Source: a plasmid. Taken from it: a stretch of DNA of 64,000 bases. Below are positions 1-64,000 of the stretch, piece by piece. Location: the sequence record NZ_CP072340.1. One strand, written 5' to 3'. The translations under genes were made by a program, and so were the position numbers. Numbering within the stretch: position 1 is the first letter of the stretch; every line of letters starts with the position of its first letter. The notes beneath the pieces were generated by a model, which saw nothing but the letters and a program-made list of their open reading frames with translations, had not been told where the DNA came from and made no database searches.

Positions 1-844
1 CGGGTTCTATGAGCGTGTTGTCGGCAATGATGCTGCGCCGAAGGTGCAATCCGGTAGAGTCGCCGGGTATGATGTTCACGCTTCCAATCATGTAACGGGG
101 GTGTAGAGTAGGCGTTGCCGTGTCCGTAGTCCTGTATTTCGTAAGATGGAGCGTAACATCTACACTGCGTGAACCCCGTATAGAGTCTGCCGTATAGTAG
201 ATATAGTCTTTGTTGAAGCGGTAATAGCCTTGGTCGTTCAGTATCTTTGTAATGCGTTTCCGCTCGTTGTCCAAGGCTGCAACGGTGAATTGGTGCGGTC
301 GGTCGGTGTTGATGCCTTGCGAAAGCGTAGGTTTCAGAATGTCGGCAATAACCGAATCTTGAATGTCGTAGGCGAAATGGTCTATCATAAACGGTTCGCC
401 GGGCACCAACGTGTATATTGCCTTGAGCTTTTTCCCCCTTACCTTGGTGCTGAAAACCACGCGGGCGTTCATGTATCCCATGTTGTTCATTGCCAATCGG
501 AGGTCTTCGCACGACAGGCGAGCCTGCAACGTGTCGTAGTAAACGGGCTTTTCGCCAATGCGTTGCAGTGTTCTGTTAATCCATTTCGTGGTGTCTCGCC
601 CAGCTAAAGAGTAAGTGCCAAGAGGTATTTTGAAGAAAGAGAACCATCGGGAGTTTTCTTTCTGCCGTACATATTGTGCCAATTGCGACGCATTGAAGTC
701 GGCTGCATCAGAGCGAAGTTCCACTTTGTCGAGCAGATAACTGCCATCTGGCACAAACTTATCGGTGGAACACGATGCTAAAAATGTTGCTGCAATAGCA
801 AAAAACAGAAAGAAATATGTAGGGAAAACCTTTATCCGAAACAT
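1..844 (-). CDS. BamA/TamA-family outer membrane protein, N-terminal part (lipoprotein-type signal peptide plus POTRA-like repeats). It is partial and continues beyond the window start.
   Basis: Hand translation of the minus strand from ATG at 844..842 gives MFRIKVFPTYFFLFFAIAATFLASCSTDKF... with a signal peptide and lipobox-like LASC. Repeated beta-alpha-alpha-beta-beta POTRA-like segments follow (e.g. KPVYYDTLQARLSCEDLRLAMNNMGYMNARV, GYYRFNKDYIYYTADSI). There is no stop before position 1. The ORF track omitted it because it is partial. Confidence 0.5.
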   Translation of the reverse strand, partial: MFRIKVFPTYFFLFFAIAATFLASCSTDKFVPDGSYLLDKVELRSDAADFNASQLAQYVRQKENSRWFSFFKIPLGTYSLAGRDTTKWINRTLQRIGEKPVYYDTLQARLSCEDLRLAMNNMGYMNARVVFSTKVRGKKLKAIYTLVPGEPFMIDHFAYDIQDSVIADILKPTLSQGINTDRPHQFTVAALDNERKRITKILNDQGYYRFNKDYIYYTADSIRGSRSVDVTLHLTKYRTTDTATPTLHPRYMIGSVNIIPGDSTGLHLRRSIIADNTLIEP

Positions 845-895
845 TAATACTGCTGATTTTTTGCGCAAAGATACTAAAAAGTTGGCAGTAAAAGC

Positions 896-1669
896 GTGCA
901 AACAGAGAGTTTTTTGTATTTTTGTGGAGTGATATCGAAGAACAAAATAAAGCTCATCAGAGCACTCGAAACAAAGAAAGGACGTGTAAAACACGGTATG
1001 TTTGTAGCCGAAGGACCCAAGATTGTGGGCGATTTGCTGGCTGCAGGGTTTCGTTTGGCGGAGCTTTTCGATGATGAAGACGACATAAAAAAGGTGTCGT
1101 TCTTGCAACATCCGCAAGGAAAAGTCGGTGTGTTTAGGTTGCCCGATTATGTAGAAACGGCACATGACGAACGCGAAACGGCTGTTGATGAAAAGTGTAT
1201 GCCCATGCTTGGCGAACACGAACTGGCACTTGCGCTGGACGGAGTGCAGGACCCAGGCAATTTAGGAACCATCATTCGGGTGGCAGACTGGTTCGGAATA
1301 AAGCGCATTTTCTGTTCGATGGATACGGCAGATTGCTGGAATCCAAAGGTAGTGCAAGCCACAATGGGTAGCATTGCAAGGGTTCAGATATGTTACTTGG
1401 ACTTGGGAAGGTTCGTAAAATCACTTCCAACAGACTATCCTGTCTATGGAACACTGCTCGATGGAGACGACATCTACACACAGAAACTGACCCATCACGG
1501 CATTATAGTGATGGGAAACGAAGGCAACGGCATCTCGGCTGTCATTCGGAAGCATGTAAACAGGAAGCTGCTGATACCCAACTTCTCTATCGGAACAACA
1601 CGGGCAGAATCGCTTAACGTGGCAGTTGCAACTGCCATAGTGTGCTCGGAGTTCAGGCGAAGAGGGTAG
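896..1669 (+). CDS. SpoU/TrmH-family RNA 2'-O-methyltransferase (RlmB-like).
   Basis: Conserved SpoU motifs are present: LDGVQDPGNLGTIIRVADWFG, IVMGNEGNGIS, LNVAVATAIVCSEF. The track start is GTG 896. The true start may be the in-frame GTG at 929 (VISKNKIKLIR...), downstream of a TATTTTTG -7 box at 917..924. Confidence 0.8.
   Translation: MQTESFLYFCGVISKNKIKLIRALETKKGRVKHGMFVAEGPKIVGDLLAAGFRLAELFDDEDDIKKVSFLQHPQGKVGVFRLPDYVETAHDERETAVDEKCMPMLGEHELALALDGVQDPGNLGTIIRVADWFGIKRIFCSMDTADCWNPKVVQATMGSIARVQICYLDLGRFVKSLPTDYPVYGTLLDGDDIYTQKLTHHGIIVMGNEGNGISAVIRKHVNRKLLIPNFSIGTTRAESLNVAVATAIVCSEFRRRG
917..924 (+). promoter_or_regulatory. Candidate Bacteroidetes sigma-A -7 element (TAnnTTTG) for the SpoU-family methyltransferase gene.
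   Basis: TATTTTTG exactly matches the Bacteroides -7 consensus, a few bp upstream of the probable internal start. Confidence 0.3.
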
Positions 1670-1711
1670 GCGAGTGGCTCTTGCTTTGTCTGCATAACCC
1701 ATAAACAAGCT

Positions 1712-4411
1712 ATGAAGAAAAAGGAAACATACACATTGCTCGACGAAAGTCAGCAAAAGGTGGTAGACGCACAGCACGGCTATCACCTTGTGTTGGCATC
1801 GCCGGGCTGTGGAAAGACACATATCCTGGCTGAACGCATACGGCATGCACGACAACAAGGCATGGACTACGACGACATGCTGTGCCTGACGTTTACCAAC
1901 AGGGCTGCGCGCGAAATGCAAAACCGCGTTCGTGCGGTGATGAAAGACGACGATACAAGCAGTCTGCAAATAGGAAACGTGCACCATTTCTGTTCCAAAT
2001 TCTTGTTCGAAGAGGGCAAAGTGCCTGCCAATACTTCAATCATAGACGATGAAGAAGCCATCAGCATCATTGCTGAATACAGGCAAGAGAGTGAAGAAGC
2101 TGTGATGAACAACTACAAACGGCTGCAGGAATACAAGCAAATAATATTGTTTTCGCACCTTATGTTCCAGATGAAACACCACCATGAGTGGAAATATTAC
2201 CTCCACCCCGAGTGCCTTACTGCTACCGATAGAGAAGCCATGAAGCATATTTGCCGCACTCAGGATAAGCCCTACAACGAACAAACGGTGCTGGAAATAT
2301 ACGACAACGCAATGCTATATATCGACGAGACTGAATCGCCATACATTAACCGACAGCTCGCCGAAGCCATTCGGGCACTCATAATAAAGATGAATTTTGC
2401 CAAACTCTTTGCCGATTACAAAGAGGAACACGGCATGTTAGACTTCGAGGACTTGCTGCTCTACGCCTATAACATATACAGCACCGACCCCACATGCCGT
2501 AAGTACAAATGGATTCAGGTAGACGAAGTGCAAGATTTAAACGCCATGCAGCTTGCCATCATAGACCTGCTGGTGGACGACAACGACCCTACGGTGATGT
2601 ATCTCGGCGACGAACAGCAAGCCATCTTCTCATTCATGGGGGCAAAAATAGAAATGCTGAGCTTGCTGAAAACACGCTGTAAAGGCAACATTCACCATCT
2701 GTTGCAGAACCATCGCTCGCCAAAATACCTCTTAAACGTGTTCAACGACTATGCCGAACACGAACTGCACATAGACAGAGACCTGCTGCCTATTACCGAC
2801 AACGATGCTGAAGCCGGACAAAACGACCTTGTGGTATTGGCAACAGATACGGTTGAAGACGAGACCGATGCTGTTGCGATGACAGCAAAACGCCTGCTCG
2901 AGCAAGACAAGACCACCACGACAGCCATCATTGTAAATGCGAATGCCGACGCCGACAAGGTGAGCACTGCCCTGAACCTCCACAACGTAGACCATTTGAA
3001 GATTTCGGGGCGCGACCTTTTCGACACTTCTGCCATGAAAACGCTTATTGCGCACCTGTCAGTATTACACAACGAGCAGAACGTTCTGGCGTGGTCGCTC
3101 TTGATGAAAGGGCTGAAGGTGTTCGATTCGAAAGCGCTTGCACGCCGTTTTGTGCACAAACTCCGACAACTTTCGCTCTCTCCAACCGACTTCCTGCTGT
3201 ATTCGGACAGCAACTACACTGCCGACTTCCTGCAAAACTATACTGATGGCGACATCGTTGTGTTCGATACGGAGACAACGGGGCTTGATGTGTACAGCGA
3301 CGACATTATTGAGATAGCAGCAATTCGGCTGCACAACGGAGCGATAGTGGGCGAACCGCTCGACCTTTATATTCGTACCGATAAGCCCATTTTGCCGAAA
3401 CTTGGCGAAAAAGACAACCCGATGTATGCCATTTACCACGAAAAAATGCACCGGAACCAACTGCTTTCGCCTGCCGAAGCCTTGCAACGGTTCTGGCAAT
3501 ATGTGGGCGATGCTGCCCTGTTGGCACACAACGCCAGCTACGACAGCAACATCTTAGACTACAACATGCGTCGCTATACACCGGCAGATAGTTGGAAAAG
3601 TCATACAAATACGTGCTTCGACTCGCTCAAGCTCATACGTCTGCTTGCGCCTGGACTGTCATCTTACAAGTTAGAGGCACTGTTGGAACACTTCCATCTT
3701 GCAGGAACCAACTCGCATCAGGCTATCGACGACGTGGCAGCGACCCTATCGCTGGTACACCTCTGTGCTGATAAGGCAGCAAAGCAAAAGCCCCTGCAGG
3801 CAACCTTTATGCACCATAAACGAGTTGTTCCCTACATTCAGCGTTTCCGTGCAGCATACGCACCGCTCTTCAGAAATACGCTTTCGCACTGCTACGAAAT
3901 AGAAATGGGTGGCGAAAAGGCGCTTGTAACCGAGATAAAGAGTGTGTACAACGAACTGGTGGCACAAGGACTGATAGCCAAGATAGAACGTCTGCCTTAC
4001 TTCCTGCGCTACTTGGAATTCGATTTATTGACAGACAGGGACACGCCCAATGTACTTATCGAACAACTGAACCGTTACATTATAGAAATCAATACGATGA
4101 AAGAAAGCGACTTTTGCAACAGCAGAAGCATTGAAGAACGGGTCTACGTTACCACCATACACAAGGCAAAGGGCTTGGAATTCGACAATGTCATCGTCTA
4201 CGATGCCGCTTCCGAACGCTATCCGAACAAGCGTAACACCACTGAAAGGCAAAATCAGGAAGACGCCCGCAAGTTCTATGTAGCCATGTCGCGTGCCAAG
4301 CACCGCCTCATCGTGGCATATTCGCTCACCGCCCGCGACTGGCACGGTGTGTCGTATAGTCGCGAGCTCACTCCATTTATGAACAGCATTGTCCACCATT
4401 TCAACGGATAG
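1712..4411 (+). CDS. UvrD/Rep-family ATP-dependent DNA helicase with an embedded DnaQ-like 3'-5' exonuclease (DEDD) domain.
   Basis: Walker A ASPGCGKTH is near the N-terminus. The UvrD helicase motif II is WIQVDEVQDLNAMQL. The exonuclease segment reads VVFDTETTGLD...AHNASYDSNIL...HQAIDDVAATL (Exo I-III). The C-terminal UvrD_C motif is TTIHKAKGLEFDNVIVYDA. The 899-aa ORF starts with an ATG. Confidence 0.8.
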   Translation: MKKKETYTLLDESQQKVVDAQHGYHLVLASPGCGKTHILAERIRHARQQGMDYDDMLCLTFTNRAAREMQNRVRAVMKDDDTSSLQIGNVHHFCSKFLFEEGKVPANTSIIDDEEAISIIAEYRQESEEAVMNNYKRLQEYKQIILFSHLMFQMKHHHEWKYYLHPECLTATDREAMKHICRTQDKPYNEQTVLEIYDNAMLYIDETESPYINRQLAEAIRALIIKMNFAKLFADYKEEHGMLDFEDLLLYAYNIYSTDPTCRKYKWIQVDEVQDLNAMQLAIIDLLVDDNDPTVMYLGDEQQAIFSFMGAKIEMLSLLKTRCKGNIHHLLQNHRSPKYLLNVFNDYAEHELHIDRDLLPITDNDAEAGQNDLVVLATDTVEDETDAVAMTAKRLLEQDKTTTTAIIVNANADADKVSTALNLHNVDHLKISGRDLFDTSAMKTLIAHLSVLHNEQNVLAWSLLMKGLKVFDSKALARRFVHKLRQLSLSPTDFLLYSDSNYTADFLQNYTDGDIVVFDTETTGLDVYSDDIIEIAAIRLHNGAIVGEPLDLYIRTDKPILPKLGEKDNPMYAIYHEKMHRNQLLSPAEALQRFWQYVGDAALLAHNASYDSNILDYNMRRYTPADSWKSHTNTCFDSLKLIRLLAPGLSSYKLEALLEHFHLAGTNSHQAIDDVAATLSLVHLCADKAAKQKPLQATFMHHKRVVPYIQRFRAAYAPLFRNTLSHCYEIEMGGEKALVTEIKSVYNELVAQGLIAKIERLPYFLRYLEFDLLTDRDTPNVLIEQLNRYIIEINTMKESDFCNSRSIEERVYVTTIHKAKGLEFDNVIVYDAASERYPNKRNTTERQNQEDARKFYVAMSRAKHRLIVAYSLTARDWHGVSYSRELTPFMNSIVHHFNG

Positions 4412-4468
4412 ACAGTGCCATATCGTGGCTTGGCAGGGCAATTACTATGTTAATAAAAAACAACATTT

Positions 4469-4879
4469 ATGATGATTGGTAACCATACAACGTTAAGTGT
4501 GTACGTTCCACTGCTTATGGCAGTGGTATTGGGTGCAATGACCTATTTTCATTGGCACCATAGACTGAAGTATTTATATTTGGCAGCCCTGTTGCTCTTG
4601 TTGGTTTACGCCATTACGTCTGCCATATATGTCAGTCATTCGGCAGGCTATAATTTGTCTGCGTCTTTAATAAAAGGTGCTCCGCTTTTGTGGCGTTTCG
4701 TCTGCCTTGGCGGAATCGTTCTATTCTTTGCATCTGTTGGCTGCTTTGTATATGAAAATGGAAGTTTCAAACTGTTCTTTAAAATCGTCTCGTGCATCGG
4801 AATAGGCTTTTTTATGCTGTGCGGCTTCTATTCGTTCTTTTTCATCATGGCAGGTCTTGCATCGCTGAAAAGTGGATAA
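4469..4879 (+). CDS. Hypothetical small integral membrane protein (four predicted TM segments).
   Basis: The 136-aa ORF is very hydrophobic with several TM-like stretches. No recognisable catalytic motif is present. Confidence 0.4.
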   Translation: MMIGNHTTLSVYVPLLMAVVLGAMTYFHWHHRLKYLYLAALLLLLVYAITSAIYVSHSAGYNLSASLIKGAPLLWRFVCLGGIVLFFASVGCFVYENGSFKLFFKIVSCIGIGFFMLCGFYSFFFIMAGLASLKSG

Positions 4880-5016
4880 GACACCATTCAACATGCATAC
4901 TGTAAGACTGCGAAACACATTCTGTAAAGACTGACAAAGCACCTAAATTCTCTCATATCTCTTTAGTCTATCAGCACAAATTTTCGTAAGTATGCCGAAT
5001 TATAGGTGTTTTTCTG

Positions 5017-5024
5017 TAACTTTG
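5017..5024 (+). promoter_or_regulatory. Candidate -7 promoter element TAACTTTG upstream of trmB.
   Basis: It matches TAnnTTTG and lies 9 bp upstream of the ATG at 5033. Confidence 0.3.
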
Positions 5025-5032
5025 CAGCCACT

Positions 5033-5824
5033 ATGAGCAAAGGAAAGTTACAGAAGTTTGCAGCGTTAGAGACGTTTAAAAATGTCTTTCAGTATCCGTA
5101 TGGCGTAATAAGCGAAATTCCTTTCGACATGAAAGGACATTGGAACGAACAGTATTTCCATAACAACCACCCGATAGTTCTGGAGTTGGGGTGTGGAAAA
5201 GGTGAATATACCGTGGGCTTGGCGCGTCGTTATCCACACATAAACTTCGTTGGCGTAGACATAAAAGGAGCGAGAATTTACACAGGCGCAAAGCAAGCAT
5301 TAGACGAGAATTTGCCCAATGTGGCTTTCCTTCGCACGAATATAGAGATTATAGACCGCTTCTTTGATGCCGGCGAGGTTCGGGAAATTTGGCTGACTTT
5401 CTCCGACCCGCAGATGAAGAACCCACGCAAGCGCCTTTCGTCTACCTATTTCTTAAACCGCTATCGCAACTTTATGGAAGACGGTGGAGTGGTGCACCTG
5501 AAGACCGATTCCAATTTCCTCTTCACCTATACCACCTGTCTCGTCCGCGAAAACCACCTGCCCTTGCTCTTCCGTACCGACGACTTGTATGGCACCGGGA
5601 CCAATGGCACGCAACCTGCAGATATCGATTCGGAAACAAGGGAAATACTCGGAATACATACTTACTACGAAAACCAATGGTTGGAGCGTGGACTGAACAT
5701 AAAGTACATGAAGTTCCGACTGCCGCACGCAGGCAACCTTGTTGAACCGGACGTGGAGATAGAACTCGACGACTACCGTTCGTTTAAGCGCACCAAACGT
5801 AGTGGAAAGGAAACAGCAAGATAG
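5033..5824 (+). CDS. trmB: tRNA (guanine46-N7)-methyltransferase.
   Basis: The SAM-binding motif [34 protein letters not shown] is present, followed by the TrmB signature [13 protein letters not shown]. The track ORF begins at GTG 5006. ATG 5033 (MSKGKLQKF...) is the more likely start. Confidence 0.85.
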
Positions 5825-5919
5825 AATTTTATTATTTAAGAGAGTGCCATTGCAAAATATGTATCAAAATAATCAGCAACAATGTAGCTCTTTATATATT
5901 CTTCCAAATACGGGTTGTA

Positions 5920-6171
5920 TTATAGAGTGCCACCAATTCCTTTAAACTTTTCAATGAAAGCTGTAATCTTCTTGAATATATTTTTAGTCCTGTGGGTATC
6001 GCCATCAAGGCGAGCTTTGCCAGCCTCAACAAACTCCTTGTTCCATTTGTAGTAAGATAAGTTCGACGTGGAACAATATGCTTTGTTTTCATAATAAAAA
6101 ACTATTAAAGGAAGGCTCTGATAATTCTTATAAATGGTCGCTTTAAAATATTTGCACGAAATATTTGCCAT
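5920..6171 (-). CDS. Hypothetical small protein (83 aa).
   Basis: A complete ORF with an ATG lies between trmB and glyA on the opposite strand. It has no recognisable motif and may be spurious. Confidence 0.25.
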   Translation of the reverse strand: MANISCKYFKATIYKNYQSLPLIVFYYENKAYCSTSNLSYYKWNKEFVEAGKARLDGDTHRTKNIFKKITAFIEKFKGIGGTL

Positions 6172-6281
6172 GTTATTAGAAAATTCCTATATTTGCAACT
6201 AATTATAACAACCTTGCTTTTGGCGACATCTTACTAAAAACCGTGGACTGTCGGCGGAGGCATTTTTAATACTTAAACAAC

Positions 6282-7562
6282 ATGAGAAAAGATCTTGAGA
6301 TTTTCGATCTCATCGAGCAAGAGCACCAGCGCCAGTTAAAAGGCATGGAGCTGATTGCTTCGGAAAACTTCGTCAGCGACGAAGTTATGCAGGCAATGGG
6401 GTCTTACCTTACCAACAAGTACGCTGAAGGCTATCCCGGCAAGCGTTATTATGGTGGCTGTCAGGTAGTAGACGTAGTAGAGAACCTATGTATCGAGCGT
6501 GTAAAGAAGATATTCGGTGCATGCTGGGCTAACGTGCAACCACACTCTGGCGCACAGGCTAACCAAGCTGTTCTTGCTGCTGTTCTCCAACCGGGCGACA
6601 CCTTTATGGGACTCGACCTTAACCATGGCGGGCACCTTTCACACGGTAGCCCAGTAAACAACTCTGGTATTCTCTACCACCCAATTGGCTATCAGCTCGA
6701 CAAAGAGACGGGACGCGTAGACTACGACCACATGGAGAAACTCGCACGCGAGCACAAACCAAAGCTCATTATTGCAGGTGCATCAGCCTACAGCCGCGAG
6801 TGGGACTACGCACGCTTCCGCAAGGTTGCTGACGAAATTGGGGCTATCTTCATGGTAGACATGGCTCATCCGGCAGGTTTGATAGCCGCAGGTCTGCTCG
6901 AGAACCCTGTCAAGTACGCTCACATCGTAACAACAACTACACACAAGACCCTCCGTGGTCCTCGTGGCGGTGTGATTATGATGGGCGAAGACTTCGACAA
7001 CCCATGGGGAAAGAAGACACCGAAGGGTGTCATCAAGAAGATGTCTCAACTTCTCGACTCTGCTGTGTTCCCTGGAAACCAAGGCGGTCCGTTAGAGCAC
7101 GTTATTGCTGCCAAGGCTGTTGCCTTCGGCGAAATTCTACTACCAAGCTGGAAACAGTACGCTACACAAGTAAAAGAAAACGCTGCTGTACTTGCCGACG
7201 AACTCGTAAAGCGTGGTTACGGCATCGTTTCCGGTGGTACCGACAACCATTCAATGTTGCTTGACCTCCGCACGAAGTTCCCTGAACTCACCGGTAAGGT
7301 TGCAGAGAATGCTCTTGTTGCAGCTGACATTACAGTGAACAAGAACATGGTACCATTCGATACACGCTCTGCATTCCAGACGTCAGGTATCCGTCTTGGT
7401 ACCGCTGCCATGACTACTCGTGGAGCCAAAACCGACCTTATGGTGCTCGTTGCCGAGCTTATCGACAAGGTTCTTTCTGCACCGGAAGACGAAAAAGTCA
7501 TTGCAGAAGTTCGCGAGAAAGTAAACGCAACAATGAAAGATTATCCATTGTTCGCATACTAA
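6282..7562 (+). CDS. glyA: Serine hydroxymethyltransferase.
   Basis: Full-length SHMT signature: [11 protein letters not shown], the PLP-lysine region [20 protein letters not shown]. 426 aa. Confidence 0.95.
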
Positions 7563-7967
7563 TCAAGAACAAAACAAAATTTCTCATAGCTAAAAAGACT
7601 CCCTCCGCAGTATTACCGCAGGGGGAGTTCTTGCTTTTATTTATTAACACACCGATTTTGCATTTTCTCACATCCCTCATATCATTATCATTAGGATTTG
7701 TCTGAATATGAGGAACCGTAAAGCAGTGGTGTATTCTCCCCATAGTATAGGCATGCTTCTGTATGTTTCCAACACCCTAACCAATTAATTTTGTTTGTAT
7801 ATGATTTGTATATGAGGTTACGCTCAAACGCACCCTCGTCTTGCGGAGTGTTTGCAGACATATATAATAATAAGGTGGTAGCTGCATTGCAGATTGTTTG
7901 CAACTGTTTTTACAACCATCACGCTACGAGGGTTTTATGGAACATGAATCATGCTGAATGCAGTTTA

Positions 7968-9191
7968 CTACCTTTCTCTTATAATTCTGCTTTTGTGCAC
8001 ATAGCCAGTCTTGCCGTCGTTTGTAGAAACCTTCCACCACTCGCCGTCCGCCTCTAAAACACGAACTGGAGTGTCGGAAGGAATGCGTCCGATTATCCGT
8101 GCCGATGTGCCGCCCTTTTCCCGCAGGTTGCAATAACCATCAGAATCGTATATAAAGTGAGACGCAACCTTATTGTTGAGTCCATTAGCAGTTTCTGTTT
8201 CCTGTACAGAATGAATAGAGGCTACAAGTTCTTCCAGCCTATTGTTATCATAAAAATTGTGCTTTTTAAGTCGGCTTTCTATATCTGGAAACTGACGAAG
8301 AAAATATTCAAGATATTCGAAAGCCTTGCTGCCACGAGGTTCAAGAATAGCTGCCCGGTTCTTGTCGTCGTAGTCCATCATGAGCGTAACCAAGTAAGCC
8401 AAACATTGGTCTTTCACGTTCACATCGTATTCCAATACATCAAACGTCCAAGAAAACGATGTAACAATTCCTTCAAAGTCTTTAAAATCGTCTCGGTTAT
8501 TGGCACATTGTTCGTATATCTGTTTTATAAGCCGTTTCCTAATACCTCGTTTCTTGTTATTATAAAATAATATCGATATGACAGATGGATCGTCGAAATA
8601 GCTAGACAGTCGTGCATTTCTCACGGCTATCTCCATGAGGTCTGGATTACCCTCATAGTCGAACTTGAAAACCACTTCAGTTGCATCGCCTGAGTTTTCT
8701 TTAAAGTATGGCAGAACTGTAGAATCGTTGTTGAACAGCAATTTGTTATATGCCGCAATTCTTTTACCTGCACCCGACTCGTTGTCGTAGAGGTATCTCC
8801 TTGCGTCTTCTTTGGTTACGTTTTTCTCAATCCATGGTTGGTAGAACAAATCTTCTACGTCTGGGTAGATAAATCTACCAAATTCGTTAATCGTATAGTC
8901 AGTATCTATCGAATTAATTGGGTTTGCTGTCGTTTTTGGAACTGCAGGCAAATATAGTCCGAACAAATATAAACATTTATCGCGGAAGGACTGTTGCGAT
9001 GGTTCTTTATAGCCATTCTCTTTCAGAAATGTCCTAATCGTTTCGGTTTGCCATTTGTCTCGGTCGAAAATCTTCTTGTTATTAATCTTTCTAACTGTCT
9101 TTATGTTGCAACAAGTCCAACTATATGCACCATTGTAAACAAAAAGTAAGCAGAGTATTAACAGTGAGTAAAATCGATTGTTCATACGCAA
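7968..9191 (-). CDS. Secreted hypothetical protein with a C-terminal SH3b-like domain.
   Basis: N-terminal signal peptide MRMNNRFYSLLILCLLFVYNGAYS. C-terminal tail ARIIGRIPSDTPVRVLEADGEWWKVSTNDGKTGYVHKSRI is typical of bacterial SH3. No other motif was recognised. Confidence 0.5.
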   Translation of the reverse strand: MRMNNRFYSLLILCLLFVYNGAYSWTCCNIKTVRKINNKKIFDRDKWQTETIRTFLKENGYKEPSQQSFRDKCLYLFGLYLPAVPKTTANPINSIDTDYTINEFGRFIYPDVEDLFYQPWIEKNVTKEDARRYLYDNESGAGKRIAAYNKLLFNNDSTVLPYFKENSGDATEVVFKFDYEGNPDLMEIAVRNARLSSYFDDPSVISILFYNNKKRGIRKRLIKQIYEQCANNRDDFKDFEGIVTSFSWTFDVLEYDVNVKDQCLAYLVTLMMDYDDKNRAAILEPRGSKAFEYLEYFLRQFPDIESRLKKHNFYDNNRLEELVASIHSVQETETANGLNNKVASHFIYDSDGYCNLREKGGTSARIIGRIPSDTPVRVLEADGEWWKVSTNDGKTGYVHKSRIIRER

Positions 9192-9401
9192 TTACACCTT
9201 AATTTCTATTCTTACACAAAGATAATTATTAAAATCGGTTCAATGAAGATATACGCTAAATATTTACGACGGCATTGCAAAAATAATGCAAAGCCACAAT
9301 GTAGAAATCGTAAAAACGCCTGTCAATACACTTCTAAAAGACAGAATACAACAAAAATGATTTTTGGAATTTGCTAAAATGAATACATTGTCCTCGTAGC
9401 T

Positions 9402-9740
9402 GTGGCTTTCTTTATGGAGTACATTGACTCCACATCCTTGATAACTACTTTGCCATTAATGGCAGCTTACTTCGGGGTGAAAAGCAACATGATGAGCATC
9501 GGCATTACAGTCTATATGATTTCGCTGGCAGTATTCATTCCCGTAAGCGGCTGGGTAGCGACAAGTATGGCACGCGTTAAGTGTTCGTCTATGCAGTGTT
9601 GGGATTTATCAATACATCAACCAATCCCCACTCAATAGTACGTTATCAGCTATCGTTCCTGCTGATTACATTCGTTGAACTTATAGCGTTGACTGAATAT
9701 GGGAAGATAAAGTCAGAGCCAGGAAAAATAATCGCCAATT
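9402..9740 (+). pseudogene. Remnant of an MFS (DHA-type) transporter gene: N-terminal fragment only, with frame breaks.
   Basis: The 78-aa ORF YIDSTSLITTLPLMAAYFG...SIGITVYMISLAVFIPVSGWVA matches the conserved TM1-TM2 region of MFS drug-efflux transporters. A further TM-like stretch sits in another frame downstream (YQLSFLLITFVEL). Upstream there is an MNTLSS-stop fragment. Total length is under 350 bp, against about 1.3 kb expected. Confidence 0.5.
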
Positions 9741-9760
9741 AGCTTATATTAAAGTTACGA

Positions 9761-9795
9761 GGGTGTGTCAAAAAATCTGACACACCCTTGTTGTC
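9761..9795. terminator. Rho-independent terminator-like hairpin (10-bp stem GGGTGTGTCA/TGACACACCC), probably bidirectional.
   Basis: A perfect 10-bp inverted repeat with a 7-nt loop is followed by TTGTTGTCT on the plus strand and preceded by a T-rich stretch on the minus strand. It lies between the MFS remnant (plus) and the small acidic-protein gene (minus). Confidence 0.5.
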
Positions 9796-9896
9796 TAAAT
9801 ATTGGATACACCTGCAAAGTGTACCGCGTCTCTCCCCCTGGCAGGCAAGACTCCTCATTCTCTACTCTGCCCAGAGAGGAATAGAAATAAGGCTCC

Positions 9897-10106
9897 TTAG
9901 TCGCCCCAGACCTCATCAAAGTGATGCTCCTTGGCACCAGAGACGCCAGGACCATTTCCCGTGTCATCGTGCACGTCTCCCTTACTCGGCCACTTGGAAC
10001 TGTCAGAACCGATGTCGTACTTGTTTTTTTCAGAACCAGTTGTAAGCAGTAGCTCCATATCTATAGCGGTAACATCAATGTAAGGTTGTCGATATGTTTT
10101 TTTCAT
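9897..10106 (-). CDS. Small acidic Asp/Gly-rich protein (69 aa), co-oriented with the upstream T9SS cargo gene and 24 bp downstream of it. Homologous to the 30395..30616 protein.
   Basis: MKKTYRQPYIDVTAIDMELLLTTGSE... aligns with the 73-aa protein at 30395 (MKRTYIVPKIGIQTVHTEQSLLLRFSQ...). Both have a conserved N-terminus followed by a D/G-rich tail (GDVHDDTGNGPG). No signal peptide. Confidence 0.6.
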   Translation of the reverse strand: MKKTYRQPYIDVTAIDMELLLTTGSEKNKYDIGSDSSKWPSKGDVHDDTGNGPGVSGAKEHHFDEVWGD

Positions 10107-10130
10107 TGTGATTATAGTTTTAATTACTTT

Positions 10131-12101
10131 TTATTTTACAACATATTTCTTACCATTCACAATATACAATCCAGCAGGAAGTCCCTCGACGTTTGTTGTA
10201 CCATGGCGTACAATCTGTCCATAGACACTGTAGACGTTATTGCATCTGTCAAAAGTACGAGATGCCGTCGAAATATCGGCAGCAGGAAGTGTACTGATGC
10301 CCGTCGTATTGGTATCGTTGAACGCCTGTTTGGCAGCTCCCGACACTCCATTGTCTCTGTCAAGCTTTACGACTGCTGTTTGTGGTGTGAACTTGACGTC
10401 TGTACGCATAGCCTTATAGAAGGCATTCTCCCACTTCGGGTCGTTGCCGGAGTAATAATAGTAACTGTACATCGGCACTTTGGCACCGTCCGTGTAGTTG
10501 CCGACGAAGGTGTATTTTATCCCATCAGTGGTATGGCTTACGCTCTGTCCCTCCAGTTTTCTGACGTAATTGTCATGATCCGTATCAGTATCTTTGGTTA
10601 CACCGACAATAACGTTGTTCTTAGCGTGGTGAAGTCCTGGGTGAATCATGTAAGGGTGATGTGCCTTCATATTCCTTACTTCAGTCTTGAACTGTAAAGT
10701 GATGTATTTCTTGCCAGCGATACGTGGGTCGTTGTCGCTCCTCACACCGCTGAATTCGCATACCTCCGTAGCATCACCAAAAGCATTCTTAATTTGTTCT
10801 TCCGTCAGGTCGAATGGGAAACAGACAGAATACCACTTACCTTCGACAAGACGATCGTCATTGTGTGTATTCTTCAGCTTGGTGGTGAGCATAAACTCAT
10901 TCCAGCCTGCATAGTCGGTACCAGAGTTGGTAAAGTGTCCATTGTCATGTGCAGGATACTTGTTCCCCTCGGCATCAACGACCCACTTATTGTCATCTAC
11001 AGGGTAACCGGAAGAAGCATACTTGTCAGTACCTATTACTTGAATGTATTTGTTGACATATTTCTTGTATGCATCTTCAGGATAATGCAGTACGGTATAG
11101 TGCCCCGTACTTGTGCTGAAATCGGAGAGTTTCACAGTTTCACCCTTGCTCTCGCCATTATAGGAATAACCGTAAGTGTAATTAGATGGCTGGAAAGCCT
11201 GGAGTGCCGCTTTCGTATTATTGCCAAGTACATATACATCTTGCAATGGAGAATTGGGACCTCCGAAGGCATTTACCTCTATGTCTTCTACGCTGGCAGG
11301 AATGACAACCGTCTTAAGCCCAACTCCATGGAAAGCAGTTTTCCTGATGTGTTTCAGCGAGTTCGGCAGGCGCAGGGTCGTGAGATTAGCACAGCTTTCA
11401 AAAGCACCTTCACCGATTTCTTCAAGACTTTCTGGCAGAATGACGCTTGTTAATCCAATACAGCCCCAAAAGGCTTGTTTGTCAATATGTTTTATTCCAT
11501 ACAGGAAATCTATCATCTTGAGATTCGTACAATTGTTAAAAGCCATGTCTGCAATAGACTTAACGCTCGTACCGATGGTCAGCTTCTGGATCCACGTTGT
11601 ACCGGAAAATACACTTGCAGCAATTTCCGCCCTTCCTTTATTTTCCTCCTTGGTAGCATTGGGAAACACTACGCTTGTCCACTTGCTCAGATTGTCGCTG
11701 AACGAAAACTTGGTTTCACGGATACTCTCTGGCAAGACAAGTTCTCCAAGTGTATTACCACTGTTCAATTCTCGAGAGTTATACCCAAGAGTAACGAGCA
11801 CATCATCACTGGCAAAGTCTGCCAGCGCCAAATTCAGATTCTTAATCTTTGAGAAAGGTGGAGTGGTATAACTGCTACCAAAGAAACTTGTCCAGTCGTT
11901 CTGTGATATCTTCACACCATTAGTTGTAATAATCTTGACATTAGTGGAGTTCTTCTGTTCCTCTGAGAAATTACTTACAGCTAAGTCTCCATCTGCTTTC
12001 ACCGTGATAACAAGCGTGTCGCCTTTCATCTCGATAGTCGGATTGGCATGCCCCATGATAATTGTCATGAGCATAATGCCTAAAACATAAAGTCGTTTCA
12101 T
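10131..12101 (-). CDS. T9SS-sorted surface protein with BspA-type leucine-rich repeats and a shared pre-CTD module.
   Basis: Signal peptide MKRLYVLGIMLMTIIMGHA. BspA-like LRRs (IADMAFNNCTNLKMIDFLYGIKHIDKQAFWGC..., LPESLEEIGEGAFESCANLTTLRLPNSL). The C-terminus ...GLPAGLYIVNGKKYVVK is a type IX secretion C-terminal sorting domain. The C-terminal ~250 aa, including the ...KNAFGD... motif, are homologous to the 28142..30385 protein. Confidence 0.8.
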   Translation of the reverse strand: MKRLYVLGIMLMTIIMGHANPTIEMKGDTLVITVKADGDLAVSNFSEEQKNSTNVKIITTNGVKISQNDWTSFFGSSYTTPPFSKIKNLNLALADFASDDVLVTLGYNSRELNSGNTLGELVLPESIRETKFSFSDNLSKWTSVVFPNATKEENKGRAEIAASVFSGTTWIQKLTIGTSVKSIADMAFNNCTNLKMIDFLYGIKHIDKQAFWGCIGLTSVILPESLEEIGEGAFESCANLTTLRLPNSLKHIRKTAFHGVGLKTVVIPASVEDIEVNAFGGPNSPLQDVYVLGNNTKAALQAFQPSNYTYGYSYNGESKGETVKLSDFSTSTGHYTVLHYPEDAYKKYVNKYIQVIGTDKYASSGYPVDDNKWVVDAEGNKYPAHDNGHFTNSGTDYAGWNEFMLTTKLKNTHNDDRLVEGKWYSVCFPFDLTEEQIKNAFGDATEVCEFSGVRSDNDPRIAGKKYITLQFKTEVRNMKAHHPYMIHPGLHHAKNNVIVGVTKDTDTDHDNYVRKLEGQSVSHTTDGIKYTFVGNYTDGAKVPMYSYYYYSGNDPKWENAFYKAMRTDVKFTPQTAVVKLDRDNGVSGAAKQAFNDTNTTGISTLPAADISTASRTFDRCNNVYSVYGQIVRHGTTNVEGLPAGLYIVNGKKYVVK

Positions 12102-13306
12102 TTTTTTGTTAAAGTTACTACATATATTTTAATCAAAGTCGTTTCTGCATTTATGAAGAAAATTATTTTCCAACATCATAAACAAACAAATTACATTTCC
12201 AAATCCAATTCATTATGAAGTCATCAATGACAGAGGAAAGACGTGGCATGCCCAGTCTCAATTCAATATTCCTTTAAAACATACACATACCATAAACAAC
12301 TTTTTTTGGTGGTCAATTACCATTTGTTCAGCAAAAAGCCAAAAAGTTTTGTAAGTTGTTCCAAATTGTAGTGCAAAGTTACTATATTTCTTCGGAATAT
12401 GCAACTATTTGCGCATTTATTTTGTAATCAGATACTGTTATATAGGAGTGGTATTTGTTACAATCACCCTTTTTCCCAAAAGTATCTCCACCTCTTTTCT
12501 ACTGGGCCATTTATTTCCTTTTGGGAAGAATTGTATGGGACTTTTTCAAATTTATTTTAAGAAGGACTGATGATTTCTTAATTACCACTGCGCTGCGTGG
12601 GATACGAAGAGAAAACTCAAAGTCATGACTATACCAACGATGGGAACGAAAGCCATTAATTGCTCTTGGTCATTCGCTTTGACAAATAAGACAGTACCAC
12701 ACTATGTCTGCGATTGTAACATTAAAATAGAAAAAAATTATGCATAAAAAAAAAGCGATGACCCTCTCAGGCGACCGCTTCATAAACCTTTAATAGGTAT
12801 TAGTGGATTTAAGGTAAAAAAGATTGTTTTCAGGATAACGATGGCAAAGTTATGTAAATAATTCTGTTGCTCCAAATGTTTTTGCTGTTTTTTTATTGTT
12901 TTTTCATTGTGCACGCCAACACAAACAAACATTCTTATAAAATCTAAGTCATGTCAAAGTTTAATTAAAGAAATGCAACAACATCATAGGTACAATCTAA
13001 ATAAACCGTTTCCTTATTGTGTTTGGATCATTTGTAAGAATTATTAGATTTCCCAGTCTGTTTCTTTGACATCAAAATTATTTATATTACCTTTGTCAGG
13101 TCTAAATGCAGACCTATATAAATCGATTTCTAACCGTCTTGCCTTGTATCTTATGATGCAAAACACTCCATAACGAGATTACGACGGGTGGGGTATAATT
13201 CGAACAAAAGGACACCATTGCACCATGTCTCTTTCCGAAGAGCGATTTAAAAGTACTGTCCAAAGACAACCAACCCTACACATTAATTATTAAACAACAA
13301 GTTAAA

Positions 13307-16300
13307 ATGAGAAGAATCTACTTACTGATGTTTGCCCTGATGCTATGTTTTAGTATGGCAAATGCACAAGTTATCGAAGGTACGGTGCTGAAATCGTGGG
13401 ACGGAGCCAGTGGTTCCATCGAGATTCCAGCCAATGTTACCGAGATAGCAGCGAACTGTTTCTACACGCCGGCCGAGGAAGACCCCGACACTTGGGAGGT
13501 TATTGCCGAGGAAAAGAGTAACACCAACATTACAAGCGTTAAGCTGAACAATGTCAAGAAGATTGGCAAGAACGCATTCAGAGGCTGTTCCAACATCGAA
13601 ACAATCGATGCTCCGAATGTTGAAACTATCGAAGAAGGTGCATTCTATGGGTTAGAGAAACTGACAATACTCAGTCTTCCAAGTATAAAGGAACTCGGTA
13701 TGAATGCCTTCGAAGGCTGCAATCAAATCGCAAAAATCGCCTTGGGAAGTGGTCTTGCAAAGATGTTTGGCAACACTTTCAAAGGCTGTAAGGCGGTGTC
13801 AGACATCTCTGTGGCTGCCGGCGGCACATACAAAGCCGTGCAGAACGCAATCGTCAGCCCAGACAAAACACTGGTCTATCTTGCTGGAAAGGCAAAGGAG
13901 ATAAAGCTGACAGCCGACGAATGCACTGCCATCGGCGACGATGCACTGTACAACAATACCAATGTAACGAAGATAGACCTGCCCGGTGTGAAGACCATTG
14001 GCAAGAACAGCTTCACGGGTTGCAGTGCTTTGTCGGAACTGTTGGTGCCCAATCTTGTGAGCGTAGCTACCGATAGCTACATTACATGGAGCGGTGTGGC
14101 ATCGCTGACAGTGGTTGATATTCACCTAAGTAAGGACTTCGTGTCGTTCGGAGCCACCGAATTTGCCGATAAAACCTCTACTACCATCTATGTTGCCGAC
14201 GAGAATGTAAAAGCAAAACTCCAAAAAAAGTTCAGCAAATGTAAGATTGTAATTGGCGAACCACAGTCTGTCAAGAACTACAAAGTAACCTATTATATTA
14301 CGAACATAGAGGTTGCAGGAAAGAAAATAGGCGAAATAGAGGCGTGGACCAATGGTGCACGCAACTTTGAAACAGGGACGGAGATACCCGATGGCAATGC
14401 CGTTTCGGTGATGGTAACACCCTATGGCGGCTACAAAATAGACAAGTGGGAGGTGAACGGCAAGCCTGCTGCAACCGAAAACATTCGTCCATCATCGTCC
14501 ATCAATGGCGAAATATGGTCTGTCAATCACATCACCGAGGCTTTGAACATAGCCGTTACGCTGAAGGCAGAGGAGGAAGGAGACCTTATTTTCTTTAAAA
14601 GTAAGGAGCCAGACTTTGGCAATGTAACCTGCACGGTGGTGGAAACGGGCAAGCAGATAAAGACTGCCGAAAAGGTAAAGAAGGGTGCCAAGCTCCACTT
14701 CGAGGCATTCCCGAACACAGGCTACCACGTTACGCAGTGGTATAAGCTTGGTAAAGAAACCGTTACAGACGAAAATGGAAACAAGAAAACCGTTGAAAAG
14801 TATCTTCCTATCCCTGGTTACGACAACGCTACAGTGTACGAATGCAATGCAGAAGATGCCTTGGACATACTCGTAGACTTCGATCGCGAACAGGGAAAAC
14901 ATATTGTCAGCTTCAAGTCTCTGAACGAAAAGACAGGCGAACTCACGGCTTCGGTAGATGGAAACAATATTTCTACGGGGGCAGTAGTAGCCCATGGCGC
15001 AACCGTAGTGTTTACAGCGCACCCCAAAGAGGGCTATGTTGTAGACAGCTGGCTGCTCAACGAAGAAGAAGTGAAAGGCGAAAAGGGTCTGACCTACACC
15101 ATTTCCGACCTGAAAGAAGACGTTACTGTATGGTTGGTTTGCAGTGAAAAGTCGGAAGAACCCGAGCATAAGGCAGAGATAAAAGACGGGCATCTCATCT
15201 CGTGGAAGCCAAAAGGCAAGGCAGTTACCCCCGAGGGAGTGCAGTATATAGACAACAATGCGTTGCAAGCCGCCACAGAACTCGAGTCGTTCCACATCAC
15301 GAAAGACGTCAAGAGCATAGGTGAACTGGTGTTCTTGTTCTGTACTCAGCTCACAGAAATAACGGTAGACCCTGACAACAAGTACTTTACCTCGGTAGAC
15401 GGCGTATTGTACAGCAAAGACAAAACACGCCTGATGGCTTATCCTCCGGGACGTTCAGGTGCGTCATACGAGATTATTCAGAGTGCAACAAGCATCAAGC
15501 CGGGCGCATTTGCATTGGTTCCGTCGCTTCTTGGCGTTACTGTGGCAAAGGGAAACACGGCTCTGCGTGCCAGCAAAGGTGCTCTCTACACGCGCAACAT
15601 GCTCACTTTGCTCTATCAGCCCACCATTCCGCAGACTGCACCGGGTACTGATAAGCTTGCATTGAACGAGGGATTGGAAACCATTGCACGCTATGCTTTG
15701 GCCTACAACCATACGGTTACCGAGATAACGCTGCCGGGTTCGCTGAAGACTATCGAAGCCAATGCGCTTTCAAACAATCCTAACTTGAATGGCATAAAGT
15801 GGGAAGAGGGCGTTGAACCCGAGCTTGAAGCCATTGGCGATTCGGCTTTCTACCACGACGGGCAGTTTGCAAAACTGCAACATATCCCATCTTTGAAAAC
15901 GCTTGGAGCAGGTGTTTTCATTAAGAACGCCAACCTCTTGGAAGTCCATATACCTGCCAATTGCACCATAGGAGACAAGGCATTCTTCGAATGTCTGGCT
16001 CTCCAGAACGTTTATTCGTATGGAATGACCCCACCAGTGATAGCCGATGACGCTTTCAAGTCGATCTACTATCTCGAAGAAGCAGTACTGCACGTGGATA
16101 AGAATGCGGTGGAAGCCTACAAGAAAGCCGATGGCTGGCGCCACTTCAAGCACTACGAAACAGGCACAGTTACTGCCATTGGCTCGGCAAAGGCAGGCGC
16201 AGGCAGTGCAATTCGTGTGGTAGGGCAGAGCAACGGCTACACCGTTGAAGGACTGAATGCTGGACAACGCTACACGCTCTGCACCGTTTCAGGCACACAG

Positions 16301-16405
16301 ATAGCAGCAGGCACTTCCAACGGCAGCAGTCTGTTTGTCCCCGTTCAGCGTGGACAGATTTACATTTTGAATATTGCAGGCGTCAGAACCTACAAATTAT
16401 TTTAA
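13307..16405 (+). CDS. Large BspA-family leucine-rich-repeat surface protein with a T9SS C-terminal sorting domain.
   Basis: Signal peptide MRRIYLLMFALMLCFSMANA. Many BspA-type LRRs (IPANVTEIAANCFY..., KNAFRGCSNIETIDAPNVETIEEGAFYGLEKLT...). Ig-like middle region. C-terminus ...GQIYILNIAGVRTYKLF is T9SS CTD-like. Confidence 0.8.
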   Translation: MRRIYLLMFALMLCFSMANAQVIEGTVLKSWDGASGSIEIPANVTEIAANCFYTPAEEDPDTWEVIAEEKSNTNITSVKLNNVKKIGKNAFRGCSNIETIDAPNVETIEEGAFYGLEKLTILSLPSIKELGMNAFEGCNQIAKIALGSGLAKMFGNTFKGCKAVSDISVAAGGTYKAVQNAIVSPDKTLVYLAGKAKEIKLTADECTAIGDDALYNNTNVTKIDLPGVKTIGKNSFTGCSALSELLVPNLVSVATDSYITWSGVASLTVVDIHLSKDFVSFGATEFADKTSTTIYVADENVKAKLQKKFSKCKIVIGEPQSVKNYKVTYYITNIEVAGKKIGEIEAWTNGARNFETGTEIPDGNAVSVMVTPYGGYKIDKWEVNGKPAATENIRPSSSINGEIWSVNHITEALNIAVTLKAEEEGDLIFFKSKEPDFGNVTCTVVETGKQIKTAEKVKKGAKLHFEAFPNTGYHVTQWYKLGKETVTDENGNKKTVEKYLPIPGYDNATVYECNAEDALDILVDFDREQGKHIVSFKSLNEKTGELTASVDGNNISTGAVVAHGATVVFTAHPKEGYVVDSWLLNEEEVKGEKGLTYTISDLKEDVTVWLVCSEKSEEPEHKAEIKDGHLISWKPKGKAVTPEGVQYIDNNALQAATELESFHITKDVKSIGELVFLFCTQLTEITVDPDNKYFTSVDGVLYSKDKTRLMAYPPGRSGASYEIIQSATSIKPGAFALVPSLLGVTVAKGNTALRASKGALYTRNMLTLLYQPTIPQTAPGTDKLALNEGLETIARYALAYNHTVTEITLPGSLKTIEANALSNNPNLNGIKWEEGVEPELEAIGDSAFYHDGQFAKLQHIPSLKTLGAGVFIKNANLLEVHIPANCTIGDKAFFECLALQNVYSYGMTPPVIADDAFKSIYYLEEAVLHVDKNAVEAYKKADGWRHFKHYETGTVTAIGSAKAGAGSAIRVVGQSNGYTVEGLNAGQRYTLCTVSGTQIAAGTSNGSSLFVPVQRGQIYILNIAGVRTYKLF

Positions 16406-16483
16406 TACAGACAACCAAACGCGCCTTAGAACAACGCAGTATAGACAACGATACAGTGTAAACCAAGGCACATTCCCCATGCA

Positions 16484-16521
16484 GGCAGGAACGCTAACCA
16501 TTACGTTCCTGCCTTTTTATT
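16484..16521 (+). terminator. Rho-independent terminator of the LRR surface-protein gene.
   Basis: A 10-bp perfect stem GGCAGGAACG/CGTTCCTGCC with a 10-nt loop is followed by TTTTTATT. Confidence 0.65.
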
Positions 16522-17385
16522 GATGCGTGCAAACGCTGAAAGCCAGTATTGGAGATACTCAAGCATCTGTTCAAAACCAACAACTGAAGATTGCTTAAGC
16601 TGATTTCCAAGTAACAATTTGTTTCAAAAATCACGATTTCTTAGCATTATTTACTTTTGTTATTGGTAAACCCGTTCTATGCGCACATTTTTGAGAATAG
16701 AGCTACAAGCCTCTTGTGATTAGTTTTATAAACAGGACTGATTGCCAGGACAACACGAAACCTATCGTTTTACTTACGAAAACCTATGTTTTTGCATTGT
16801 AAAAGAGCCTCTTTTATAAAGCAGAACAACAAGTATTGCAATATATTGATTCTAAAGTACTTATATAATTACAATATTTAGAGAAAATATTTACATCTTT
16901 ATTTATAACCCGAATCCCATCATTTTATAAACTAATGCGGGTTATGATAAATAGATAGTTTGACGCCTCTCATTTTTAATATAACGAAAGAATTATAAAA
17001 ATTACACTTATCGTACCAATGAACGTACAGAAAATATAACACGTATTGTTTTTACGGTAGCCCATCATGACCACACTCCAGAAAACTGTAGTCTTGATAA
17101 TCTACGTGCGTTGTGCCAAGTAAGTTTCTTTTCGGTTTTAACATGCTGTATGAAATCTTGTGATAAAGTTTCATTGTGCAATGCTTCCTTTCTCGTATTT
17201 CCCCTTTAAAGACCATTGTTATCCGACTGTAATTTAATGAAGATCAAGTCCATAAACAAAAACGGAACCTTACAGTGCTTCACGATGCGGCAACTGTGTA
17301 AAGCTCCATTGATGGTAATTAACATTGTGTAGGTATATATTTAAAGTTTCGGATAGAAAGTATCAATATCCAAAATTAGATTAAT

Positions 17386-18084
17386 TTACACAATATAGCC
17401 GCTATCGTCCACTTCAACTCCCTCTTCCCCACGTTTCACTTCGCCTTCGTATGTAACGAAATAGAAACCTTTACGCGGTGTCCATTCCATGCAGAAGAGT
17501 TCTGAAGGAGATTCAAAGCCATTGTGGACTATGTTGCTCAGCACCCAGGTTTTGGAACGATTGCATTGGTCCAAGGTGCTTTCTATAATGGCTCCATTAT
17601 TTACTAACAGGAACGATGGCGCTGTATGATTCGGCGGAAGAACTGTTACGGCTCCATTGGTTTCGAAAATAACATCTTCGGCATCGAACATAGAGAAGAT
17701 TCCTTTCTGCCGCAAGAGCAGGCGGAATTGTTCCATTTCAAGACTATTACGCTTAAAATTCTTAAAATTAATAGCTCCATCTTTTACGAGAAACACGCTT
17801 TCACCTTTTATAAAATGACGCAGACGAGCCGAACGCATAGCAAACCGAATGAGCATATTGAACAGCGTCCACACCGTCAAGGCGAAAAGAATATGCCACA
17901 TAGACATATCGGGATTGTATAAAACGCCACCGACTAAAGCACCAATAACAAAAGCACTTACGGTATCGAGCGGAGTAATTTGAGCCATTTGGGCTTTTCC
18001 TGCAATGCGCAGAAATACTAATATGCCAATCATGCCTGTAATAAGCTTCAGGGCAATGGCAATGTAAGGTTGTAATAAATCCAT
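17386..18084 (-). CDS. DUF421 (YetF-family) membrane protein.
   Basis: Two to three N-terminal TM helices, then the conserved DUF421 region (NGAVTVLP..., GYIV C-terminus). 232 aa. Confidence 0.7.
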   Translation of the reverse strand: MDLLQPYIAIALKLITGMIGILVFLRIAGKAQMAQITPLDTVSAFVIGALVGGVLYNPDMSMWHILFALTVWTLFNMLIRFAMRSARLRHFIKGESVFLVKDGAINFKNFKRNSLEMEQFRLLLRQKGIFSMFDAEDVIFETNGAVTVLPPNHTAPSFLLVNNGAIIESTLDQCNRSKTWVLSNIVHNGFESPSELFCMEWTPRKGFYFVTYEGEVKRGEEGVEVDDSGYIV

Positions 18085-18267
18085 TATGCTTATCTTTTTA
18101 TTATTCCAGGGACAAATTTACAAATAAAAAAATAACAGCCCTATTTCTGTCTTACATTTTTAATATTTTTCTATTCCCAGACTAACTTGAGAAGAAAAAA
18201 ACATGTTGGTTGAACTGGAGGAAGCAACTGTGCAACGTGCAAAAAAGCCAGTCGAATGCTTTGCATA

Positions 18268-18330
18268 AATTAGATATCTGCCATTCTCGTTTCAGATATC
18301 TGGCACAATGGAATTAGATATCTAATTTTA
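18268..18330. repeat. Cluster of three AGATATCT-core palindromic motifs (AAATTAGATATCTG, CAGATATCTGG, GAATTAGATATCTAATTT).
   Basis: Read directly from the sequence. The third copy is a perfect 16-bp palindrome AATTAGATATCTAATT. The same motif family recurs at 27399..27444 and in degenerate form at about 27691. Confidence 0.6.
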
Positions 18331-18586
18331 CAATGTCTATCGAATGGCTATTTCATACGGTTTGCATGACTGCCTTCGATGGACTTACAGTAATGAGCAA
18401 ATGGTGGGTAGGAATGGGATTGGTCAGCACACAGAATTGGCTGGTTGGCAAGTACTTTATAAGCGAAAAACTTCCCCCATGCCTTCGTTTATAAAAAATT
18501 TAACACAAAAACGTTATGTATGAAAAAAGGTCTGTTGGGGGAAGTATATAGAATGACAGATAAGCGTCTTAAGTGTCCATTTCGAC

Positions 18587-20164
18587 TTAAAAGTCAGGAT
18601 CGCTGCCTGGTGGTGGCAACGGGTCGTCGTTCATTCGGCTGGCTATGATTTCTCCACCAAACTCGTCAGGCATGGCTGGAGGCAGAATGTCGTTTTCGTC
18701 TGGATTGGAAAAACGTGTATATTCGCCACGGAACGAGAGCAATACGTCGTCGGTAGCGCCTTTGCGGTGCTTGGCTATGATGATTTGTGCCTTGCCGTGC
18801 AAATCGTTTCCTTTTTCGTCCTGAAATATTCGGTAGTATTCCGGTCGATGCACAAAGAGCACCAAGTCGGCATCTTGCTCAATGGCTCCCGATTCGCGCA
18901 GGTCGCTCAGTTGCGGGCGTTTGCCCTCTATGCCGTCGCGCTGCTCCACCGTACGGTTCAGCTGAGAGAGAGCCAGCACTGGTATGTTCAGTTCTTTCGC
19001 CAGTCCTTTTAGCGAACGGCTAATGGTAGACACCTCTTCCTGTCGGCTGTTGAAGCGCATTCCGTTGGCATTCATCAGCTGCAGATAGTCTACCATGAGC
19101 ACTTTTATGCCATGTTCGCGAACCAAGCGGCGGGCTTTGGTGCGAAGCTCAAAAACCGACAGTCCTGGTGTGTCGTCTACATAGATGGGCGCGCCGTCCA
19201 TCTTGCGCAGGTTGTTGTCGAACCGTTCCCAATCGGAGGGGTCCAACTGTCCGCTCAGAATCTTGCTGCCCGATATGGAACAGACGTTAGACAGTAAGCG
19301 GTTTACCAACTGTACGTTGTTCATTTCGAGCGAGAAGAAGGCTACTGGTATGCGATTGTCTATTGCAATGTTCTTGGCAAGGCTGAGGGCAAACGAAGTC
19401 TTACCCATCGCAGGACGCCCCGCAATAATAACAAGGTCGGACGGTTGCCAGCCCGCAGTAATCTTGTCCAACTTGGTGAAACCAGTCGATATCCCCGTCA
19501 AGCCGCCATTCTCCTGGTTATTGGCTGCTTTGAGCAATAGTTCGTGTGCTTGCTTTACAATGGGGTCTATCTGTGTGTACTCTTGCGCCATGTTCTTTTG
19601 CGAGAGTTCGAACAGGCTGCCTTCTGCCTTTTGCATGAGTTCGTCTACGTCGACGGTTTCGTCGAAAGCTGATGTCTCTATCATGGAAGCGAACTGTATG
19701 AGCTGGCGGGCGAGGAATTTCTGGGCTAATATTCTGCCATGATATTCTATGTGTGCCGATGATGCCACGTGCGAGCTCAGCTCTACTATATAGGCTGGTC
19801 CGCCCACTTCTTCCAAGTCTCCGCTGCGTTTCAACTCTTCTGCCACCGTCATAATGTCGACGGGTTTCTCGTGGAGGTTCAACGATTGTATGGCACCATA
19901 TATTTTCTGGTGGCGCGGGTCGTAAAAAGTTTCCGGACGAATTAGCTCCGACACCACCGTAAAGGCGTCGCTGTCAATCATCAAAGCACCGAGCACAACC
20001 TTCTCTATGTCTAACGCCTGGGGTTGTAAATGTCCAAACGATGTATCGATAGGTGCAACATTACGTTTGCGGGTGCTTTTTGCGCTATTACTTTTCTTTT
20101 CTGCCATAACAGCGACAAAAGTAATGAAAAATCTGCAAACTATCGCAACTTTATCCATAATCAT
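18587..20164 (-). CDS. dnaB: Replicative DNA helicase DnaB.
   Basis: DnaB N-terminal domain (LPQALDIEKVVLGALM), Walker A GRPAMGKTSFAL, and the full RecA-like C-terminal domain. The track start is at 20164. The likely true start is the Met at 20107 (MAEKKSNSAK...). Confidence 0.95.
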   Translation of the reverse strand: MIMDKVAIVCRFFITFVAVMAEKKSNSAKSTRKRNVAPIDTSFGHLQPQALDIEKVVLGALMIDSDAFTVVSELIRPETFYDPRHQKIYGAIQSLNLHEKPVDIMTVAEELKRSGDLEEVGGPAYIVELSSHVASSAHIEYHGRILAQKFLARQLIQFASMIETSAFDETVDVDELMQKAEGSLFELSQKNMAQEYTQIDPIVKQAHELLLKAANNQENGGLTGISTGFTKLDKITAGWQPSDLVIIAGRPAMGKTSFALSLAKNIAIDNRIPVAFFSLEMNNVQLVNRLLSNVCSISGSKILSGQLDPSDWERFDNNLRKMDGAPIYVDDTPGLSVFELRTKARRLVREHGIKVLMVDYLQLMNANGMRFNSRQEEVSTISRSLKGLAKELNIPVLALSQLNRTVEQRDGIEGKRPQLSDLRESGAIEQDADLVLFVHRPEYYRIFQDEKGNDLHGKAQIIIAKHRKGATDDVLLSFRGEYTRFSNPDENDILPPAMPDEFGGEIIASRMNDDPLPPPGSDPDF

Positions 20165-20296
20165 TTTCTATCTTTGCAAAAGGTTACTGCCCCAAGAAGC
20201 ACAAAACCTTAAAAAATTGCAGAACGGCGAAGCACTGCAGATTGTCCATGTGGCGAATCGCTTTTATGAATAAAACATAAACGGAAAAAAGAAAGA

Positions 20297-21130
20297 ATGA
20301 TAGTATATCCGAACTGTAAAATAAACTTGGGATTGAAGGTCGTGCGTAAACGCCCTGACGGGTATCACGACCTTGAAACCGTGTTCTACCCTATTCCACT
20401 CTGCGACAAACTCGAAGCCGTGGTGGGCAGCGGGACCGACGGCACGTGTTCGCTCGCCATAAGCGGAAACCCTGTCGATGGGGAACTGTCCGACAACTTG
20501 ATAGTAAAGGCGTATCGCATGCTGTCTGCCGACCATCGGTTGCCCCACATAGATTTCAATTTAGAGAAACACATTCCATCGCAAGCAGGACTTGGCGGAG
20601 GCTCTTCTGATGCAACTTACACGCTCCGATTGCTCAACGGACTGTGCAAGTTGCATCTCGATTCAGCCACGTTGCATCGCTATGCTGCCAGATTGGGTGC
20701 CGACTGCGCCTTCTTTGTTGCTTCAATACCATCTTTTGCCACCGGAATAGGTGATGTGCTCGAACCAATGCACACCGAATGTACACATCTGCACGGACTA
20801 CACTTATTAATAGTAAAGCCTTCCATAGCCATTTCTACCGCACAAGCGTTTGCATTCGTAAAGCCACAGCCAGCTGTAATAAAATGCAGGGACATAGTGG
20901 CACAACCTGTTGGCAGCGAGTGGCGCAAAAATCTTACGAACGATTTCGAGGTGTCGGCATTCAAACTGTATCCGGAATTGCACGCCATAAAAGAAAAACT
21001 TTACAGTATGGGGGCGCGCTATGCACAAATGTCGGGCAGCGGAAGTGCCTTCTTTGGGATTTTTGAAACGTCCCCTACCCTAACACCAGAAACCTTCGGT
21101 GGAATGTTCACGTATCTCTGCAAATTGTAA
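20297..21130 (+). CDS. ispE: 4-diphosphocytidyl-2-C-methyl-D-erythritol kinase.
   Basis: GHMP-kinase/IspE signature: KINLGLKVVRKRPDGYHDLETVF, PSQAGLGGGSSDA. 277 aa. Confidence 0.9.
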   Translation: MIVYPNCKINLGLKVVRKRPDGYHDLETVFYPIPLCDKLEAVVGSGTDGTCSLAISGNPVDGELSDNLIVKAYRMLSADHRLPHIDFNLEKHIPSQAGLGGGSSDATYTLRLLNGLCKLHLDSATLHRYAARLGADCAFFVASIPSFATGIGDVLEPMHTECTHLHGLHLLIVKPSIAISTAQAFAFVKPQPAVIKCRDIVAQPVGSEWRKNLTNDFEVSAFKLYPELHAIKEKLYSMGARYAQMSGSGSAFFGIFETSPTLTPETFGGMFTYLCKL

Positions 21131-21488
21131 AAGTTCCTGCTTTGGCAAATAATAACTGCATAAATACTTATAAATGCTTGATATATATCATTTAATCACA
21201 CTGTAACTGAAAATATGCAGGGCAATATTTGGAAGTATCAGAAATACTTTCTTTCTTTGCAAAAAGAATAAACGAGATAGTTTAGATTAGATTTAGAATA
21301 TCGATTGTTTAGGTTATAAAGATTAGTTGTTTAAGTTAAAGAAAGTATTTAGGCTCAGTAGGAGGAATTTTAAGGTAAGAGATTTGTTAAGACAGGATAC
21401 AACATTTTGAGGCGAGATTTTGGTTAGACACCGTGAGATGTCAGCCACAATCGAGCTCAATGAAAAGATTTTTTAGTTTTAAGTTATG

Positions 21489-21516
21489 AGCACGGTCTTG
21501 ACCGTGCTTTTATTTT
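21489..21516 (+). terminator. Rho-independent terminator-like hairpin (AGCACGGTC..GACCGTGCT plus TTTATTTT).
   Basis: A GC-rich inverted repeat is followed by a T-run about 360 bp downstream of ispE. It possibly terminates a small untranslated transcript. Confidence 0.4.
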
Positions 21517-21684
21517 GCACTATAAAGTAGTGTCATGGTGGAATTTCGGTGGTAACAGTTCTTGTCATTGCATTGCGTTTCTTCTCTTTGAACAGTAACG
21601 TATTACGACCGCTGTTCTACACAAAACTCGAAAAAAAAACTTAATTTGAAAGAATATGTCAGCATTTTCTTTGTCAGTTTAGAA

Positions 21685-21700
21685 TATTTTTGTAATTTTG
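21685..21700 (+). promoter_or_regulatory. Tandem -7 promoter elements (TATTTTTG, TAATTTTG) upstream of rpmB.
   Basis: Two consecutive exact matches to TAnnTTTG about 55 to 65 bp upstream of the rpmB ATG. Confidence 0.35.
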
Positions 21701-21752
21701 CAACCTGTTTGGAATAGGTATCAATTAACGAATTACAAAACTACAGATAGAA

Positions 21753-22016
21753 ATGTCTAAGATTTGTCAAATCACAGGTAAGAAGGCACAGATAGGTTGT
21801 AATGTGTCCCACTCAAAGCATCGCACGAAACGCAGCTTTGACGTAAACCTCTTTAGAAAAAAGTTCTTCTACGTAGAAGAGAACTGCTGGATATCGTTGA
21901 AGATTAGTGCTGCTGGTCTTCGCACAATTAACAAGTTAGGCTTAGACCGTGCGTTGAAGCAAGCTGTGTCCAAAGGTTATGTAGACTGGAAGGACATTAA
22001 AGTTATAGGAGACTAA
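21753..22016 (+). CDS. rpmB: 50S ribosomal protein L28.
   Basis: [33 protein letters not shown] is the canonical L28 N-terminus. Confidence 0.9.
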
Positions 22017-22020
22017 TATC

Positions 22021-22209
22021 ATGGCAAAGAAAGCTAAAGGAAACAGAGTTCAGGTTATCTTGGAATGTACTGAAATGAAGAGTAGCGGTCTGCCTGGTAC
22101 AAGCCGTTATATAACAACAAAGAATCGTAAAAATACTGCTGAGCGTTTGGAACTTAAGAAGTATAATCCGATTCTTAAGAAGATGACTCTTCACAAGGAG
22201 ATTAAGTAA
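22021..22209 (+). CDS. rpmG: 50S ribosomal protein L33.
   Basis: [38 protein letters not shown] is the L33 signature. 62 aa. Confidence 0.9.
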
Positions 22210-22242
22210 GCACGTAAATTAATAGTTAGATTATATTAGACT

Positions 22243-22401
22243 ATGGCAAAGAAAGCGGTCGCTACCCTCCATGAAGGCTCAACGGATGGTCGCGCATATA
22301 CAAAAGTAATAAAGATGGTGAAGAGTCCTAAGACTGGCGCATATATTTTCGATGAGAGAATGGTGCCAAACGAAGATGTAAAGGACTTCTTTAAGAACTA
22401 A
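22243..22401 (+). CDS. DUF4295-family small protein (52 aa). It is the Bacteroidetes-specific companion of rpmB-rpmG.
   Basis: Hand-translated ORF MAKKAVATLHEGSTDGRAYTKVIKMVKSPKTGAYIFDERMVPNEDVKDFFKN. It is shorter than 60 aa, so it is absent from the track. Its conserved position is immediately after L33. Confidence 0.6.
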   Translation: MAKKAVATLHEGSTDGRAYTKVIKMVKSPKTGAYIFDERMVPNEDVKDFFKN

Positions 22402-22570
22402 TTGGTCATATTTTTTTAAGTTATGAAAAGGGAAATGCAATGTATTGCTTTTCCCTTTTTCTTTTGCGGCTTATAAATTCTATAGAAACTAAAATACATA
22501 GAACACCTATACCTCCGATAACTCTTAGGAATACTACAGCGCCTATAAACACCGAAACTCCCCAGAACTC

Positions 22571-23950
22571 TTATCCAAACAACAAGCGTAATGCCTCATC
22601 AACTTTAGCAACAGAATGTGTTGCAATTTTAAAACGACCTTTTAGCCCTTGTGCATTGTTCTTTGGGATAATGATATTACTAAATCCTAATTTCTCGGCT
22701 TCGGCTATGCGTTGTTCAATACGGTTAACCGGGCGGACTTCGCCACTCAATCCAACCTCTCCAGCCATACACCACCCCGCTTCGATAGGTGTATCCACAT
22801 TCGACGACAACACTGCAGCAATCACACTCAAATCCATAGCCATATCTGTAATGCGCAGACCACCGGCAATATTCAGAAACACGTCTTTTTGCATTAGCTT
22901 AAATCCTACACGCTTTTCGAGTACAGCAAGCAACATATTCAGCCGACGCTGATCGAACCCCGTCGTCGAACGCTGTGGAGTGCCATAGGCTGCCGACGAA
23001 ACAAGCGCCTGAGTCTCTACAAGGAAAGGGCGCACCCCTTCGATAGCACTTGATATGGCTACACCCGACAAATCACCAGGAGTATCGGTAAGCAACAACT
23101 CCGAAGGGTTGCTAACCGGTCGCAACCCATCTTGGCGCATCTCGTATATCCCTAATTCGGAAGTAGAGCCAAAGCGGTTCTTTATACTACGCAGAATACG
23201 ATACATATAGTGCTGGTCTCCCTCGAATTGCAGCACTGTGTCTACAATATGTTCCAACACTTTCGGTCCTGCAATAGAGCCTTCCTTGTTAATATGCCCG
23301 ATAAGAATGACGGGAATATCGCTCGATTTCGCCAATTGCAACAATGCAGCAGCACTTTCCCGTATCTGGGAAATACTCCCTGCACTACTCGCAACCGTTT
23401 CCGTGGCAACCGTTTGTATAGAATCTATTACTAAAAGTTCAGGCTTAACTTCTTTAATGCTGTTGAATATCTTCTCTATTGATGTTTCAGACAATATTAC
23501 AATGTTTTCTGGAATAGTATCTGAAATGCGTAAAGCTCTCATTTTTATCTGCTGTGGACTCTCTTCTCCGCTTACATAGAGCACTCTGCGGTCGGAAGAC
23601 AACAGCGTCTGAAGCGTTAAAGTACTCTTCCCTATCCCGGGTTCGCCACCTATTAACACCATGCTTCCCACAACGAGTCCTCCCCCAAGCACACGATTCA
23701 GTTCGCTGTCTTTCATATCAACACGGATCTCCTCGGTCGAAGAAACTTCTCTAAGTGCTTGTGGCACATTCTGTTTCATGGCACCAAATGTATGAGAGAC
23801 AAGTGTCTTCGCACTGCTCACGCCCACATCTGGAGCTATCCTGATTTGCTTGAATGTGTTCCACTGTCCACAATTAGGACATCTCCCTATCCACTTCGCG
23901 CTTTCCTGTCCACAGTTGTCGCAGACGTATGCTATTTTGTCTTTTGCCAT
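22571..23950 (-). CDS. radA: DNA repair protein RadA/Sms.
   Basis: N-terminal C4 zinc finger CDNCGQESAKWIGRCPNCGQW. RecA-like Walker A GGEPGIGKSTL. KNRFG motif. C-terminal Lon-protease-like domain. 459 aa. Confidence 0.95.
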   Translation of the reverse strand: MAKDKIAYVCDNCGQESAKWIGRCPNCGQWNTFKQIRIAPDVGVSSAKTLVSHTFGAMKQNVPQALREVSSTEEIRVDMKDSELNRVLGGGLVVGSMVLIGGEPGIGKSTLTLQTLLSSDRRVLYVSGEESPQQIKMRALRISDTIPENIVILSETSIEKIFNSIKEVKPELLVIDSIQTVATETVASSAGSISQIRESAAALLQLAKSSDIPVILIGHINKEGSIAGPKVLEHIVDTVLQFEGDQHYMYRILRSIKNRFGSTSELGIYEMRQDGLRPVSNPSELLLTDTPGDLSGVAISSAIEGVRPFLVETQALVSSAAYGTPQRSTTGFDQRRLNMLLAVLEKRVGFKLMQKDVFLNIAGGLRITDMAMDLSVIAAVLSSNVDTPIEAGWCMAGEVGLSGEVRPVNRIEQRIAEAEKLGFSNIIIPKNNAQGLKGRFKIATHSVAKVDEALRLLFG

Positions 23951-24005
23951 AATTATAGCACAAAAGTAGCATTTTCTTTCGTTATTACAAAATTATTAAT
24001 TACTT

Positions 24006-24920
24006 TTGCAACATAAGATTATGTGTAGAATAAAGTATTTATTGCTTCTCGCAGCTCTTGTCATCATGGGCTGTCAGGTATCCGAACAAGACGATTCGCT
24101 TATTGAGAAGCGCAAGAACAAAGTGGAAGAGGTGGCATACCAGCGAGCTTTTAAGGTTGGTGTTATGCCAACTATGGACTGTCTGCCTATTTTCCTGCTC
24201 AAGGACAGTGTACTTTACAATCCCGACGACATTGATATCCGACTAAGAGAATATACCTCTCAGCGCGATTGCGACACTGCAATGATAAATGGCAGAGTAC
24301 AGGCTTCAGTAACAGATTTGGTTCAGGCTGAATATCTAAAGGAAGAGAAGCATGCCGTACTCGACTATATGACTGAAACAAATGCAACGTGGCAACTTAT
24401 GGCAACGCCAACCTCTGGTATCAGGAAGATCGAAGACTTAGGCGACAAGGTCATAGGACTGGCTTCCAACTCTGTTACCCAATATCTCACAATACAAGTT
24501 CTCTGTAGCCACCCGATTAAGAACCGAACCTACGGCTCGCAAATAAACGATATCTTCATTCGCATGCAAATGTTACGCAACAGTCAGTTAGATGCCATCT
24601 GGACAAGCGAACCACAGACCACACAGGCTAAAATATTAGGCAATAAAGAGATATACAATTCTACAAAAGAAGACTTCACTCCTGGAGCCATTGTCTTTGT
24701 AAATGCACCCAAAATAGCGAAACGAAAAGCTTTTGAAGACGCTTACAACAAAGCAGTAGACATGATAAATCGTCATCCGCTGCAATACTTTGCACCATTA
24801 ATAAAGAAATACATGCGGGTAGACGACAAGGTAATCTCTGCCTTGCCTAAAATGCTATATAAGCAGGTTACGCAACCTCGCCAAAGAGATATTGTAAAGG
24901 CACAAAATGCGATAATGTAA
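24006..24920 (+). CDS. Lipoprotein, NMT1/SsuA-like ABC-type substrate-binding protein (putative).
   Basis: Lipoprotein signal (LLLLAALVIMGCQ; the probable start is the Met at 24021). Periplasmic binding-fold pattern (GVMPT...LGDKVIGLASNSVTQYL...). The assignment is tentative. Confidence 0.4.
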   Translation: MQHKIMCRIKYLLLLAALVIMGCQVSEQDDSLIEKRKNKVEEVAYQRAFKVGVMPTMDCLPIFLLKDSVLYNPDDIDIRLREYTSQRDCDTAMINGRVQASVTDLVQAEYLKEEKHAVLDYMTETNATWQLMATPTSGIRKIEDLGDKVIGLASNSVTQYLTIQVLCSHPIKNRTYGSQINDIFIRMQMLRNSQLDAIWTSEPQTTQAKILGNKEIYNSTKEDFTPGAIVFVNAPKIAKRKAFEDAYNKAVDMINRHPLQYFAPLIKKYMRVDDKVISALPKMLYKQVTQPRQRDIVKAQNAIM

Positions 24921-25138
24921 TTGGCTTCGAATGTAGCCCTACCTATCTACTTCAAGCTAAGAAATAGTACAACCTATTGTAACACAGCAAAATGGGTGTA
25001 GTAAGATACAGAGAGAGAATATTTTTATAAATAGGAATAAAAACTATACAACAAACCAAAAGAGACGAGTTTAAAAATAGAAACAACGAGTATTGCGATA
25101 TAGAGACATTTAACTTAGCGGCATAAAGAATATAAATA

Positions 25139-27301
25139 TTGAACACAGAAACGAATATAAACAGTGCTTTAGAACTATTGAGCACCAGACAATTAGACAA
25201 AGCCATCAAGGTGTTGCAACCCATATACGATGGCAAGCCCTCGTTAGTGGACTACAATGAGTATATGGCTATTGTCAACGACTACCACTTGATGTGCGAG
25301 TATATGCTGCGAGGTGTAAAAGACCCTGCCCGAGAAAAGCTTTATGTCTCGCTTATGGAACGACTCTATCGAGTATCAGCTAACCTGCTGTTAAGCTGGA
25401 GGTGCAAGAACAAGCCTACTTTCATAGATGCTTTCAGTACTTCCGACCATCTCAACCTTAGTCATAATTTCGTGCGTACTGTCTTGGAGAGCTTTGTTTC
25501 TGATGTCGCAATGCTCTCGTTGGCCTCTGGGAACGAACGAAATGCCAAAGAAACAGAACTTTACAAGCGACATCAAACTTTCGTAGAACGACTTTTCTGT
25601 GCACTTCTCGTGTCAAGCCAGTGGTCGGAAAGCGATGCAACGTTCTATATCAGTCTTCTAACCTCGCCTACCATCGATGCATCAGACCAGATGCTTATCG
25701 TCAGTGCAATCACCCTTTCTACGATGTCTATCTACGATGTGAAGAAATTCTATACACTCGTAGAGGTCTATCGACACGCTCACGACACAAAAGTCCGTCA
25801 GCGTTCATTGGTCGGCTGTGTGCTGTCGCTCACCGACAACCAGCTCTTCAAAAAGGAACAAAGAACACTTGTGAACAGTTTCATAACAACAAAAGAGGCT
25901 AAACGTGAGCTTTTGAACTTGCAGAAGCAGATGTTCAACTGTATGGAAGCAGATCGCGATAACGACAAAATACAACGCGACATTATGCCAAACATCATAA
26001 AGAACTCCGATCTGCATTTCGATAGATTTGGCATAAGTGAAAAAGAAAGTAATCCATTGGAGAACATTTTGCACCCCGATGCCGACGAACAGAAGATGGA
26101 GAAGATGGAAGAGAGCATTCAGAAGATGATGAAAATGCAGCAGCAGGGATCCGACATATATTTCGGAGGTTTCAGCAAGATGAAACGCTTCCCCTTCTTC
26201 GACCACATTGCCAATTGGTTCATGCCTTTCAGTGCACACCACCCAGGCTTGGAAGAGGTGGCACAAAAGCTTGGCGATGGCTCGCTGCTCGACCGATTGG
26301 CTGGACAGGACCCTTTCTGCGAATCGGACAAATATTCGCTTGCCCTCACCATTGCACAGATAGTCAACCAGCTGCCGCCTAATATCTTGGAACTTATTAA
26401 GTCGGGCGAAGGCATCGGGCTGCCTGACATGCAACCCATAGACTACTCGCCTGCTTTTGTACGTCGTATGTACATACAGGATTTGTATCGCTTTTTCGAG
26501 GTGAAGATGGCATTCAATAAGGACATTCCCAACCCTTTCAAAGCCGACGGCGACTATAAGGCATTCTTCATGTTGCACGATTTGTTTGTAAAAGACTTCT
26601 ATGTCGATGCAAAAGAATCGTTGGCAATGTTCCTGTACAAGCACAAAAGAGAGGCTGATATAGAGAAACTCACTGGAACTTATCAAAGCGATTCGGCAAT
26701 GTACCGTATGTTTAGAGGTATAGAAGCTGTCAGAAAGGGGAACGAGGGCGAAGCATTAGAACACTTTGCAGTAGCCGTTGGGTTAGAGCCAGACAATGTT
26801 TTGCTGCTCCGAACAGTTGGGGCAGTTGTTTTACGCCGTAGAGGTTATGGCATTGCCATCATCTGTTACAACAAGTTGTGCGAACTGGAGCCCGACGTTA
26901 AAGCCTACGCCATCAACCAATGTCTTTGTTTAGCAGCTACTGGCGATACCAAGACGGCTGTGAACAAGGCGTATGAGCTTAATTTGAATAACGAATCCGA
27001 CAACCAGGTAAAACGTCTTTTAGCGTGGGTACTTATTTGTAATGGCAATGCCGAAAAGGCACTAAACATCTACGATGAACTTATGGCTACCGACAAACAG
27101 CCCGACGATGCACTCAATATAGCATACGCACAGTGGATAAATGGCAACCCAGGCGAAGCCAAGAATAGTTTCACAGAATGGCTAATCAACCACCCCGGTG
27201 CCAATTTGGAGCACGAATTTAAGAATGATGACTACGTTTTCAATCTCAACGGTATTACAGACGTAGACCGAGCACTTATGTTGAGTGCCATCAACATGTA
27301 A
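25139..27301 (+). CDS. Tetratricopeptide-repeat (TPR) protein.
   Basis: 720-aa ORF with a TTG start. C-terminal TPR-like helical repeats (ALEHFAVAVGLEPDNVLLLRTVGAVVLRRRGYGIAIICYNKLCELEPD...). Confidence 0.6.
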   Translation: MNTETNINSALELLSTRQLDKAIKVLQPIYDGKPSLVDYNEYMAIVNDYHLMCEYMLRGVKDPAREKLYVSLMERLYRVSANLLLSWRCKNKPTFIDAFSTSDHLNLSHNFVRTVLESFVSDVAMLSLASGNERNAKETELYKRHQTFVERLFCALLVSSQWSESDATFYISLLTSPTIDASDQMLIVSAITLSTMSIYDVKKFYTLVEVYRHAHDTKVRQRSLVGCVLSLTDNQLFKKEQRTLVNSFITTKEAKRELLNLQKQMFNCMEADRDNDKIQRDIMPNIIKNSDLHFDRFGISEKESNPLENILHPDADEQKMEKMEESIQKMMKMQQQGSDIYFGGFSKMKRFPFFDHIANWFMPFSAHHPGLEEVAQKLGDGSLLDRLAGQDPFCESDKYSLALTIAQIVNQLPPNILELIKSGEGIGLPDMQPIDYSPAFVRRMYIQDLYRFFEVKMAFNKDIPNPFKADGDYKAFFMLHDLFVKDFYVDAKESLAMFLYKHKREADIEKLTGTYQSDSAMYRMFRGIEAVRKGNEGEALEHFAVAVGLEPDNVLLLRTVGAVVLRRRGYGIAIICYNKLCELEPDVKAYAINQCLCLAATGDTKTAVNKAYELNLNNESDNQVKRLLAWVLICNGNAEKALNIYDELMATDKQPDDALNIAYAQWINGNPGEAKNSFTEWLINHPGANLEHEFKNDDYVFNLNGITDVDRALMLSAINM

Positions 27302-27398
27302 TTTCCGCCAGGCAAAAAGCAACAACTTTTTTCTATGTATTGCCCTACATTACACCTTATTATATATAAGGCAGAAATCATACCATCATACGCACACT

Positions 27399-27444
27399 AA
27401 AAATTAGATATCAGTCACGCTTGTTTTAGATATCTAATTTTTTT
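27399..27444. repeat. Inverted pair of AGATATC-core motifs (AAAATTAGATATC...TTAGATATCTAATTT) flanking GTCACGC.
   Basis: Read directly. Two 12-bp arms are complementary. A degenerate third copy (GTCACGCACAAATTAGACATC) lies at 27685..27707. The same motif family occurs at 18268..18330. Confidence 0.55.
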
Positions 27445-28141
27445 TTATTCTGTTCATTTACATTACCTTTTTTAGGCTCTTCAGTTAAATGCGTAGATGC
27501 CTATCATGTAGAGCATATAGCTTTAATGTGAAGAACTCATCATTTCCAAAAGTTTTATGCATTATGCTGGCATTCATATTTTGGTTTTTTATTCACTACA
27601 GAGACATATAATGCCATCATTTTTTCAAATATTATAAGCCTCCCATTATCTACGTATTTAACGGAAAAACCTACAAAACATTATCTGTCACGCACAAATT
27701 AGACATCAAAATCGTCATTCATTATATTTTCTCAAATACTATTTTGCAGATACGGATAATTTTACATACCTTTGCACAAGATATCATAAATATAAGTTGT
27801 GTGCCATAAAGAGTTAAATAACGTGGGAGTATATCTTTATTCACGAGATTATAAAGATAGAGATGAATTACAGGGGAGCAGAGATTTTCATGTAAATTAT
27901 GGTGCTTTGTATTTGGTCAGAATCAATATTTTATTTAAATCCTTATCTGAATATTTTTATGCACATATATGTGCGAAGAACATTGTGCCACCCCTAACAG
28001 GAGAAGGACTTTGATATTCTGTCTTGTTTATCGTGTCTGTTACTTTATCTACAGGAATATTAGGAAAAAAATGCTTTAATAGTTGCTTTTTTTTTAATAA
28101 AGAGTTATAAAATCAGAAGATAAAATATATAAATTTTAATT

Positions 28142-30385
28142 ATGAAACAAACAAAATTTTTATTATTGCTGTTACAGTCATTGTCAGTATTTTTATTTTT
28201 GGCTATACCTATACAAAGTATTGCGCAGGGACAAGATACCAAACATCATTGGAATGGAAACCCTATTAATAGCGTAGTCAATCACTCCGATGATGATATG
28301 AGTACAGTGTATCTTTACAATGTTGGAACGGGTAAATTCCTTAATGCAGGTAGCTACTGGGGAACGGTAGCTGTGGGCTTTAAAGTGGGTATGACTATAC
28401 ATATTTTAAAGAATGACAGTCATTATAAGATGATAGGACCACTTGCTACTACTGAAGGAAACTTGATAGCATTCGGTCGTCGTATGGATACTCCTGGCTA
28501 TGAAAAGAAAATGAATTACAACAATGTGTATGTTGACAGAGGGGTAGATTATGATAATACCCAATCGGGGACTCCCAACCCCTATTGCAAAGTACCCCAC
28601 CATATCAACGGTATTATTGATTGGGATTTTATAGAAGTTACCCCAGGCAGCAAAACGTATTATATCTCTTTTAAAAATGATGAAGACCAAGGATATAAAG
28701 GGACACGTTATCTTAAGATGAAGGAAAATGGAAAGAATAAAACAAATAAGTTAGAATTCCCTGAATCTAAATATGTTGGCAATTCTAATAGGCTCTGTCA
28801 ATGGAAGATTATCACCAAGAAAGACTTGAAAGACGCATTTAAGGCTACTTATGCGTCTGATGAGGCACCTGCCGACGCAACTTTCCTTGTATATGACCAA
28901 AACTTTGAGCGTGGTAATACATCAGTTGGGAAATGGGTTGCAGAAGGCGTTACATGGACATATGAAAACCCTGCAACTTATCAGTTTAAGCCAAATTCTA
29001 AGGAATATACATATTATGTAGGTAATGGTGCTGTATCAAGCAATTATTATATGGCAGAATATGCAGGCTATACCACTGCTAATGTCCGCAACGTAGGCAA
29101 TGATGATCATGCCAACGGAAAAGTTACACAGGCGGTTACTACCCTCAAGAAAGGTTGGTATAAGGTTTCTTGTAATGGTTTCTATAATGCAGTTCAGGGC
29201 AGCAATATGGTTTCAAGCATATTTGCAAAAGTGCAGGGTACTACTGCAGACATTTCTAATGTAAGCACACCTTTGAACAGATTCAACCATGAGTTTACCT
29301 ATACCAAGGAAGATATGCTTCATCTCTATAATGGAGATAATCTTCCCGAAGCCTCAAATCCGCGATTGAGCCCTTATGCTCACGCAGGAATGGAGTTCGA
29401 AAACGGTAAATATAACAATACTATTCTTGTATATGTACCTACTGATGGTGCTGTACTGAATATTGGTATCGAAATTACTGGTTCTACAGAGGATTGCGAC
29501 TGGACTTGTTGGGATAACTTCCAATTGCAGTATTGCGGTAATAATGATATGGTATTAGATGAGAGTCAGACTTCACTTGATTATCTTGTCAAACAGGGAA
29601 TCTCTAAAGATAACGCCTATACACTGATTCTGAAACGTACGATGAAGCCTGGTCTTTGGAGTTCTATTACGCTTCCCGTGGCTCTCACTGCAGGGCAGTT
29701 CAAGACAGCCTTTGGCGATTATGCTAAACTGGCACACTTGAAAGGACAAGATGCGAATATTCCTACACGTATTGACTTCGAATCGGTAAACCTTACCGAA
29801 GATGACAATATCGTTATCTATCCTGAGCAACTCTACATCATGCAGTCTACTCGTGCTGCCAATGTATCTACGGGAAGCTATGAGAAGATACTTACTGACC
29901 ATACGAAACTAATTGTTTCGGCACCGTATTTCACAATCAACAATGTAGTACTGCCAAAGATACCAGACGAAACATTTAAGGAAACTCCCAAATGGACAAC
30001 TACAGAGGCTGGGAATATCCAATTCTGCGGTACGCAAATCAACCAGACTTCAACCATAGTTCCTGCCCAATCGTATGTATTGGGAGCAAACAACGGTAAG
30101 TGGTATCACACAAAAACAGCATTGCCTATCAAGGGATTCCGCTGCTGGATTGCCACCAATGCAAATGGTACGAGTCCTGCTAAACCACTTACCTTTGCCA
30201 TAGATGGAAAGGTTGAGGGAGATGTTACGGCTATAGAAGGATTGGAACAAGATACAAGAAAGCTTCATACCGATGCTGCTGTTTATAACTTGCAAGGGCA
30301 GAAAGTCGCTTCAGATATAGCATACCTCAACAGCCTTCCAGCTGGTATCTATATTGTAAACAACAAGAAAATATTGATAAAATAA
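28142..30385 (+). CDS. T9SS-sorted secreted/surface protein (747 aa) sharing a C-terminal module with the 10131..12101 protein.
   Basis: Signal peptide MKQTKFLLLLLQSLSVFLFLAIPIQSIAQG. The C-terminus ...LPAGIYIVNNKKILIK is a T9SS CTD. The shared region (W.S.TLP..LT.GQFK.AFGD...) is homologous to the 656-aa LRR protein. Confidence 0.75.
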   Translation: MKQTKFLLLLLQSLSVFLFLAIPIQSIAQGQDTKHHWNGNPINSVVNHSDDDMSTVYLYNVGTGKFLNAGSYWGTVAVGFKVGMTIHILKNDSHYKMIGPLATTEGNLIAFGRRMDTPGYEKKMNYNNVYVDRGVDYDNTQSGTPNPYCKVPHHINGIIDWDFIEVTPGSKTYYISFKNDEDQGYKGTRYLKMKENGKNKTNKLEFPESKYVGNSNRLCQWKIITKKDLKDAFKATYASDEAPADATFLVYDQNFERGNTSVGKWVAEGVTWTYENPATYQFKPNSKEYTYYVGNGAVSSNYYMAEYAGYTTANVRNVGNDDHANGKVTQAVTTLKKGWYKVSCNGFYNAVQGSNMVSSIFAKVQGTTADISNVSTPLNRFNHEFTYTKEDMLHLYNGDNLPEASNPRLSPYAHAGMEFENGKYNNTILVYVPTDGAVLNIGIEITGSTEDCDWTCWDNFQLQYCGNNDMVLDESQTSLDYLVKQGISKDNAYTLILKRTMKPGLWSSITLPVALTAGQFKTAFGDYAKLAHLKGQDANIPTRIDFESVNLTEDDNIVIYPEQLYIMQSTRAANVSTGSYEKILTDHTKLIVSAPYFTINNVVLPKIPDETFKETPKWTTTEAGNIQFCGTQINQTSTIVPAQSYVLGANNGKWYHTKTALPIKGFRCWIATNANGTSPAKPLTFAIDGKVEGDVTAIEGLEQDTRKLHTDAAVYNLQGQKVASDIAYLNSLPAGIYIVNNKKILIK

Positions 30386-30394
30386 TAAAGAAAT

Positions 30395-30616
30395 ATGAAA
30401 AGAACATATATAGTGCCCAAAATCGGAATCCAAACTGTACATACAGAACAATCGTTGCTTCTCCGCTTTTCACAAGTAGATAACGACGGGGACGGAAAAA
30501 CTGATCAACGCCCCATCATAGATGGTGACCCTGATGGAGGAATAGGTGCAAAACCAGGGTGGTTTGAAGATGATTCCAATAGCGGAACCAAGGACTTTGA
30601 TTCTTGGAGAGACTAA
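30395..30616 (+). CDS. Small acidic Asp/Gly-rich protein (73 aa) with DxDGDG-type motifs, 9 bp downstream of the T9SS cargo gene. Homolog of 9897..10106.
   Basis: MKRTYIVPKIGIQTVHTEQSLLLRFSQVDNDGDGKTDQRPIIDGDPDGGIG... The N-terminal ~27 aa are conserved with the 69-aa protein. VDNDGDGKTD and IDGDPDGG resemble Ca-binding DxDxDG loops (dockerin/EF-hand-like). Confidence 0.6.
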   Translation: MKRTYIVPKIGIQTVHTEQSLLLRFSQVDNDGDGKTDQRPIIDGDPDGGIGAKPGWFEDDSNSGTKDFDSWRD

Positions 30617-31053
30617 TGTAATATGGTACTGTGTCTCATTACACAATTAATGAAACCACAGTGAAAACTGCAAGGAATATCCGTTTTTACAACAATACAA
30701 TGAGCAGATAACCCCGACGGATAATCTTTTACTTTACAAGGGTGCAATGAGCATAAAATGAGAAAATGCCATTGTACCCTTTTGTAATGATAACAGAAAT
30801 AATGGAAACTACTTCCAGTATAGGACAATAGAAATTTAGTGAGGATTACCTATTTTAGTAATGAAATGAAAAGAAAGCAATAAAAAACGTAAAAATTTTG
30901 TCGTATATTTAATTAATTCCTATATTTGTACCATAATTTATAAGCATCTTCGGCAGGTCAAGCGAGCATCAATAAGCTCACTCGAACATTGCAATAACGA
31001 GAAAACGCATATTTTGAGAATTAGAAAATAACAACAAACTCGACTATAGATAC

Positions 31054-32430
31054 ATGTTAAAACAACTCATACATCTACAAATAGTAAAGAAACGGCGCAA
31101 CTTTAAATGGAAGAATCTCTTCCTTGCTACATATTTCTACATGCTCATAGCCTTGATAATCGTATCCACCTTTGCAGAGATGGACAGCAGAATATGGAAA
31201 ACATTTGTACAGTTAGATTGGAAAAACATTGTCCCCATAGTAGCTTCCATGATGCTCTTGCCCGACATTCTCTCGAAACTTATATTCAAGACGGACTCCG
31301 CCATTATGGACGCATACATAAAGTCTCGCCCTATTAGTAAACGGACGTGGATATATTTTATAAGCATAACCAACCTGTTCAACTTCTGGACGCTGGCATG
31401 GGCACTGCCGTTAAGCATTGGCTGTTTCTTCGTAATGCCTTTCGGCACAGCGTTCGTGTCTGCTCTGCTGCTGCTCTCCGTGTCTTATATCAACAGTTTA
31501 GCCGTTGTTGCCCTCAGAACCTCGCAGGGCTGGGAATGGAAATGGGCAACCATTGTGGGCTGGCTCATGTGGTGGTCGCTGACATTTGTACACGGTCTAA
31601 ACCTCTTCGGCATGTCGTGGGGCATACACATCACCTTGTTTTTTGTCTTAACCGTGATAGGTATTACAACTGGAATATACTATTTGCAATGCCTAAATAG
31701 CTACGACGAAAGCAAGCGGAAGCAAGAAACCATAAACAAATCGCACCGCTCGGCTTTCTTTATAGAGATGCGTCCTTTCCTTAGAGGCAAGCGATTGCGC
31801 CTTATTCTGATATTCCCCGTACTGCTTGTTGCGCAAGCTTTCTGGTCTGCCTCTATGGGACCGGACGACGGAGACGCTTCCGGCAGCAACTTACTGCTGC
31901 CTCTTGCCATTATCGCACCGTCGGTAATGGTGCTGCAACTTACGTTTGCATTGGAAGGAAACTACTTCGACGGACTGTGGACGCGCCCCGTAAGCATTGC
32001 GCACCTGCTGTTCCGGAAGTACTATACAGCCATTCCGCTTACCATAGGCAGCTTCTTGTTGCTGCTGCCCACTTATTTCTTGTATGGTACCAGCCTATTC
32101 GTTCTGGTGGGGAGCCTGCTCTTTGCGCTGGGCTTTGCCAATGTGTTTATACTCACTTACTGCTTCCGCACCAAGGCAATGGACATCTTTGCCTCGGGCT
32201 TTATGAATACGCAAGGCACCGATTTCAGTGCTTCGAGCTTTGCAATCGCCTTCACCGTGATGATAGGACCGATGCTCATGGTGTCGTTTCTTCCGCCAAT
32301 GGTGTACGGAATCGTGCTCAGTGTCCTCGGTCTGACAGGCATCGTGTTGCACAAACCTGCCATTGCGTGGATAGCACGCCGCTACGAGGCAAATCGCTAT
32401 CGCCACTTTGAACGTTACAGAAACAAGTAA
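31054..32430 (+). CDS. Polytopic integral membrane protein (putative ABC-2-type permease component).
   Basis: 458 aa with 10 or more hydrophobic helices. It sits immediately upstream of an ABC ATPase in the same orientation. The -7 box TATATTTG lies at 30920. Confidence 0.5.
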   Translation: MLKQLIHLQIVKKRRNFKWKNLFLATYFYMLIALIIVSTFAEMDSRIWKTFVQLDWKNIVPIVASMMLLPDILSKLIFKTDSAIMDAYIKSRPISKRTWIYFISITNLFNFWTLAWALPLSIGCFFVMPFGTAFVSALLLLSVSYINSLAVVALRTSQGWEWKWATIVGWLMWWSLTFVHGLNLFGMSWGIHITLFFVLTVIGITTGIYYLQCLNSYDESKRKQETINKSHRSAFFIEMRPFLRGKRLRLILIFPVLLVAQAFWSASMGPDDGDASGSNLLLPLAIIAPSVMVLQLTFALEGNYFDGLWTRPVSIAHLLFRKYYTAIPLTIGSFLLLLPTYFLYGTSLFVLVGSLLFALGFANVFILTYCFRTKAMDIFASGFMNTQGTDFSASSFAIAFTVMIGPMLMVSFLPPMVYGIVLSVLGLTGIVLHKPAIAWIARRYEANRYRHFERYRNK

Positions 32431-32487
32431 CGGCTGAACGAAACTTTTATTCAAGAAAGCAAAAAAATAAGATAATAACAGCCGAAT

Positions 32488-33192
32488 ATGGAAATAAAGA
32501 TAGAGAATTTAAAGAAGATTTACGGACAGAACACCGTGATAAACATACCTGAACTGACGCTGCACAATGGCGAGCTCGTAGGACTTGTGGGCAATAATGG
32601 TGCGGGGAAGACCACACTGATGCGCCTTATACTCGACCTTATCCGTGCCAACGAGGGGCGAGTACTATCGAATGGCAGCCCTGTAAACGAGTGTTTCGAG
32701 TGGAAGAAATACACTGGTTCGTTTGTAGACAAGGGCTTTCTCATCGATTACTATACACCAGAAGAGTTCTTCGACTTCATTGCAGGCGTCTACGGCATCG
32801 ACAGCGCAACACTCGCAGAACGTCTGCAGGGCTTCGAATCGCTGATGCGCGACGAGATTATGGGCACTGGAAAGCTCATTCGCGACTTTTCCGAGGGCAA
32901 CCGACAGAAAATCGGCATCATCGGAGCCATGATAGTGAACCCCAAAATACTCATTCTCGACGAGCCTTTCAACTATCTCGACCCATCGTCGCAGATAAAC
33001 ATAGCACGCATTATCCACGAGGTGAACCTGCAACACGGCACCACCGTGCTGATTTCGAGCCACAATCTGAACTTCATTTCCGAAATTTGCAACCGCATAA
33101 TACTGATGGAAAAGGGGGTCATCTTGAAGGATTTAACCAACGCCGACGAAGCTGCAGCAAAGGAATTGCAAAGCTATTTCGAAGGAATGTAG
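32488..33192 (+). CDS. ABC transporter ATP-binding protein.
   Basis: Walker A GNNGAGKTTL, ABC signature FSEGNRQKIGI, Walker B ILILDEP, H-loop SSHNL. 234 aa. Confidence 0.9.
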   Translation: MEIKIENLKKIYGQNTVINIPELTLHNGELVGLVGNNGAGKTTLMRLILDLIRANEGRVLSNGSPVNECFEWKKYTGSFVDKGFLIDYYTPEEFFDFIAGVYGIDSATLAERLQGFESLMRDEIMGTGKLIRDFSEGNRQKIGIIGAMIVNPKILILDEPFNYLDPSSQINIARIIHEVNLQHGTTVLISSHNLNFISEICNRIILMEKGVILKDLTNADEAAAKELQSYFEGM

Positions 33193-33224
33193 GCGCAACG
33201 GCAGGAACATAATACAATAAAGAT

Positions 33225-34097
33225 ATGATACAGAGAATGCTTTTAACTACTTTCGTCTGCCTTTCTGCCACACTTTCTACTTATGCAAAGCCGAAAGAAG
33301 GATGGAAAATAGACAAGGTAAAGTACGAAATTACCTATCATATGAAGAGCATTACCGACACCACGAAGGTCGATTCGCTCGGCAATTTCATCTACAGCGA
33401 GGAGGATATGCGCCTCGATGTGGGCGAGCGGGTGAGCTTATTTTATAGCTATTCCAATGCTCTCTACGAGCAACAGCGCATCGAAATGATGAACAAAGGC
33501 AACTTTTCAGTGCCTAATATGCGAGGTGGAAGCATCTATTGGAAACTGTTCAAGAACTTTCCAACAGGCAAAACAACCTACGTAGACCATGTTTTCCGTG
33601 ATGGATTTCGCGTGGTAGAACCTATAGAGCAGCCCCAGTGGGAGCTGATACCCGACAGTACAGCCCGCATTCTCGGCTACGACTGCCAGATGGCACGCTG
33701 CAATTACAAAGGCAGACAGTGGCTTGCATGGTTCACAACCGACATTCCCATCGACAACGGACCGTGGAAATTGGACGGATTACCGGGACTTGTGCTCCGT
33801 GCATACGACAATTCGCTCCATTATATCTTCGATTGCATTGGATTGAAGCAGACCGACGGCACACGCAACATGGTGTTCGATGACCGTTTTAACGGTTACG
33901 AGGAAATCTCGATGCGACGTTTGCAGCAGCTGAAAGCCAGCACCACGCCTTTCGATGCCATCAACAGAGACGGCAAAGGAGTAACATTCCGCGTGGTAAG
34001 CGGCAGTGTTAATGGCAAGCTAACCGAAGCACAGCAAGAGGCAATGCGCAAGCAAATGCAGAAAAGACAACCACAAAACCCAATAGAAAGATTATGA
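33225..34097 (+). CDS. GLPGLI-family protein (paralog 1).
   Basis: Signal peptide plus the hallmark motif WKLDGLPGLVLRAYD. About 290 aa, typical of the Bacteroidetes-restricted GLPGLI family (TIGR01200-like). Confidence 0.75.
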   Translation: MIQRMLLTTFVCLSATLSTYAKPKEGWKIDKVKYEITYHMKSITDTTKVDSLGNFIYSEEDMRLDVGERVSLFYSYSNALYEQQRIEMMNKGNFSVPNMRGGSIYWKLFKNFPTGKTTYVDHVFRDGFRVVEPIEQPQWELIPDSTARILGYDCQMARCNYKGRQWLAWFTTDIPIDNGPWKLDGLPGLVLRAYDNSLHYIFDCIGLKQTDGTRNMVFDDRFNGYEEISMRRLQQLKASTTPFDAINRDGKGVTFRVVSGSVNGKLTEAQQEAMRKQMQKRQPQNPIERL

Positions 34098-34942
34098 AAC
34101 GTATTATTTTAACAACGGCAGCACTCGCCCTTGCAGTGCTCACCGTAAGTGCAAAACCCAACAAAAAGGACGAAAACAAAGTTATCGACAAGCTCAAGTA
34201 CACCATTACCTATCGGACAAAGAGCGTACGCGACACTACAAAACTCGACCCTGCAGGTCGTTATAACTATGAAAACGAAGACATGCAGCTCGAAGTTGGC
34301 GAGAAGGTAAGCTACTTTTACAGTGCCACCTACCGCGCTTATATAGAGAATTTGCGGAAGTCTCTCGATGGAAACAATATTCAGATAGAAACTTCAAGTC
34401 CTGCGCGTGGCAACCTCTCGCTGGACTTCTATCGTGGCTACCCTGCAGGAAAGTCTACCTATTTGGACGAGGTGCTTAGCGAAAAATTCCGCATCACCGA
34501 GTCTTTAGAGCAACCCAAGTGGGACATTATAGCCGATAGCACAAAGCAAATTCTCAACTACGCCTGCCAGATGGCGCGCTGTAAGTTTAAAGGACGCACG
34601 TGGACAGCTTGGTTCACCACCGATATTCCATTGGACAACGGACCTTGGAAGCTGTGCGGATTGCCCGGATTGATACTTCGTGCCTACGATGCCAAGCAAC
34701 AATACATTTTCGATTGCGTGGGTATGAAACAGGCAAAGGAAGGCGAAAACATTACTTACAACTCCGATTTTGACAAGTATGCTGCTTCAACAATGAAGGA
34801 ATTTGTAGACTATCAGCGCAAGGCTGTACCCGAAGACATACTGGCAACGCAGGGAATAAAGATAGAAGTGCCCGAAGAAATGAAGGCTGAGATGATGAAG
34901 GCATTGGCAAAACCGCAGCCCAGTAACCCACTTGAACTGTAA
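34094..34942 (+). CDS. GLPGLI-family protein (paralog 2, tandem duplicate).
   Basis: WKLCGLPGLILRAYD motif. It is collinear with paralog 1 (KLKYTITYRTKS.., YACQMARCKFKGRTWTAWFTTDIPLDNGPWKL). The start overlaps the stop of paralog 1 by 4 bp. Confidence 0.75.
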   Translation: MKRIILTTAALALAVLTVSAKPNKKDENKVIDKLKYTITYRTKSVRDTTKLDPAGRYNYENEDMQLEVGEKVSYFYSATYRAYIENLRKSLDGNNIQIETSSPARGNLSLDFYRGYPAGKSTYLDEVLSEKFRITESLEQPKWDIIADSTKQILNYACQMARCKFKGRTWTAWFTTDIPLDNGPWKLCGLPGLILRAYDAKQQYIFDCVGMKQAKEGENITYNSDFDKYAASTMKEFVDYQRKAVPEDILATQGIKIEVPEEMKAEMMKALAKPQPSNPLEL

Positions 34943-35002
34943 CAAACCATACTTGCAGGCATGCATGACCTGCTCCAGCAAAGCACCGATAATACCCTTT
35001 TT

Positions 35003-37558
35003 ATGAAGAAAACATTGACAATAAACGCTAAAAGCACTTTCTTCCACTCGTCAAGAATGGGCTGGAAGAGGGTGTCTGCGCTTTTCTTGTGTCTTCTTTT
35101 CGTCCTTTTTGCATCGGCACAAGACCGCATTTCGGGCGTTGTCGTAGACTCTTTAACCCACAAACCCATAGCAAAAGCCAATGTAATGTTGCTGAAAGGC
35201 GGCAAGGTAGTTACCTTTTCGCGTACCAACGATAAGGGAGAATTCAGCTTTACGCACAGCACTGCCAACCTGAAAGAACTGCAGTTGCAAGCCACAGCAT
35301 TGGAATACGAGAAGAAACGCATAGCCATTGCCACCCCAACGGGCAACCGCATAGCAATGGTACAGAAGGTTTTTGAAATGCAAGAGGTTACGGTGATGGC
35401 AGGCCCGATAACCGGTGGCAAGGACACGATTACGTTCGACCTTACTCGTTTCGCATCAGAAAGAGACAATTCGCTGAAAGATGTACTGGCAAAACTGCCG
35501 GGCGTGAACGTCGGAAGCGATGGAAAGATAAGCGTAAACGGAAAGGATATCAGTCGCTTTACGGTGGAAGGGCTCGACCTTAGCGACGGACGGTACAACA
35601 AACTCACCGAAAACATAAAGGCAAAGGACGTGAAAAAGGCGGAAGTAATAGAGCACGACCAGCCCATTAAGGCACTGAAAGGAAAGGTTTTCACCGACAA
35701 TGTGGCAATGAACGTTAAGCTGAAGGACAACGCCCGCGACCGTCTTTCGGTAACGTTGCGTCCCTATCTTGCCGTGGGAAAGCCGTCGCACGTTGCCGGT
35801 TCTGCCAATATGCTGCAGATAGGAAAGCGTAAGCAGATTATGTACGATGCGATATACGACCGTCGGGGCAGAGATGTGGCTCAGTCGGGCTTTGCTTTTG
35901 TTTCCGATTATATGGCACCACAGCCTGCAAACCTCTCGTCGTGGTACTCTGTTCCCACGCTCAAAGCTCCAATAGATGCTGACCGTTTGCGCTTCAATAC
36001 GTCGCAAAGTTACAGCATAAACCGCCTGCTGAAAACGAAAAACAACAACGAGATGCGCATAACAGCCGACTATTTCCGCAACGTTCTCCGCCAGACCACA
36101 GCCAACAGCTCTACCTACTACTTTGCCGAAACACCTACAACTACTACCGAAAAGCATCGCATGATACTGAAAGAAGACGTATTCAATTTCAGCATAGACA
36201 AGAAAATAAACACCGAAAAGCACTATGGTTCGATGCGTTTCAGTGTGAATGCCGAGCAGGACGATGCCTTGTCGGGACTTGAAAGCACAGGGCACGCCAA
36301 ACTTTCGCAGCGGGTTCGCACGCCCGAAGTGAATGTGAAAGGCTACATTACCACCACGCAAAATTGTAAGCGAGGCACACTTTCGCTGCAATCCATAGTG
36401 GATTATCACCACACACGCAACGATTTATACATCAATACCGACCGCGAGAACATTCAATCGAACCTTTGGCACAACAACAACGAGGTGAGTTGGCGAACCA
36501 CGGAGAACGGTTTTACGCAGCATTACAACTTCGATGTAGACTTTCAACACCTGAATGTGCGCAACGGGCACACACAGATAACTTTCCATTCGTCGCCTTC
36601 GCTCAACTATGAAAAGGGAAAATGGCACGCGACGGTACGGCAAGAGCTGAACTTGAAGTATCTTACCCAGCAACGCAAATGGTACTTCTATATGTCGCCC
36701 TCGCTGTATGCAAACTATAAAAAGAGCAGTCGTACCGAAACAAACGCATTGTTTTACTACGGTCAATCGCTGCGCGGACTGTCCGATTTCGCCCTCGACA
36801 GCTACCGAACCAACTACCGCACATGGAAGACTTCGCCCACGTTTATGCCACGTACCCACTCGCTAAACTTCAATCTGACCCACAATTACAAACGCGTGGC
36901 AAGGGAATTCTTTTCCAATTTCTCGCTGAATGCCAACTGCACATGGAGCAATTCGGTGGTGGATATGCAAATTCAGAACGGCAACTACCTTATGACGTAT
37001 ACCCAACACAACACCAAAAACACCAGCGTAACGGGGCGTTTCTGGGTTTCAAAAGGCTTCTACAAGCAACATTTCAAGACATCGTGCGGCATCTCGGCGG
37101 CTTACAGCGACGGCGAACAATACACTGCGGGCAAGGTGGTGGGCTACCAATACCGTTCCTTAACGTTTTCGCCATCGCTCACTTATTCGCCTTCGTGGGC
37201 ATTTGTAACCTACAGTGGCGATTTCGCCCTCAGCAAATCAACGTCCGACAATGCGTCTATGTCGTCGCGTTTCAATTGGAAACAGAGCCTGACGCTTACC
37301 TCCACCATTCGGAAAGTAGACCTTTCGCTGTCTGGCATCTACTATCACAACCAGTTGGAGGGCGCAACGCTCAACACGTTCCTTGCCGATGCGAAAGTAA
37401 CTTGGCGACAAAAGAACTTCCTTGTGCTTGCTACACTTGCCAACTTGTTCAACAAACGCAACTACATAGAAACATCATACAGTGGCGTGGGCATCTTTAC
37501 AAACAGCTACGAACTGCGTCCGCGCGAACTGATTCTTACCTTCGAGTTCAGGTTCTAA
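35003..37558 (+). CDS. Outer-membrane beta-barrel protein with an N-terminal CarbopepD_reg-like domain (TonB-dependent-receptor-like). It is the GLPGLI partner.
   Basis: Signal peptide ...LFLCLLFVLFASAQD. Carboxypeptidase-regulatory-like fold (ISGVVVDSLTHKPIAKANVMLLKGGKVVTFSRTNDKGEFSF). A long beta-strand-rich C-terminus ends in ...ELILTFEFRF, with an aromatic terminal residue. Alternative starts are 34961 or 35057. Confidence 0.7.
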   Translation: MKKTLTINAKSTFFHSSRMGWKRVSALFLCLLFVLFASAQDRISGVVVDSLTHKPIAKANVMLLKGGKVVTFSRTNDKGEFSFTHSTANLKELQLQATALEYEKKRIAIATPTGNRIAMVQKVFEMQEVTVMAGPITGGKDTITFDLTRFASERDNSLKDVLAKLPGVNVGSDGKISVNGKDISRFTVEGLDLSDGRYNKLTENIKAKDVKKAEVIEHDQPIKALKGKVFTDNVAMNVKLKDNARDRLSVTLRPYLAVGKPSHVAGSANMLQIGKRKQIMYDAIYDRRGRDVAQSGFAFVSDYMAPQPANLSSWYSVPTLKAPIDADRLRFNTSQSYSINRLLKTKNNNEMRITADYFRNVLRQTTANSSTYYFAETPTTTTEKHRMILKEDVFNFSIDKKINTEKHYGSMRFSVNAEQDDALSGLESTGHAKLSQRVRTPEVNVKGYITTTQNCKRGTLSLQSIVDYHHTRNDLYINTDRENIQSNLWHNNNEVSWRTTENGFTQHYNFDVDFQHLNVRNGHTQITFHSSPSLNYEKGKWHATVRQELNLKYLTQQRKWYFYMSPSLYANYKKSSRTETNALFYYGQSLRGLSDFALDSYRTNYRTWKTSPTFMPRTHSLNFNLTHNYKRVAREFFSNFSLNANCTWSNSVVDMQIQNGNYLMTYTQHNTKNTSVTGRFWVSKGFYKQHFKTSCGISAAYSDGEQYTAGKVVGYQYRSLTFSPSLTYSPSWAFVTYSGDFALSKSTSDNASMSSRFNWKQSLTLTSTIRKVDLSLSGIYYHNQLEGATLNTFLADAKVTWRQKNFLVLATLANLFNKRNYIETSYSGVGIFTNSYELRPRELILTFEFRF

Positions 37559-37975
37559 AGCCGAAGAAGAGCTTCATAAAGATGTAAATATTTTCCGCAA
37601 GCGTATCTAACGCATGACAGCCTTATTATCAACACATTGTAAAACCTATTGTTTTATGTTCCAAAAGAGCCGCTTTTGATGTGTAACTAATCAACGAAAA
37701 TGAAGAAAAGTAGAAGTTGGCGTAAACTAACTGATAATGAGTGAGAAATGGAACGATTTGCATAGAGGTGCTCTTTTCAAAAAGGGTAGGAATATGCAGA
37801 TTTAGGCAAAAGTTCAGTTACCAAAGCATTACCTGATTTTGGGATAGGTAACGATGGAGTAATGTCCGGTAACCGAATTATTTTCGCTCGTGTGGCTGTT
37901 GCTGTGGTCGGCAGTTTTCTGCATAAGTGAGGAACGCTTTAATTCGGGTAACTTTGCCCATAAAAATTAAAGCGT

Positions 37976-39205
37976 ATGAAACAAGAGAAAATGAAGGTGT
38001 TGCTCTACCTCAAAAAGAGCGGTCTTGACAAGTCGGGCAAGGCTCCGATTATGGGACGTATCACACTTGGAAGGAATGTTGCCCAGTTCAGTTGTAAACT
38101 CTCCTGCAATCCAGAGTTGTGGAATCCCCGTGAGAGTAGAGTGGACGGCAAGAGTCGTGAGGCAGTAGAGATAAACGGCAGGTTGGAGAGTTTGCTGTTG
38201 TCTGTTCAGTCGGCTTATCAAGCCTTACTTTCCAAAGGTTGCCCATTTGACGCAACCGATGTAAAGGAACTGTTTCAAGGCAGCGTACAGACACGATGTA
38301 TGCTTATCGAACGATTGGACATCCTCATCAGGGAGAAGAAAGAACATATTGGAATTGACATTAAGAGAGAAACAATTTCCAATTACTATACTACCCGTAA
38401 TAATCTTAGGACATTTATCGAAGACAAGTACAAGGTGGAAGATTTGTCTTTCTCGCAACTTACAGAAAATTTCATTTATGATTTCAGGGACTACTACTTG
38501 AACAAATTAGGGTTTCAGGAAAGTAGTTTCTATGCAGTTGCATCCCAAATAAAGACCGTATGCAGGTTGGCATACCGTGAAGGATTGGCTGACACCTTAT
38601 TATTTGCTAATGTAAAGATAGCAAGAGGTGATAAGAAACTCCCAAAGGCACTTGACAGACGTTCACTTGACAAACTAATGAATACCCACTTCGGAGAGTT
38701 GGAGGAAGAAATGGAAACAGCAAGGGATTTGTTTGTTTTTGCCTGTCATACAGGTGCAGCCTATTGTGATTTAATGGGATTAAGTAAGACACATCTTGTC
38801 CGTGATGATGAGGAAAATCTTTGGATGAAGTTCAATAGGCAGAAGACAGGTGTACTTTGCCGTATTAAGTTGTTGCCCGAAGCGATTAGGATAATAGAGA
38901 AGTATCGAAGCGAAGAAAGGGAAACGCTGCTGCCACAGATGAAGTATGCCACCTATCAATCGTATCTTAAAGCATTGCGCCTTAGAGTGGGCATTGCCTT
39001 TCCCTTTACCACGCATACGGCAAGGCACACCTTTGCTACGCTCATCACGCTTGAGCAAGGAGTTCCGATTGAAACTGTGAGCAAGATGCTCGGACATAGC
39101 AACGTAAGTATGACCGAGCGTTATGCAAAGGTTACACCCCAAAAACTCTTTGAGGAGTTTAATCGTTTTCTTTCTTTCACGGAGGATATGCAGATGAGTA
39201 TTTAG
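37976..39205 (+). CDS. Tyrosine-type site-specific integrase (CTnDOT IntDOT-like, with an N-terminal arm-binding domain).
   Basis: N-terminus KVLLYLKKSGLDKSGKAPIMGRITLGR. C-terminal catalytic motifs HTARHTFATL..., LGHSNVSMTERYAKV. Confidence 0.9.
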   Translation: MKQEKMKVLLYLKKSGLDKSGKAPIMGRITLGRNVAQFSCKLSCNPELWNPRESRVDGKSREAVEINGRLESLLLSVQSAYQALLSKGCPFDATDVKELFQGSVQTRCMLIERLDILIREKKEHIGIDIKRETISNYYTTRNNLRTFIEDKYKVEDLSFSQLTENFIYDFRDYYLNKLGFQESSFYAVASQIKTVCRLAYREGLADTLLFANVKIARGDKKLPKALDRRSLDKLMNTHFGELEEEMETARDLFVFACHTGAAYCDLMGLSKTHLVRDDEENLWMKFNRQKTGVLCRIKLLPEAIRIIEKYRSEERETLLPQMKYATYQSYLKALRLRVGIAFPFTTHTARHTFATLITLEQGVPIETVSKMLGHSNVSMTERYAKVTPQKLFEEFNRFLSFTEDMQMSI

Positions 39206-39233
39206 CAATAGACATATTAAAACTAAAATCATT

Positions 39234-40511
39234 ATGAGAAGTACATTCAAGATACTGTTCTATATCAACAGACAGAAAACTAAGGCAGACGGCAATACCG
39301 CCATTCTCTGCCGTATCACCATAGACGGAAAGAACACAGCCATTACCACAGGCGAAGAGTGCCAGCCTGCCGAGTGGAACTCCAAACAGGGTTTGACAAC
39401 CAATAGGAAGACCAACCAAAGAATCAATGAGTTCAGGGAATTGGTAGAAAAAACCTATCGGGACATACTGACGAGGGACGGAGTGGTAAGTGTGGAACTT
39501 ATCAAGAACAGTTTGCAAGGCATTGCCACTAACCCCACCACGCTCCTTGCAATGAGCAAAGCGGAACTGCAAGCCGTCAAGGAAAGCGTTGGAAAGTCAA
39601 GGGCAGAGGGGACTTATCTGAACCTTTACTATTCTGATAAAAATCTCCGAGATTTTATCGAAAACAAAGGAGTACAAGACATATCTATCGTCACCATTAC
39701 GGAGAGTTTGTTCGAGGAATACCGTTTCTTCCTAAAAAAGCGTGGGCTGAAAGCATCGACTGTCAATACCAATCTCAGTTGGCTGAGCCGACTGATGTTT
39801 CGTGCGGTGAGCAGCAGGATTATCCGCTGCAATTCCTTTGAGAACGCCAAGTATGAGAAGGAGGAAAAGAAGATACGCTTCTTGCAAAAGGGCGATGTAA
39901 TGAAACTTATGGCAATGACGATGAACGACAGAGAATCGGAATTGGCACGGCTGATGTTCGTCTTCTCCTGCTTCACAGGTATGGCTATCGCTGATATGGA
40001 AAATTTGGAATACAGGCATATCCAAACGGCAGCGGATGGGCGGAAGTATATCCGCAAGGAGCGTCAGAAGACAAAGGTTGAGTTTGTCGTACCATTGCAC
40101 CCGATAGCAGAGGCTATTATCCGCCATTGTCTGGAAGAGCAGAAAGGGAATGAAGAACAGCAGACGGTGAAAGAAAAAGGTAAAAAACATATCTTTCCCC
40201 GTGAGTGCAGCCGGAGCGTGATAGACGGCAGACTGAGTATTGTTGGCAAGGCTTGCGGTATCAGACAGAGATTGTCGTACCATGTTGCAAGGCATACCTT
40301 CGGTACGATGAGCCTAAGTGCAGGAATACCTATTGAGAGTATAGCCAAGATGATGGGGCACGCTTCCATATCAAGCACGCAGATTTATGCGCAGGTAACG
40401 GACAACAAGATTTCGGAGGATATGGACAGGCTTATTGCCAAACAATCGGCAAAGGATAAAGAAACTATGGAGAGAGAGGTTTGTGAACCAAACTCTGCTA
40501 ACTCGTTGTAA
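39234..40511 (+). CDS. Tyrosine-type site-specific integrase, second of the tandem pair.
   Basis: N-terminus MRSTFKILFYINRQKTKADGNTAILCRITIDGK. C-terminus VARHTFGTM..., MGHASISSTQIYAQV. Confidence 0.9.
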   Translation: MRSTFKILFYINRQKTKADGNTAILCRITIDGKNTAITTGEECQPAEWNSKQGLTTNRKTNQRINEFRELVEKTYRDILTRDGVVSVELIKNSLQGIATNPTTLLAMSKAELQAVKESVGKSRAEGTYLNLYYSDKNLRDFIENKGVQDISIVTITESLFEEYRFFLKKRGLKASTVNTNLSWLSRLMFRAVSSRIIRCNSFENAKYEKEEKKIRFLQKGDVMKLMAMTMNDRESELARLMFVFSCFTGMAIADMENLEYRHIQTAADGRKYIRKERQKTKVEFVVPLHPIAEAIIRHCLEEQKGNEEQQTVKEKGKKHIFPRECSRSVIDGRLSIVGKACGIRQRLSYHVARHTFGTMSLSAGIPIESIAKMMGHASISSTQIYAQVTDNKISEDMDRLIAKQSAKDKETMEREVCEPNSANSL

Positions 40512-40706
40512 TTAAATGTCCTATCAATTTTGACAAATCAGTAGTGTAGCATTTTTGTAGCAGTATTTTGACCGCCTAATGACTACCATTCTGACTACCT
40601 TATGAAAGCACAACTGCTCTCTTTTCTTGAGTACAAAGGTATATAAAATTGTACTAACCTCCAAATCTTTGTGCCATAAATATTTAGAAATTTTACTGCT
40701 ACACTT

Positions 40707-40760
40707 TCCAGTGCAAGGTGCAAGCCCCTATATATAAGGGGACTTGCACCTTGCACTGGA
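40707..40760. promoter_or_regulatory. Near-perfect 23-bp inverted repeat (TCCAGTGCAAGGTGCAAGCCCCT - ATATATA - AGGGGACTTGCACCTTGCACTGGA) between the integrase pair and the XRE gene.
   Basis: Read directly. The arms are complementary apart from a single-base bulge. It is followed by a T-rich stretch (GGGATTTTCTCAAAATTATTTGATTTTG). It could be a terminator or a protein-binding site. Confidence 0.5.
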
Positions 40761-40975
40761 GGGATTTTCTCAAAATTATTTGATTTTGTTCTGGAATGAT
40801 TGTTCTTACAATGTATTTCCGTTTATGAATTATAGAAAACAAACCAATTAAATCATCCCATGCCGACATCGCTCATCATATTCATCTGCACCTAATGCAA
40901 GCCACCTTGCATGGGGTGTAAACATTTGAATGTAGCGGGTTGCTCAAATTTAGGTGTCTTTGTAACTTTATACAT

Positions 40976-41311
40976 ATGAAACAGTTGCACAAAACCCTAA
41001 AGGAAAAGCGAGAGCTTGAAGGTTACTCACAAGAGTATGTCGCTGGAAAACTGAATGTTAGCTCAAGTACCATTTCACGATGGGAAACTGGAGCTGTGTC
41101 GATGACCACCTCACAAACTTACAGTTATGCCAAGGTATTGGGATGGGATGAACTCGACCTGCTTGCATCTATTGCACAAAGACAACAGGCAAGACCGCTT
41201 CCACTCGCTCAGATGAGTATCGAAGTGTTTGACAAGGAATCCTACGACAGAATTATAGATCTTGTAAAGGAGCTTGGGCCGCAACACATTATTTTACAAA
41301 CCAAATTATAA
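40976..41311 (+). CDS. XRE-family helix-turn-helix transcriptional regulator.
   Basis: HTH_3 pattern LKEKRELEGYSQEYVAGKLNVSSSTISRWETG. The track start is at 40940. The Met at 40976 is more plausible. Confidence 0.75.
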   Translation: MKQLHKTLKEKRELEGYSQEYVAGKLNVSSSTISRWETGAVSMTTSQTYSYAKVLGWDELDLLASIAQRQQARPLPLAQMSIEVFDKESYDRIIDLVKELGPQHIILQTKL

Positions 41312-41317
41312 AGGCTG

Positions 41318-41698
41318 ATGGAAATAATCGCAGTAGAAAGCCAAGCCTATCAGGAACTGATAGACAGGCTCAACCGAATAGAGCGGTATGTTGAGCGCAC
41401 TTCTCATCTTATCCAAGATATAGATGACGAGCTGGAGATGACAACCAAAGATCTTATCGGGACTCTGAATGTTTCAGAGTCCACCCTTTATCGCTGGCGC
41501 AAGAAACAGTTGGTACGGTATCGCTACACGGAGGGTGGCGATGTACGCTACTTCTTCAAGTCTATCGTGATAGCCACGAAATGTAACCGACTCCGTGTCT
41601 CAGGCATGAGAAACGACGAGGTTCTTGGTCGGCTCAACCGTTTTAAGGACAATCTCATCATAAGTTCATGTCTTAATCCTAAAAACCGACAACTATGA
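41318..41698 (+). CDS. Excisionase-like HTH_17 (MerR-type) DNA-binding protein.
   Basis: TKDLIGTLNVSESTLYRWRKKQLVRY is the canonical Xis/HTH_17 helix. It is typical of a small CTn accessory protein. Confidence 0.65.
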   Translation: MEIIAVESQAYQELIDRLNRIERYVERTSHLIQDIDDELEMTTKDLIGTLNVSESTLYRWRKKQLVRYRYTEGGDVRYFFKSIVIATKCNRLRVSGMRNDEVLGRLNRFKDNLIISSCLNPKNRQL

Positions 41699-43755
41699 TA
41701 GAAAAGGAACAGATTCTTTTGCTTACACAGGGAGGTCTGAATGTGTTTTCCCATTTCCTCGGCTTTGAGGTAAACCTTCATCGCAACTTCCGAAGCCCCT
41801 TCTATGACGACAGACGGGCTTCCTGCCATATCTACTACGACAGGAAAACTTCTTCTTACAAATTCTATGATCATGGCGATACCACCTATTCAGGGGATTG
41901 CTTCTGGTTTGTGGCAACCCTCCGTAACTTGAACCTGAAAACAAGTTTTCCCGAAGTCTTGGAAACTATTGTACAAGAACTTGGATTGTATTCTTTATGT
42001 GATGGTGAAAAGCATAGCAACCATATCACGTTATCATATAAAAGAACTATCGTTCCCACTCCTAAGGCTGATATAACCAAGTGTACGGAAGAACGTCCAT
42101 ACAGTTTTGAGATACAGCCTTTTGACGATGGACTGATGAACTATTGGGCGCATTATGGTATCCATGAAGATACACTTCGGCTTTTTCGTGTACGGAGTCT
42201 TAAACGGTATGATAGCGTATCAGCCGAAGGTAAGAAGTTTGAGCTTCACAGTTCGCCGACAGAACCGATATTCGCCTATATTGGAAATGGCTATGTCAAG
42301 ATATATCGCCCTCACAGTCCGAAAATCCGCTTTCTCTATGGCGGGCGGATGCCTATGACCTATTGTTTCGGCATGGAGCAGATTCCCACCAAAGGAGATA
42401 TGCTCTTCATTACAGGTGGGGAAAAAGATGTGCTCTCGTTGTATGCGCACGGGTTCAATGCAATCTGCTTCAACAGTGAAACGGCACAAATACCGGAAAG
42501 CATCATAGAGAGCCTTCAACTTCGCTTTCGGCATATCATTCTCTTGTATGATGCAGATGAGACGGGTGTACGGGAAGCGCATAGACAAGCTGAACATTTG
42601 GCAGAATACAAGGTATTGAATCTTACACTCCCACTTAGTGGAACCAAGGCGGAAAAGGACATTTCTGATTTCTTTGCCTTAGGCAACGGGGCGAAGGAAC
42701 TGAAAGAACTGCTTGCCAAGATGTTTACAGACCTATATAGCCAAACCATGATGATGCTTCGCTCCTGTGAGATTGACTACGACAATCCACCGGATATTTC
42801 CAAGACTGTGGTGGCTGTGAATGGTGTCCCTTTGGGAACGCAGGACAATCTGTTCTGCATTACCGGAGGTGAGGGTACGGGCAAGAGCAACTATGTAGGA
42901 GCCATCCTTGCCGGAGCTTTGGGGAATAAACGGCTGCCGATAGAGAAAACCTTGGGATTGGAGATTACCGCCAATCCCAAAGACTTGGCAGTCCTACATT
43001 ATGACACAGAACAGTCCGAGGCTCAACTGCACAAGAATCTGGGCAAGACATTGCGCCGGGCTTCATTGACGGCAGTACCGAAGTTTTACCATTCACTCTA
43101 CCTTGCCTCACTCTCTCGTAAGGACCGCTTGAAACTTATCCGTGAAAGTATGGACTTGTTCCATCACAAGCATGGTGGAATACACCTCGTTGTCATTGAT
43201 GGTATTGCTGATCTGATACGTTCTGCGAACGATGAAACGGAAAGTATAGCCATTGTTGACGAACTTTACCGCTTGGCAGGGATATACAATACTTGTATTA
43301 TCTGCGTATTGCACTTCGTGCCGAACGGCATCAAACTTCGGGGACATATCGGCTCGGAACTTCAACGTAAGGCGGCGGGTATCCTTTCCATAGAGAAAGA
43401 CGACAATCCCGAATACTCGGTCGTAAAGGCGTTGAAAGTGCGTGACGGAAGTCCGTTGGACGTACCGATGATGCTTTTCGGCTGGGACAAGGAAGAAGAC
43501 ATGCACGTCTATCGTGGTGAGAAGTCCAAGGAGGACAAGGAAAAACGCAAAACCGATGAGCTTATTGGCGTTGTCAAAGAAGCCTTCCGAAATTCTTTCA
43601 AGCTCACTTACCAAGAACTTTGTGAGGTTCTGATGCGAGAGATGGAAATCAAGGACAGGACCGCAAAGAAATATATTGCCTATATGAAAGAGCAGCGTAT
43701 TTTGATACAAGATACAAGTGGGAATTATCAAAAAGGAGAATTATGCCATACTTAG
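41695..43755 (+). CDS. Bifunctional DNA primase (Toprim) / P-loop helicase-like protein of the conjugative element.
   Basis: Toprim acidic motifs ([23 protein letters not shown]) are followed by a P-loop [16 protein letters not shown] and a RecA/DnaB-like ATPase region. 686 aa. Confidence 0.7.
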
Positions 43756-44051
43756 ATCAACAGCCAGAAGATACATGGCAGAAACGCCTGTTTGATAAAC
43801 TGAAGAATATGGAAGACAAGCTCGACCGTCTGCTTGTCCTACGGGAACAAGAAGTAGATACGACCATTCACCCTCCATTGAAACCCGAATACTTGGATAT
43901 CATAGATGTCTCCAAAATTTTGAAGGTGGAACAAAAGACCATTTACAACTGGGTTTGGGCTGGAAAAATTCCTTATCTTAAAGCCAATGGCAGATTACTT
44001 TTCCTTCGGAAAGAGATAGATGAAATGCTACGGAAACAAGGGAACTGGTAG
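43743..44051 (+). CDS. Excisionase-like HTH_17 DNA-binding protein.
   Basis: [40 protein letters not shown] is an Xis-type HTH_17 motif. It overlaps the primase stop. Confidence 0.65.
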
Positions 44052-44056
44052 GCACC

Positions 44057-44111
44057 CGTTCATTATTTAATGCTTGTTCAATTTTGTTGAACAAGCATTA
44101 AATAATGAACG
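44057..44111. promoter_or_regulatory. Perfect 25-bp inverted repeat (CGTTCATTATTTAATGCTTGTTCAA-TTTTG-TTGAACAAGCATTAAATAATGAACG). Terminator and/or operator for the downstream three-gene operon.
   Basis: Read directly. Four further TGTTCA/TTGAACA motifs follow at 44134 to 44189, including the palindrome GTTCAATCCTATTGAAC at 44153..44169. They are interleaved with a TATCTTTG -7 box at 44141..44148, ending just before the ATG at 44192. Confidence 0.65.
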
Positions 44112-44140
44112 AAAAAATTTGCAGTTTGATTTTTGTTCAC

Positions 44141-44148
44141 TATCTTTG
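44141..44148 (+). promoter_or_regulatory. Candidate -7 promoter element TATCTTTG for the wHTH/NTase/PP2C operon.
   Basis: An exact TAnnTTTG match about 44 bp upstream of ATG 44192, flanked by TGTTCA-type repeats. Confidence 0.35.
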
Positions 44149-44191
44149 CAGTGTTCAATCCTATTGAACGACTATAAATATTGAACAAGAT

Positions 44192-45193
44192 ATGTACGGA
44201 ATACAGATTATAGATCAGGCGGTTAGTGCGATAAGGAGACAGTGGGAGGATTCTCAAGATGTCATAATCGATGCGCTTCAGCCGGAAACGCCTTCGATGG
44301 AACAATACGTCAGAATTATGGGCATAGAGTTCCGATGCCTTGTTGAAAATGAGATAAATGGAACAAATATCCTGCGCATTGAAGAAAAATCAAAGAGCTG
44401 TATGGGGACCTACAAGGGACCTGTCATATTGGTTGCAAGATATGTACAGCCATCTGTCTATGGAACTTTGCGTAAAATGGAACTTAACTTTGCTGACACG
44501 GCAGGTAACTACAATATACAGTACACGAAGGGCAGGAAAGTGATATTCCACCTTTCTCACACAGGGGAGAAAGTCCCTGTGAATAACAACAAAAACTATC
44601 CTATATTCCAAGAAGCAGGCCTGAAGGTAATCTTTTATCTCTTGCAAGCTCCTGAGAATGTGGGCAAATCTTTTCGGGAAATCAAGGAGTATAGTGGAGT
44701 TTCGATAGGTACTGTCAAAAATGTGATTGATGAATTGGAAGTCCGTAAGTTTATTCTCGTAACTCAGAAGAAAAGAGTTCTGAAAAAACGTCGTCTTTTG
44801 CTTGATTTATGGTCGGAAAACTATCGTCAGATATTAAAGCCCAAGTTGCTGTTGAAGCAGCTGGATTTTCGCACACCGGAACAAAAAGAAAAATGGGAAG
44901 AAATAGCATTGCCAAATGGTATGTTATGGGGTGGAGAGTGTGCATCTAATTTATTGAATGGTTACCTTACTCCGGAACTTTTTGAACTCTATACAGAGAC
45001 ACCTTTCTCCAATCTGATGAAGACCGGCGCAACACGGACTACCGAAGGAGTTATTTATATATATCAGAAGTTTTGGAAAGGCGATGTAATGCCCTGCATT
45101 TTGATATATGCCGATTTAGTAAGTAGCGGAGACAGCCGTTGTATTGAAGCTGCAAATAAATTATTAAAAGATGAACTTTCAGATTTCGAGTAA
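44192..45193 (+). CDS. Hypothetical protein with a central winged-HTH domain. Candidate antitoxin/regulator partner of the downstream nucleotidyltransferase.
   Basis: 333 aa. wHTH-like segment LLQAPENVGKSFREIKEYSGVSIGTVKNVIDELEVRKFI. No enzymatic motif. The stop overlaps the next gene's start by 23 nt. Confidence 0.5.
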   Translation: MYGIQIIDQAVSAIRRQWEDSQDVIIDALQPETPSMEQYVRIMGIEFRCLVENEINGTNILRIEEKSKSCMGTYKGPVILVARYVQPSVYGTLRKMELNFADTAGNYNIQYTKGRKVIFHLSHTGEKVPVNNNKNYPIFQEAGLKVIFYLLQAPENVGKSFREIKEYSGVSIGTVKNVIDELEVRKFILVTQKKRVLKKRRLLLDLWSENYRQILKPKLLLKQLDFRTPEQKEKWEEIALPNGMLWGGECASNLLNGYLTPELFELYTETPFSNLMKTGATRTTEGVIYIYQKFWKGDVMPCILIYADLVSSGDSRCIEAANKLLKDELSDFE

Positions 45194-46025
45194 GAAGATT
45201 GGCAACCCCCTGTTGGTTGAACTGCTAAGAAAAGTCAGTCATTGTTTTGCTGAGATTGGGCAGGATTTCTTTGTTATCGGGGCTACTGCGCGAGATATTT
45301 TAATTCGGCAGTTAGTAGGTATAAGTTCAGGGAGAAAGACGAGGGATTTAGACCTCGCCATAGCCATTCCCGATTGGAATGCATTCGAAGAGATTAAGCG
45401 GGCATTATTAGCACGAGGGTTTCAAAAAGACGGACAGATGTATCAACGGTTCTATGATGGCGACTACGAAATTGACATAGTACCATACGGAGATATAGAA
45501 AGAGAAGATGGATACATATACTGGCCTCCTGAGGAGGATATAGCTATGTCCGTTAAGGGGTTTGCTGATGTGCTGAGTGATGCTATTACCGTAACGATTG
45601 ACAATGAATTCGACATCAAGATAGCATCGTTGCATGGATTATTTGTATTGAAGTTCAATGCTTGGTTAGACAGGAATATCCAAACGAATAAAGATGCCGT
45701 AGATATGGCATTCATTCTGGAAAACTATTTCATTGCTAACTTGAATAGGAACTTGCATGCAGAAGTGTATGATTGGGAAGACTTTGATGAGATTGTTGTC
45801 GGAGCTTATTGGCTTGCTTATGACATTGTCGGATTTCTATCAAAAGAGCATCTTTGCCACTATGAGCAATGTCTGCGGAATGAGATAGAGAAAAGAGAAA
45901 ATAGCAGGCTGATACAACAGGTTATAGATAGTAGCAGTGTTTTTTCTTATGAGAAACTGCTCCTCGCATTTCAAAAAATGATTGCCGTATTTGATAAAGT
46001 TTTGCATGGTGAAGATCCAGATTGA
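45171..46025 (+). CDS. Pol-beta-superfamily nucleotidyltransferase (AbiEii/DUF1814-like or minimal NTase).
   Basis: The NTase fold motif hG[GS]x9-13Dh[DE]h is present as FVIGATARDILIRQLVGISSGRKTRDLDLAIAI. The third acidic residue is in YEIDIVPYGDIE. 284 aa. It overlaps both neighbouring genes. Confidence 0.6.
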   Translation: MNFQISSKKIGNPLLVELLRKVSHCFAEIGQDFFVIGATARDILIRQLVGISSGRKTRDLDLAIAIPDWNAFEEIKRALLARGFQKDGQMYQRFYDGDYEIDIVPYGDIEREDGYIYWPPEEDIAMSVKGFADVLSDAITVTIDNEFDIKIASLHGLFVLKFNAWLDRNIQTNKDAVDMAFILENYFIANLNRNLHAEVYDWEDFDEIVVGAYWLAYDIVGFLSKEHLCHYEQCLRNEIEKRENSRLIQQVIDSSSVFSYEKLLLAFQKMIAVFDKVLHGEDPD

Positions 46026-46641
46026 AAGCTTAAGTATTCCGGCTGGTAAAGAAAATGGAGATTACATTCTCCAACGAGAATTGCCTAATGGAGCAACACT
46101 CATTCTACTTGCAGATGGGATGGGTGGTTTGTCATTGCCGGAAAGTGCTTCAAAAATTGTTTGCGAAGCTATCTCAGAATATTTCGTAAAAACCGATATA
46201 ATTGATTGTACGGAACATATCCTCAGGAGCATCAAATATGCTGATGAGCGTCTGGCTGCTTTTTGCAAGGAGAAGAAATCCAAGATGGGTGCGGCTTTAC
46301 TTCTTGTATATATCAGTGATGCTATGCTCTTCTACACATCTTTGGGAGATGTGCGCCTATACTATCGAGACAAACAAGGAGAAGTAATTCAACTAACAAA
46401 CGATGATACCATTATGCAAGGAGCAGACACTTATCTGACAGCTTGCATTGCGGGAAGAGGTTTTAGAAACCCCATTCAGGTTCAACGTTTGCCATTGAAT
46501 ATGGGTGATTCTCTGCTGCTTTGTAGTGATGGCTATTACAAAGTTCATGATATTCCCCATTGTTTTCACCATAAAGAGCAGACACCTCCAACATTGGTAG
46601 ATGACGACAGCTCTGTTGTCAGAATAGAAATTATACAATGA
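45982..46641 (+). CDS. PP2C-family Ser/Thr protein phosphatase.
   Basis: Metal-binding PP2C signatures LLADGMGG near the N-terminus and LLLCSDGYYKV near the C-terminus. 219 aa (or 211 aa from the Met at 46006). Confidence 0.7.
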   Translation: MPYLIKFCMVKIQIESLSIPAGKENGDYILQRELPNGATLILLADGMGGLSLPESASKIVCEAISEYFVKTDIIDCTEHILRSIKYADERLAAFCKEKKSKMGAALLLVYISDAMLFYTSLGDVRLYYRDKQGEVIQLTNDDTIMQGADTYLTACIAGRGFRNPIQVQRLPLNMGDSLLLCSDGYYKVHDIPHCFHHKEQTPPTLVDDDSSVVRIEIIQ

Positions 46642-46727
46642 ATCTGTCAAATTCTCTGATACGGTTTCTCAAAAGCGTCAAACACTTTATTTCAAGTACT
46701 TGGCGCTTTTCGATACAATAAGACATT

Positions 46728-48320
46728 CTACATCTTCCACTTTGGTTTTGAGATAATAACTTTGCTCGTAATGTCATTGTTGTCGGATACATTCTGCTGA
46801 CTATTGTTCTTGGGAGATGTGGGCAAAGGTATGTTGTCTGTGTTTTTTGAGAATGAATTCTTATAAGAACGGGGTTCTGATATATCATCTACTGATTTAC
46901 TTTGCTGTATGGCACCATGCTGTGCCTCTTGCCCTATATCCTCTTTTTCCTCCTCCGGTGGAGCAAGGGTAAGTGCAATTCGCCTATCCAGTTCGGCTGC
47001 CTCGCCTTTGAGCGTGCGAAGCTCTTCTTCCTTTTTCCAAGAGCTGCCCGCAATGTTGGTGTAAACGTCTTTATTGGCTGCGACCTTTTCCATCTCCTTT
47101 TCGTGCGACTCTATTACCTTCGGGATACGCTCCAAGGCATTGATAAAGTTCTGGCAAGCAAGTTTCGGATCGGATGCCAGCTTACCGTTATTATAGGTAT
47201 AGTAGATACTCTCCTGCCCCTTCACAAAGAAACGATTTACAGAGCAATCAAACAAGTCCTTGGAAGTGCTCTCCGTCTTAACCATAATAGAAAAGCCATA
47301 AATCTCACCGATTTTGTTGTATTCCCCCTTGGTGCGTGCTTTCTCGTCTATTTCCTGCAGACGTGCAGCAATGGCCTTGATATCGGTGCTGTCTTCCACA
47401 CCTTTGATAGTCAGCTTATTGATAGGCACACCTTCCTCATCACGCTCCACACGCTTCTCAAAGAGAGCCAAGTCAGACTGTGCCTCCTTGACTTTGTCTG
47501 TATGGAAAGACACGGAACTCTCAATCTCTGCCAGCTTGCCCGTTGCGGCATCACGCTCACGGAGAAAGTTCTTGCGCTCTGATTCCAAGGTGGTAATCTT
47601 CTTATCCAATCTTGCTTTTTCCAAAAGGTCGGTATTGCCTGAAAGTACTGCTACATATTCTGAAAAGTTCATACCGCTGTCCTCGTCCATCGATCCCTCG
47701 TCAATGGTACGGCTCCCTAAAGTGTTCGTCTTTAACTGGTTGATGAAAAGCTGCTTGTTGTGCAGCAGGTTGAACTTGTAACTGTCCAACGAGCGTTCCA
47801 CGGCATAAATAATCACATCGACCTTGTTGTCGGCAAACTCCTTGGCAACAAGATTACCTTTACGGATGGCACGCCCGTTACGCTGCTCTAAGTCCGATGG
47901 TCGCCACGGCGTGTCAAGTTGATGGACCGCTACTGCCCGCTGCTGGGCATTCACACCTGTGCCCAACATGGACGTAGAACCGAAGATAATGCGAATATCA
48001 CCACGGTTCATCGCATCTACCATTGCCTTCTTTGCTTTCTCGTTCTTGCACTCCTGAATGAAGCGTATCTCATAAGATGGAATATGATAGTCTTCTACCA
48101 ACTTTCTCTTGATTTCCGAATAGATATTGAAGTCTCCACCAGGCTTGTAAGTACCCAAGTCTGAGAAAACAAACTGCGTTCCTTTCTGTGCATCGTACTT
48201 TTGGTAATAGTCATTGAGCATTTTGGCACAGTGACTTGCCTTGTTGTCGATATGATCTGAGTAAGCATTTTCATCAATCATGCGTAAATCAAGGCTCATC
48301 TTCCTCGCATAATCAGTCAT
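46728..48320 (-). CDS. C-terminal fragment of the CTn N6-methylase/SNF2-family helicase (helicase C domain plus a coiled-coil tail).
   Basis: Helicase motifs IV-VI (IIFGSTSMLGTGVNAQQ, VHQLDTPWRPSDLEQRNGRAIRKGN). The protein begins MTDYARK..., the same six residues with which the 59727.. fragment ends (...[16 protein letters not shown]). Confidence 0.75.
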   Translation of the reverse strand: MTDYARKMSLDLRMIDENAYSDHIDNKASHCAKMLNDYYQKYDAQKGTQFVFSDLGTYKPGGDFNIYSEIKRKLVEDYHIPSYEIRFIQECKNEKAKKAMVDAMNRGDIRIIFGSTSMLGTGVNAQQRAVAVHQLDTPWRPSDLEQRNGRAIRKGNLVAKEFADNKVDVIIYAVERSLDSYKFNLLHNKQLFINQLKTNTLGSRTIDEGSMDEDSGMNFSEYVAVLSGNTDLLEKARLDKKITTLESERKNFLRERDAATGKLAEIESSVSFHTDKVKEAQSDLALFEKRVERDEEGVPINKLTIKGVEDSTDIKAIAARLQEIDEKARTKGEYNKIGEIYGFSIMVKTESTSKDLFDCSVNRFFVKGQESIYYTYNNGKLASDPKLACQNFINALERIPKVIESHEKEMEKVAANKDVYTNIAGSSWKKEEELRTLKGEAAELDRRIALTLAPPEEEKEDIGQEAQHGAIQQSKSVDDISEPRSYKNSFSKNTDNIPLPTSPKNNSQQNVSDNNDITSKVIISKPKWKM

Positions 48321-48610
48321 TAAGAATTAAGGGAAATAGGGGGAAACGCAAGGAATGTAACTATTTGAAATAATATCATTTAGCATTTTCTTACTATTTT
48401 GAGGGTAAGCAAGAACGAGCATCAAACGGCAGGAGTTCCGTTACCAAATCGTAACCCATCAGGGAAAAAGCAAAAAGGGGTTACGAATTGAATGTAAACA
48501 ACTGTGTCATAGGTTTTTATTCTTCATCTTTCATTATTCTGCATCGCTCAGGAATACTTGTTCGTATGTACCTTTGCAAGCAAAGGAAATTTAGAAAAAA
48601 CGACAGAAAA

Positions 48611-49831
48611 ATGAAAGAAAACAAACTCAAAGTATCGTTCTTCGTTCAGGCGAAACGAACCGACAAGAAAGGACTTGTGCCTGTCATTGGGCGAATCTCC
48701 GTTGGCAGAACCCATTCGGGCTTCTCCACCAAGTGTAAGACTCCGCTCGCTCTTTGGGACAGCCGTAAGCAACGGCTCATCGGTAAGAGCAGCATGGCTG
48801 TGTCCGTCAATCAGAAACTCGGCGAATGCACCGCACTTATCCACGCACGCTTTCACGAACTCAGTGAAAGGAAAGAAACTTTCACAGCCACAGACGTGAG
48901 GGATGCCTATCAAGGACAAATCCACCGCCAAACCCTGCTCTTGGAGAGTTTCGGGGAGTATCTCACACAGACAAAGGAGCGCATAGGCATTGATAGAGCT
49001 TTAAAGACATTCAAACTCCGTACCTACCAGCTATCCCTGCTTCGTGAGTATGTGCAGAAGAAGCACAAAGTAAGCGACATTCCACTCTCACAGCTGGACA
49101 AAGCATTTATCGAGGGCTTCGAGTATTATCTCACCATTGACCGAAAGCTGAAACGCAGCAGCGTATCGAGTGCCTTATCCACCTTGCAGACCATCGTCCG
49201 CATGGCGGTAAAGAAAGGTGTGCTGGACTTCTATCCTTTTTTGGGATACAGTTACGAGCGACCAAAGGGTGAACCAAGAAGCATTACGCAGGAAGAACTT
49301 GAGCGCATCATCGAGTTGAAGATTGAATGGGAGAACTATCGTATTGTCCGTGATTTGTTCGTCTTCTCCTGCTTTTCAGGGCTTGCCATCTCCGATGTCC
49401 GCAATCTGAGAGAGGAAAACATTGTCTTGGAAGAAGGCGAACTCTGCATCAAGGGCAGCCGAATGAAGACCAAAACTCCGTATCGTGTACAGGTACTTCC
49501 TCCTGCTTGGGCGATAATGGAGCGTTACAGAGGAAAGCGTGCAGGCTTTGTCTTTGACGTACCGACTACCGACATTATCCTCAATGGCATGCACCACATA
49601 CAGAGAAACATCGGCATGGAAAGTCCGCTGACCTTCCACATGGCTCGGCACACCTTTGCGTCGCTAATCACACTCTCGGCAGGTGTACCTATCGAAACGG
49701 TGAGCCGTATGCTCGGACACACCAACCTGAGAACAACACAGGTATATGCAGCGGTTTCCTCCGAAAGAATCCATCGGGACATGCAGATAGTGCAGCAGCG
49801 CATACAAGATACATTCACCTTAAAACTTTGA
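48611..49831 (+). CDS. Tyrosine-type integrase (IntDOT-like), first of the second tandem pair.
   Basis: MKENKLKVSFFVQAKRTDKKGLVPVIGRISVGR is collinear with the 37976 integrase. C-terminus HMARHTFASL..., LGHTNLRTTQVYAAV. The track start at 48488 is probably too early. Confidence 0.85.
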   Translation: MKENKLKVSFFVQAKRTDKKGLVPVIGRISVGRTHSGFSTKCKTPLALWDSRKQRLIGKSSMAVSVNQKLGECTALIHARFHELSERKETFTATDVRDAYQGQIHRQTLLLESFGEYLTQTKERIGIDRALKTFKLRTYQLSLLREYVQKKHKVSDIPLSQLDKAFIEGFEYYLTIDRKLKRSSVSSALSTLQTIVRMAVKKGVLDFYPFLGYSYERPKGEPRSITQEELERIIELKIEWENYRIVRDLFVFSCFSGLAISDVRNLREENIVLEEGELCIKGSRMKTKTPYRVQVLPPAWAIMERYRGKRAGFVFDVPTTDIILNGMHHIQRNIGMESPLTFHMARHTFASLITLSAGVPIETVSRMLGHTNLRTTQVYAAVSSERIHRDMQIVQQRIQDTFTLKL

Positions 49832-49835
49832 CCTC

Positions 49836-51104
49836 ATGACACGTAGTACATTCAAGACACTCTTTTATATCAATCGCTCCAAAGAGAAAAAGAACGGCAA
49901 ATGCCCGATTATGGGACGCATCACCATAGACGGTGAGCAGGTGCAATACAGCACGGGCAAGGAAATCGCTCCCGAACTTTGGGACAGTCGTAAGGGACGA
50001 TGCAAGGGTATAGGCGAAGAGACAAAGGAAATCAACCGCTATTTACAAAGCAAAGAGGAACAAGCCAAAGCGAAGTATCAAGAATTAGTCTGGCAACGTG
50101 GCTATATTACCGCTGAGTTGCTGAAGCGTGAACTCATGGAAGAAGACAAGCCCAAAGGTTTTCTTATGGAGGAAGCACGACTTTTCATAGAGGAAAAGCG
50201 TCCTTGCGTAGGAATAACGGTAGCCAAGCCGACCTTTGCCAACTACATCTATGCCACACAACTCATTGAGGCTTATTTGCGTGAACGCTTGGGGCTGGAG
50301 GATATTCGCTACTCATCGCTTGACTATGGTTTCATCGAGGGGCTGGACTTCTATCTTAAATCAGAGCGCAAACTCTCCCTTGCCACCATTCAGATTGTTG
50401 TCATTTTCCTGAGGAAACTCATCGGCATAGGTCAGCAGAAGAAGTATATCCGCATCGATCCGTTTGCAGACTACAAAGCAGAACTTCCACACCGCACAAG
50501 ACGTTATCTCACTACGGAGGAACTACAACGAGTATTGCAAACACCCATCATTGACAGACAATTCGAGCGAGCAAGGCAACTATTCCTTTTCTGTGCCTTC
50601 ACCGGTTTGGCTCGTGTAGATATGCAACGGCTCAAACCGAAGCATATCATCTATAATGCTGACGGCACGGCGGAAATCCGCATCAAAAGGCAGAAAACAG
50701 ACGTGGAAGCCATCATTCCACTCCTGCCCATTGCCACGCAAATCCTTTCGCTCTATATCAAGGACAAGAAAGCAGACGACTTGATATTCCCCAATCTCAC
50801 AATAAGGAAAGCATCCTTTGCGTGTGTGAACATCGGGCAGATATGCCGGATAGAGAAAGGCTTGACCTTTCACATGGCTCGCCACACATTCTCAACCACG
50901 ATTTGCCTTTCCAACGGCATCTCAATGGAAACGCTCAGCAAGATGCTCGGACACAGCAATATAGGTACGACACAAATCTACGGAAAGATAACCGACCACA
51001 AGATACAAGAGGATATGACCGCACTCACTGACAGGGAGCATTCTGTATTTGAGGGTTATTGTGAGTCGATAGCACGGCAGAACGTTCCATTGCAACAAGC
51101 ATAA
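49836..51104 (+). CDS. Tyrosine-type integrase, second of the second tandem pair.
   Basis: MTRSTFKTLFYINRSKEKKNGKCPIMGRITIDG is collinear with the 39234 integrase. C-terminus HMARHTFSTT..., LGHSNIGTTQIYGKI. Confidence 0.85.
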   Translation: MTRSTFKTLFYINRSKEKKNGKCPIMGRITIDGEQVQYSTGKEIAPELWDSRKGRCKGIGEETKEINRYLQSKEEQAKAKYQELVWQRGYITAELLKRELMEEDKPKGFLMEEARLFIEEKRPCVGITVAKPTFANYIYATQLIEAYLRERLGLEDIRYSSLDYGFIEGLDFYLKSERKLSLATIQIVVIFLRKLIGIGQQKKYIRIDPFADYKAELPHRTRRYLTTEELQRVLQTPIIDRQFERARQLFLFCAFTGLARVDMQRLKPKHIIYNADGTAEIRIKRQKTDVEAIIPLLPIATQILSLYIKDKKADDLIFPNLTIRKASFACVNIGQICRIEKGLTFHMARHTFSTTICLSNGISMETLSKMLGHSNIGTTQIYGKITDHKIQEDMTALTDREHSVFEGYCESIARQNVPLQQA

Positions 51105-51156
51105 AAAGGAAGTAATTACCAAACATTTATTATTCACGATTGAAAACCAAACGATT

Positions 51157-51624
51157 ATGAAAGAGAACAACAAACAGGAACTTTCTTACTTTCGATTGAA
51201 ATTAAGAAGTTATATGAGTGAGCATCACCCCGAAAAATTGCACGACACGGAGTTTATCACCACACGAGCAGACATGGCTCTCACTGCCTACTGCGATGCT
51301 GTGGCACAAGGTTTTTCGCACCTCGAAGCAGAGAACATAGCAAGTGAGGTGTTGTATCAAGGTTTGCACTTTTCCAAGTACGACACGCTTGTTTCTGTCT
51401 TAGAGAACGAGTTTGAGAGGGAACTGCCTGCACCACTCCCTGAGAAGCTTGCACCCATATTGTTGTCGAATGAGGCTGTTCAAGCCACATTCGACAAGTT
51501 CGGTTTGACGGACACATTTGCTTCTGACGAGCAATACGACCGTCTTTACACCGAACTCACAGGCACGATTGTGCTGCTCATCGAGAGCAATCATTTGCCA
51601 ATAATCGGTCAGACGGAGGGGTAA
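51157..51624 (+). CDS. Conserved hypothetical protein of Bacteroidales integrative elements (DUF1896-like).
   Basis: 155 aa, acidic and helical. The position directly after the integrases is the typical one for DUF1896. The family assignment is from memory of the architecture, not from motif proof. Confidence 0.45.
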   Translation: MKENNKQELSYFRLKLRSYMSEHHPEKLHDTEFITTRADMALTAYCDAVAQGFSHLEAENIASEVLYQGLHFSKYDTLVSVLENEFERELPAPLPEKLAPILLSNEAVQATFDKFGLTDTFASDEQYDRLYTELTGTIVLLIESNHLPIIGQTEG

Positions 51625-51724
51625 GTCCAAAGGCGTTGTAAGCAAAGGCACACGCAAAGTCCCTGATGCCGTTTCTTATCGTGCAAAGGTACAACGGCAG
51701 CTAATCTGCCCTGACAAGGTCAAG

Positions 51725-51770
51725 TCCTGCGGATGGAGAGAAGAATCTCCACCGCAGGATTTTTCTTTTT
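51725..51770 (+). terminator. Rho-independent terminator (stem of about 13 bp, TCCTGCGGATGGAGA / TCTCCACCGCAGGA, plus TTTTTCTTTTT).
   Basis: Read directly. A long GC-rich hairpin with a single bulge is followed by a U-run, downstream of the DUF1896-like gene. Confidence 0.7.
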
Positions 51771-51967
51771 CAAGGTGGTATTGCCATTTTCAATAGCCAT
51801 GCGGTCGTATTCATCTCTCCCAACCTTGCAGAGCAGGGCTGCCGTAGAGAGTATAGGCACGACAAGAATACGGCATACTCAGGCTCTTTGGACGCAAGGC
51901 GTAACAACCAACAACAGATAGGACTGACGATAATACGGACAATCTGTTGTTTGTACAATTTGTTGTC

Positions 51968-52080
51968 ATGACTATCTATTGTCAAAACTATATATCGTCA
52001 AAATAATCTATCGATAAAACTATCTATCGACACTTCGACATCTCGATTTGTCGAACTATCGAATTATCGATAAAACAACA
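51968..52080. repeat. Iteron-like array of ATCGA(T)-core short repeats (TATCGATAAAAC twice, TATCGACAC, ATCTCGATT, TATCGAATTATCGATAAAAC).
   Basis: Read directly. There are at least six ATCGA cores in about 110 bp. TATCGATAAAAC is an exact 12-mer at 52003 and 52062. It lies in the intergenic region upstream of the Xis-like genes of the nested element. Confidence 0.55.
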
Positions 52081-52303
52081 AAATAATAAAAGGAACGAGC
52101 CGGCACCTCATCTCATTACCGCAATAACACAGATGGATCTCCTTTGGTCTTTTCTCTTGTTTTCTCTCTATTTCCCTGCTTATCCTCATTTCTTGCAGCG
52201 GTGCTTCCGAGGGTTTACTTTTGCACTTGATAAGTACGGCAATGGACTGCATAACAGTTTGTTTGCCGAGTAACAATAAAGTAATCAAAACAAAATTAAG
52301 GCA

Positions 52304-52573
52304 ATGAAACTCATTATCATCGACCGCAAAGCGTGGGAGCGACACCACTCCGAATTTGCAGACTTTATCCACAGTATCGAACAACTCATCGGCAATCCGC
52401 CCGAAACGGACGAATGGCTTGACAACGAAGCCGTGTGCAAGCGTTTGGGCATCAGCAAACGTACCCTGCAATCATACAGAGATACGGGGAAAATCCCTTT
52501 CTCAATGATTGGACACAAGTGCTATTACAAGGAGAGCGACATCACGGAGTTACTGAACGCAAACAATGAATGA
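52304..52573 (+). CDS. Xis-like HTH_17 DNA-binding protein.
   Basis: LDNEAVCKRLGISKRTLQSYRDTGKIPFSMIGHKCYYKESDI is an HTH_17 excisionase-type motif. 89 aa. Confidence 0.65.
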   Translation: MKLIIIDRKAWERHHSEFADFIHSIEQLIGNPPETDEWLDNEAVCKRLGISKRTLQSYRDTGKIPFSMIGHKCYYKESDITELLNANNE

Positions 52574-52576
52574 ACT

Positions 52577-52891
52577 ATGACAGAGAACGAAATCATTACA
52601 CAGCAAGCCCCTCAGATGCAGATGTTTGCACAACTGATGGAGGGCATCTTAAAGAAACTGGAGCGTTATTGCGCTACCGCCCGTCCGATGCTGGGCGGAG
52701 AGGTTTACCTCACTGGCGAGGAGGTTTGCAGCCAATTACGGCTCAGCACACGCACGCTCCAAGAGTACAGAAACTTAGGAACACTTCCTTTCTACAAAAT
52801 CGGAGGGAAGATACTTTACAAACAGAGCGACATACAAACAATGCTTGAAAGGCATTATAACGCAATACCCAAGAAATTATGGCAAGAATAG
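52577..52891 (+). CDS. Xis-like HTH_17 DNA-binding protein (second copy).
   Basis: LTGEEVCSQLRLSTRTLQEYRNLGTLPFYKIGGKILYKQSDI is a paralogous HTH_17 motif. 104 aa. Confidence 0.65.
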   Translation: MTENEIITQQAPQMQMFAQLMEGILKKLERYCATARPMLGGEVYLTGEEVCSQLRLSTRTLQEYRNLGTLPFYKIGGKILYKQSDIQTMLERHYNAIPKKLWQE

Positions 52892-53385
52892 ATGAACAAA
52901 GGAAACAGCGTCTGGAACAAGCCCTTCGAGATATGGGCAATTATGGCGTTAAGCTCCGCAAGCCAGAAGAGTTGCCCGATTTTGATCAGCCCATAGATTA
53001 TGAAGAGGAAAAGAAAAGATTTGAGCCTGTTAAAGTTGAGGAACAAAATGACAAGGAGAGTCACAAGGACTATTCTCAACCGTCCAATCAAGAAACAGAG
53101 TTGTCACCAAAGGAAAGGGCTACTTCTACTGAAGAGAATCATCAACGAATGGGAAAAACAAGGGACAGGAAGCAATTATCCGAGTTTCAGGGGAAATATC
53201 TCCAGCCCTTTCGCAACAGCCACCGCAAAGCCGTGTATGTATCAGAGGAAACTCAACGAAAGTTGGACTTCGTGGTGAGGAAAATCGGTGAGCAGGGAGC
53301 AAGCGTTTCAGGATATGTGGAGCAGGTGCTTCGAGAACATCTCGACCAATACAAAGATGATGTGGAAAGATGGCGGAAACTCTGA
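52879..53385 (+). CDS. DUF3408-like conjugative-element protein with a C-terminal ribbon-helix-helix-like segment.
   Basis: 168 aa with a charged low-complexity middle region. C-terminus AVYVSEETQRKLDFVVRKIGEQGASVSGYVEQVLREHL is RHH-like. Confidence 0.45.
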   Translation: MARIDEQRKQRLEQALRDMGNYGVKLRKPEELPDFDQPIDYEEEKKRFEPVKVEEQNDKESHKDYSQPSNQETELSPKERATSTEENHQRMGKTRDRKQLSEFQGKYLQPFRNSHRKAVYVSEETQRKLDFVVRKIGEQGASVSGYVEQVLREHLDQYKDDVERWRKL

Positions 53386-53487
53386 AGTACTGCATTCCTC
53401 GAATGCAAGCCTACGCCGAGTTACTGTATTCAGTGAATGCAGTAACACGGCATGGGCTTATAATCCCATTTTCTACATCAGCAAGGT

Positions 53488-54021
53488 GTGTCTTTGTCCG
53501 ACAAACTACCGTTTGTCCCACAAAAACCCTTGCCCCGAAGGGGATTAAATCACTCCAAAGTCGTGATTAGACAACAAACAAAACAAGTTAAGATTATGCC
53601 TAAATTAGAAATAGCCAACAACAACCGCTACGGTCATCGTAGGATAGAAGAAGTGCCACGCTGGGACAGATGGGACACCCGTATGCCAGATGTGAAAGAC
53701 CAACTGCGAGCCATCGACCTGTACAACAAGTCGGGGGCAGTGAGCAAGTCCGATTTCGTTCGTGCCCGTATCCTTGGAGAGAGATTCAAGGTGATAATGG
53801 TGGATAAGTCCGCAGTTGAGTATTACCGCAAGCTCTCTGAACTCACAGCCCAAGTACATAAGATTGGCATAAACTATAATCAAGTCGTCCGCTTGATGCA
53901 CCTTTATACGGCAGAGAAAAGTGTAAAAGCTTTGTTGCAGGAACTTATCCAACTAACAAAAGAACTCACTACCTTCCAAGAGAAAGCAGTGAGTTTAACC
54001 ATTGACTATCGGGAGAGATAA
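53488..54021 (+). CDS. MobC-family relaxosome accessory (mobilization) protein.
   Basis: The conserved MobC-family motif KIGINYNQVVRLMH corresponds to the G.N.NQ.AR.LN consensus. The probable start is the Met at 53596 (MPKLEIANN...). No relaxase gene follows. Confidence 0.55.
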   Translation: MSLSDKLPFVPQKPLPRRGLNHSKVVIRQQTKQVKIMPKLEIANNNRYGHRRIEEVPRWDRWDTRMPDVKDQLRAIDLYNKSGAVSKSDFVRARILGERFKVIMVDKSAVEYYRKLSELTAQVHKIGINYNQVVRLMHLYTAEKSVKALLQELIQLTKELTTFQEKAVSLTIDYRER

Positions 54022-54037
54022 GGAATGTGCGATGGAA

Positions 54038-54523
54038 TTATATTCCCCCAAGCATTTTTTGCAGCAGATTGCCCGATGTTCGTGTTATTTGGAAGTCTAT
54101 GGTTTGGTTTTCTACTGTTTTTATGTCGGCTGGCTTGAAACGACAAAGGGCTTCCTGACGCTCCAATGTGTCACGGACGGAAGAAAGGTCCTGTATCTGC
54201 CCTGCAAACGTTCCATAGGGAGATTGCAGATAAATCATTTGTCTGTTTACATTGTCGGGGCGTTTATTCTCGAACTTTAATAAGATGGTTATATCTGTGC
54301 TGTCCGCTGGTGTTGCGGTTGTTGCTCCGTGTACGGTAGCCGTTCCCGAATACACTTGTTTATAAGGCAGGAAATAGGCTACGGCTAACAGACAAAGCAA
54401 AACAGCTCCTATGGCAGTAATACCATAACGAACGAGAGATGAGGGTATCTGCCCCACGATGCTGCGTACTTTCTCGCTGCGGAGCTCAAAACTCCGTTCC
54501 TGTTTCTTTTCCTGGTTTTCCAT
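54038..54523 (-). CDS. HlyD-family membrane-fusion/adaptor protein, N-terminal 161-aa fragment (apparently truncated).
   Basis: A cytoplasmic charged N-terminus, one TM (YGITAIGAVLLCLLAVAYFL), then the start of the periplasmic domain. Full-length partners of C39 ABC exporters are about 400 aa or longer. Its start overlaps the ABC gene's stop. Confidence 0.45.
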   Translation of the reverse strand: MENQEKKQERSFELRSEKVRSIVGQIPSSLVRYGITAIGAVLLCLLAVAYFLPYKQVYSGTATVHGATTATPADSTDITILLKFENKRPDNVNRQMIYLQSPYGTFAGQIQDLSSVRDTLERQEALCRFKPADIKTVENQTIDFQITRTSGNLLQKMLGGI

Positions 54524-54524
54524 A

Positions 54525-56738
54525 TCAGTTACCCAATTCTAATTGATTCTTCACTAAGGCAAAATATTTACCACGTTTAGCAGTCAGATCCTCGTGTGTA
54601 CCTACCTCTACAATTTTACCTTCATCCAAAACTACAATTTGGTCGGCATCGCGAACAGTGGAAAGGCGGTGTGCCACTACTACAACTGTTTTTCCCTTGT
54701 AGAACTCCGAGAGGTTTTCTGTAATGGCTCGTTCATTGTTGGCATCGAGGGCATTGGTCGCTTCATCCAGAAAGACAAACATTGGATTCTTATAGACTAC
54801 CCTTGCTATCAAAATGCGTTGTCGTTGTCCCTGACTGATGCCCTGTCCGTCCTGTCCTATCATCGTGTTGTAAGCCAAAGGCAGGGCTTCGATGTAGTCA
54901 GCGATGTTTGCCACACGGGCAGCATGGCGGATACGTTCGATGTCGGGTTCATCATCCGATATGGCAATATTCCTCGCAATGGTATCGGAGAAGAGATACC
55001 CCTCCTGCATTACCGCACCGCATTGGCTTCGCCACCAGCCGAGATTATATTCATTCAGATTGGCACTGCCGACTTGAACGCTTCCTTTCAGAGGTTCATA
55101 GAACCCCAACAAGAGTTTAACGAGTGTGGTCTTTCCGCTTCCACTCGCCCCCACGATTGCGGTTACTTTGCCGTTAGGTATGGAGAGATTGATGTCTGAG
55201 AGAATATCTTTTGGGCTGTAGATGTCGTATTTGAAAGAGAGGTCTTTTATCTTGAGGGAATGTCCCTCAAGTGTTTCGTCAATGTAGGCATTCCGTGTTC
55301 TTTTCGCATTCTCCTCGTTAGTCTCTGTATGAATTTCGTTCATACGGTCAAGGCTGATGCTCACGTCTTGCCAAGAATAGATAAACTGAATGAGCTGTTC
55401 CACGGGGCTGTTGAGCTGTCCAATGATGTACTGCACTGCCAGCATCATACCAAGCGTCATATTGCCTTGTATGACAGAAGTTGCAGCAAAAACGGTAATC
55501 AAGATATTTTTTATCTCGTTGATGGTGATGCTTCCTGCCTGTTGTATTTGCTGAAGATTAAGACTTTGCAGATTGACCTTGAAAAGGTCGGCTTGCACGT
55601 CCTCCCATTCCCAACGCTTGCGCTGCTCACATCCCTGCAACTTGATTTCCTGCATACCACCTATGAGTTGGTAGGTAACGTTGCGGTTTCGCCCTGCCTG
55701 CTCGAAATATTTGTAGTCCAACTGCCTGCGCTTTTTGAGAAAAAGGATAATCCATCCGGCATAAAGCGATGTCCCCGAGAGGAATACAAGGAAGATGCCA
55801 AGATTATAGACTGCAAGGACGACACCGAAGACAAGGAAGGTGAAGAACGAGAATAGCAGGCTCAGACTGCTTGAGGTGAGGAACTGCTCCACACGTCGGT
55901 GGTCTTCAATACGTTGCAAGAGGTCGCCCATCAGTTTGGTGTCGAAGAACTTCATCGGTAGTTTCATCAATTTGATGAAGAAATCCGAGATGAGCGAGAT
56001 ATTGATACGTGTGGAGATGTGCAGGAGTATTTTGGAGCGGATAAAGTCGATGGCGGTACGGCTGAAAAGTAGCATCATTTCTGCCAAGAGCACTAACCAT
56101 ACAAAGCCTATATCCTTTCCTCCTATACCTGTATCAACGATGGCTTGAGTGAGGAAGGGGAAAATGAGTTGCAGGAGCGAGCCGAGCAACAGACCGAGAA
56201 TGAGTTGCGTAAAGAATCTCTTGTACTTTTTGAGATAGTTCCAAAGGAACTTCGCGCGGCTTTGAGTCGGTGCTGTTTCTGTATCGTTTTGAGCATAGAA
56301 CTGTTCTGTCGGTTCAAGAAGAAGGGCGACACCTTTCTCCTCACCGTTGGTCTTAGTACTTACCCAATGCTCGCAGAACTCCTCTTGGGTATAGGAAACA
56401 AGTCCTTTGCCAGGGTCGGCAACATATACGGTATATTTTCCTTTTTTGTGCTTTTTTATTTTATAGACAACAACAAAATGATTTTGATTCCAATGAACAA
56501 TGCAGGGCAAAGGAACTTCAAATGCAAGTGTATCAAAACTTAATCGACCTCCAACAGTCTTGAAACCGATAGTTTCTGCAGCCTTACTGATACCAAGCAA
56601 AGAAACTCCCTCTCGATTTAATGAACAAACTGTTCTAATTGAATCAATATTAAAATCGCGACCATAATGCTTAACTATCATTGCTAAGCAAGAAGGTCCA
56701 CAATCTTTTGCGTCACGTTGTCTAACTAAGGTGTACAT
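54525..56738 (-). CDS. Peptidase C39-domain ABC transporter (double-glycine-leader peptide cleavage/export, SunT/LagD-type).
   Basis: N-terminal C39 peptidase with active-site Cys (QRDAKDCGPSCLAMIVKHYG) and His region (HFVVVYKI). Six-TM ABC exporter domain. Walker A GASGSGKTTL, signature ISQGQRQRILIARV, Walker B MFVFLDEATNALD. Confidence 0.9.
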   Translation of the reverse strand: MYTLVRQRDAKDCGPSCLAMIVKHYGRDFNIDSIRTVCSLNREGVSLLGISKAAETIGFKTVGGRLSFDTLAFEVPLPCIVHWNQNHFVVVYKIKKHKKGKYTVYVADPGKGLVSYTQEEFCEHWVSTKTNGEEKGVALLLEPTEQFYAQNDTETAPTQSRAKFLWNYLKKYKRFFTQLILGLLLGSLLQLIFPFLTQAIVDTGIGGKDIGFVWLVLLAEMMLLFSRTAIDFIRSKILLHISTRINISLISDFFIKLMKLPMKFFDTKLMGDLLQRIEDHRRVEQFLTSSSLSLLFSFFTFLVFGVVLAVYNLGIFLVFLSGTSLYAGWIILFLKKRRQLDYKYFEQAGRNRNVTYQLIGGMQEIKLQGCEQRKRWEWEDVQADLFKVNLQSLNLQQIQQAGSITINEIKNILITVFAATSVIQGNMTLGMMLAVQYIIGQLNSPVEQLIQFIYSWQDVSISLDRMNEIHTETNEENAKRTRNAYIDETLEGHSLKIKDLSFKYDIYSPKDILSDINLSIPNGKVTAIVGASGSGKTTLVKLLLGFYEPLKGSVQVGSANLNEYNLGWWRSQCGAVMQEGYLFSDTIARNIAISDDEPDIERIRHAARVANIADYIEALPLAYNTMIGQDGQGISQGQRQRILIARVVYKNPMFVFLDEATNALDANNERAITENLSEFYKGKTVVVVAHRLSTVRDADQIVVLDEGKIVEVGTHEDLTAKRGKYFALVKNQLELGN

Positions 56739-56804
56739 TTATGATATATAAAACTATACTAAAAATACTATACTAAAGTAAATATTAAATTTGCAAAAAT
56801 ATTA

Positions 56805-59141
56805 TCACTGCAAATTCAATCGTTTCTGATTGCTTTCATTGGTGTTCAATCTTCTAAATGTATCCTTAAATCCATTGAATGTATATTTAATGGTCAGTAA
56901 AAGAAAGCGACTATCGAAATCAGGAGTTGTTTGTACTTTGATATTATCTATGAATACATTTGTTTTTGATATAGATTTATGTAATAAATCGTTACCTCTC
57001 AAGATAATTTGTAAACGATTATCTTTGAAGAAATTTTGCCGTATCCAAAAAGATAAACCATACTTAGGTGATTCCAATACTCCCAAGAAACCATTTTTTG
57101 AAGAGTAAGATAAATCTATAGACGCCATCATTTGCTTAGTAATGTCAAATTGATTGACCAAGGTAAATGCAATATTTGGATTTCTAGGTGCATAAGTATC
57201 TAAGTATTTAATTTTTGTTGGAATATAACGAAATGAAGCATTATAAGCAAATCTATATATACCGAATTTATCTGAATAACTTGCATTAAACAACCATGTA
57301 TTGTAATCTACATTGACGGGAGAATTCAATAGAGCTCCATTTAATTCAGAATTTTCGGTGAACTTCCACAAAACAGCATTAGCGTCATGTATGTATCTTC
57401 CCTGTAAGACAAATTTATTCTTCCATACCATAGATAAGGAATAAATGTATCTATCATTAGATTTAAGAGATGAATTACCTTTTTCATATAAATAAGGATT
57501 TATATAATGCAAAAGAGGGGAAATATCCCTAAACATTGGTCGTGAATTCTGAGTAATAATACTTCCAATGAATAGCAAATCGGGATTTATCTGCCATTGG
57601 GCTGTTATACGAGGAAAGAGTTTAAAGTATGTATCAGTAATACTATTTGTTTTATTTTGCTCATATTCAGAATGAAAAATGCTTCCTCTAACCCCTGCGG
57701 TGATAAAGAGTTTATTCCATTTTTGATTTATAGTTGCAAATAAACTGAGTTCATCATCTTGAAGATTACTCGTTATATTATAGAATGGAGTCGTAGTATT
57801 CTCAAAAATGTAATTTGAATAGCCTTTGTTCAGAATAGAATTTCCTTGAAAGCCCATATTTAGAGAGAAACCCTTTTTCGAGTTGTAGTCGTACTCTATC
57901 TTTGTATTAAATGCGTTATAGTCATTTTTACCATTTATCCAAGAACGGTTTTTACTGTTTGATACTAAATCTATCTCTGATTTTGTTTTAGCGTAGAAAT
58001 AACCGCCAGAAACAGATAGTTGTTGCTTATCTGTCATTGTATAATTTACCAACAAATCGGCATTGGCAGAAATATTACGACTTCTTTCATCTTGATGAGT
58101 GTTGGAATATAGTGTATTCAGACCATATTCATAGTTATACTCATCTCCTTGGGTATTCGCTTTCTTATTGGAGATATTTATATCACCCTGAAATGTTATA
58201 TTAAATTTTTGATTGGGTCTGTAACTGAAACTTTCGACAATATGGTGAGCAGGCTTGGAAAGAATTTCATTATTGTAAGAGATGGAAGACCGTTCCGTTT
58301 TCCCTTTAGGGCTTAATACATCGTATTGATTGGTACCTGTGTTATCTTCATTGAGGTATGAAAAATTATAAGACAATAAATTATCCCATTTCTTTTTTGA
58401 TAAAGAAATTCTCAATACATCCTCTTCTGTATACCGCCGTCCGAACAAAGAATTATGTTCCACCTGAGCAGAAAAGTAATCTGTTAATTGTTGGTTTGTT
58501 GTAATAGAAATAATACAACCATATTGAGCCGAATATTTAGCTGGTGGATAGTAATTAACATTTACCGTTTTTATTTGTTCAGGACGGAGCGTACCGATTC
58601 TATCGTATGATTTTTGTTCTACTCCATTCAATATATACAAAGGTGTGCCTCCTGATATAGGTACAACTCTTCCACCGGTCGCCAACATTCCTGGAAGAAA
58701 AGCAAGAACATCTGCAACTTCGGGTAATTTTTTTAACTCTGATTTTGAGACGTCTATTTCAAATGTTCCTTCTGAAACTTTATAGACTGCTCTTTTTCCT
58801 TTAACTATAACCTCTTGCAACGTGTTGGAATTCGGTTCTAACTGGATAACAGTTGGAAGAGGAATAGAGACTCGTGCTTGTTTATATCCCATAAATCTGA
58901 CAGCAATAAATTTACCATCAGTTCCTTCTTTGCTTATATTGAACACCCCTTTTGAATCAGTTGTTGTACTTTTTAAAATTTCTCCTTCTTCTGTAATTAA
59001 TAGTACGGTGGCATAGGGTAAAGGTTCTTGTACCTCATCAACTACGGTAGCTGATAACATCAATGTATCTTGAGGTACTATTGCTGCTTGAGATTGAAAA
59101 CTGAAAACAGAAATTAAAATTAAAATTAAAACACGAAACAT
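56805..59141 (-). CDS. Outer-membrane beta-barrel protein with an N-terminal CarbopepD_reg-like domain (TonB-dependent-receptor-like) in the peptide-export operon.
   Basis: Signal peptide MFRVLILILISVFSFQSQA. CarbopepD_reg-like fold (LSATVVDEVQEPLPYATVLLITEEGEILKSTTTDSKGVFNI). Plug-like region (ILNGVEQ...). A long beta-rich barrel ends in an aromatic residue. Its architecture parallels the 35003..37558 protein. Confidence 0.7.
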   Translation of the reverse strand: MFRVLILILISVFSFQSQAAIVPQDTLMLSATVVDEVQEPLPYATVLLITEEGEILKSTTTDSKGVFNISKEGTDGKFIAVRFMGYKQARVSIPLPTVIQLEPNSNTLQEVIVKGKRAVYKVSEGTFEIDVSKSELKKLPEVADVLAFLPGMLATGGRVVPISGGTPLYILNGVEQKSYDRIGTLRPEQIKTVNVNYYPPAKYSAQYGCIISITTNQQLTDYFSAQVEHNSLFGRRYTEEDVLRISLSKKKWDNLLSYNFSYLNEDNTGTNQYDVLSPKGKTERSSISYNNEILSKPAHHIVESFSYRPNQKFNITFQGDINISNKKANTQGDEYNYEYGLNTLYSNTHQDERSRNISANADLLVNYTMTDKQQLSVSGGYFYAKTKSEIDLVSNSKNRSWINGKNDYNAFNTKIEYDYNSKKGFSLNMGFQGNSILNKGYSNYIFENTTTPFYNITSNLQDDELSLFATINQKWNKLFITAGVRGSIFHSEYEQNKTNSITDTYFKLFPRITAQWQINPDLLFIGSIITQNSRPMFRDISPLLHYINPYLYEKGNSSLKSNDRYIYSLSMVWKNKFVLQGRYIHDANAVLWKFTENSELNGALLNSPVNVDYNTWLFNASYSDKFGIYRFAYNASFRYIPTKIKYLDTYAPRNPNIAFTLVNQFDITKQMMASIDLSYSSKNGFLGVLESPKYGLSFWIRQNFFKDNRLQIILRGNDLLHKSISKTNVFIDNIKVQTTPDFDSRFLLLTIKYTFNGFKDTFRRLNTNESNQKRLNLQ

Positions 59142-59231
59142 TACAACAAGAAAGTTATAGAGATATAAAGTTGTAAATAAAAATAAAATGTCTGACTATG
59201 AACGAAAGAGCATAGTCAGACACAGAAACTC

Positions 59232-59408
59232 TTAAGGCTTTGTTGTTACTCTGTCAATGATGACAGTCCCATCATCCTTAATCGTTGTTGTAATGGTGGT
59301 TGTTGAACCATCTGCATTGATAATGGTTTTAGTTGCAGTTACATCACCGCCACCATTGATAAAACCCATTTCGTCTTTTGAAAAGACTTCTAAAGCTAAT
59401 GCTTTCAT
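59232..59408 (-). CDS. Double-glycine-leader peptide precursor (58 aa). Leader MKALALEVFSKDEMGFINGG, then a Thr/Ile-rich 38-aa core.
   Basis: Hand-translated from the minus strand: MKALALEVFSKDEMGFINGGGDVTATKTIINADGSTTTITTTIKDDGTVIIDRVTTKP. It fits the GG-leader consensus (E/D-L..-..I.GG). It is the first gene of the operon with the C39 ABC exporter. It is under 60 aa, so the ORF track missed it. Confidence 0.65.
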   Translation of the reverse strand: MKALALEVFSKDEMGFINGGGDVTATKTIINADGSTTTITTTIKDDGTVIIDRVTTKP

Positions 59409-59726
59409 AACTAAATAGAATAAAGTTTATACTTGGCTCGGTATTCTCCGAACCGTTAATTAAAATTTGGATGTCAGAGTTTCGCACGATGTGCATATTA
59501 ACAGACATTCAATTGCAATATTACGAAAAGAAAACGAGAAAAACAAATTTTTCGCCACGTTTTTTGCGATTTCCATTATTTTGTGTCGTTTTTCATAATG
59601 AAATGACTATCTTTGCAACTATAAATTAAGTGTTCATTGAAGCATTGCAAAATAAAGAAAGGGAAAGAAACTCGCTCGTTTCCATCTCGTAACCCATTTA
59701 CCCTTTATTCATTCTTATTTTATTGA

Positions 59727-62700
59727 TTATCTGAAAGATACAATATTCTTGAATCTTTTACGGGCGTAATCCGTTGCGATGAGCATTTTTGCCCTTCCCT
59801 CGCTCTCACTCAGAGGTGCTCGTCCCAAGATTGTGGCATCTCCACTCTTGGCAAACTCCATCAACTTGCCGATAAAAACCTCCTGCTCGGGCGTGGGCGG
59901 TATGTTATGCAGTATCTCGTTCTTCTCGGGGCGGTCGATACCGATGTCCTTGGCTGTGCGAAAGTCGCAAATCTCCGCATAGAACGAGGCAAGCTCCGGC
60001 ACTTTGATAAAGGTGCGGAACCGCTCTTTCTGAATGATGTCGTTTGTGATGGAGAACTCATAGTCAGTTGATTTCTTGGCAAAGACTGCTGCCCAAGCAT
60101 CAAAACTGTTGATACCCTGTTTTTCTAATGCCTGCGGACGGAGATACTTGAACAGAAGATACAACTCCGTCAGGCTATTGGAAATGGTCGTTCCCGAAAG
60201 GAAAGTGGCTCCCAAATCCTTGCCGGACCTCTCCTGTATGGTACGAATAGCAAAGAGCATGTTTAAGGCACGCTGTGAACCATCAGGATTACCCAAGCCC
60301 GACACACGGTCGTGGCGGGTATTGAACATCAGGTTCTTGAATTGATGGCTTTCATCTACAAAGAGGTGGTCGATACCCATCATCTTGAAGTCTACAGCAT
60401 CGTCCTTTCTTTCGGCGATGCTGTCCTGTATGTTCTGCAACTTGGCTTCAAGCGTCTGCTTGCGTTTTTCCAGTCCTTTGAGCATGCCACGGGAGATGTC
60501 TCTTCCTTGTTGCCGCAACACTTCGAGATTTTCTTCCACGGAGTCCAGTTCCTTTTGCATAATCGCCTCCTGTATCTCGAAGGCCTGCGGTATCATGCCG
60601 AACTGTTCATGCGTAAGTATTATGCAGTCCCAGTCGTTGTTCTTGATGTCGTTGAAAATGCGTTGTCTGTTCTGCTTGTTGAAATCATTCTTGCCCGGAT
60701 ATAAGATCCTCGCATTGGGATAAGCCTTTCTAAAGGTGTCGGCAATGTCAAAGACGTTTGCCTTCAGTCCGATAATCATTGGCTTGTTTGCCAGTCCCAA
60801 TCGCTTCATCTCGTAGGCTGCCGTACACATGATGAGTGTCTTGCCCGCCCCCACCTCGTGATCACAGATGCCTCCTCCATTGGTCTTCAGCATCCATACG
60901 GCATCCTTCTGGCTCTTGTAGAGGTCGGCAATGCCCAACCGTTTGAGGTCAAGGTCGGGAAAAGTCTGATGTGTGCCGTCAAAGTTCGGTCGCACAAAAC
61001 AGTTGAAAAGGCGGTTGTACCTGTCGGAGAGTTGTTGTTTGAAGGTATCGGGTGTGCGTCCGAGCCAATCGACAAAGCCCTGTCTGATTTCCTCAATCTT
61101 GGCATTCGCCATCTGGATGGCATGTCCGTCCCTTACTTTGATGGTCTTGGTCTCTCCCGTAACCTTGTCCGTCACTTCCTTGCTCTTGTTGATGTCGGGA
61201 ATGGTATTGTGCAGGGCATGCTTTAAGAGATTGATACCGTCATAGCGGCGGAACTCACCCTGTACGGCATACTTGTGCCAGATATTGGCATTCTTATGGT
61301 CACATACAATGCTGTACTCGTCCATGTTGGAATGGTAGGATACACCAATATCCGTCCCGAAAAACTCCGAGGCAAACCTGCCATAGACTTTGGCAGGTAT
61401 CCAGCGTTCACCGAGATTAAAGTCAAGGTCTGCAAATGGAATGGGTGTTGGCGTGGCTGCACGCAAAGCGGCAAGGCTCTGTTTGGCTTCCTCATGGTCT
61501 GGATGGTCCAAGAGCCACGACTCGATACGCTCCGCCTTTTCTATTACATTGCCCGAAATGAACTTGTCCGCCACTTCGTAGGCATTCTCTTCGGGATTGT
61601 AATAGATGCGACCTTCCAAGGAAGAAATGATGTCGCTTTCCTCCATATCAGGTAAAAGCGAACTCATGTAGTCAAGTTCCACCGCGCCGTACTTGTTGAG
61701 CGATGCACCCAGTGCCTCCATCGGGTCTGCGGCAACGGTCAGTTCCGTGGTGGAAAATGCCGTAGGATGGTCAAAGATGTCCGCCTTGATGTACCTGCCG
61801 TTCTCGGAGCGTTCCAAGAACAGCATTTCCACGCCTGTAGCATCCATCTTGATGATGTCGGTGTTAGCCTTTTGGTTAAAGTAGCCCCAGCGTGCAACAT
61901 AATCATCATACAGGTGGTTGAGTCTGCTGCGGTCCTCCTTGTCTTCTGCATGGTTCTCTGCCTCGTAGTCATAGAGACGATGATAGCACTCCCGTATCTC
62001 GATATAGCTTTTTAGTCGGGAAAGCTGCGCATACGGCAAGTCCATCGGATTAAAGGTCGGATGTCGCTTTAAGTCAGAAAGAAACCCCACCTGCCCTTTC
62101 TGCACGACAATGGAGCCGTCTCTTAAGTGGGAGTCCGGCGATGAGAGAAAGGGACGGGGTGAGGAATCAAACTCCTTTTTCACCTCCGCTATCGGTTGTG
62201 GTTTTCGCTCTTCGGCTTCATTCATGAAGTCAAAGAGAGATGGCTCACGATATGAGGGGGAGATGATCTTCTTATTGCCCTTTCCTCTGGTTTTACGCCC
62301 TGGAGTGACTGTAGGTTGTTTTTCGCTCTCCTTTCCTGCTTTGTTTTCCGGTTGCTTTTGAGCTGTCTGCACCTGCGATTTTGGAGCTTCTTTAATCTCG
62401 CTGTTCACGCGCGTTACTTCCTGCGTCCAGAGATTGTATTCCTCCGGAGCGAACAGTGAAGGCTGCTCCGTTTCCTGTCGCTCGTCCATGCCGTTCATCA
62501 CCGGATGATGGTCATCGTCGAAATAGACCATCTGTCCGTTCATCTCCCGTGGAGACTCCACATCGGTACGGATTTCCTTCACATCCTGCTCATACTGACG
62601 GTGAAGAGTCAATGTAGGCACGCCTTCAGGAGCAGGCTCATAGGAAATGTGGTCGATAGCCTGCACGATTTGCCTATTAGCCTTTTCCCTGACTTGCTCC

Positions 62701-64000
62701 CCAGCCTTTTCTACTTGAACTTCCTCCTTGTCCTCTTCCGTGGAGAGCTTCTCCTCCATTGGCTGAGCCAGAACTGTCGGCTCGGCTTTTTTCTTGATTT
62801 CCTCAATAATCGGCTCCTTGGTGTATTGTCCTTGGACAATCTCCTCCAGTTCTGCAATCTCGTGCAGTTTCTTGGGGCTAAAATATAAGTCTCGCTCAAT
62901 GCCTAACCCATGTATCTTGACTTCCTCCATTTCGTCAAGCGACATATTGCCCAGTTCCCAACCATAGCCCATCGTGACAGCACCGAAACCGATGCGGGTC
63001 TTCGGGTCGTACTCCAAGAGGTAGGCCGTATATGCCCCCATCGGGAAGAAATAGCGTGCGTAGGCTATTTTATCGCCAATGAGTTCCTTCTCCGTGCTGT
63101 ATAGTTTGGGCAATTGTTTCCTGATGCTGTCGGGCATGAGATTATAGGCGTTATCCGCCTCCTTGTCCGTTTTTGGCTCCTCGTTGGGCAAATCAACCGT
63201 TATACCCAACTTCTGCAGTTGTTTCTCCACTTCTTTCTGTCGTTCCTCTTCCGTCATCGGTATGCCAGTTTCATAGAGCTTTCGGTCAAAGCGTTGCTCA
63301 AATTCCAAGGAGAGTTGTGTTCTGATACTCTCCGCCATATCATCAATGCTGCCATCGAAGCGATACTCCCATGCAGGTTTGCCGTATGGGTCCCTGCCCA
63401 TCGTGCGTTCCGTGGCAATGGTGCGGTGGGCTATGTCCTTCCATTCACCATCAAAGAGCGAGTTGTGCTTGAATACGACAGAGGAACCTTCGGCTATGGG
63501 AACAGACACAGAAGCTACGAACTGCTGTTCGATGCCCTCGCCGATGGTCTTGCCCGACTGCTTTTGCAGGACGATGAGGTCGCTGCCGACTTCCGTTCCT
63601 GCATTCTCAGAGAACATACCCGACGGCAGGCGGAGAGCGGAGATAAGCCGGCTGTTCTGCATCAGATAACGGCGGATGGCTTCGTTCTTCGGGCTGTCCA
63701 GCACACCCTGCGAGGTGATGAATGCCATCAGCCCACCTTCTTTAATGCAGTCCAGCCCCTTTACAAAGAAGTAATTGTGGATGGCTCGTGTGGATTCGCG
63801 TTTGAGAATGTCCTTGCCCTTGCTGTACTCCCGGTCATAGACCATGAAATCACCAAAGGGAATGTTACTTGTTATAAGGTCGTACTTGTCCTTGTCCTCC
63901 AACTCTCCGATGGCTTCAAAGGGGGCTTGGCGGACTATGATGTTGCCTTGTCCATAAGGATGAATGGCTTGTGAGATACGGGCAGTGAGCAGGTCTTTCT
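59727..64000 (-). CDS. N-terminal part (partial) of the CTn N6-adenine DNA methyltransferase / SNF2-family helicase (N-terminal helicase motifs).
   Basis: Methyltransferase motif IV-like LITSNIPFG is near the window edge, so the ORF surely continues past 64000. SNF2/DEAH motifs [14 protein letters not shown] and [11 protein letters not shown]. It ends ...[16 protein letters not shown] at 59727. The C-terminal half is at 46728..48320. Confidence 0.75.

Follow-up and report, generated by a model that had tools for sequence, protein, structure and literature searches.

A linked PP2C phosphatase gene behind a predicted AbiE/MenAT-type toxin-antitoxin pair: a candidate phosphate eraser in a three-gene operon

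What is a Ser/Thr phosphatase gene doing directly behind a predicted antitoxin-toxin gene pair? The question is raised by three overlapping genes, termed g1, g2 and g3, in a 64,000-nt stretch of plasmid record NZ_CP072340.1 (the window, meaning the full 64-kb stretch analyzed). A sequence-only reading of this DNA had proposed an undescribed toxin-antitoxin or abortive-infection module with a phospho-switch. Following up that proposal, we lean towards reading the locus as a toxin-antitoxin module of AbiE/MenAT type with three components, serving abortive infection or addiction and encoding a phosphate eraser in its own operon.

Gene layout, operator and surroundings

The three open reading frames, all on the + strand, were recovered as first described. 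g1 (44192..45193) encodes a 333-aa putative antitoxin and autorepressor, g2 (45171..46025) a predicted 284-aa nucleotidyltransferase toxin of AbiEii/MenT type (COG4849-like), and g3 (46006..46641) a minimal PP2C Ser/Thr phosphatase of 211 aa. The 23-nt overlap between g1 and g2 was confirmed, and an identical overlap of 23 nt is present in the unrelated locus L001. The 44-nt overlap claimed for g2 and g3 holds only with a TTG start of g3 (45982-46641), a start that the lengths and alignment of the homologues make unlikely. Because these homologues have 205-211 aa and start with MVKIQIE, the alignment places the true start almost certainly at ATG 46006, giving an overlap of 20 nt.

The trio lies where it had been placed, flanked by an HTH_17 Xis-like gene and, on the other side, by a helicase gene that faces it with its 3' end. 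Besides the Xis-like gene, two tyrosine integrases and a Toprim/AAA_25 primase-like gene of the element flank the trio. The description of this element as conjugative goes beyond the genes in the window: only its genes for integration, excision and replication are present there, no type IV secretion (T4SS) genes were found among the window ORFs scanned, and the MobC_2 gene in the window belongs to a second, inserted element. The module is carried on elements common to oral Prevotella, Hallella and Alloprevotella at ~98-99.5% identity.

Upstream of g1, the reported palindrome is exact (44057..44111), with two 25-nt arms (44057-44081 and 44087-44111) of 100% complementarity separated by a 5-nt spacer. 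Its core is the 19-bp candidate operator O1, TGTTCAATTTTGTTGAACA (44075-44093). Five TGTTCA/TGAACA hexamers are packed into 113 nt (44075-44187), compared to an expectation of ~0.1 (52 in the whole 64-kb window, both strands). A TGTTCA half-site (44134-44139) abuts the Bacteroidota-type -7 box TATCTTTG (44141-44148), the two spanning 44134..44148 on the + strand, and the arrangement TGTTCAyTAnnTTTG is repeated in the related loci inspected. A second 19-bp inverted repeat, O2, TGTTCAATCCTATTGAACG (44152-44170), begins 3 nt past the -7 box and ~40 nt 5' of the g1 ATG, a position at which it overlaps the expected transcription start. An additional half-site, TTGAACAAG (44181..44189), sits just 5' of the g1 start codon, and most other loci inspected have a half-site placed alike; neither the inverted repeats nor this half-site is assigned to a strand.

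The idea that these upstream repeats form an operator survives in a modified form. Conserved across the family is the 19-bp inverted repeat TGTTCAwT-N3-AwTGAACA, which occurs in 78 of 82 loci and clusters near -40 and -116; in the 64-kb window it matches only twice, both times 5' of g1, against 0.16 expected. The 25-bp palindrome was rejected as the conserved unit, its extended arms being lineage-specific: only the nearest relatives have them, with a length of 25 nt in L005-L008 and of 22 nt in L009. AbiEi is known to be autoregulated through two inverted repeats, and we propose that a g1 dimer would bind O1 and O2 to repress the operon, with O2 lying over the transcription start.

As RNA, the palindrome is predicted to fold into a hairpin of -36.6 kcal/mol, 6 nt after the stop codon of the Xis-like gene, which might also insulate the operon. 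A sigma-70 promoter scan returned 8 hits where chance predicts 8.5, the sigma-70 model not being applicable to Bacteroidota, and a terminator scan revealed no convincing terminator 3' of g3. An Rfam search of 43000-47500 returned no RNA family, and therefore no sign of an RNA antitoxin.

The putative antitoxin and the predicted toxin

The g1 protein consists of three domains: an N-terminal α/β domain (residues ~1-125), a winged HTH (~141-197), which agrees with the winged-HTH core noticed earlier and provides a DNA-binding fold, and a C-terminal AbiEi_2 domain (~200-333). It matches Pfam AbiEi_2 (PF09952) over residues 197-325 with 66.5 bits, far above the cut-off of 21 (E 4e-18). Together with its position directly upstream of the toxin gene and the overlap with it, this match assigns g1 to the AbiEi_2 branch (COG4861) of antitoxins, and not to the AbiEi/COG5340 family that the sequence-only reading had suggested checking. 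g1 has no sequence or fold likeness beyond the winged HTH to AbiEi of PDB 6Y8Q (COG5340 branch, S. agalactiae AbiEi/MenA3), and a search of solved structures with a g1 profile found nothing.

The g2 protein matches Pfam AbiEii (PF08843) over residues 30-204 with 35.8 bits, above the curated gathering cut-off of 22.5 (E 1.1e-8), in agreement with its earlier classification as an AbiEii-type nucleotidyltransferase; the AbiEii models of PADLOC reach only E 0.018. The motif previously read as GS-x10-DLDLA was wrong: I36-G37-A38-T39 forms the glycine motif, with the catalytic pair D59-L60-D61 following 19 residues on. Pol-β motifs I and II, of the pattern hG[GS]...DhD, comprise I36-G37-A38, D59-L60-D61 and D102, and the family-specific motif III, of the COG4849 form KLxAaxxR defined by Dy et al. 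2014, reads K161-F-N-A164-W165-L-D-R168, i.e. KxxAWxxR. Further key residues are R55-K56-T57-R58, which precede the catalytic pair, as well as D175 and D178. Among 48 divergent relatives, the g2 residues G37, A38, T57, D59, D102, K161 and D178 are invariant, and the stretch R-x-T-x-D-L-D is invariant in every locus copy analyzed.

Against solved structures, g2 alone or a profile of its close homologues yielded nothing meaningful, and only a profile of diverse g2 representatives reached MenT1, the closest solved toxin by sequence. In this profile alignment, R55-K56-T57-R58-D59-L60-D61 lies opposite R37-F38-T39-R40-D41-V-D43 of MenT1, whose numbering was checked against the published paper for the T57/T39 match, and K161, D175 and D178 lie opposite the K137 region. 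In addition, the fold of g2 resembles those of solved MenT toxins.

The nearest folds also include the small-molecule adenylyltransferases ANT(2'')-Ia and LnuA, both among the top structural matches. Together with an AAD(2'') label on a component of one multi-gene candidate in Payne et al., they raise the possibility that g2 is an aminoglycoside/lincosamide-type resistance enzyme or a housekeeping nucleotidyltransferase with a dedicated repressor, the PP2C being an unrelated passenger and the locus having no toxin-antitoxin or defense role. We regard this as highly improbable, in view of the AbiEii match above cut-off, the motif III of g2 and its MenT-type R-x-T-x-D-x-D loop, and the AbiEi_2 protein that always precedes it. 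Moreover, versions of the module with only the g1-g2 pair lie directly 5' of restriction-modification methylases, and several metagenomic copies have a frameshifted g1 or g2. The clade of g3 is never seen without g2, and hence is not a passenger.

Taken as a toxin, active g2 would presumably act like MenT1, blocking translation by adding to the 3' ends of tRNAs. T57 is the equivalent of T39 in MenT1: it precedes the first catalytic Asp by two residues and is predicted to be a phospho-acceptor. Antitoxin-induced auto-phosphorylation is known to silence the toxin in AbiEi/AbiEii, MenA1/MenT1 and MenA3/MenT3, the sites that shut off nucleotidyltransferase activity being T65 of AbiEii, T39 of MenT1 and S78 of MenT3. 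However, an acceptor residue alone is no guarantee of this mechanism, because MenT4 has an AbiEi-type partner and yet is not phosphorylated.

The PP2C phosphatase and its candidate targets

The g3 protein matches Pfam PP2C_2 with 60.2 bits (gathering cut-off 24) and contains the PP2C motifs ADGMGG and SDG read earlier. Numbered from ATG 46006, its invariant residues are D19, D37-G38, D133, D175-G176 and D200; D19, D37-G38, D175-G176 and D200 are invariant in 35 relatives. The residues that correspond to the metal-binding aspartates of PP2Cs are kept, and g3 is catalytically competent by sequence. The flap of PP2Cs helps in substrate selection, and g3 lacks a ~20-residue insert of longer PP2Cs at the position taken to be the flap. 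Its best solved relatives by sequence include PstP (4.7e-7), Stp1 (8e-6) and other bacterial PP2Cs, and its score against the NCBIfam Stp1 equivalog, 75.6 bits, is far under the 230-bit cut-off.

The trio is not confined to this element, as had been asked, but recurs in many genomes and contexts. The g1-g2 pair is universal in ~80 Bacteroidota species loci, with g1 upstream of g2 wherever upstream DNA is present, and in 53 of the 78 species loci that are informative the next gene after g2 is that of the PP2C. Seen from g3, a g2-type toxin gene lies immediately 5' of every PP2C of its clade that has readable upstream DNA (67/67), compared to none of nine informative outgroup PP2Cs. The pairwise identities of the proteins correlate strongly between g2 and g3 (r = 0.92) as well as between g1 and g3 (r = 0.95). 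As ~1/3 of the related modules do without it, the PP2C is not essential for core toxin-antitoxin function, and it has been lost repeatedly. At a single locus, L035, a calcineurin-like phosphoesterase gene occupies the PP2C slot, 40 nt 3' of g2. The complete trio is present in all seven loci from a viral collection; a phage origin as the typical case was rejected, with just 7 relatives among 2.9 million viral contigs.

What g3 acts on can be read in three ways. The phospho-switch acting on the toxin, as suggested from sequence, fits the published biochemistry of AbiEii and MenT: in vitro, Stp1 of S. agalactiae takes the phosphate off AbiEii-p and makes the toxin active again, and PstP dephosphorylates MenT3-p in vitro, the restoration of activity lying outside that test. 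The authors of the phosphorylation work called an in vivo role of phosphatases unexplored.

A second reading makes g3 a 'repair' antitoxin, namely a SidD-like phosphodiesterase of PP2C fold that removes the nucleotide added by g2 to its target or to itself. PP2C-fold enzymes can hydrolyze protein-AMP bonds, as is established for the Legionella deAMPylase SidD. The strict g2-g3 linkage would fit equally well, the substrate of g2 is unsettled given closest folds such as ANT(2'') and LnuA, and g3 has a faint match to NCBIfam deAMP_SidD (E 0.069). This match, however, is under any threshold and is expected of any PP2C, whereas g3 matches protein phosphatases of Stp1/PstP type more strongly. The characterized relatives MenT1, MenT3 and AbiEii act on tRNA 3' ends, and we know of no PP2C that cleaves the bond formed there; the invariant acceptor T57, by contrast, offers a ready phosphatase substrate. 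We therefore consider a repair function quite unlikely.

In a third reading, which we also think unlikely, g3 dephosphorylates g1 to adjust its DNA binding or antitoxin activity, or else targets a phosphoprotein of the host or phage, serving the module as a sensor or co-effector. The co-variation of g1 with g3 is as strong as that of g2 with g3, kinase-phosphatase modules of phage defense exist (e.g. KKP of Pf prophages), and a Hanks kinase is encoded ~800 nt downstream of one pair-only locus. Yet the conserved module has no kinase, and the toxin itself is the only source of phosphorylation chemistry predicted in the operon. The absence from g3 of the putative flap insert and of extra domains favors one dedicated partner over a broad range of targets, and the identity correlations may reflect mere co-inheritance.

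Returning to the toxin as the target, we propose that g1 makes g2 phosphorylate its own active-site T57 (R-K-T-R-D-L-D), which would covalently switch the toxin off, and that g3, as a dedicated, co-translated PP2C, would continuously strip this phosphate. Silencing of g2 would then persist only during ongoing production of g1. Once the g1 supply fails, because the element is lost or a phage induces a shut-off, stored g2 would be re-armed without new synthesis. A constitutive eraser from the same operon implies a futile cycle, which counts against the proposal.

More tentatively, though quite possibly, the trio could be the first toxin-antitoxin system with an eraser of its own, a dead-man switch in which the toxin is its own kinase, the antitoxin the allosteric inducer of writing and the PP2C the constitutive eraser, the calcineurin-like phosphoesterase of L035 being a non-orthologous replacement of the latter. 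If so, an otherwise permanent silencing of the toxin would lapse within minutes once the antitoxin supply or NTP levels drop. It would also explain how type VII toxins serve both element addiction and abortive infection in any host, with host phosphatases not needed.

The work of 2020-2026 left a gap here, in that it is not obvious how a toxin can be re-armed once it is covalently silenced and its antitoxin is stable. A PP2C hard-wired behind such a toxin would be independent genomic evidence for dephosphorylation as this step. The PP2C is linked exclusively to the toxin gene, co-evolves with it and has repeatedly been lost. The compact and widespread operon would allow the idea to be tested cleanly with only three genes.

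Relation to known systems

The epithet 'undescribed' was too strong for this module. NCBI names relatives of g1 and g2 AbiEi and AbiEii, and a related cassette is already listed as PADLOC candidate PDC-M21, which Payne et al. (bioRxiv 10.1101/2024.01.29.577857) picked up through 'guilt-by-embedding' in loci of restriction-modification or BREX type. PDC-M21 likewise consists of three genes, A>>B>>C, and among the PADLOC models those of its B and C match g2 and g3 best. In that work the A>>B pair without C is commoner (713 instances versus 166 with C), which parallels the optional PP2C of window-type modules. The matches are nevertheless weak (g2 to B 1.2e-7, g3 to C 1.1e-5), and g1 cannot be placed in PDC-M21A since no PADLOC model matches it or the g1 proteins of distant trios. 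Three more distant trios match C at 1e-9 to 2e-15, just one of them matches B (5.4e-5) and none matches A. The window module is a distant PDC-M21 relative that PADLOC would probably not call, and defense-finder tools would probably miss it or call just an AbiE pair. We infer that the labels 'Hyp / AAD(2'') / PP2C' in the Figure 6E legend of Payne et al. refer to PDC-M21, a candidate only, for which no mechanism or tie to toxin phosphorylation was proposed. Our search of the literature on PDC-M21, on AbiEii with PP2C and on tripartite PP2C/nucleotidyltransferase toxin-antitoxins found no mechanistic account of this architecture.

Compared to MenA1/MenT1 of Mycobacterium tuberculosis (Rv0078B/Rv0078A), the module differs in both partners: MenA1 is small, lacks a winged HTH and is unrelated to g1, and MenT1 is ~90 residues shorter than g2 and has no linked phosphatase gene. 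PstP of M. tuberculosis and Stp1 of S. agalactiae share with g3 the residues for the metal-binding aspartates. In contrast to them, g3 has only 211 aa, carries no putative flap insert and no membrane or regulatory extension, and belongs to a clade seen solely behind g2-type genes.

A close parallel in organization is AbiE of S. agalactiae and Lactococcus, recently moved from type IV to type VII toxin-antitoxins and, in S. agalactiae, carried on an ICE. In both systems the gene of a winged-HTH antitoxin runs into the toxin gene behind it, which encodes a DUF1814 nucleotidyltransferase. Both have two upstream inverted repeats, which serve autoregulation in AbiE and form a candidate operator here. 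Both toxins have a Thr in the active site that precedes the first catalytic Asp by two residues, and in AbiEii its phosphorylation can be reversed in vitro by the PP2C Stp1. They differ in that AbiEi is of COG5340 type whereas g1 belongs to the AbiEi_2/COG4861 type and has one domain more, at its N-terminus, and g2 lies nearer to MenT1, of the COG4849 type, than to the COG2253 AbiEii. AbiE is bicistronic and depends on the only PP2C of its host, whereas here the third gene of the operon encodes a dedicated one.

Overlapping genes and a conserved upstream repeat

The three genes lie on the plus strand: the putative antitoxin gene g1 (44192-45193, a 333-aa ORF), the nucleotidyltransferase gene g2 (45171-46025, a 284-aa ORF) and the PP2C gene g3 (46006-46641 from ATG, with an alternative start at 45982). 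The 23-nt overlap between g1 and g2 proposed by the sequence-only reading agrees with the ORF coordinates, and an identical 23-nt overlap occurs in an unrelated locus. The second proposed overlap, of 44 nt, had to be revised: because the relatives of g3 are 205-211 aa long and can be aligned from MVKIQIE, we place its start at ATG 46006, and g2 and g3 therefore overlap by 20 nt. Over the region of the trio, an Rfam search matched no family and a terminator scan gave no convincing terminator.

Upstream of g1, the perfect 25-nt inverted repeat is present in the sequence as reported, with arms at 44057-44081 and 44087-44111. A 113-nt stretch ahead of g1 holds five TGTTCA/TGAACA hexamers, which occur across the whole window at a chance number (52 observed, 49 expected). 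In nearly all of 82 related loci, TGTTCAwT-N3-AwTGAACA is the best short inverted repeat ahead of g1. With up to two mismatches, at least one copy lies no more than 200 nt before the g1 start in 78/82 loci and two copies in 45/82, concentrated near -40 and near -116 relative to g1. The -40 copy, in those loci that were inspected, starts ~2-3 nt past the Bacteroidota -7 box TAnnTTTG, and a TGTTCA half-site abuts this box on its upstream side. The 64-kb window contains only two matches, 44075-44093 (O1) and 44152-44170 (O2), against 0.16 expected. O1 forms the core of the 25-bp palindrome, which is itself restricted to the closest relatives (25 nt in loci L005-L008, 22 nt in L009). Of the autoregulated operator proposed earlier, the conserved unit is thus the 19-bp repeat rather than the long palindrome. 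As the palindrome would fold into a strong RNA hairpin (-36.6 kcal/mol, z = -8.3) that begins 6 nt past the stop codon of the Xis-like gene, we conjecture that it might also serve as an insulator. The two-repeat layout parallels that of AbiEi, for which autoregulation through IR1 and IR2 has been demonstrated.

Antitoxin, nucleotidyltransferase and phosphatase families

Residues 197-325 of g1 match Pfam AbiEi_2 (PF09952, E 4e-18), in addition to weak HTH matches at 145-194. The AlphaFold model (pLDDT 85.5) divides g1 into three domains, one of α/β type at the N-terminus, a winged HTH (~141-197) and the AbiEi_2 domain, in line with the winged HTH assigned to g1 before. NCBI names the close relatives of g1 "type IV toxin-antitoxin system AbiEi family antitoxin".

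The suspected DUF1814/AbiEii affiliation of g2 was recovered by HMM search (PF08843, E 1.1e-8), and its relatives are called "nucleotidyl transferase AbiEii/AbiGii toxin family protein". At E <= 0.001, this large family comprises 2,679 cluster representatives. A profile built from 48 divergent relatives of g2 retrieves MenT1 (PDB 8AN4) as the best solved structure, in which R-F-T-R-D-V-D lies opposite R55-K56-T57-R58-D59-L60-D61 of g2, and the K137 region aligns with K161, D175 and D178. In the MenT1 paper, the motif comprises R37, F38, T39, R40 and D41xD43, with T39 auto-phosphorylated, and T39, D41, K137 and D152 are the conserved residues of the fold; the equivalent loop of MenT3 holds R76, S78 and K79, and the site of AbiEii equivalent to T39 is T65. 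In g2, T57, D59, K161 and D178 are unchanged in 48/48 divergent relatives, and R-x-T-x-D-L-D is invariant in every locus copy analysed, whether PP2C is present or absent. Motif III of g2, K-F-N-A-W-L-D-R, agrees with the COG4849 form KLxAaxxR, which assigns the g1-g2 pair by motif to the COG4861-COG4849 type; such pairs were predicted to be AbiE-like by Dy et al. 2014. Residue 58, next to the predicted acceptor Thr, is Arg/Lys in 46/53 trios versus 12/27 pairs lacking PP2C (loci L001-L084). Its counterparts, R40 of MenT1 and K79 of MenT3, contact the gamma-phosphate; the difference may reflect phylogeny rather than function.

That g3 encodes a PP2C, as claimed from the sequence, is borne out by its match to PP2C_2 (E 2.7e-16) and by D19, D37-G38, D175-G176 and D200, the counterparts of the PP2C metal-binding aspartates, which are invariant in 35 relatives. 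The Stp1-type NCBIfam model also matches (E 4e-21), yet far below its equivalog cut-off. By sequence, its closest solved relatives are bacterial PP2Cs that include PstP and Stp1. Compared to longer PP2Cs, g3 is without an insert of ~20 residues, at a position that we take as the flap.

Linkage of the phosphatase gene and its mobile settings

One genome was scanned for each species, and 403 of them hold a g2 relative; the best 80 were examined. All 80 are labelled Bacteroidota (Prevotella, Porphyromonas, Bacteroides, Alistipes, Muribaculaceae and Flagellimonas among them) except one Lachnospiraceae-labelled MAG. By profile searches, every one of these loci that extends upstream of g2 has g1 immediately before it, and 53/80 have a PP2C gene directly after it; two of the 27 loci lacking PP2C stop at a contig edge. 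Conversely, a metagenome scan seeded by the PP2C alignment yielded 70 loci at E <= 1e-17, with g2 immediately upstream in 67/67 that have readable upstream DNA, 62 of these being full trios; the three-gene arrangement recurs across species as well as in metagenomes. The ten weakest matches of the PP2C scan are generic PP2Cs of ~245 aa, with an upstream g2 in 0/9 readable cases. In a viral collection, relatives are rare (seven in 2.9 million contigs), and 7/7 are trios.

In a neighbour-joining tree of g2, PP2C occurs throughout a large clade, with at least 10 scattered absences, and sporadically in an outer clade. Pairwise identities are correlated among the three proteins (r = 0.92 for g2-g3, 0.96 for g1-g2 and 0.95 for g1-g3), and PP2C evolves fastest (mean identity 0.39, versus 0.61 for g2). 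The exclusive linkage, the correlated identities and the scattered absences thus define PP2C as a dedicated, co-inherited and dispensable third component. It is very improbable as an unrelated passenger behind a non-toxin nucleotidyltransferase, in a locus that would be neither toxin-antitoxin nor defence.

Several related loci depart from this layout. In L035 (4881-5684, plus strand), from a Bacteroidaceae MAG, the gene of a 267-aa calcineurin-like phosphoesterase (Metallophos, E 4.9e-7) begins 40 nt past g2; the locus holds no PP2C, and Metallophos occupies the slot behind the toxin gene. It may stand in for the phosphatase as a non-orthologous substitute, seen at this single locus; no other toxin-plus-Metallophos case was found among the related loci. 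In L066, a Hanks-type Ser/Thr kinase (Pkinase, E 1.7e-47; 5647-7299, plus strand) lies ~800 nt downstream of a PP2C-less pair, which may be coincidence. In L064, L089, L093, L094, L110, L132, L147 and L152, g1 or g2 is split into two or three frames by apparent frameshifts. These mostly metagenomic copies would fit a toxic module in decay, assembly errors being also possible.

Loci of at least 75% identity come from oral Prevotella, Alloprevotella, Porphyromonas, Hoylesella and Hallella. Their trio usually adjoins an Xis-like and/or a helicase gene, and also a primase-like gene where the locus extends far enough; none of the three was seen in L010 and L014. At 62% identity or less, the trio sits in unrelated surroundings, e.g. 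with an ABC transporter and IS66 as neighbours. In the outer clade, pair-only modules often stand directly ahead of HSDR_N/N6_Mtase or HsdM genes on the same strand. In L070, L071, L074, L082 and L083, an HSDR_N/N6_Mtase fusion or HsdM gene follows g2 by ~10-80 nt on the same strand, and such a gene also follows directly in L076 (4850-7309); in all six the pair heads a restriction-modification locus. Such modules ahead of methylase genes are in a defence-island setting.

In the window, the trio is preceded by two tyrosine integrases, a Toprim/AAA_25 gene and an HTH_17 gene. As no conjugation genes of the trio-bearing element were seen in the window, we keep the earlier assignment to an ICE as no more than plausible. 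Over 7.1 kb, the window shares 99.55% identity with Prevotella denticola, and Hallella and Alloprevotella encode g2 proteins of 98% identity. Relative to P. denticola, the large N6-methylase/SNF2 helicase gene that follows the trio (minus strand, flanks 46728-48320 and 59727-63902) is interrupted by an insertion of ~11.45 kb (48303-59757); L005 is collinear with 41171-48302 and resumes at 59758. The insert encodes two tyrosine integrases (48488-51104), DUF1896, DUF3408, MobC_2, a C39-peptidase ABC exporter and an outer-membrane beta-barrel, and is a second mobile element nested inside the first. Adjacent tandem tyrosine integrase pairs mark the left end of both elements (37976-40511 and 48488-51104).

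A proposed phosphorylation switch and its relation to known systems

Upon binding of AbiEi, AbiEii phosphorylates its own T65 and thereby loses its activity, and in vivo it is neutralised in no other way; MenT1 and MenT3 are likewise silenced by auto-phosphorylation, at T39 and S78. Streptococcus agalactiae Stp1 removes the phosphate from AbiEii-p in vitro, whereupon activity returns, and Mycobacterium tuberculosis PstP dephosphorylates MenT3-p in vitro, restoration of activity not being examined in that paper. Because AbiEi is not unstable, the authors of the AbiEii study invoked "cellular phosphatases" for re-arming, whose role in vivo they describe as unexplored.

By analogy, we propose that the present operon supplies in cis the phosphatase activity missing from the published systems, and hence a tripartite switch. 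The antitoxin g1 would repress the operon and induce auto-phosphorylation of g2 at T57, and g3 would strip the phosphate, so that silenced g2 would need a continuous supply of g1 and the stored toxin would be re-armed once this supply fails; from the phosphorylation of T57 onwards, we infer these steps. An eraser of its own would free a module that moves between genera from host phosphatases. That g3 acts on something other than the toxin is unlikely; with PstP and Stp1 among its closest solved relatives, it is also unlikely to be a SidD-like de-nucleotidylase.

Our literature search found no paper tying a PP2C gene to an AbiE/MenT operon. The claim that the operon is undescribed goes too far, as a distant relative is already catalogued as PDC-M21 (Payne et al., bioRxiv 10.1101/2024.01.29.577857). 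The best PADLOC matches of g2 and g3 are PDC-M21B (1.2e-7) and PDC-M21C (1.1e-5), respectively, and the PDC-M21A models gave no match to g1. The source table lists FAM_01665>>FAM_00091>>FAM_01402 (166 instances) as "candidate PDC-M21" and the pair FAM_01665>>FAM_00091 (713 instances) as rejected, and Hyp, AAD(2'') and PP2C are named in the legend of Figure 6E as parts of one multi-gene candidate. PDC-M21 is an untested candidate, for which the source paper gives no mechanism. On sequence grounds, the g1-g2 pair belongs to the COG4861-COG4849 branch of the AbiE/MenAT superfamily, from which the operon differs in its third gene, the PP2C. The proposed switch would link an orphan defence candidate with a mechanism that is both specific and timely; the operon offers a minimal system in which to test it.

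Follow-up and report, generated by a model that had tools for sequence, protein, structure and literature searches.

An integrative element inserted site-specifically in the methylase/SNF2-helicase gene of a larger mobile element of Bacteroidota

Introduction

IntDOT, the integrase of CTnDOT, is a tyrosine integrase of Bacteroidota with an N-terminal arm-binding domain. CTnDOT encodes one integrase and has the core GTANNTTTGC. During its integration the bases between the cleavage sites need not be identical, and the two resulting junctions can therefore differ. Integrases are found in tandem in the mobilizable transposons MTnPi1, MTnPi2 and MTnPi3 of Prevotella intermedia (Naito et al. 2016, PMC4755523). 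These transposons are 16–18 kb long, encode a relaxase, a primase and an HTH_17 protein, carry two dissimilar tandem tyrosine integrases at one end, and also have accessory cargo. They reside in genes for 'hypothetical proteins' with the flank AAAAGCGGCT..., and their att core is an 11-bp TTAC/TTGC-N5-AA, of which the outer bases are conserved and the middle is variable.

Integrases are also found inside conjugative transposons of P. intermedia. The published gene list of CTnPi3 starts with DUF1814/AbiEii, PP2C, a helicase-C protein, an integrase, DUF1896 and two HTH proteins, and in its later part continues with two integrases, a putative DNA methylase, a topoisomerase and DUF3945 (PMC4755523). 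For CTnPi2 and CTnPi3 the same authors mentioned ABC-transporter and outer-membrane-receptor cargo in the internal region, found no att sequences, and only suggested MTn-like insertions (PMC4755523). In streptococci, IMEs such as IME_Spy2096_SNF2 and IME_SsuT15_SNF2 target the snf2 gene of ICEs of the Tn5252 superfamily (Coluzzi et al. 2017, PMC5357655).

Here we analyse a 64-kb stretch of plasmid DNA (the window) in which a methylase/SNF2-helicase gene is interrupted by 11.4 kb of integrase-bearing DNA. At roughly 90% probability, this DNA is an integrative, probably mobilizable element inserted site-specifically in the gene of a host element.

Results

The gene is interrupted between its two helicase lobes

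The minus-strand methylase/SNF2 gene lies in two pieces, an N-terminal part extending from 59727 to beyond 64000 and a C-terminal part at 46728–48320. The N-terminal part contains an N6_Mtase/Eco57I domain with N6 methylase motif IV, followed by helicase motifs I–III, including a Walker A motif (GAGKT) and DESH. It is truncated by the insertion, its last nine codons (RFKNIVSFR) and stop codon being element DNA. At the other side the frame remains open up to 64000; the gene therefore does not start at 63902, and its 5′ end is outside the window. The C-terminal part contains a Helicase_C domain with motifs IV–VI, motif VI reading QRNGRAIRKG. Its ORF begins MTDYARKMSLDL, the start ATG is borne by the element, and a native Met codon is located seven codons further downstream. 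The break separates the two RecA-like lobes and falls between motifs III and IV; both pieces have the TDYARK codons at it. The original prediction, made from the sequence alone, had assigned methyltransferase motif IV and helicase motifs to the ORF ending at 59727 and helicase motifs IV–VI to the one beginning at 48320, and both assignments agree with the domains found.

The uninterrupted gene is the norm: in 119 of the best 120 of 3,698 homologues (E ≤ 1e−30) the sequence spans the break, as MLIAT[D/N][Y/M]ARKM[S/A]LD. Gap-free alignments with both flanks, at 85–89% identity, were obtained for two loci in which the gene is uninterrupted, L001 and L002. In L001, window positions up to 48317 correspond to positions 7858 and above, and window positions from 59761 onwards to positions 7871 and below; L002 behaves likewise. 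The two flank alignments thus overlap by 12–14 bp on the uninterrupted sequence with zero flanking bases lost, and removal of the insert together with one copy of an 18-bp core restores the reading frame. Such an alignment had been proposed as a check of the original prediction, with a helicase naturally encoded as two genes, or imprecise boundaries, as the results that would speak against it. Both loci give precise boundaries, the homologues are continuous, and the claim that the gene is split by an integrase-bearing element is borne out.

Only about half of the family copies bring the ATG that precedes TDYARK, so this ATG is not a conserved adaptation; we rejected the idea that an element ATG keeps the C-terminal half expressed as a general rule. 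In other genomes, the C-terminal half is still an intact ORF in 30 of 36 cases, which is compatible with recent insertion and also with retained function.

Attachment core and element ends

Each junction carries a version of the 18-bp core, encoding TDYARK on the minus strand. The upstream copy, ACGGATTACGCCCGTAAA (59757..59774), joins the 5′ part of the gene to the right end of the element, and the downstream copy, ACTGATTATGCGAGGAAG (48300..48317), joins the left end to the 3′ part. The copies are spaced by 11,457 bp and differ at six of 18 positions, all synonymous. A shared TDYARK-coding stretch had been recognized before and is real, although its length is 18 bp rather than 11. Target-site duplication by a transposase was rejected on two grounds: the copies are not identical, differing at six positions, and the element-borne core halves keep their sequence at unrelated sites too.

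The element's own site may be approximated as ...TTTCCCTTAATTCTTA-NNN-ACTGATTATGCCCGCAAAAGATTCAAGAAT..., resembling the target ACNGAYTAYGCCCGCAAGATGAG over 17–19 bp. Given this resemblance, integration would leave one core copy at each end, both still encoding TDYARK. The six synonymous differences would then reflect how the incoming site differs from the resident allele, and strand exchange would take place somewhere between GATTAY and AAR, within the 18 bp. The middle hexamer of the core varies among junctions, and in L062 GCGAGG adjoins a non-helicase flank. Heterologous coupling sequences at the junctions, as originally proposed, are plausible, and the six core differences suggest tolerance of heterology between the cleavage sites. 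If the recombinase is homology-dependent, the 6/18 mismatch could hinder excision.

The element proper, i.e. the 11.4 kb of element-only DNA, occupies approximately 48318..59756 (+). The most conserved block of its left end (48425..48500, +) contains CGTTACC, CGTAACCC (48450–48457) and the inverted copy GGGTTACG (48478–48485), in keeping with the inverted repeat described earlier. The conserved right end (59630..59756, +) contains CGTAACCC (59688–59695) and terminates in ...TTGATTATCTGAAAGATACAATATTCTTGAATCTTTT; right ends at helicase and non-helicase sites alike have (T)GCCCGCAAAAGATTCAAGA in common. The 11-mer TCGTAACCCAT, previously noticed near both ends, is indeed found at 48449–48459 and 59687–59697. 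The chance probability of about 0.02 given for it understates its support, because CGTAACCC occurs three times in the 64-kb window, always within the element ends, and is kept across the family, with frequencies of at least 95% among left ends (n = 64) and 10/10 among right ends. The three motifs of the left block are candidates for arm-type or accessory binding sites, and this role is likely for the conserved CGTAACCC-type motifs of both ends.

Gene content of the inserted element and its host

The left end is followed by two tyrosine integrase genes, int1 (48611..49831, +) and int2 (49836..51104, +), the products of which are 30% identical to each other and share an IntDOT-like domain layout (Arm-DNA-bind_5, Phage_int_SAM_5 and Phage_integrase, with a C-terminal HxxRH...LGH...Y in int1). 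The element differs from CTnDOT in having two integrases instead of one, as well as a different core. The earlier description of these integrases as paralogous to the outer pair is correct as to homology, but the relationship is distant (only 26–33% identity). Downstream are a DUF1896 protein (51157..51624, +), part of the conserved backbone of the family, two adjacent excisionase-like HTH_17 genes (52304–52573 and 52577–52891, +), a DUF3408 protein (52879..53385, +) and a MobC_2/Bacteroides MobA-like relaxosome accessory protein (53596..54021, +), matched at 95.8 bits, under the NCBIfam cut-off of 150, with no relaxase gene after it. The HTH_17 and MobC_2 genes correspond to the Xis-like and MobC genes anticipated by the original prediction. 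The remainder is a minus-strand cargo operon of four genes (54038..59408) forming a peptide-export cluster: a 58-aa peptide with a double-glycine leader (59232–59408), an outer-membrane beta-barrel protein (56805–59141), a C39-peptidase ABC exporter (54525–56738) and a 161-aa membrane protein (54038–54523).

The element shows some of the characteristics of an IME, namely, its own integrases, att-derived repeats at both ends and no T4SS: among all ORFs of the 11.4 kb there is no tra-like one. No relaxase was found in the window element or in eight related copies, and no oriT was identified in the inserted element, so that it is by inference that we call it mobilizable. Scans of 37000–64000 for tRNA and Rfam families were empty, and neither the inner nor the outer element therefore sits in an RNA gene.

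The outer element has a Toprim/AAA_25 primase-like gene, and its left end matches MTnPi1 attR at 33 of 39 bases. With no tra genes in view within the 64-kb window, the label 'CTn' is not demonstrable there; judging from synteny with P. intermedia CTnPi3, the outer element is presumably conjugative. In its gene list, CTnPi3 has the same layout as the window.

The element recurs at the same site and spreads independently of its host

We identified 71 related loci in the Prevotella group, Porphyromonas, Alloprevotella and Phocaeicola, and relatives with an 88–97% identical integrase are present in more than 40 Prevotella-group and Porphyromonas genomes. The TDYARK site is occupied in 40 of 59 readable left junctions, the insertions at this site thus amounting to about 40 other loci in oral and vaginal Bacteroidales genomes. 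The remaining 19 left junctions have unrelated flanks, yet ACTGATTATGC is kept. One pair of ends is common to about 60 loci. Family members range from about 5 to 11.4 kb, with a constant backbone and variable cargo, and several copies per genome occur. Identity of the elements (87–92%) is uncorrelated with that of the flanks (72–89%; r = 0.13). Thus, the target is used recurrently and the element spreads independently of the flanking host DNA.

If the ends were joined in a circular form, the joint would read ...CCCTTAATTCTTA-NNN-ACNGATTAYGC...AAAAGATTCAAG.... A search of JGI metagenome contigs for such an end-to-end joint returned no circle and a single match, L077. This attP-like joint, in which the left end is represented by no more than 67 bp, is surrounded by housekeeping/chromosomal genes; it was rejected as a circular form and looks like an insertion beside an old end remnant. 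Plasmid records, searched for a free copy of the element, gave only two partial matches of chromosomal type, and we saw no circular form and no empty site of the same strain.

Discussion

Taken together, these observations favor a scenario in which the 11.4-kb element inserts by tyrosine-recombinase site-specific recombination into a conserved 18 bp of the helicase gene of a larger transferable element, the TDYARK codons between the two helicase lobes. Int1 and Int2 probably act together, with the two HTH_17 proteins as likely excision factors. The host gene is cut in two and most likely inactivated. Since the element has neither a relaxase nor a mating apparatus, it would be carried along with the host element or, after excision, use the relaxase of the host.

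Could the two halves have arisen without such an insertion? Gene fission, whereby the helicase is naturally two genes in this lineage with ordinary accessory DNA in between, would account for both halves being intact ORFs, the downstream one with an ATG start, and for the 30 of 36 intact C-terminal halves at other interrupted loci. However, 119 of the best 120 homologues are continuous over the break, no locus was found with abutting halves and no insert, the DNA separating the halves carries integrases, has conserved ends and turns up at unrelated sites too, and the ATG is missing in about half of the copies; fission is thus extremely improbable. Alternatively, the halves may derive from two gene copies brought together by tandem or rearranged host elements, TDYARK being coding homology rather than an att site. 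The six differences in 18 positions between the TDYARK codons fit such an origin, as does locus L012 of S. buccae, where an uninterrupted and an interrupted copy of the gene lie within 7 kb. Nevertheless, the sequence on the inner side of the junctions is not helicase-like and all family members have the same pair of ends, which in 19 loci adjoin non-helicase DNA. In addition, both flanks match the same uninterrupted loci at similar identity, leaving this origin very unlikely.

The other two explanations accept the insertion and concern its consequences. The element might by now be a fixed, immobile cargo island and a passenger of the host element only. Absence of a relaxase from every family member examined, the 6/18 difference between the core copies, the lack of a circular junction among our matches and the fact that Naito et al. 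detected no att sites belonging to the internal CTnPi2/3 integrases (PMC4755523) are all in line with immobility. On the other hand, the window copy has intact ends and two intact integrase genes, the family comprises many independent insertions with several copies per genome, and the related tandem-integrase elements MTnPi1–3 excise constitutively. On balance, we regard immobility as fairly unlikely. As to the host gene, it may not have been killed if the stop, the start and perhaps a promoter of the element allow the lobes to be made as separate cooperating polypeptides. The position of the break between the RecA-like lobes (motif III on one side, motif IV on the other), the availability of either the ATG or the native Met seven codons downstream, and the intactness of most C-terminal halves would suit this idea, but the ATG is not conserved, no promoter was identified reading from the left end towards the C-terminal half, a recent insertion would equally leave the ORFs intact, and the analogous streptococcal snf2 insertions are described as gene disruptions (PMC5357655). 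Continued function as two polypeptides is accordingly improbable, and site-specific insertion of an integrative element, most likely inactivating the gene, is the reading that we adopt.

The inner element belongs with the already known nested and tandem-integrase elements. It shares with MTnPi1–3 its occurrence in Prevotella, the two dissimilar tandem integrases at one end, HTH_17 and accessory cargo, but has neither their relaxase nor their primase gene. Its core, TTAY-N6-AA within the 18-bp match, resembles their TTAC-N5-AA without matching it, its end sequences differ from the published ones, and its target is the methylase/helicase gene rather than genes for hypothetical proteins. The streptococcal snf2 IMEs are similar in that a small element site-specifically disrupts the SNF2 gene of a conjugative element and travels inside its host. 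However, those are Firmicutes elements with a single serine recombinase (Ser_3), whereas here there are two tyrosine recombinases in Bacteroidota and the target is a fused methylase-helicase gene.

One mobile element riding inside another is thus a real but fairly ordinary case. A more far-reaching and rather doubtful possibility is that the family specializes in riding on conjugative elements of Bacteroidota, its attachment site having evolved to imitate a conserved coding motif in their methylase/helicase gene, and that switching of the gene alters the behaviour of the host element. If so, the gene would be turned off by insertion and on again by excision, its switch-off could lift exclusion of other conjugative elements, and at least three related families with tandem integrases would use the gene region as a common landing pad. 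In gut Bacteroidales, disruption of mhgA, a gene similar in architecture to the window gene (methylase plus SNF2 helicase), accompanies co-residence of two ICE types (PMC8102008). Literature on bacteroidetocin-type mobile elements and bmhA/mhgA provided nothing useful beyond that report.

For the internal integrases of CTnPi2/3, which had no known attachment sites, our analysis now supplies candidate ends, a candidate 18-bp core and a candidate target gene, together with the spread of the family across genera. The annotation pair 'helicase-related protein, partial' and 'DNA methylase, partial' flanking integrases can be read as one interrupted gene. In Firmicutes and in Bacteroidota, unrelated recombinases have converged on the same kind of landing site, the SNF2 helicase gene of a conjugative element. 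The nesting recurs across oral, vaginal and gut Bacteroidales, and through it cargo such as peptide-export and restriction systems can pass between different host elements.

Structure of the interrupted methylase/helicase gene

The methylase/SNF2-helicase gene is represented by two pieces which share TDYARK at the break. The N-part, a minus-strand ORF ending at 59727, encodes an N6-adenine methylase segment, SNIPFG (Pfam N6_Mtase/Eco57I), a Walker A box, GAGKT, and DESH. Its frame is open as far as 64000, so that the gene extends past the window edge and does not start at 63902. The C-part, ORF 46728-48320 (-), starts with MTDYARKMSLDLRMIDE and contains a Helicase_C domain with QRNGRAIRKG. TDYARK is encoded as ACG GAT TAC GCC CGT AAA at 59757-59774 and as ACT GAT TAT GCG AGG AAG at 48300-48317; the two 18-bp core copies differ at six bases, all six differences being synonymous. 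Using a junction-centred protein query (400 residues on each side of the break, fused via one TDYARK), we collected 3,698 homologues at E<=1e-30. Among the best 120 of these, 119 span the break continuously as MLIAT[D/N][Y/M]ARKM[S/A]LD. The ORFs, the core copies and the continuous homologues thus bear out the original prediction of a split gene, and the last of these argue against a natural two-gene form.

The boundaries were assessed against uninterrupted loci. L001 is a 274-kb NCBI contig with an uninterrupted methylase/helicase gene, the neighbours of which (HTH_3, a 126-aa gene, a 686-aa Toprim/AAA_25 protein, HTH_17 and AbiE) match the window at 40.6-46 kb. Window positions up to 48317 align with L001 from 7858 onwards, and those from 59761 onwards with L001 up to 7871. 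A second uninterrupted locus, L002, gives the same junction pattern, and both loci align at 85-89% identity. Since the flanks meet at the break on both loci, the interruption is exact, contrary to what imprecise boundaries would produce. Deletion of 11,457 bp regains a single reading frame. In other genomes, 30 of the 36 C-halves readable to the stop are intact, which is compatible with recent insertion and is no proof of function.

Gene content and ends of the inner element

As originally predicted, domain matches identify tandem tyrosine integrases, int1 (48611-49831, +) and int2 (49836-51104, +), both with arm-binding, SAM-like and catalytic domains, two HTH_17 (Xis-like) proteins (52304-52573 and 52577-52891, +) and a MobC_2/Bacteroides MobA-like protein (53596-54021, +). 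Proteins with DUF1896 (51157-51624, +) and DUF3408 (52879-53385, +) complete the plus-strand set; no relaxase or transfer apparatus was found among the inner-element genes between the gene halves. Both int1 and int2 retain the C-terminal HxxRH...LGH...Y motifs. Identity is 30% between the two and 26-33% to the outer integrase pair (37976-40511), so the pairs, proposed to be paralogous, are distant homologues. The minus-strand cargo comprises a 161-aa membrane protein (54038-54523), a C39-peptidase ABC exporter (54525-56738), an outer-membrane beta-barrel protein (56805-59141) and a 58-aa peptide (59232-59408) with a double-glycine leader (MKALALEVFSKDEMGFINGG/GD...) and a Thr-rich core; together they form a bacteriocin-like export cluster. 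Cargo in other copies of the inner element is quite unlike it.

The 64-kb window has three copies of the motif CGTAACCC, at 48450, 48478 (inverted) and 59688, all within the inner-element ends. The block 48425-48500 is the best-conserved part of the left end: its conservation is at least 95% over 64 loci, among them a divergent group with an integrase identity of only about 70%, and the right-end copy is kept in all ten right ends. The predicted direct repeat near both ends is therefore supported far above the earlier chance estimate (p about 0.02). From their position and conservation, these motifs are candidate integrase-binding sites. The Bacteroidetes -7 promoter consensus is TAnnTTTG. One such motif (48570-48577, +) precedes int1 by about 35 bp; another (59608-59615, +), conserved in all right ends, is directed outward across the junction. 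The latter would be antisense to the truncated host gene if integrated and would face int1 in a circular form.

Relatives and attachment site

Scanning one genome per species, we found 71 loci related to int1, most at 88-97% protein identity, in Prevotella, Segatella, Hoylesella, Hallella, Alloprevotella, Porphyromonas and Phocaeicola; multiple copies within one genome are common. The left junction adjoins the helicase gene at exactly the same position as in the window in 40 of 59 readable loci (...TTTCCCTTAATTCTTA-NNN-ACTGATTATGCCCGC-AAGATGAGC..., encoding xTDYARKMSLD); the other 19 have unrelated flanking DNA, and ACTGATTATGC is still kept before divergence. At all ten readable right junctions, from helicase and non-helicase sites, the element-borne part starts (T)GCCCGCAAAAGATTCAAGA...GTATCTTTCAGATAATCAAT. 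Taken jointly, left and right junctions put the attachment site at approximately ACTGATTATGCCCGCAAAAGATTC on the inner element, compared with ACNGAYTAYGCCCGCAAGATGAG in the gene. Both junctions share ATTATGCCCGCA in one locus (L041) and only GATTNTG in another (L047), which places strand exchange somewhere between GATTAY and AAR.

The triplet preceding the core differs by element lineage: about half of the copies have ATG, and the others GCT, ACA, ACT, CCT or ATA. The C-half in the window thus owes its start codon to an accident of the inner element's lineage. Every copy compared has a native Met seven codons downstream. The left-junction flank of a Parabacteroides MAG locus (L064) holds GGGACTCGAACCCGCG, which looks like a tRNA gene's 3' part, so that tRNA-adjacent secondary sites may be used by some relatives.

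A pattern search of metagenome contigs for the end-to-end joint of the inner element gave a single match, L077, and no circle. This locus, whose left end is only 67 bp long, adjoins genes for succinyl-CoA synthetase and formate-tetrahydrofolate ligase; it therefore represents an insertion beside an old remnant.

Independent movement and neighbouring insertions

In the 23 loci with both regions measurable, identity to the window is 73-93% for the integrase region (87-92% in all but two) and 72-89% for the helicase flank, with no correlation between them (r=0.13). Family members range from about 5 kb to 11.4 kb; their cargo differs, and int1, int2, DUF1896, two HTH_17, DUF3408 and MobA-like genes form a constant backbone. 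An arrangement inherited as fixed is disfavoured by both the uncorrelated identities and the variable cargo; the pattern is that expected of a mobile unit that inserted repeatedly into diverged alleles of a single target.

A second insertion site lies in the helicase gene at window positions of about 59960-59990 (codons ...SFYAEICDF), some 220 bp away from the TDYARK site. It is filled in other genomes (L024, about 19690-19840; L033, about 20927-21076; L056, 2973; L065, 3954) by a further tandem-integrase element that is oppositely oriented and has a related end (AAAAGTAATAGAAG...), and L024 and L033 have both sites filled simultaneously. A third related family (int1 about 70% identical; L049, L056, L065, L074 and L075; left junction TCTATGAACTATCCCCGC) keeps the conserved 48409-48620 block and is found at the start of an approximately 385-aa gene (MNYPRTGSRYISEDVFEEV...) that immediately precedes the methylase/helicase gene. 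The neighbourhood resembles a hot spot for tandem-integrase elements. In Segatella buccae (L012), uninterrupted and element-interrupted helicase copies (2101-3141 and 9290-10010) lie convergently about 6 kb apart, suggesting adjacent or nested host elements.

The outer element and known relatives

The left end of the outer element (37629-37705, core 37676-37686) lies upstream of its integrases and reads, on the reverse strand, TTTTCGTTGATTAG-TTAC-ACATC-AA-AAGCGGCTCTTTTG. It matches the published Prevotella intermedia MTnPi1 attR at 33 of 39 bases, flank included, so the outer element uses an MTnPi1-type integration module and shares its conserved target sequence. Between the primase-like and helicase genes, 44192-46641 (+) is occupied by an AbiEi/AbiEii toxin-antitoxin pair and a PP2C phosphatase; this slot differs among loci, L001 having AbiEii and DUF6577. 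In the chromosomal part, 10131-16405 encodes a pair of large leucine-rich-repeat proteins of the BspA type, which fits an oral Prevotella-like host. ADGJ01000069.1 (assembly GCA_000336235.1) is identical to the element region of the window over the stretches compared.

Tandem tyrosine integrases also occur in MTnPi1-3, the mobilizable transposons of P. intermedia; their att core is TTAC-N5-AA, and their excision as circles was demonstrated by PCR (PMC4755523). For the integrase genes inside CTnPi2 and CTnPi3, Naito et al. noted 'no putative att sequences' and guessed at inserted MTn-like elements (PMC4755523). The CTnPi3 gene table lists DUF1814, a phosphatase-domain protein, a helicase-C-domain protein, integrase, DUF1896, HTH and HTH, and later integrase, integrase, putative DNA methylase, topoisomerase and DUF3945 (PMC4755523), the same order as the window layout. 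Because of this match we call the outer element a conjugative transposon, tra genes being absent from the window. Elsewhere, streptococcal serine-recombinase IMEs disrupt snf2 of Tn5252-type ICEs by insertion (PMC5357655), and in gut Bacteroidales co-residence of a second ICE type is associated with a disrupted mhgA, the GA1 ICE's methylase-helicase gene (PMC8102008).

The insertion is real, precisely bounded, site-specific and nested, and belongs to a well-populated element family. In contrast to MTnPi1-3, the inner element lacks the relaxase and primase that define them and differs in core and ends; unlike the streptococcal snf2 IMEs, it uses tyrosine rather than serine recombinases. We found no paper defining its ends or target and, as far as can be told, its attachment sites are worked out here for the first time. 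The inner element acts like both MTnPi1-3 and the streptococcal snf2 IMEs and belongs to neither.

Follow-up and report, generated by a model that had tools for sequence, protein, structure and literature searches.

A plasmid-borne cassette of four genes (sequence record NZ_CP072340.1) couples a peptide precursor with a double-glycine leader to an outer-membrane protein (OMP) of its own, and we tentatively propose that it may be a two-step peptide secretion system, in which a peptidase-containing ABC transporter (PCAT) would cleave the precursor and export the peptide to the periplasm, and a peptide-specific gate resembling the TonB-dependent transporters (TBDTs) would carry it out of the cell. 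Coordinates are counted from the first letter of the window, that is, the whole 64,000-nt stretch of this record that was analysed.

Organization and distribution of the cassette

The four genes, all on the minus strand, encode a 58-aa precursor, a 778-aa OMP, a 737-aa PCAT and a 161-aa membrane protein, and they are probably co-transcribed. The features of the region, in the direction of transcription, are as follows:

59409–59768, minus strand: upstream region travelling with the cassette; right end of the cassette and of the element at about 59765–59770
59516–59547, minus strand: candidate Bacteroidetes-type promoter, with TTTG (59547–59544), a 20-nt spacer and TAATATTG (59523–59516)
59435–59454, minus strand: short hairpin or palindrome GGTTCGG-AGAATA-CCGAGCC in the predicted 5' leader (dG −11.7, z −3.9)
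59232–59408, minus strand: precursor peptide gene, 58 aa, ATG start
59349–59408, minus strand: leader codons, 20 aa ending in GG
59235–59348, minus strand: core, 38 aa
59232–59234, minus strand: stop codon of the precursor
59174–59223, minus strand: strong stem-loop (59223–59188) with a U-rich run after it, in the peptide–OMP intergenic interval (dG −22.5 kcal/mol, z −7.05)
56805–59141, minus strand: 778-aa OMP, with signal peptide, CarboxypepD_reg domain (about 28–100), TonB-box-like motif (108–116), plug (about 121–215) and barrel
54525–56738, minus strand: 737-aa PCAT
54038–54523, minus strand: 161-aa probable minimal relative of the membrane-fusion proteins, starting 1 nt past the PCAT stop
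53963–53995, minus strand: terminator-like hairpin, a 15-pair stem followed by a T-run, 43 nt past the last cassette gene

The exact 58-aa peptide is indexed in 3218 blocks of a public assembly collection, and the order of peptide, 778-aa OMP, 737-aa PCAT and 161–165-aa protein was found at 10 of 10 places among the matches listed. An OMP-family gene lies at most 400 nt upstream of the PCAT in 30 of 46 metagenome loci with a close chassis, or in about 36 of the 46 when mis-called PCAT starts are allowed for, and the identity of these OMPs to that of the window ranges from 98% down to about 20%. The cassette is very common in human-associated Prevotella and Bacteroides metagenomes. The interval from the element end (59768) to MobC (54021) contains no gene for a modifying enzyme (LanM/LanBC or rSAM), and an immunity gene is not evident in the four-gene cassette.

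The precursor peptide and its leader region

The small ORF at 59232–59408, which is contained in public gene calls, is a real gene under purifying selection. Its pN/pS against three divergent homologues is 0.24–0.29, with pS of 0.67–0.76 and pN of about 0.2 in the two most divergent comparisons, and both the frame and the GG site are retained in homologues of 41–95% identity, including the most distant ones at 41–48%. A double-glycine leader is defined by GG (or GA/GS) at −2/−1, hydrophobic residues at −4, −7, −12 and −15, and an acidic residue near −8. The leader MKALALEVFSKDEMGFINGG, with GG at −2/−1, I at −4, M at −7, E at −8, F at −12 and L at −15, is canonical in this sense, and the GG column is invariant across nine homologues. 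The preliminary description of this DNA had proposed that the ORF is a genuine GG-leader precursor adjoining a C39 ABC exporter, and had suggested checking whether small ORFs are conserved beside such genes; the selection and conservation of the ORF bear out the proposal, and peptide and PCAT genes are adjacent in every locus examined.

The 38-aa core contains 12 Thr, 6 Ile and no Cys and is predicted to form three beta-strands. Family searches gave only sub-threshold similarities. The precursor scored 20.9 bits against TIGR03893 (lichenicidin A2 type), below the cut-off of 32.95; TIGR04149 (GG-Bacteroidales rSAM target; best E 0.02, in four of nine homologues) and VCBS_repeat (E 0.006, in two of nine) stayed under their curated cut-offs; and a Pfam search of the precursor returned Mersacidin alone (E 0.066). 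The earlier statement that the core fits no bacteriocin class that can be named therefore stands, as no curated bacteriocin or RiPP family was matched above its cut-off. Identity with the bacteroidetocins (class IIf) was rejected, since the core lacks Cys and the cassette lacks genes for a 5-TM protein and a thiol oxidoreductase, and so was identity with lanthipeptides or rSAM RiPPs, given the absence of a modifying enzyme from the locus and of Cys from the core.

The position of the candidate promoter is conserved upstream of homologous peptide genes in three related loci (L005, L012 and L020), the last with a perfect TAnnTTTG (TATCTTTG); the consensus behind this assignment is what we take to be the Bacteroides promoter consensus. 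At the position matching the hairpin in the predicted 5' leader, L012 has AGTTTGG..CCAAACT and L020 has GATTCGG..CCGAATC, so that pairing is kept while both arms have changed. This pattern, seen across about four distinct sequences, is suggestive of conservation by compensatory pairing. The stem-loop between the peptide and OMP genes is probably an attenuator, a terminator or a transcript-stabilising hairpin, and strong hairpins of unrelated sequence occupy the same intergenic position in L012 (−25.9), L020 (−30.4) and the Bacteroides fluxus-type locus L017 (−30).

The transport proteins

The 778-aa OMP matches the Pfam families CarbopepD_reg_2 (3.7e-10) and OMP_b-brl_3 (1.3e-34). At E <= 0.1 it does not match Plug (PF07715) or TonB_dep_Rec (PF00593), both of which are present in distant homologues found by the family profile, and a PDB sequence search with it returned no matches. 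Its AF2 model (mean pLDDT 83.1) has a small plug-like domain at 121–215 and a barrel of about 22 strands, and the top 50 PDB matches of this model in Foldseek are all TBDTs (E 1e-18 to 1e-20); the predicted structure is thus that of a TBDT, a 22-strand barrel occluded by an N-terminal plug. The TonB-box-like motif LQEVIVKGK (108–116) sits in a low-confidence linker ahead of the plug, and L108, E110, V113, K114 and G115 are invariant among OMP orthologues. The modelled fold, together with OMP_b-brl_3, agrees with the preliminary description of a barrel that is TonB-dependent-receptor-like and other than TolC, and the operon OMP was accordingly rejected as a TolC-family outer-membrane factor.

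The 737-aa PCAT carries Peptidase_C39 (6e-33), ABC_membrane (9e-30) and ABC_tran (2e-28) domains and has the catalytic motifs DCG (Cys, 12–14) and NHFVVV (His, 86) as well as the ATPase motifs Walker A (530), signature (634) and Walker B (655). NCBIfam models of bacteriocin-export ABC proteins match it strongly, yet under their equivalog cut-offs.

The 161-aa adaptor consists of an N-terminal ELRSEKVR..GQIP motif, a TM helix (28–51) and one small beta-barrel domain (53–152); the lipoyl and alpha-hairpin domains, which make the connection to an outer-membrane channel, are missing. It has no direct match to HlyD models, and when it is aligned with longer relatives that bear HlyD_3, about 70 aa are skipped. 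Members of its family are all about 160 aa long, and in L017 the adaptor has shrunk to a 68-aa stub. The label of HlyD-like adaptor given to this protein earlier is thus apt for what is probably a remote, minimal relative and goes too far for the protein's own sequence, which fits no HlyD model and has neither lipoyl nor hairpin domain; nor is there support for a tripartite exporter of the type I kind, the adaptor being a TM helix with one small beta-barrel domain. A type I secretion system (ABC–MFP–TolC) was rejected for the same locus because a lipoyl- and hairpin-bearing MFP and an operon-encoded TolC are both missing. The missing domains and the stub of L017 argue against TolC docking and for release into the periplasm.

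Exchange of peptide and OMP genes among related loci

The peptide and OMP genes have a low GC content (0.37 and 0.32, respectively, versus 0.45–0.46 for PCAT and adaptor), and comparison with related loci indicates that they are exchanged as a unit while the PCAT/adaptor chassis is conserved. L005 encodes a peptide and an OMP of 100% identity to those of the window, next to a PCAT at 96% and an adaptor at 86%; L012 and L020 have a PCAT of 85–89% identity, with peptides at 48–60% and OMPs at 54–64%; and L008 has a related chassis (adaptor 79%, PCAT fragmented) with an OMP merely 21% identical. A peptide homologue lies upstream of the orthologous OMP in every examined locus with enough upstream sequence. 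Related islands have about one OMP per peptide type: L012 has the order peptide-OMP-peptide-OMP-PCAT-adaptor-OMP, and in L001 and L066 a second OMP is accompanied by a GG peptide and an rSAM enzyme of its own. No peptide gene immediately precedes two of the OMPs, the third of L012 and that of the decayed cassette in L008, and in L014, L036 and L049 an IS element lies between the peptide and OMP genes. Next to L017 are a divergent histidine kinase, a response regulator and a second, pheromone-like GG peptide. Co-variation, exchange as a unit and the near one-to-one ratio in related loci make the link between barrel and peptide a specific one, as had been suspected. A leader that is shared and an OMP that is individual would fit recognition of the mature core after removal of the leader.

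The mobile element and its insertion site

The cassette forms one end of an 11.4-kb integrase-bearing element inside a methylase/helicase gene, which confirms its earlier reading as cargo on a nested mobile element. The remaining parts of the element and the split gene are located as follows:

48321–54021, plus strand: remainder of the 11.4-kb integrative element (Pfam assignments)
48488–49831 and 49836–51104, plus strand: two tyrosine integrases
59727–63902, minus strand: 5' part of the split host N6-methylase/SNF2-helicase gene (N6_Mtase, Eco57I, SNF2-rel_dom)
46728–48320, minus strand: 3' part of the same gene (Helicase_C)

Further element genes assigned by Pfam encode DUF1896, two HTH_17, DUF3408 and a MobC_2-like protein, and the same string of genes follows the cassette in L002–L004 and L006–L010. 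The element is found with at least six unrelated flanks and a sharp boundary at about 59765–59770; similarity to eight loci with unrelated flanks ends at 59759–59770, and TDYARK is encoded at both junctions of element and host gene. Integrases, a mobilisation gene and differing flanks identify it as an integrative mobilizable element. No relaxase domain was found among the seven element ORFs scanned, so mobilisation would need a relaxase supplied in trans.

Proposed mechanism and alternative explanations

Under the proposed mechanism, the conserved promoter would drive the 58-aa precursor, and the hairpin past its stop probably makes peptide transcripts more abundant than those that read through into the three machinery genes. 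The PCAT, whose domains and motifs were observed here and whose activity is taken from knowledge of its family, would recognise the double-glycine leader, cut after G20 and move the unmodified 38-aa core across the inner membrane. The 161-aa protein probably works with the PCAT and, being apparently too small to bridge to the outer membrane, would leave the peptide to be released into the periplasm. The 778-aa OMP would be specific for the mature core, and TonB energy would carry the peptide outward, a direction suggested by analogy with Oar and PopC in Myxococcus. The peptide itself may most likely be an antagonistic, bacteriocin-like effector, or possibly a signal, which is the weakest step of the scheme. 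With more reserve, we suggest that TBDT-like barrels of PF14905 could be cargo-specific, TonB-powered export gates that, with a PCAT and a minimal adaptor, provide a general two-step Bacteroidota route for leader-cleaved peptides, with one gate per peptide type.

In the majority of known clusters that encode a secreted small molecule, a TBDT is the re-uptake receptor of the product, as for siderophores and methanobactin (MbnT), and it is conceivable, if rather unlikely, that the OMP is likewise a cognate uptake receptor. The peptide would then exit by vesicles, lysis or an unlinked channel and be re-imported into the periplasm of module-carrying cells, there to serve as a quorum or kin signal detected at the inner membrane, or to carry a ligand. 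The TBDT fold, the conserved TonB-box-like motif and the plug suit such a role, peptide-specific pairing is natural for a receptor, and OMPs without a directly preceding peptide gene (in L012 and L008) could be eavesdropping receptors. That every close structural match of the OMP is an importer counts against export, as do the histidine kinase and response regulator beside L017, which, together with the second GG peptide there, would suit signal sensing; and since bacteroidetocins reach their targets without a dedicated OMP gene, a dedicated exporter may not be strictly needed. However, the mobile-element version has no sensor or regulator for an imported peptide to address, a beta-sheet peptide of 38 aa would be a long pheromone, and a core without Cys, His or other obvious ligand-binding residues makes a metallophore role unlikely. 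Uptake would also leave the outward crossing of the outer membrane unexplained, and the fact that this OMP family is common to RiPPs of widely differing chemistry (rSAM, graspetide and lanthipeptide-like) fits outward transport better than shared re-uptake.

A single partner gene for each peptide, lying immediately downstream and exchanged together with it while the transporter backbone is conserved, is equally the mark of an immunity gene and in this respect speaks against export. On this view the two genes would form a toxin/immunity pair served by a common export chassis, in the manner of polymorphic toxin loci. The cassette offers no alternative candidate for an immunity gene, the outer membrane is where known Bacteroidales peptide toxins act, and OMP genes with no peptide gene beside them could be likened to orphan immunity genes. 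We nevertheless hold self-protection by the OMP to be improbable, because the conserved TonB-box-like motif and the plug point to energised transport over passive protection and a second barrel would leave the sensitive chromosomal target in place; a 778-aa TBDT that confers immunity to a bacteriocin would, to our knowledge, be unprecedented. It is very improbable that the two genes are unrelated neighbours, or the small ORF silent, with a nutrient TBDT adjacent to the PCAT by chance. A terminator-like hairpin does separate them, as does an IS element in three loci, but this hairpin is itself positionally conserved, the peptide and OMP genes diverge together and are both low in GC, a peptide homologue recurs upstream of the orthologous OMP, and purifying selection has kept the GG site across homologues of 41–95% identity.

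With four genes, no modifying enzymes and a peptide paired with its own barrel, the cassette offers a clean system for asking whether a TBDT is an exporter or a receptor, and either answer bears on competition or signalling in the oral cavity and gut and on the cargo of small mobile elements. TBDT-gated export, if true, would be a secretion pathway so far undescribed experimentally. The locus also yields a rule for peptide mining, namely to look upstream of PF14905 barrels near PCATs, and it could help to show by what route GG-leader peptides of Bacteroidota pass the outer membrane, a gap stated in PMC6671954.

Comparison with known systems

The cassette resembles the PCAT systems of class II microcins and bacteriocins (colicin V, CvaAB-TolC) in its adjacent ABC exporter with N-terminal C39 domain, in the probable MFP relative right after the ABC gene and in its location on mobile DNA. 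It differs in that its adaptor has about 160 aa and lacks lipoyl and alpha-hairpin domains, its OMP is encoded in the operon and has a TBDT fold, an immunity gene is not evident and the core gave no match to a microcin or bacteriocin family. In methanobactin and siderophore clusters, the TBDT (MbnT, FpvA) imports the metal-loaded product; such clusters likewise encode a secreted product together with a product-specific TBDT, whereas the peptide described here has no evident metal-binding residues and would be exported by a PCAT.

Bacteroidetocins (Coyne et al. 2019, PMC6671954) are GG-leader peptides of Bacteroidales that depend on a PCAT and whose small genes are often unannotated; their loci encode a 5-TM protein and a thiol oxidoreductase and no OMP, their cores have at least two Cys, and their route across the outer membrane is described there as unknown, with release possibly involving lysis. 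They target BamA, according to the title of Matano 2021 (mBio), cited in PMC12219008. The present locus shares the GG leader and the PCAT with them and differs in having an OMP and in lacking Cys, the 5-TM protein and the thiol oxidoreductase.

The closest parallel for outward transport is Oar of Myxococcus xanthus, a TBDT with a CarboxypepD_reg extension and a TonB box that is required for secretion of PopC (PMC6434023) and is proposed to move periplasmic cargo outward. Both proteins have the N-terminal extension and the plug, and the OMP described here has a TonB-box-like motif between them; the likeness is one of fold and domain order. Oar differs in that its cargo is a large protease and in being encoded beside a Ton system, not next to that cargo or a PCAT.

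OMP genes in such peptide loci are themselves an established observation: they were noted, as PF14905 or unspecified OMP genes, in Bacteroidetes RiPP clusters (Makarova 2022, PMC8939145; Fernandez-Cantos 2023, PMC10352776), and the PF14905 OMPs neighbouring graspetide loci were predicted to be exporters (PMC8939145). As far as the portions of these two reports on such clusters go, the OMP family beside graspetide loci is the same as here (PF14905), and their clusters encode ATP-grasp, rSAM, YcaO or LanM enzymes, none of which occurs in this cassette. Relative to the same portions, what is new is the modular arrangement of one OMP per peptide, along with the family of minimal adaptors and the carriage on a mobile element.

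The precursor peptide gene

The preliminary description had placed a short open reading frame with a double-glycine leader beside genes for an outer-membrane protein (OMP), a C39-peptidase ABC exporter (PCAT) and a HlyD-like adaptor. The four genes, all on the minus strand, are:

59232..59408 (-), precursor peptide ORF, ATG start; leader MKALALEVFSKDEMGFINGG, core GDVTATKTIINADGSTTTITTTIKDDGTVIIDRVTTKP
56805-59141 (-), OMP, 778 aa; Pfam CarbopepD_reg_2 and OMP_b-brl_3 (PF14905)
54525-56738 (-), PCAT, 737 aa; Pfam Peptidase_C39, ABC_membrane and ABC_tran
54038-54523 (-), adaptor, 161 aa, beginning 1 nt past the PCAT stop

The leader carries the double-glycine pattern (G-1, G-2, I-4, M-7, E-8, F-12, L-15), and the 38-aa core lacks Cys and contains 12 Thr and 6 Ile. 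A word-seeded search returned 43 relatives among 5.8 billion proteins, with source names including Prevotella nigrescens, a Prevotella sp. MAG and Bacteroides fluxus, and the exact sequence is indexed by 3218 blocks of the assembly collection. Codon comparison of the gene with three divergent homologues gave a pN/pS of 0.24-0.29; the two most divergent, at the homologous loci L012 and L016, show pS values of 0.67-0.76, near saturation, and a pN of ~0.2. Against the B. fluxus-type gene, the core has 23 changes over 27.5 synonymous sites and 11 changes over 80.5 nonsynonymous sites. Homologues down to 41-48% identity retain the reading frame and the GG site as well as two DG(S/T) turn motifs. 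Purifying selection, the 43 relatives and the conserved frame and cleavage site all argue that 59232..59408(-) is a gene rather than a chance ORF, as had been proposed, and the same four-gene string (peptide, OMP, PCAT, adaptor) recurs in 10 of the 10 places listed for the exact peptide, in each of which the small ORF lies beside a C39 ABC gene.

Alternating Thr and Ile/Val residues, together with the two DG turns, predict that the core forms a three-stranded amphipathic sheet; weak database resemblances were to the beta-hairpins of Ig-like domains and to VCBS repeats. A full-text literature search found no paper containing the peptide sequence. Readings of the product as a lanthipeptide (the core has no Cys and there is no LanM), as a metallophore (the peptide has no metal-binding residues) and as a substrate of Bacteroidetes O-glycosylation (by inspection, the core has no D-S/T-A/I/L/V/M/T motif) were ruled out. 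Among the metagenome homologues P0035-P0042, several variants are frameshifted after ~30-35 residues, near a ACAACAACCACC run of Thr codons; either errors in sequencing or pseudogenes prone to slippage could account for them.

A predicted TonB-dependent transporter fold in the partner barrel

The Pfam scan matched neither Plug nor TonB_dep_Rec in the OMP, and a sequence search gave no significant PDB-chain match; distant homologues reached by a family profile carry Plug, TonB_dep_Rec and PF14905. The AF2 model (79 sequences; mean pLDDT 83, pTM 0.75) starts with a signal helix, followed by a CarboxypepD_reg sandwich (28-100). A low-confidence linker (107-115) with the TonB-box-like LQEVIVKGK then leads to a plug-like domain of small size (121-215) and a barrel of ~22 strands. 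When this model was compared with the PDB using Foldseek, the best 50 matches were all TonB-dependent transporters (TBDTs; E ~1e-18 to 1e-20), among them ChuA, PfeA, PirA, OprC, FyuA, FepA, FhuA and Cir. Orthologues of 51-82% identity all keep L108, E110, V113, K114 and G115, and conservation is highest in the plug. The model, the Foldseek matches, the distant homologues and this conservation together indicate that the barrel is probably a divergent TBDT with an N-terminal extension, and no TolC-type channel, in agreement with its earlier description as TonB-dependent-receptor-like. A genome-contig scan with OMP orthologues yielded only 2 loci, one of them from Prevotella sp. B2-R-102, because the element is rare in species-representative genomes, and a search of a plasmid collection gave no meaningful match.

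A minimal adaptor

The PCAT retains all its catalytic and ATPase motifs. For the adaptor, domain-model scans gave no family match and a sequence search no significant PDB-chain match. An exhaustive search recovered 467 cluster representatives, most of 155-170 aa, which makes the short length typical of the family; a truncated HlyD pseudogene was ruled out, given that this length is conserved over hundreds of 50%-identity clusters. Sources of adaptor relatives include P. brunnea, P. histicola and Prevotella sp. C561. Longer relatives (205-315 aa) share with the adaptor its N-terminal ELRSEKVR..GQIP motif and TM helix, and a Pfam scan of 61 relatives, the longer ones included, matched HlyD_3 in 9 and HlyD_D23 in 6. 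We read the adaptor as a minimal relative of membrane fusion proteins (MFPs) that seems to have lost the lipoyl and alpha-hairpin parts; at the B. fluxus-type locus it is down to a 68-aa stub of the N-terminus and TM helix. The label "HlyD-like" may thus stand as remote kinship through the longer relatives, but finds no direct match and no lipoyl or alpha-hairpin part in the protein itself. Since the adaptor cannot span the periplasm, the arrangement is not the canonical ABC-MFP-TolC design, and with a TBDT-like OMP encoded in the operon, the tripartite exporter suggested earlier is not supported in the type I sense.

Peptide and OMP vary together on a conserved chassis

GC content is 0.37 in the peptide gene and 0.32 in the OMP gene, against 0.45-0.46 in the PCAT and adaptor genes. 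Identities at homologous loci are as follows.

Identity of the cassette members at homologous loci to those of the window
L005: peptide 100%, OMP 100%, PCAT 96%, adaptor 86%
L012: peptide 60%, OMP 64%, PCAT 89%, adaptor 52%
L020: peptide 48%, OMP 54%, PCAT 85%, adaptor 66%
L017: peptide 70%, OMP 43%, PCAT 59%, adaptor 41%

A second, decayed cassette at L008 has an adaptor 79% identical and PCAT fragments ~80% identical (DNA), with an OMP at only 21%. The order at L012 is Cys-rich AG-site peptide, OMP774, homologue of the window peptide, OMP784, PCAT, adaptor and OMP797, and L001 and L066 carry an extra module past the adaptor, consisting of a further OMP, a GG peptide with CGxG repeats and a radical-SAM enzyme. 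In a metagenome survey, 80 loci were collected with an adaptor alignment of 12 sequences, and 46 had enough upstream DNA; an OMP-family gene lies <=400 nt upstream of the PCAT in 30 of these 46, or in ~36 when mis-called PCAT starts are allowed for. The survey reports OMP-PCAT adjacency only, regex mining for GG peptides in the 80 loci being too noisy for peptide counts. Across these loci, PCAT identity is 80-99%, whereas OMP identity to the window OMP ranges from 98% down to ~20%. Together, the GC contents, identity pattern, tandem pairs, extra modules and survey suggest from sequence comparison that peptide and OMP are one unit, and that a leader-reading PCAT is common to the peptides whereas each type of peptide is paired with a barrel of its own.

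The Cys-rich peptide at L012 (2952-3131; 59 aa, AG cleavage motif) is unrelated to the window peptide and stops 1 nt before its own 774-aa OMP, the two forming a second pair upstream of the homologous one. The extra modules span L001 15480-19656 and L066 8470-12775, and their GG peptide is 64 aa long with CG.G repeats.

Expression signals

The upstream region 59409-59768 moves together with the cassette. Signals in and near it are as follows:

59547-59516 (-), candidate promoter: conserved TTTG, 20 nt, TAATATTG (alignment of homologous loci)
59454-59435 (-), short hairpin, pairing preserved despite changes in both arms in L012 and L020
59223-59188 (-), directly 3' of the peptide stop, strong hairpin followed by a U-run, dG -22.5, z -7

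The arrangement at 59547-59516 fits the Bacteroides promoter consensus. No exact TAnnTTTG motif occurs in the 390 nt that precede the peptide gene; a one-mismatch version is conserved in position in the alignment, and L020 has a perfect copy there. Sigma-70-type promoters in a generic scan were no commoner than in shuffled sequences.

The hairpin after the peptide gene has a loop of >8 nt, was therefore missed by a generic terminator scan and was detected by folding the region directly. L012, L020 and L017 have hairpins of similar strength and unrelated sequence at this position, and a hairpin between peptide and machinery genes is the usual layout where more structural peptide than machinery is made. 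The co-transcription proposed earlier can thus be kept only as read-through, the peptide gene being parted from the OMP gene by this hairpin and U-run. Another terminator-like hairpin lies 3' of the adaptor gene, the last of the cassette. An Rfam scan of 53900-59900 gave no match at E <= 1.

In several alleles, among them those of the isolate Prevotella sp. B2-R-102 (L014 5979-6959) and two metagenome contigs (L036 ~2160-3290, L049 ~2600-3729), an IS with a 326-aa transposase lies between the peptide and OMP genes and cuts the machinery off from the peptide promoter. A segment of ~150 nt from the region upstream of the cassette (window 59591-59742, L005 3388-3542; 81% identity) recurs in L005 ahead of a different OMP gene and may be a shared regulatory segment.

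A mobile element with the cassette at its end

The cassette forms the right-hand end of an element inserted in an N6-methylase/SNF2-helicase gene:

~48321-59768, mobile element, 11.4 kb
59727-63902, 5' part of the split gene
46728-48320, 3' part of the split gene, Helicase_C, own ATG at 48320

Element genes identified with Pfam encode two tyrosine integrases, DUF1896, two HTH_17, DUF3408 and a MobC_2-like protein. The same gene is split in L002 and L006, and the element occurs in at least six unrelated contexts, all of which bears out the description of the cassette as cargo on a nested mobile element. TDYARK is encoded, with different codons, at both junctions (~48302-48320 and ~59757-59774), an imperfect repeat at the insertion site. 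L001 and L005 have the four-gene cassette but no integrase or Mob gene, which makes it a module that can be separated from the element. In the 7 element ORFs scanned with Pfam (48321-54021), no relaxase domain was matched, only the MobC_2-like accessory protein, and transfer would depend on a relaxase provided in trans.

Elsewhere in the window, a separate cluster at 31054-37558 groups genes for a DUF5687 membrane protein and an ABC ATPase with those for two Porph_ging-family proteins and a CarbopepD_reg protein of 865 aa. The region 37976-45193 contains two more tyrosine integrases in tandem (37976-39205, 39234-40511), together with genes for an AAA_25 protein (41695-43755) and an AbiEi_2 antitoxin-like product (44192-45193), which suggests another integrated element adjoining the split helicase gene.

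Direction of transport

In the cassette, the precursor has a GG leader, the C39 PCAT is intact, the adaptor is too short to reach across the periplasm, and the peptide co-varies with a partner of predicted TBDT fold. In the proposed mechanism, the leader would be cut after G20, the peptide let go into the periplasm, and TonB-energised transit through the cognate barrel would follow. We tentatively favour outward carriage by the OMP, at somewhat less than even confidence, because loss of the bridging domains leaves the outer-membrane step with no assigned carrier, and because, once the common leader is gone, only the core can be recognised, which would explain one gate per peptide. PMC8939145 and PMC10352776 also place the same OMP family with chemically unrelated RiPPs, which favours this direction.

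The main rival, that the OMP is a re-uptake receptor for the peptide, we consider less likely, though the structural relatives of the OMP are all importers and the B. fluxus-type locus adjoins genes for a histidine kinase and a response regulator and has another GG peptide, which is pheromone-like. TBDTs in other secreted-product clusters are, moreover, usually the importer of the product. That the OMP acts instead as an immunity factor matches the rule of one partner per peptide, and the cassette has no other immunity candidate, but we know of no precedent for a TBDT-type OMP as an immunity protein and hold this improbable. Adjacency of peptide and OMP by chance, contradicted by the evidence for the gene and for the unit, is very hard to credit. 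As well as a divergent histidine kinase and response regulator, the B. fluxus-type chromosomal locus (L016-L019 5517-13021) encodes an additional GG peptide of 57 aa whose core (EGHWEMINGQWAWVETYDLGDEDYENT) is acidic and rich in Trp, and as a whole it resembles a locus for three-component autoinduction.

Comparison with known systems

OMP genes in Bacteroidetes peptide loci, with a predicted role in export, have already been published (PMC8939145, PMC10352776), and a literature search found no functional study of such an OMP. At the inner membrane, the cassette works like class II microcin and bacteriocin export, whereas as a whole it falls outside type I tripartite systems, bacteroidetocins and lanthipeptide or rSAM RiPPs. 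As far as we have found, what is new is an unmodified Thr-rich peptide family, a peptide/OMP unit swapped on a conserved chassis of PCAT and adaptor genes with about one OMP per peptide, and a minimal adaptor family. The novelty is reinforced by the broad distribution of the cassette on a mobile element of small size.
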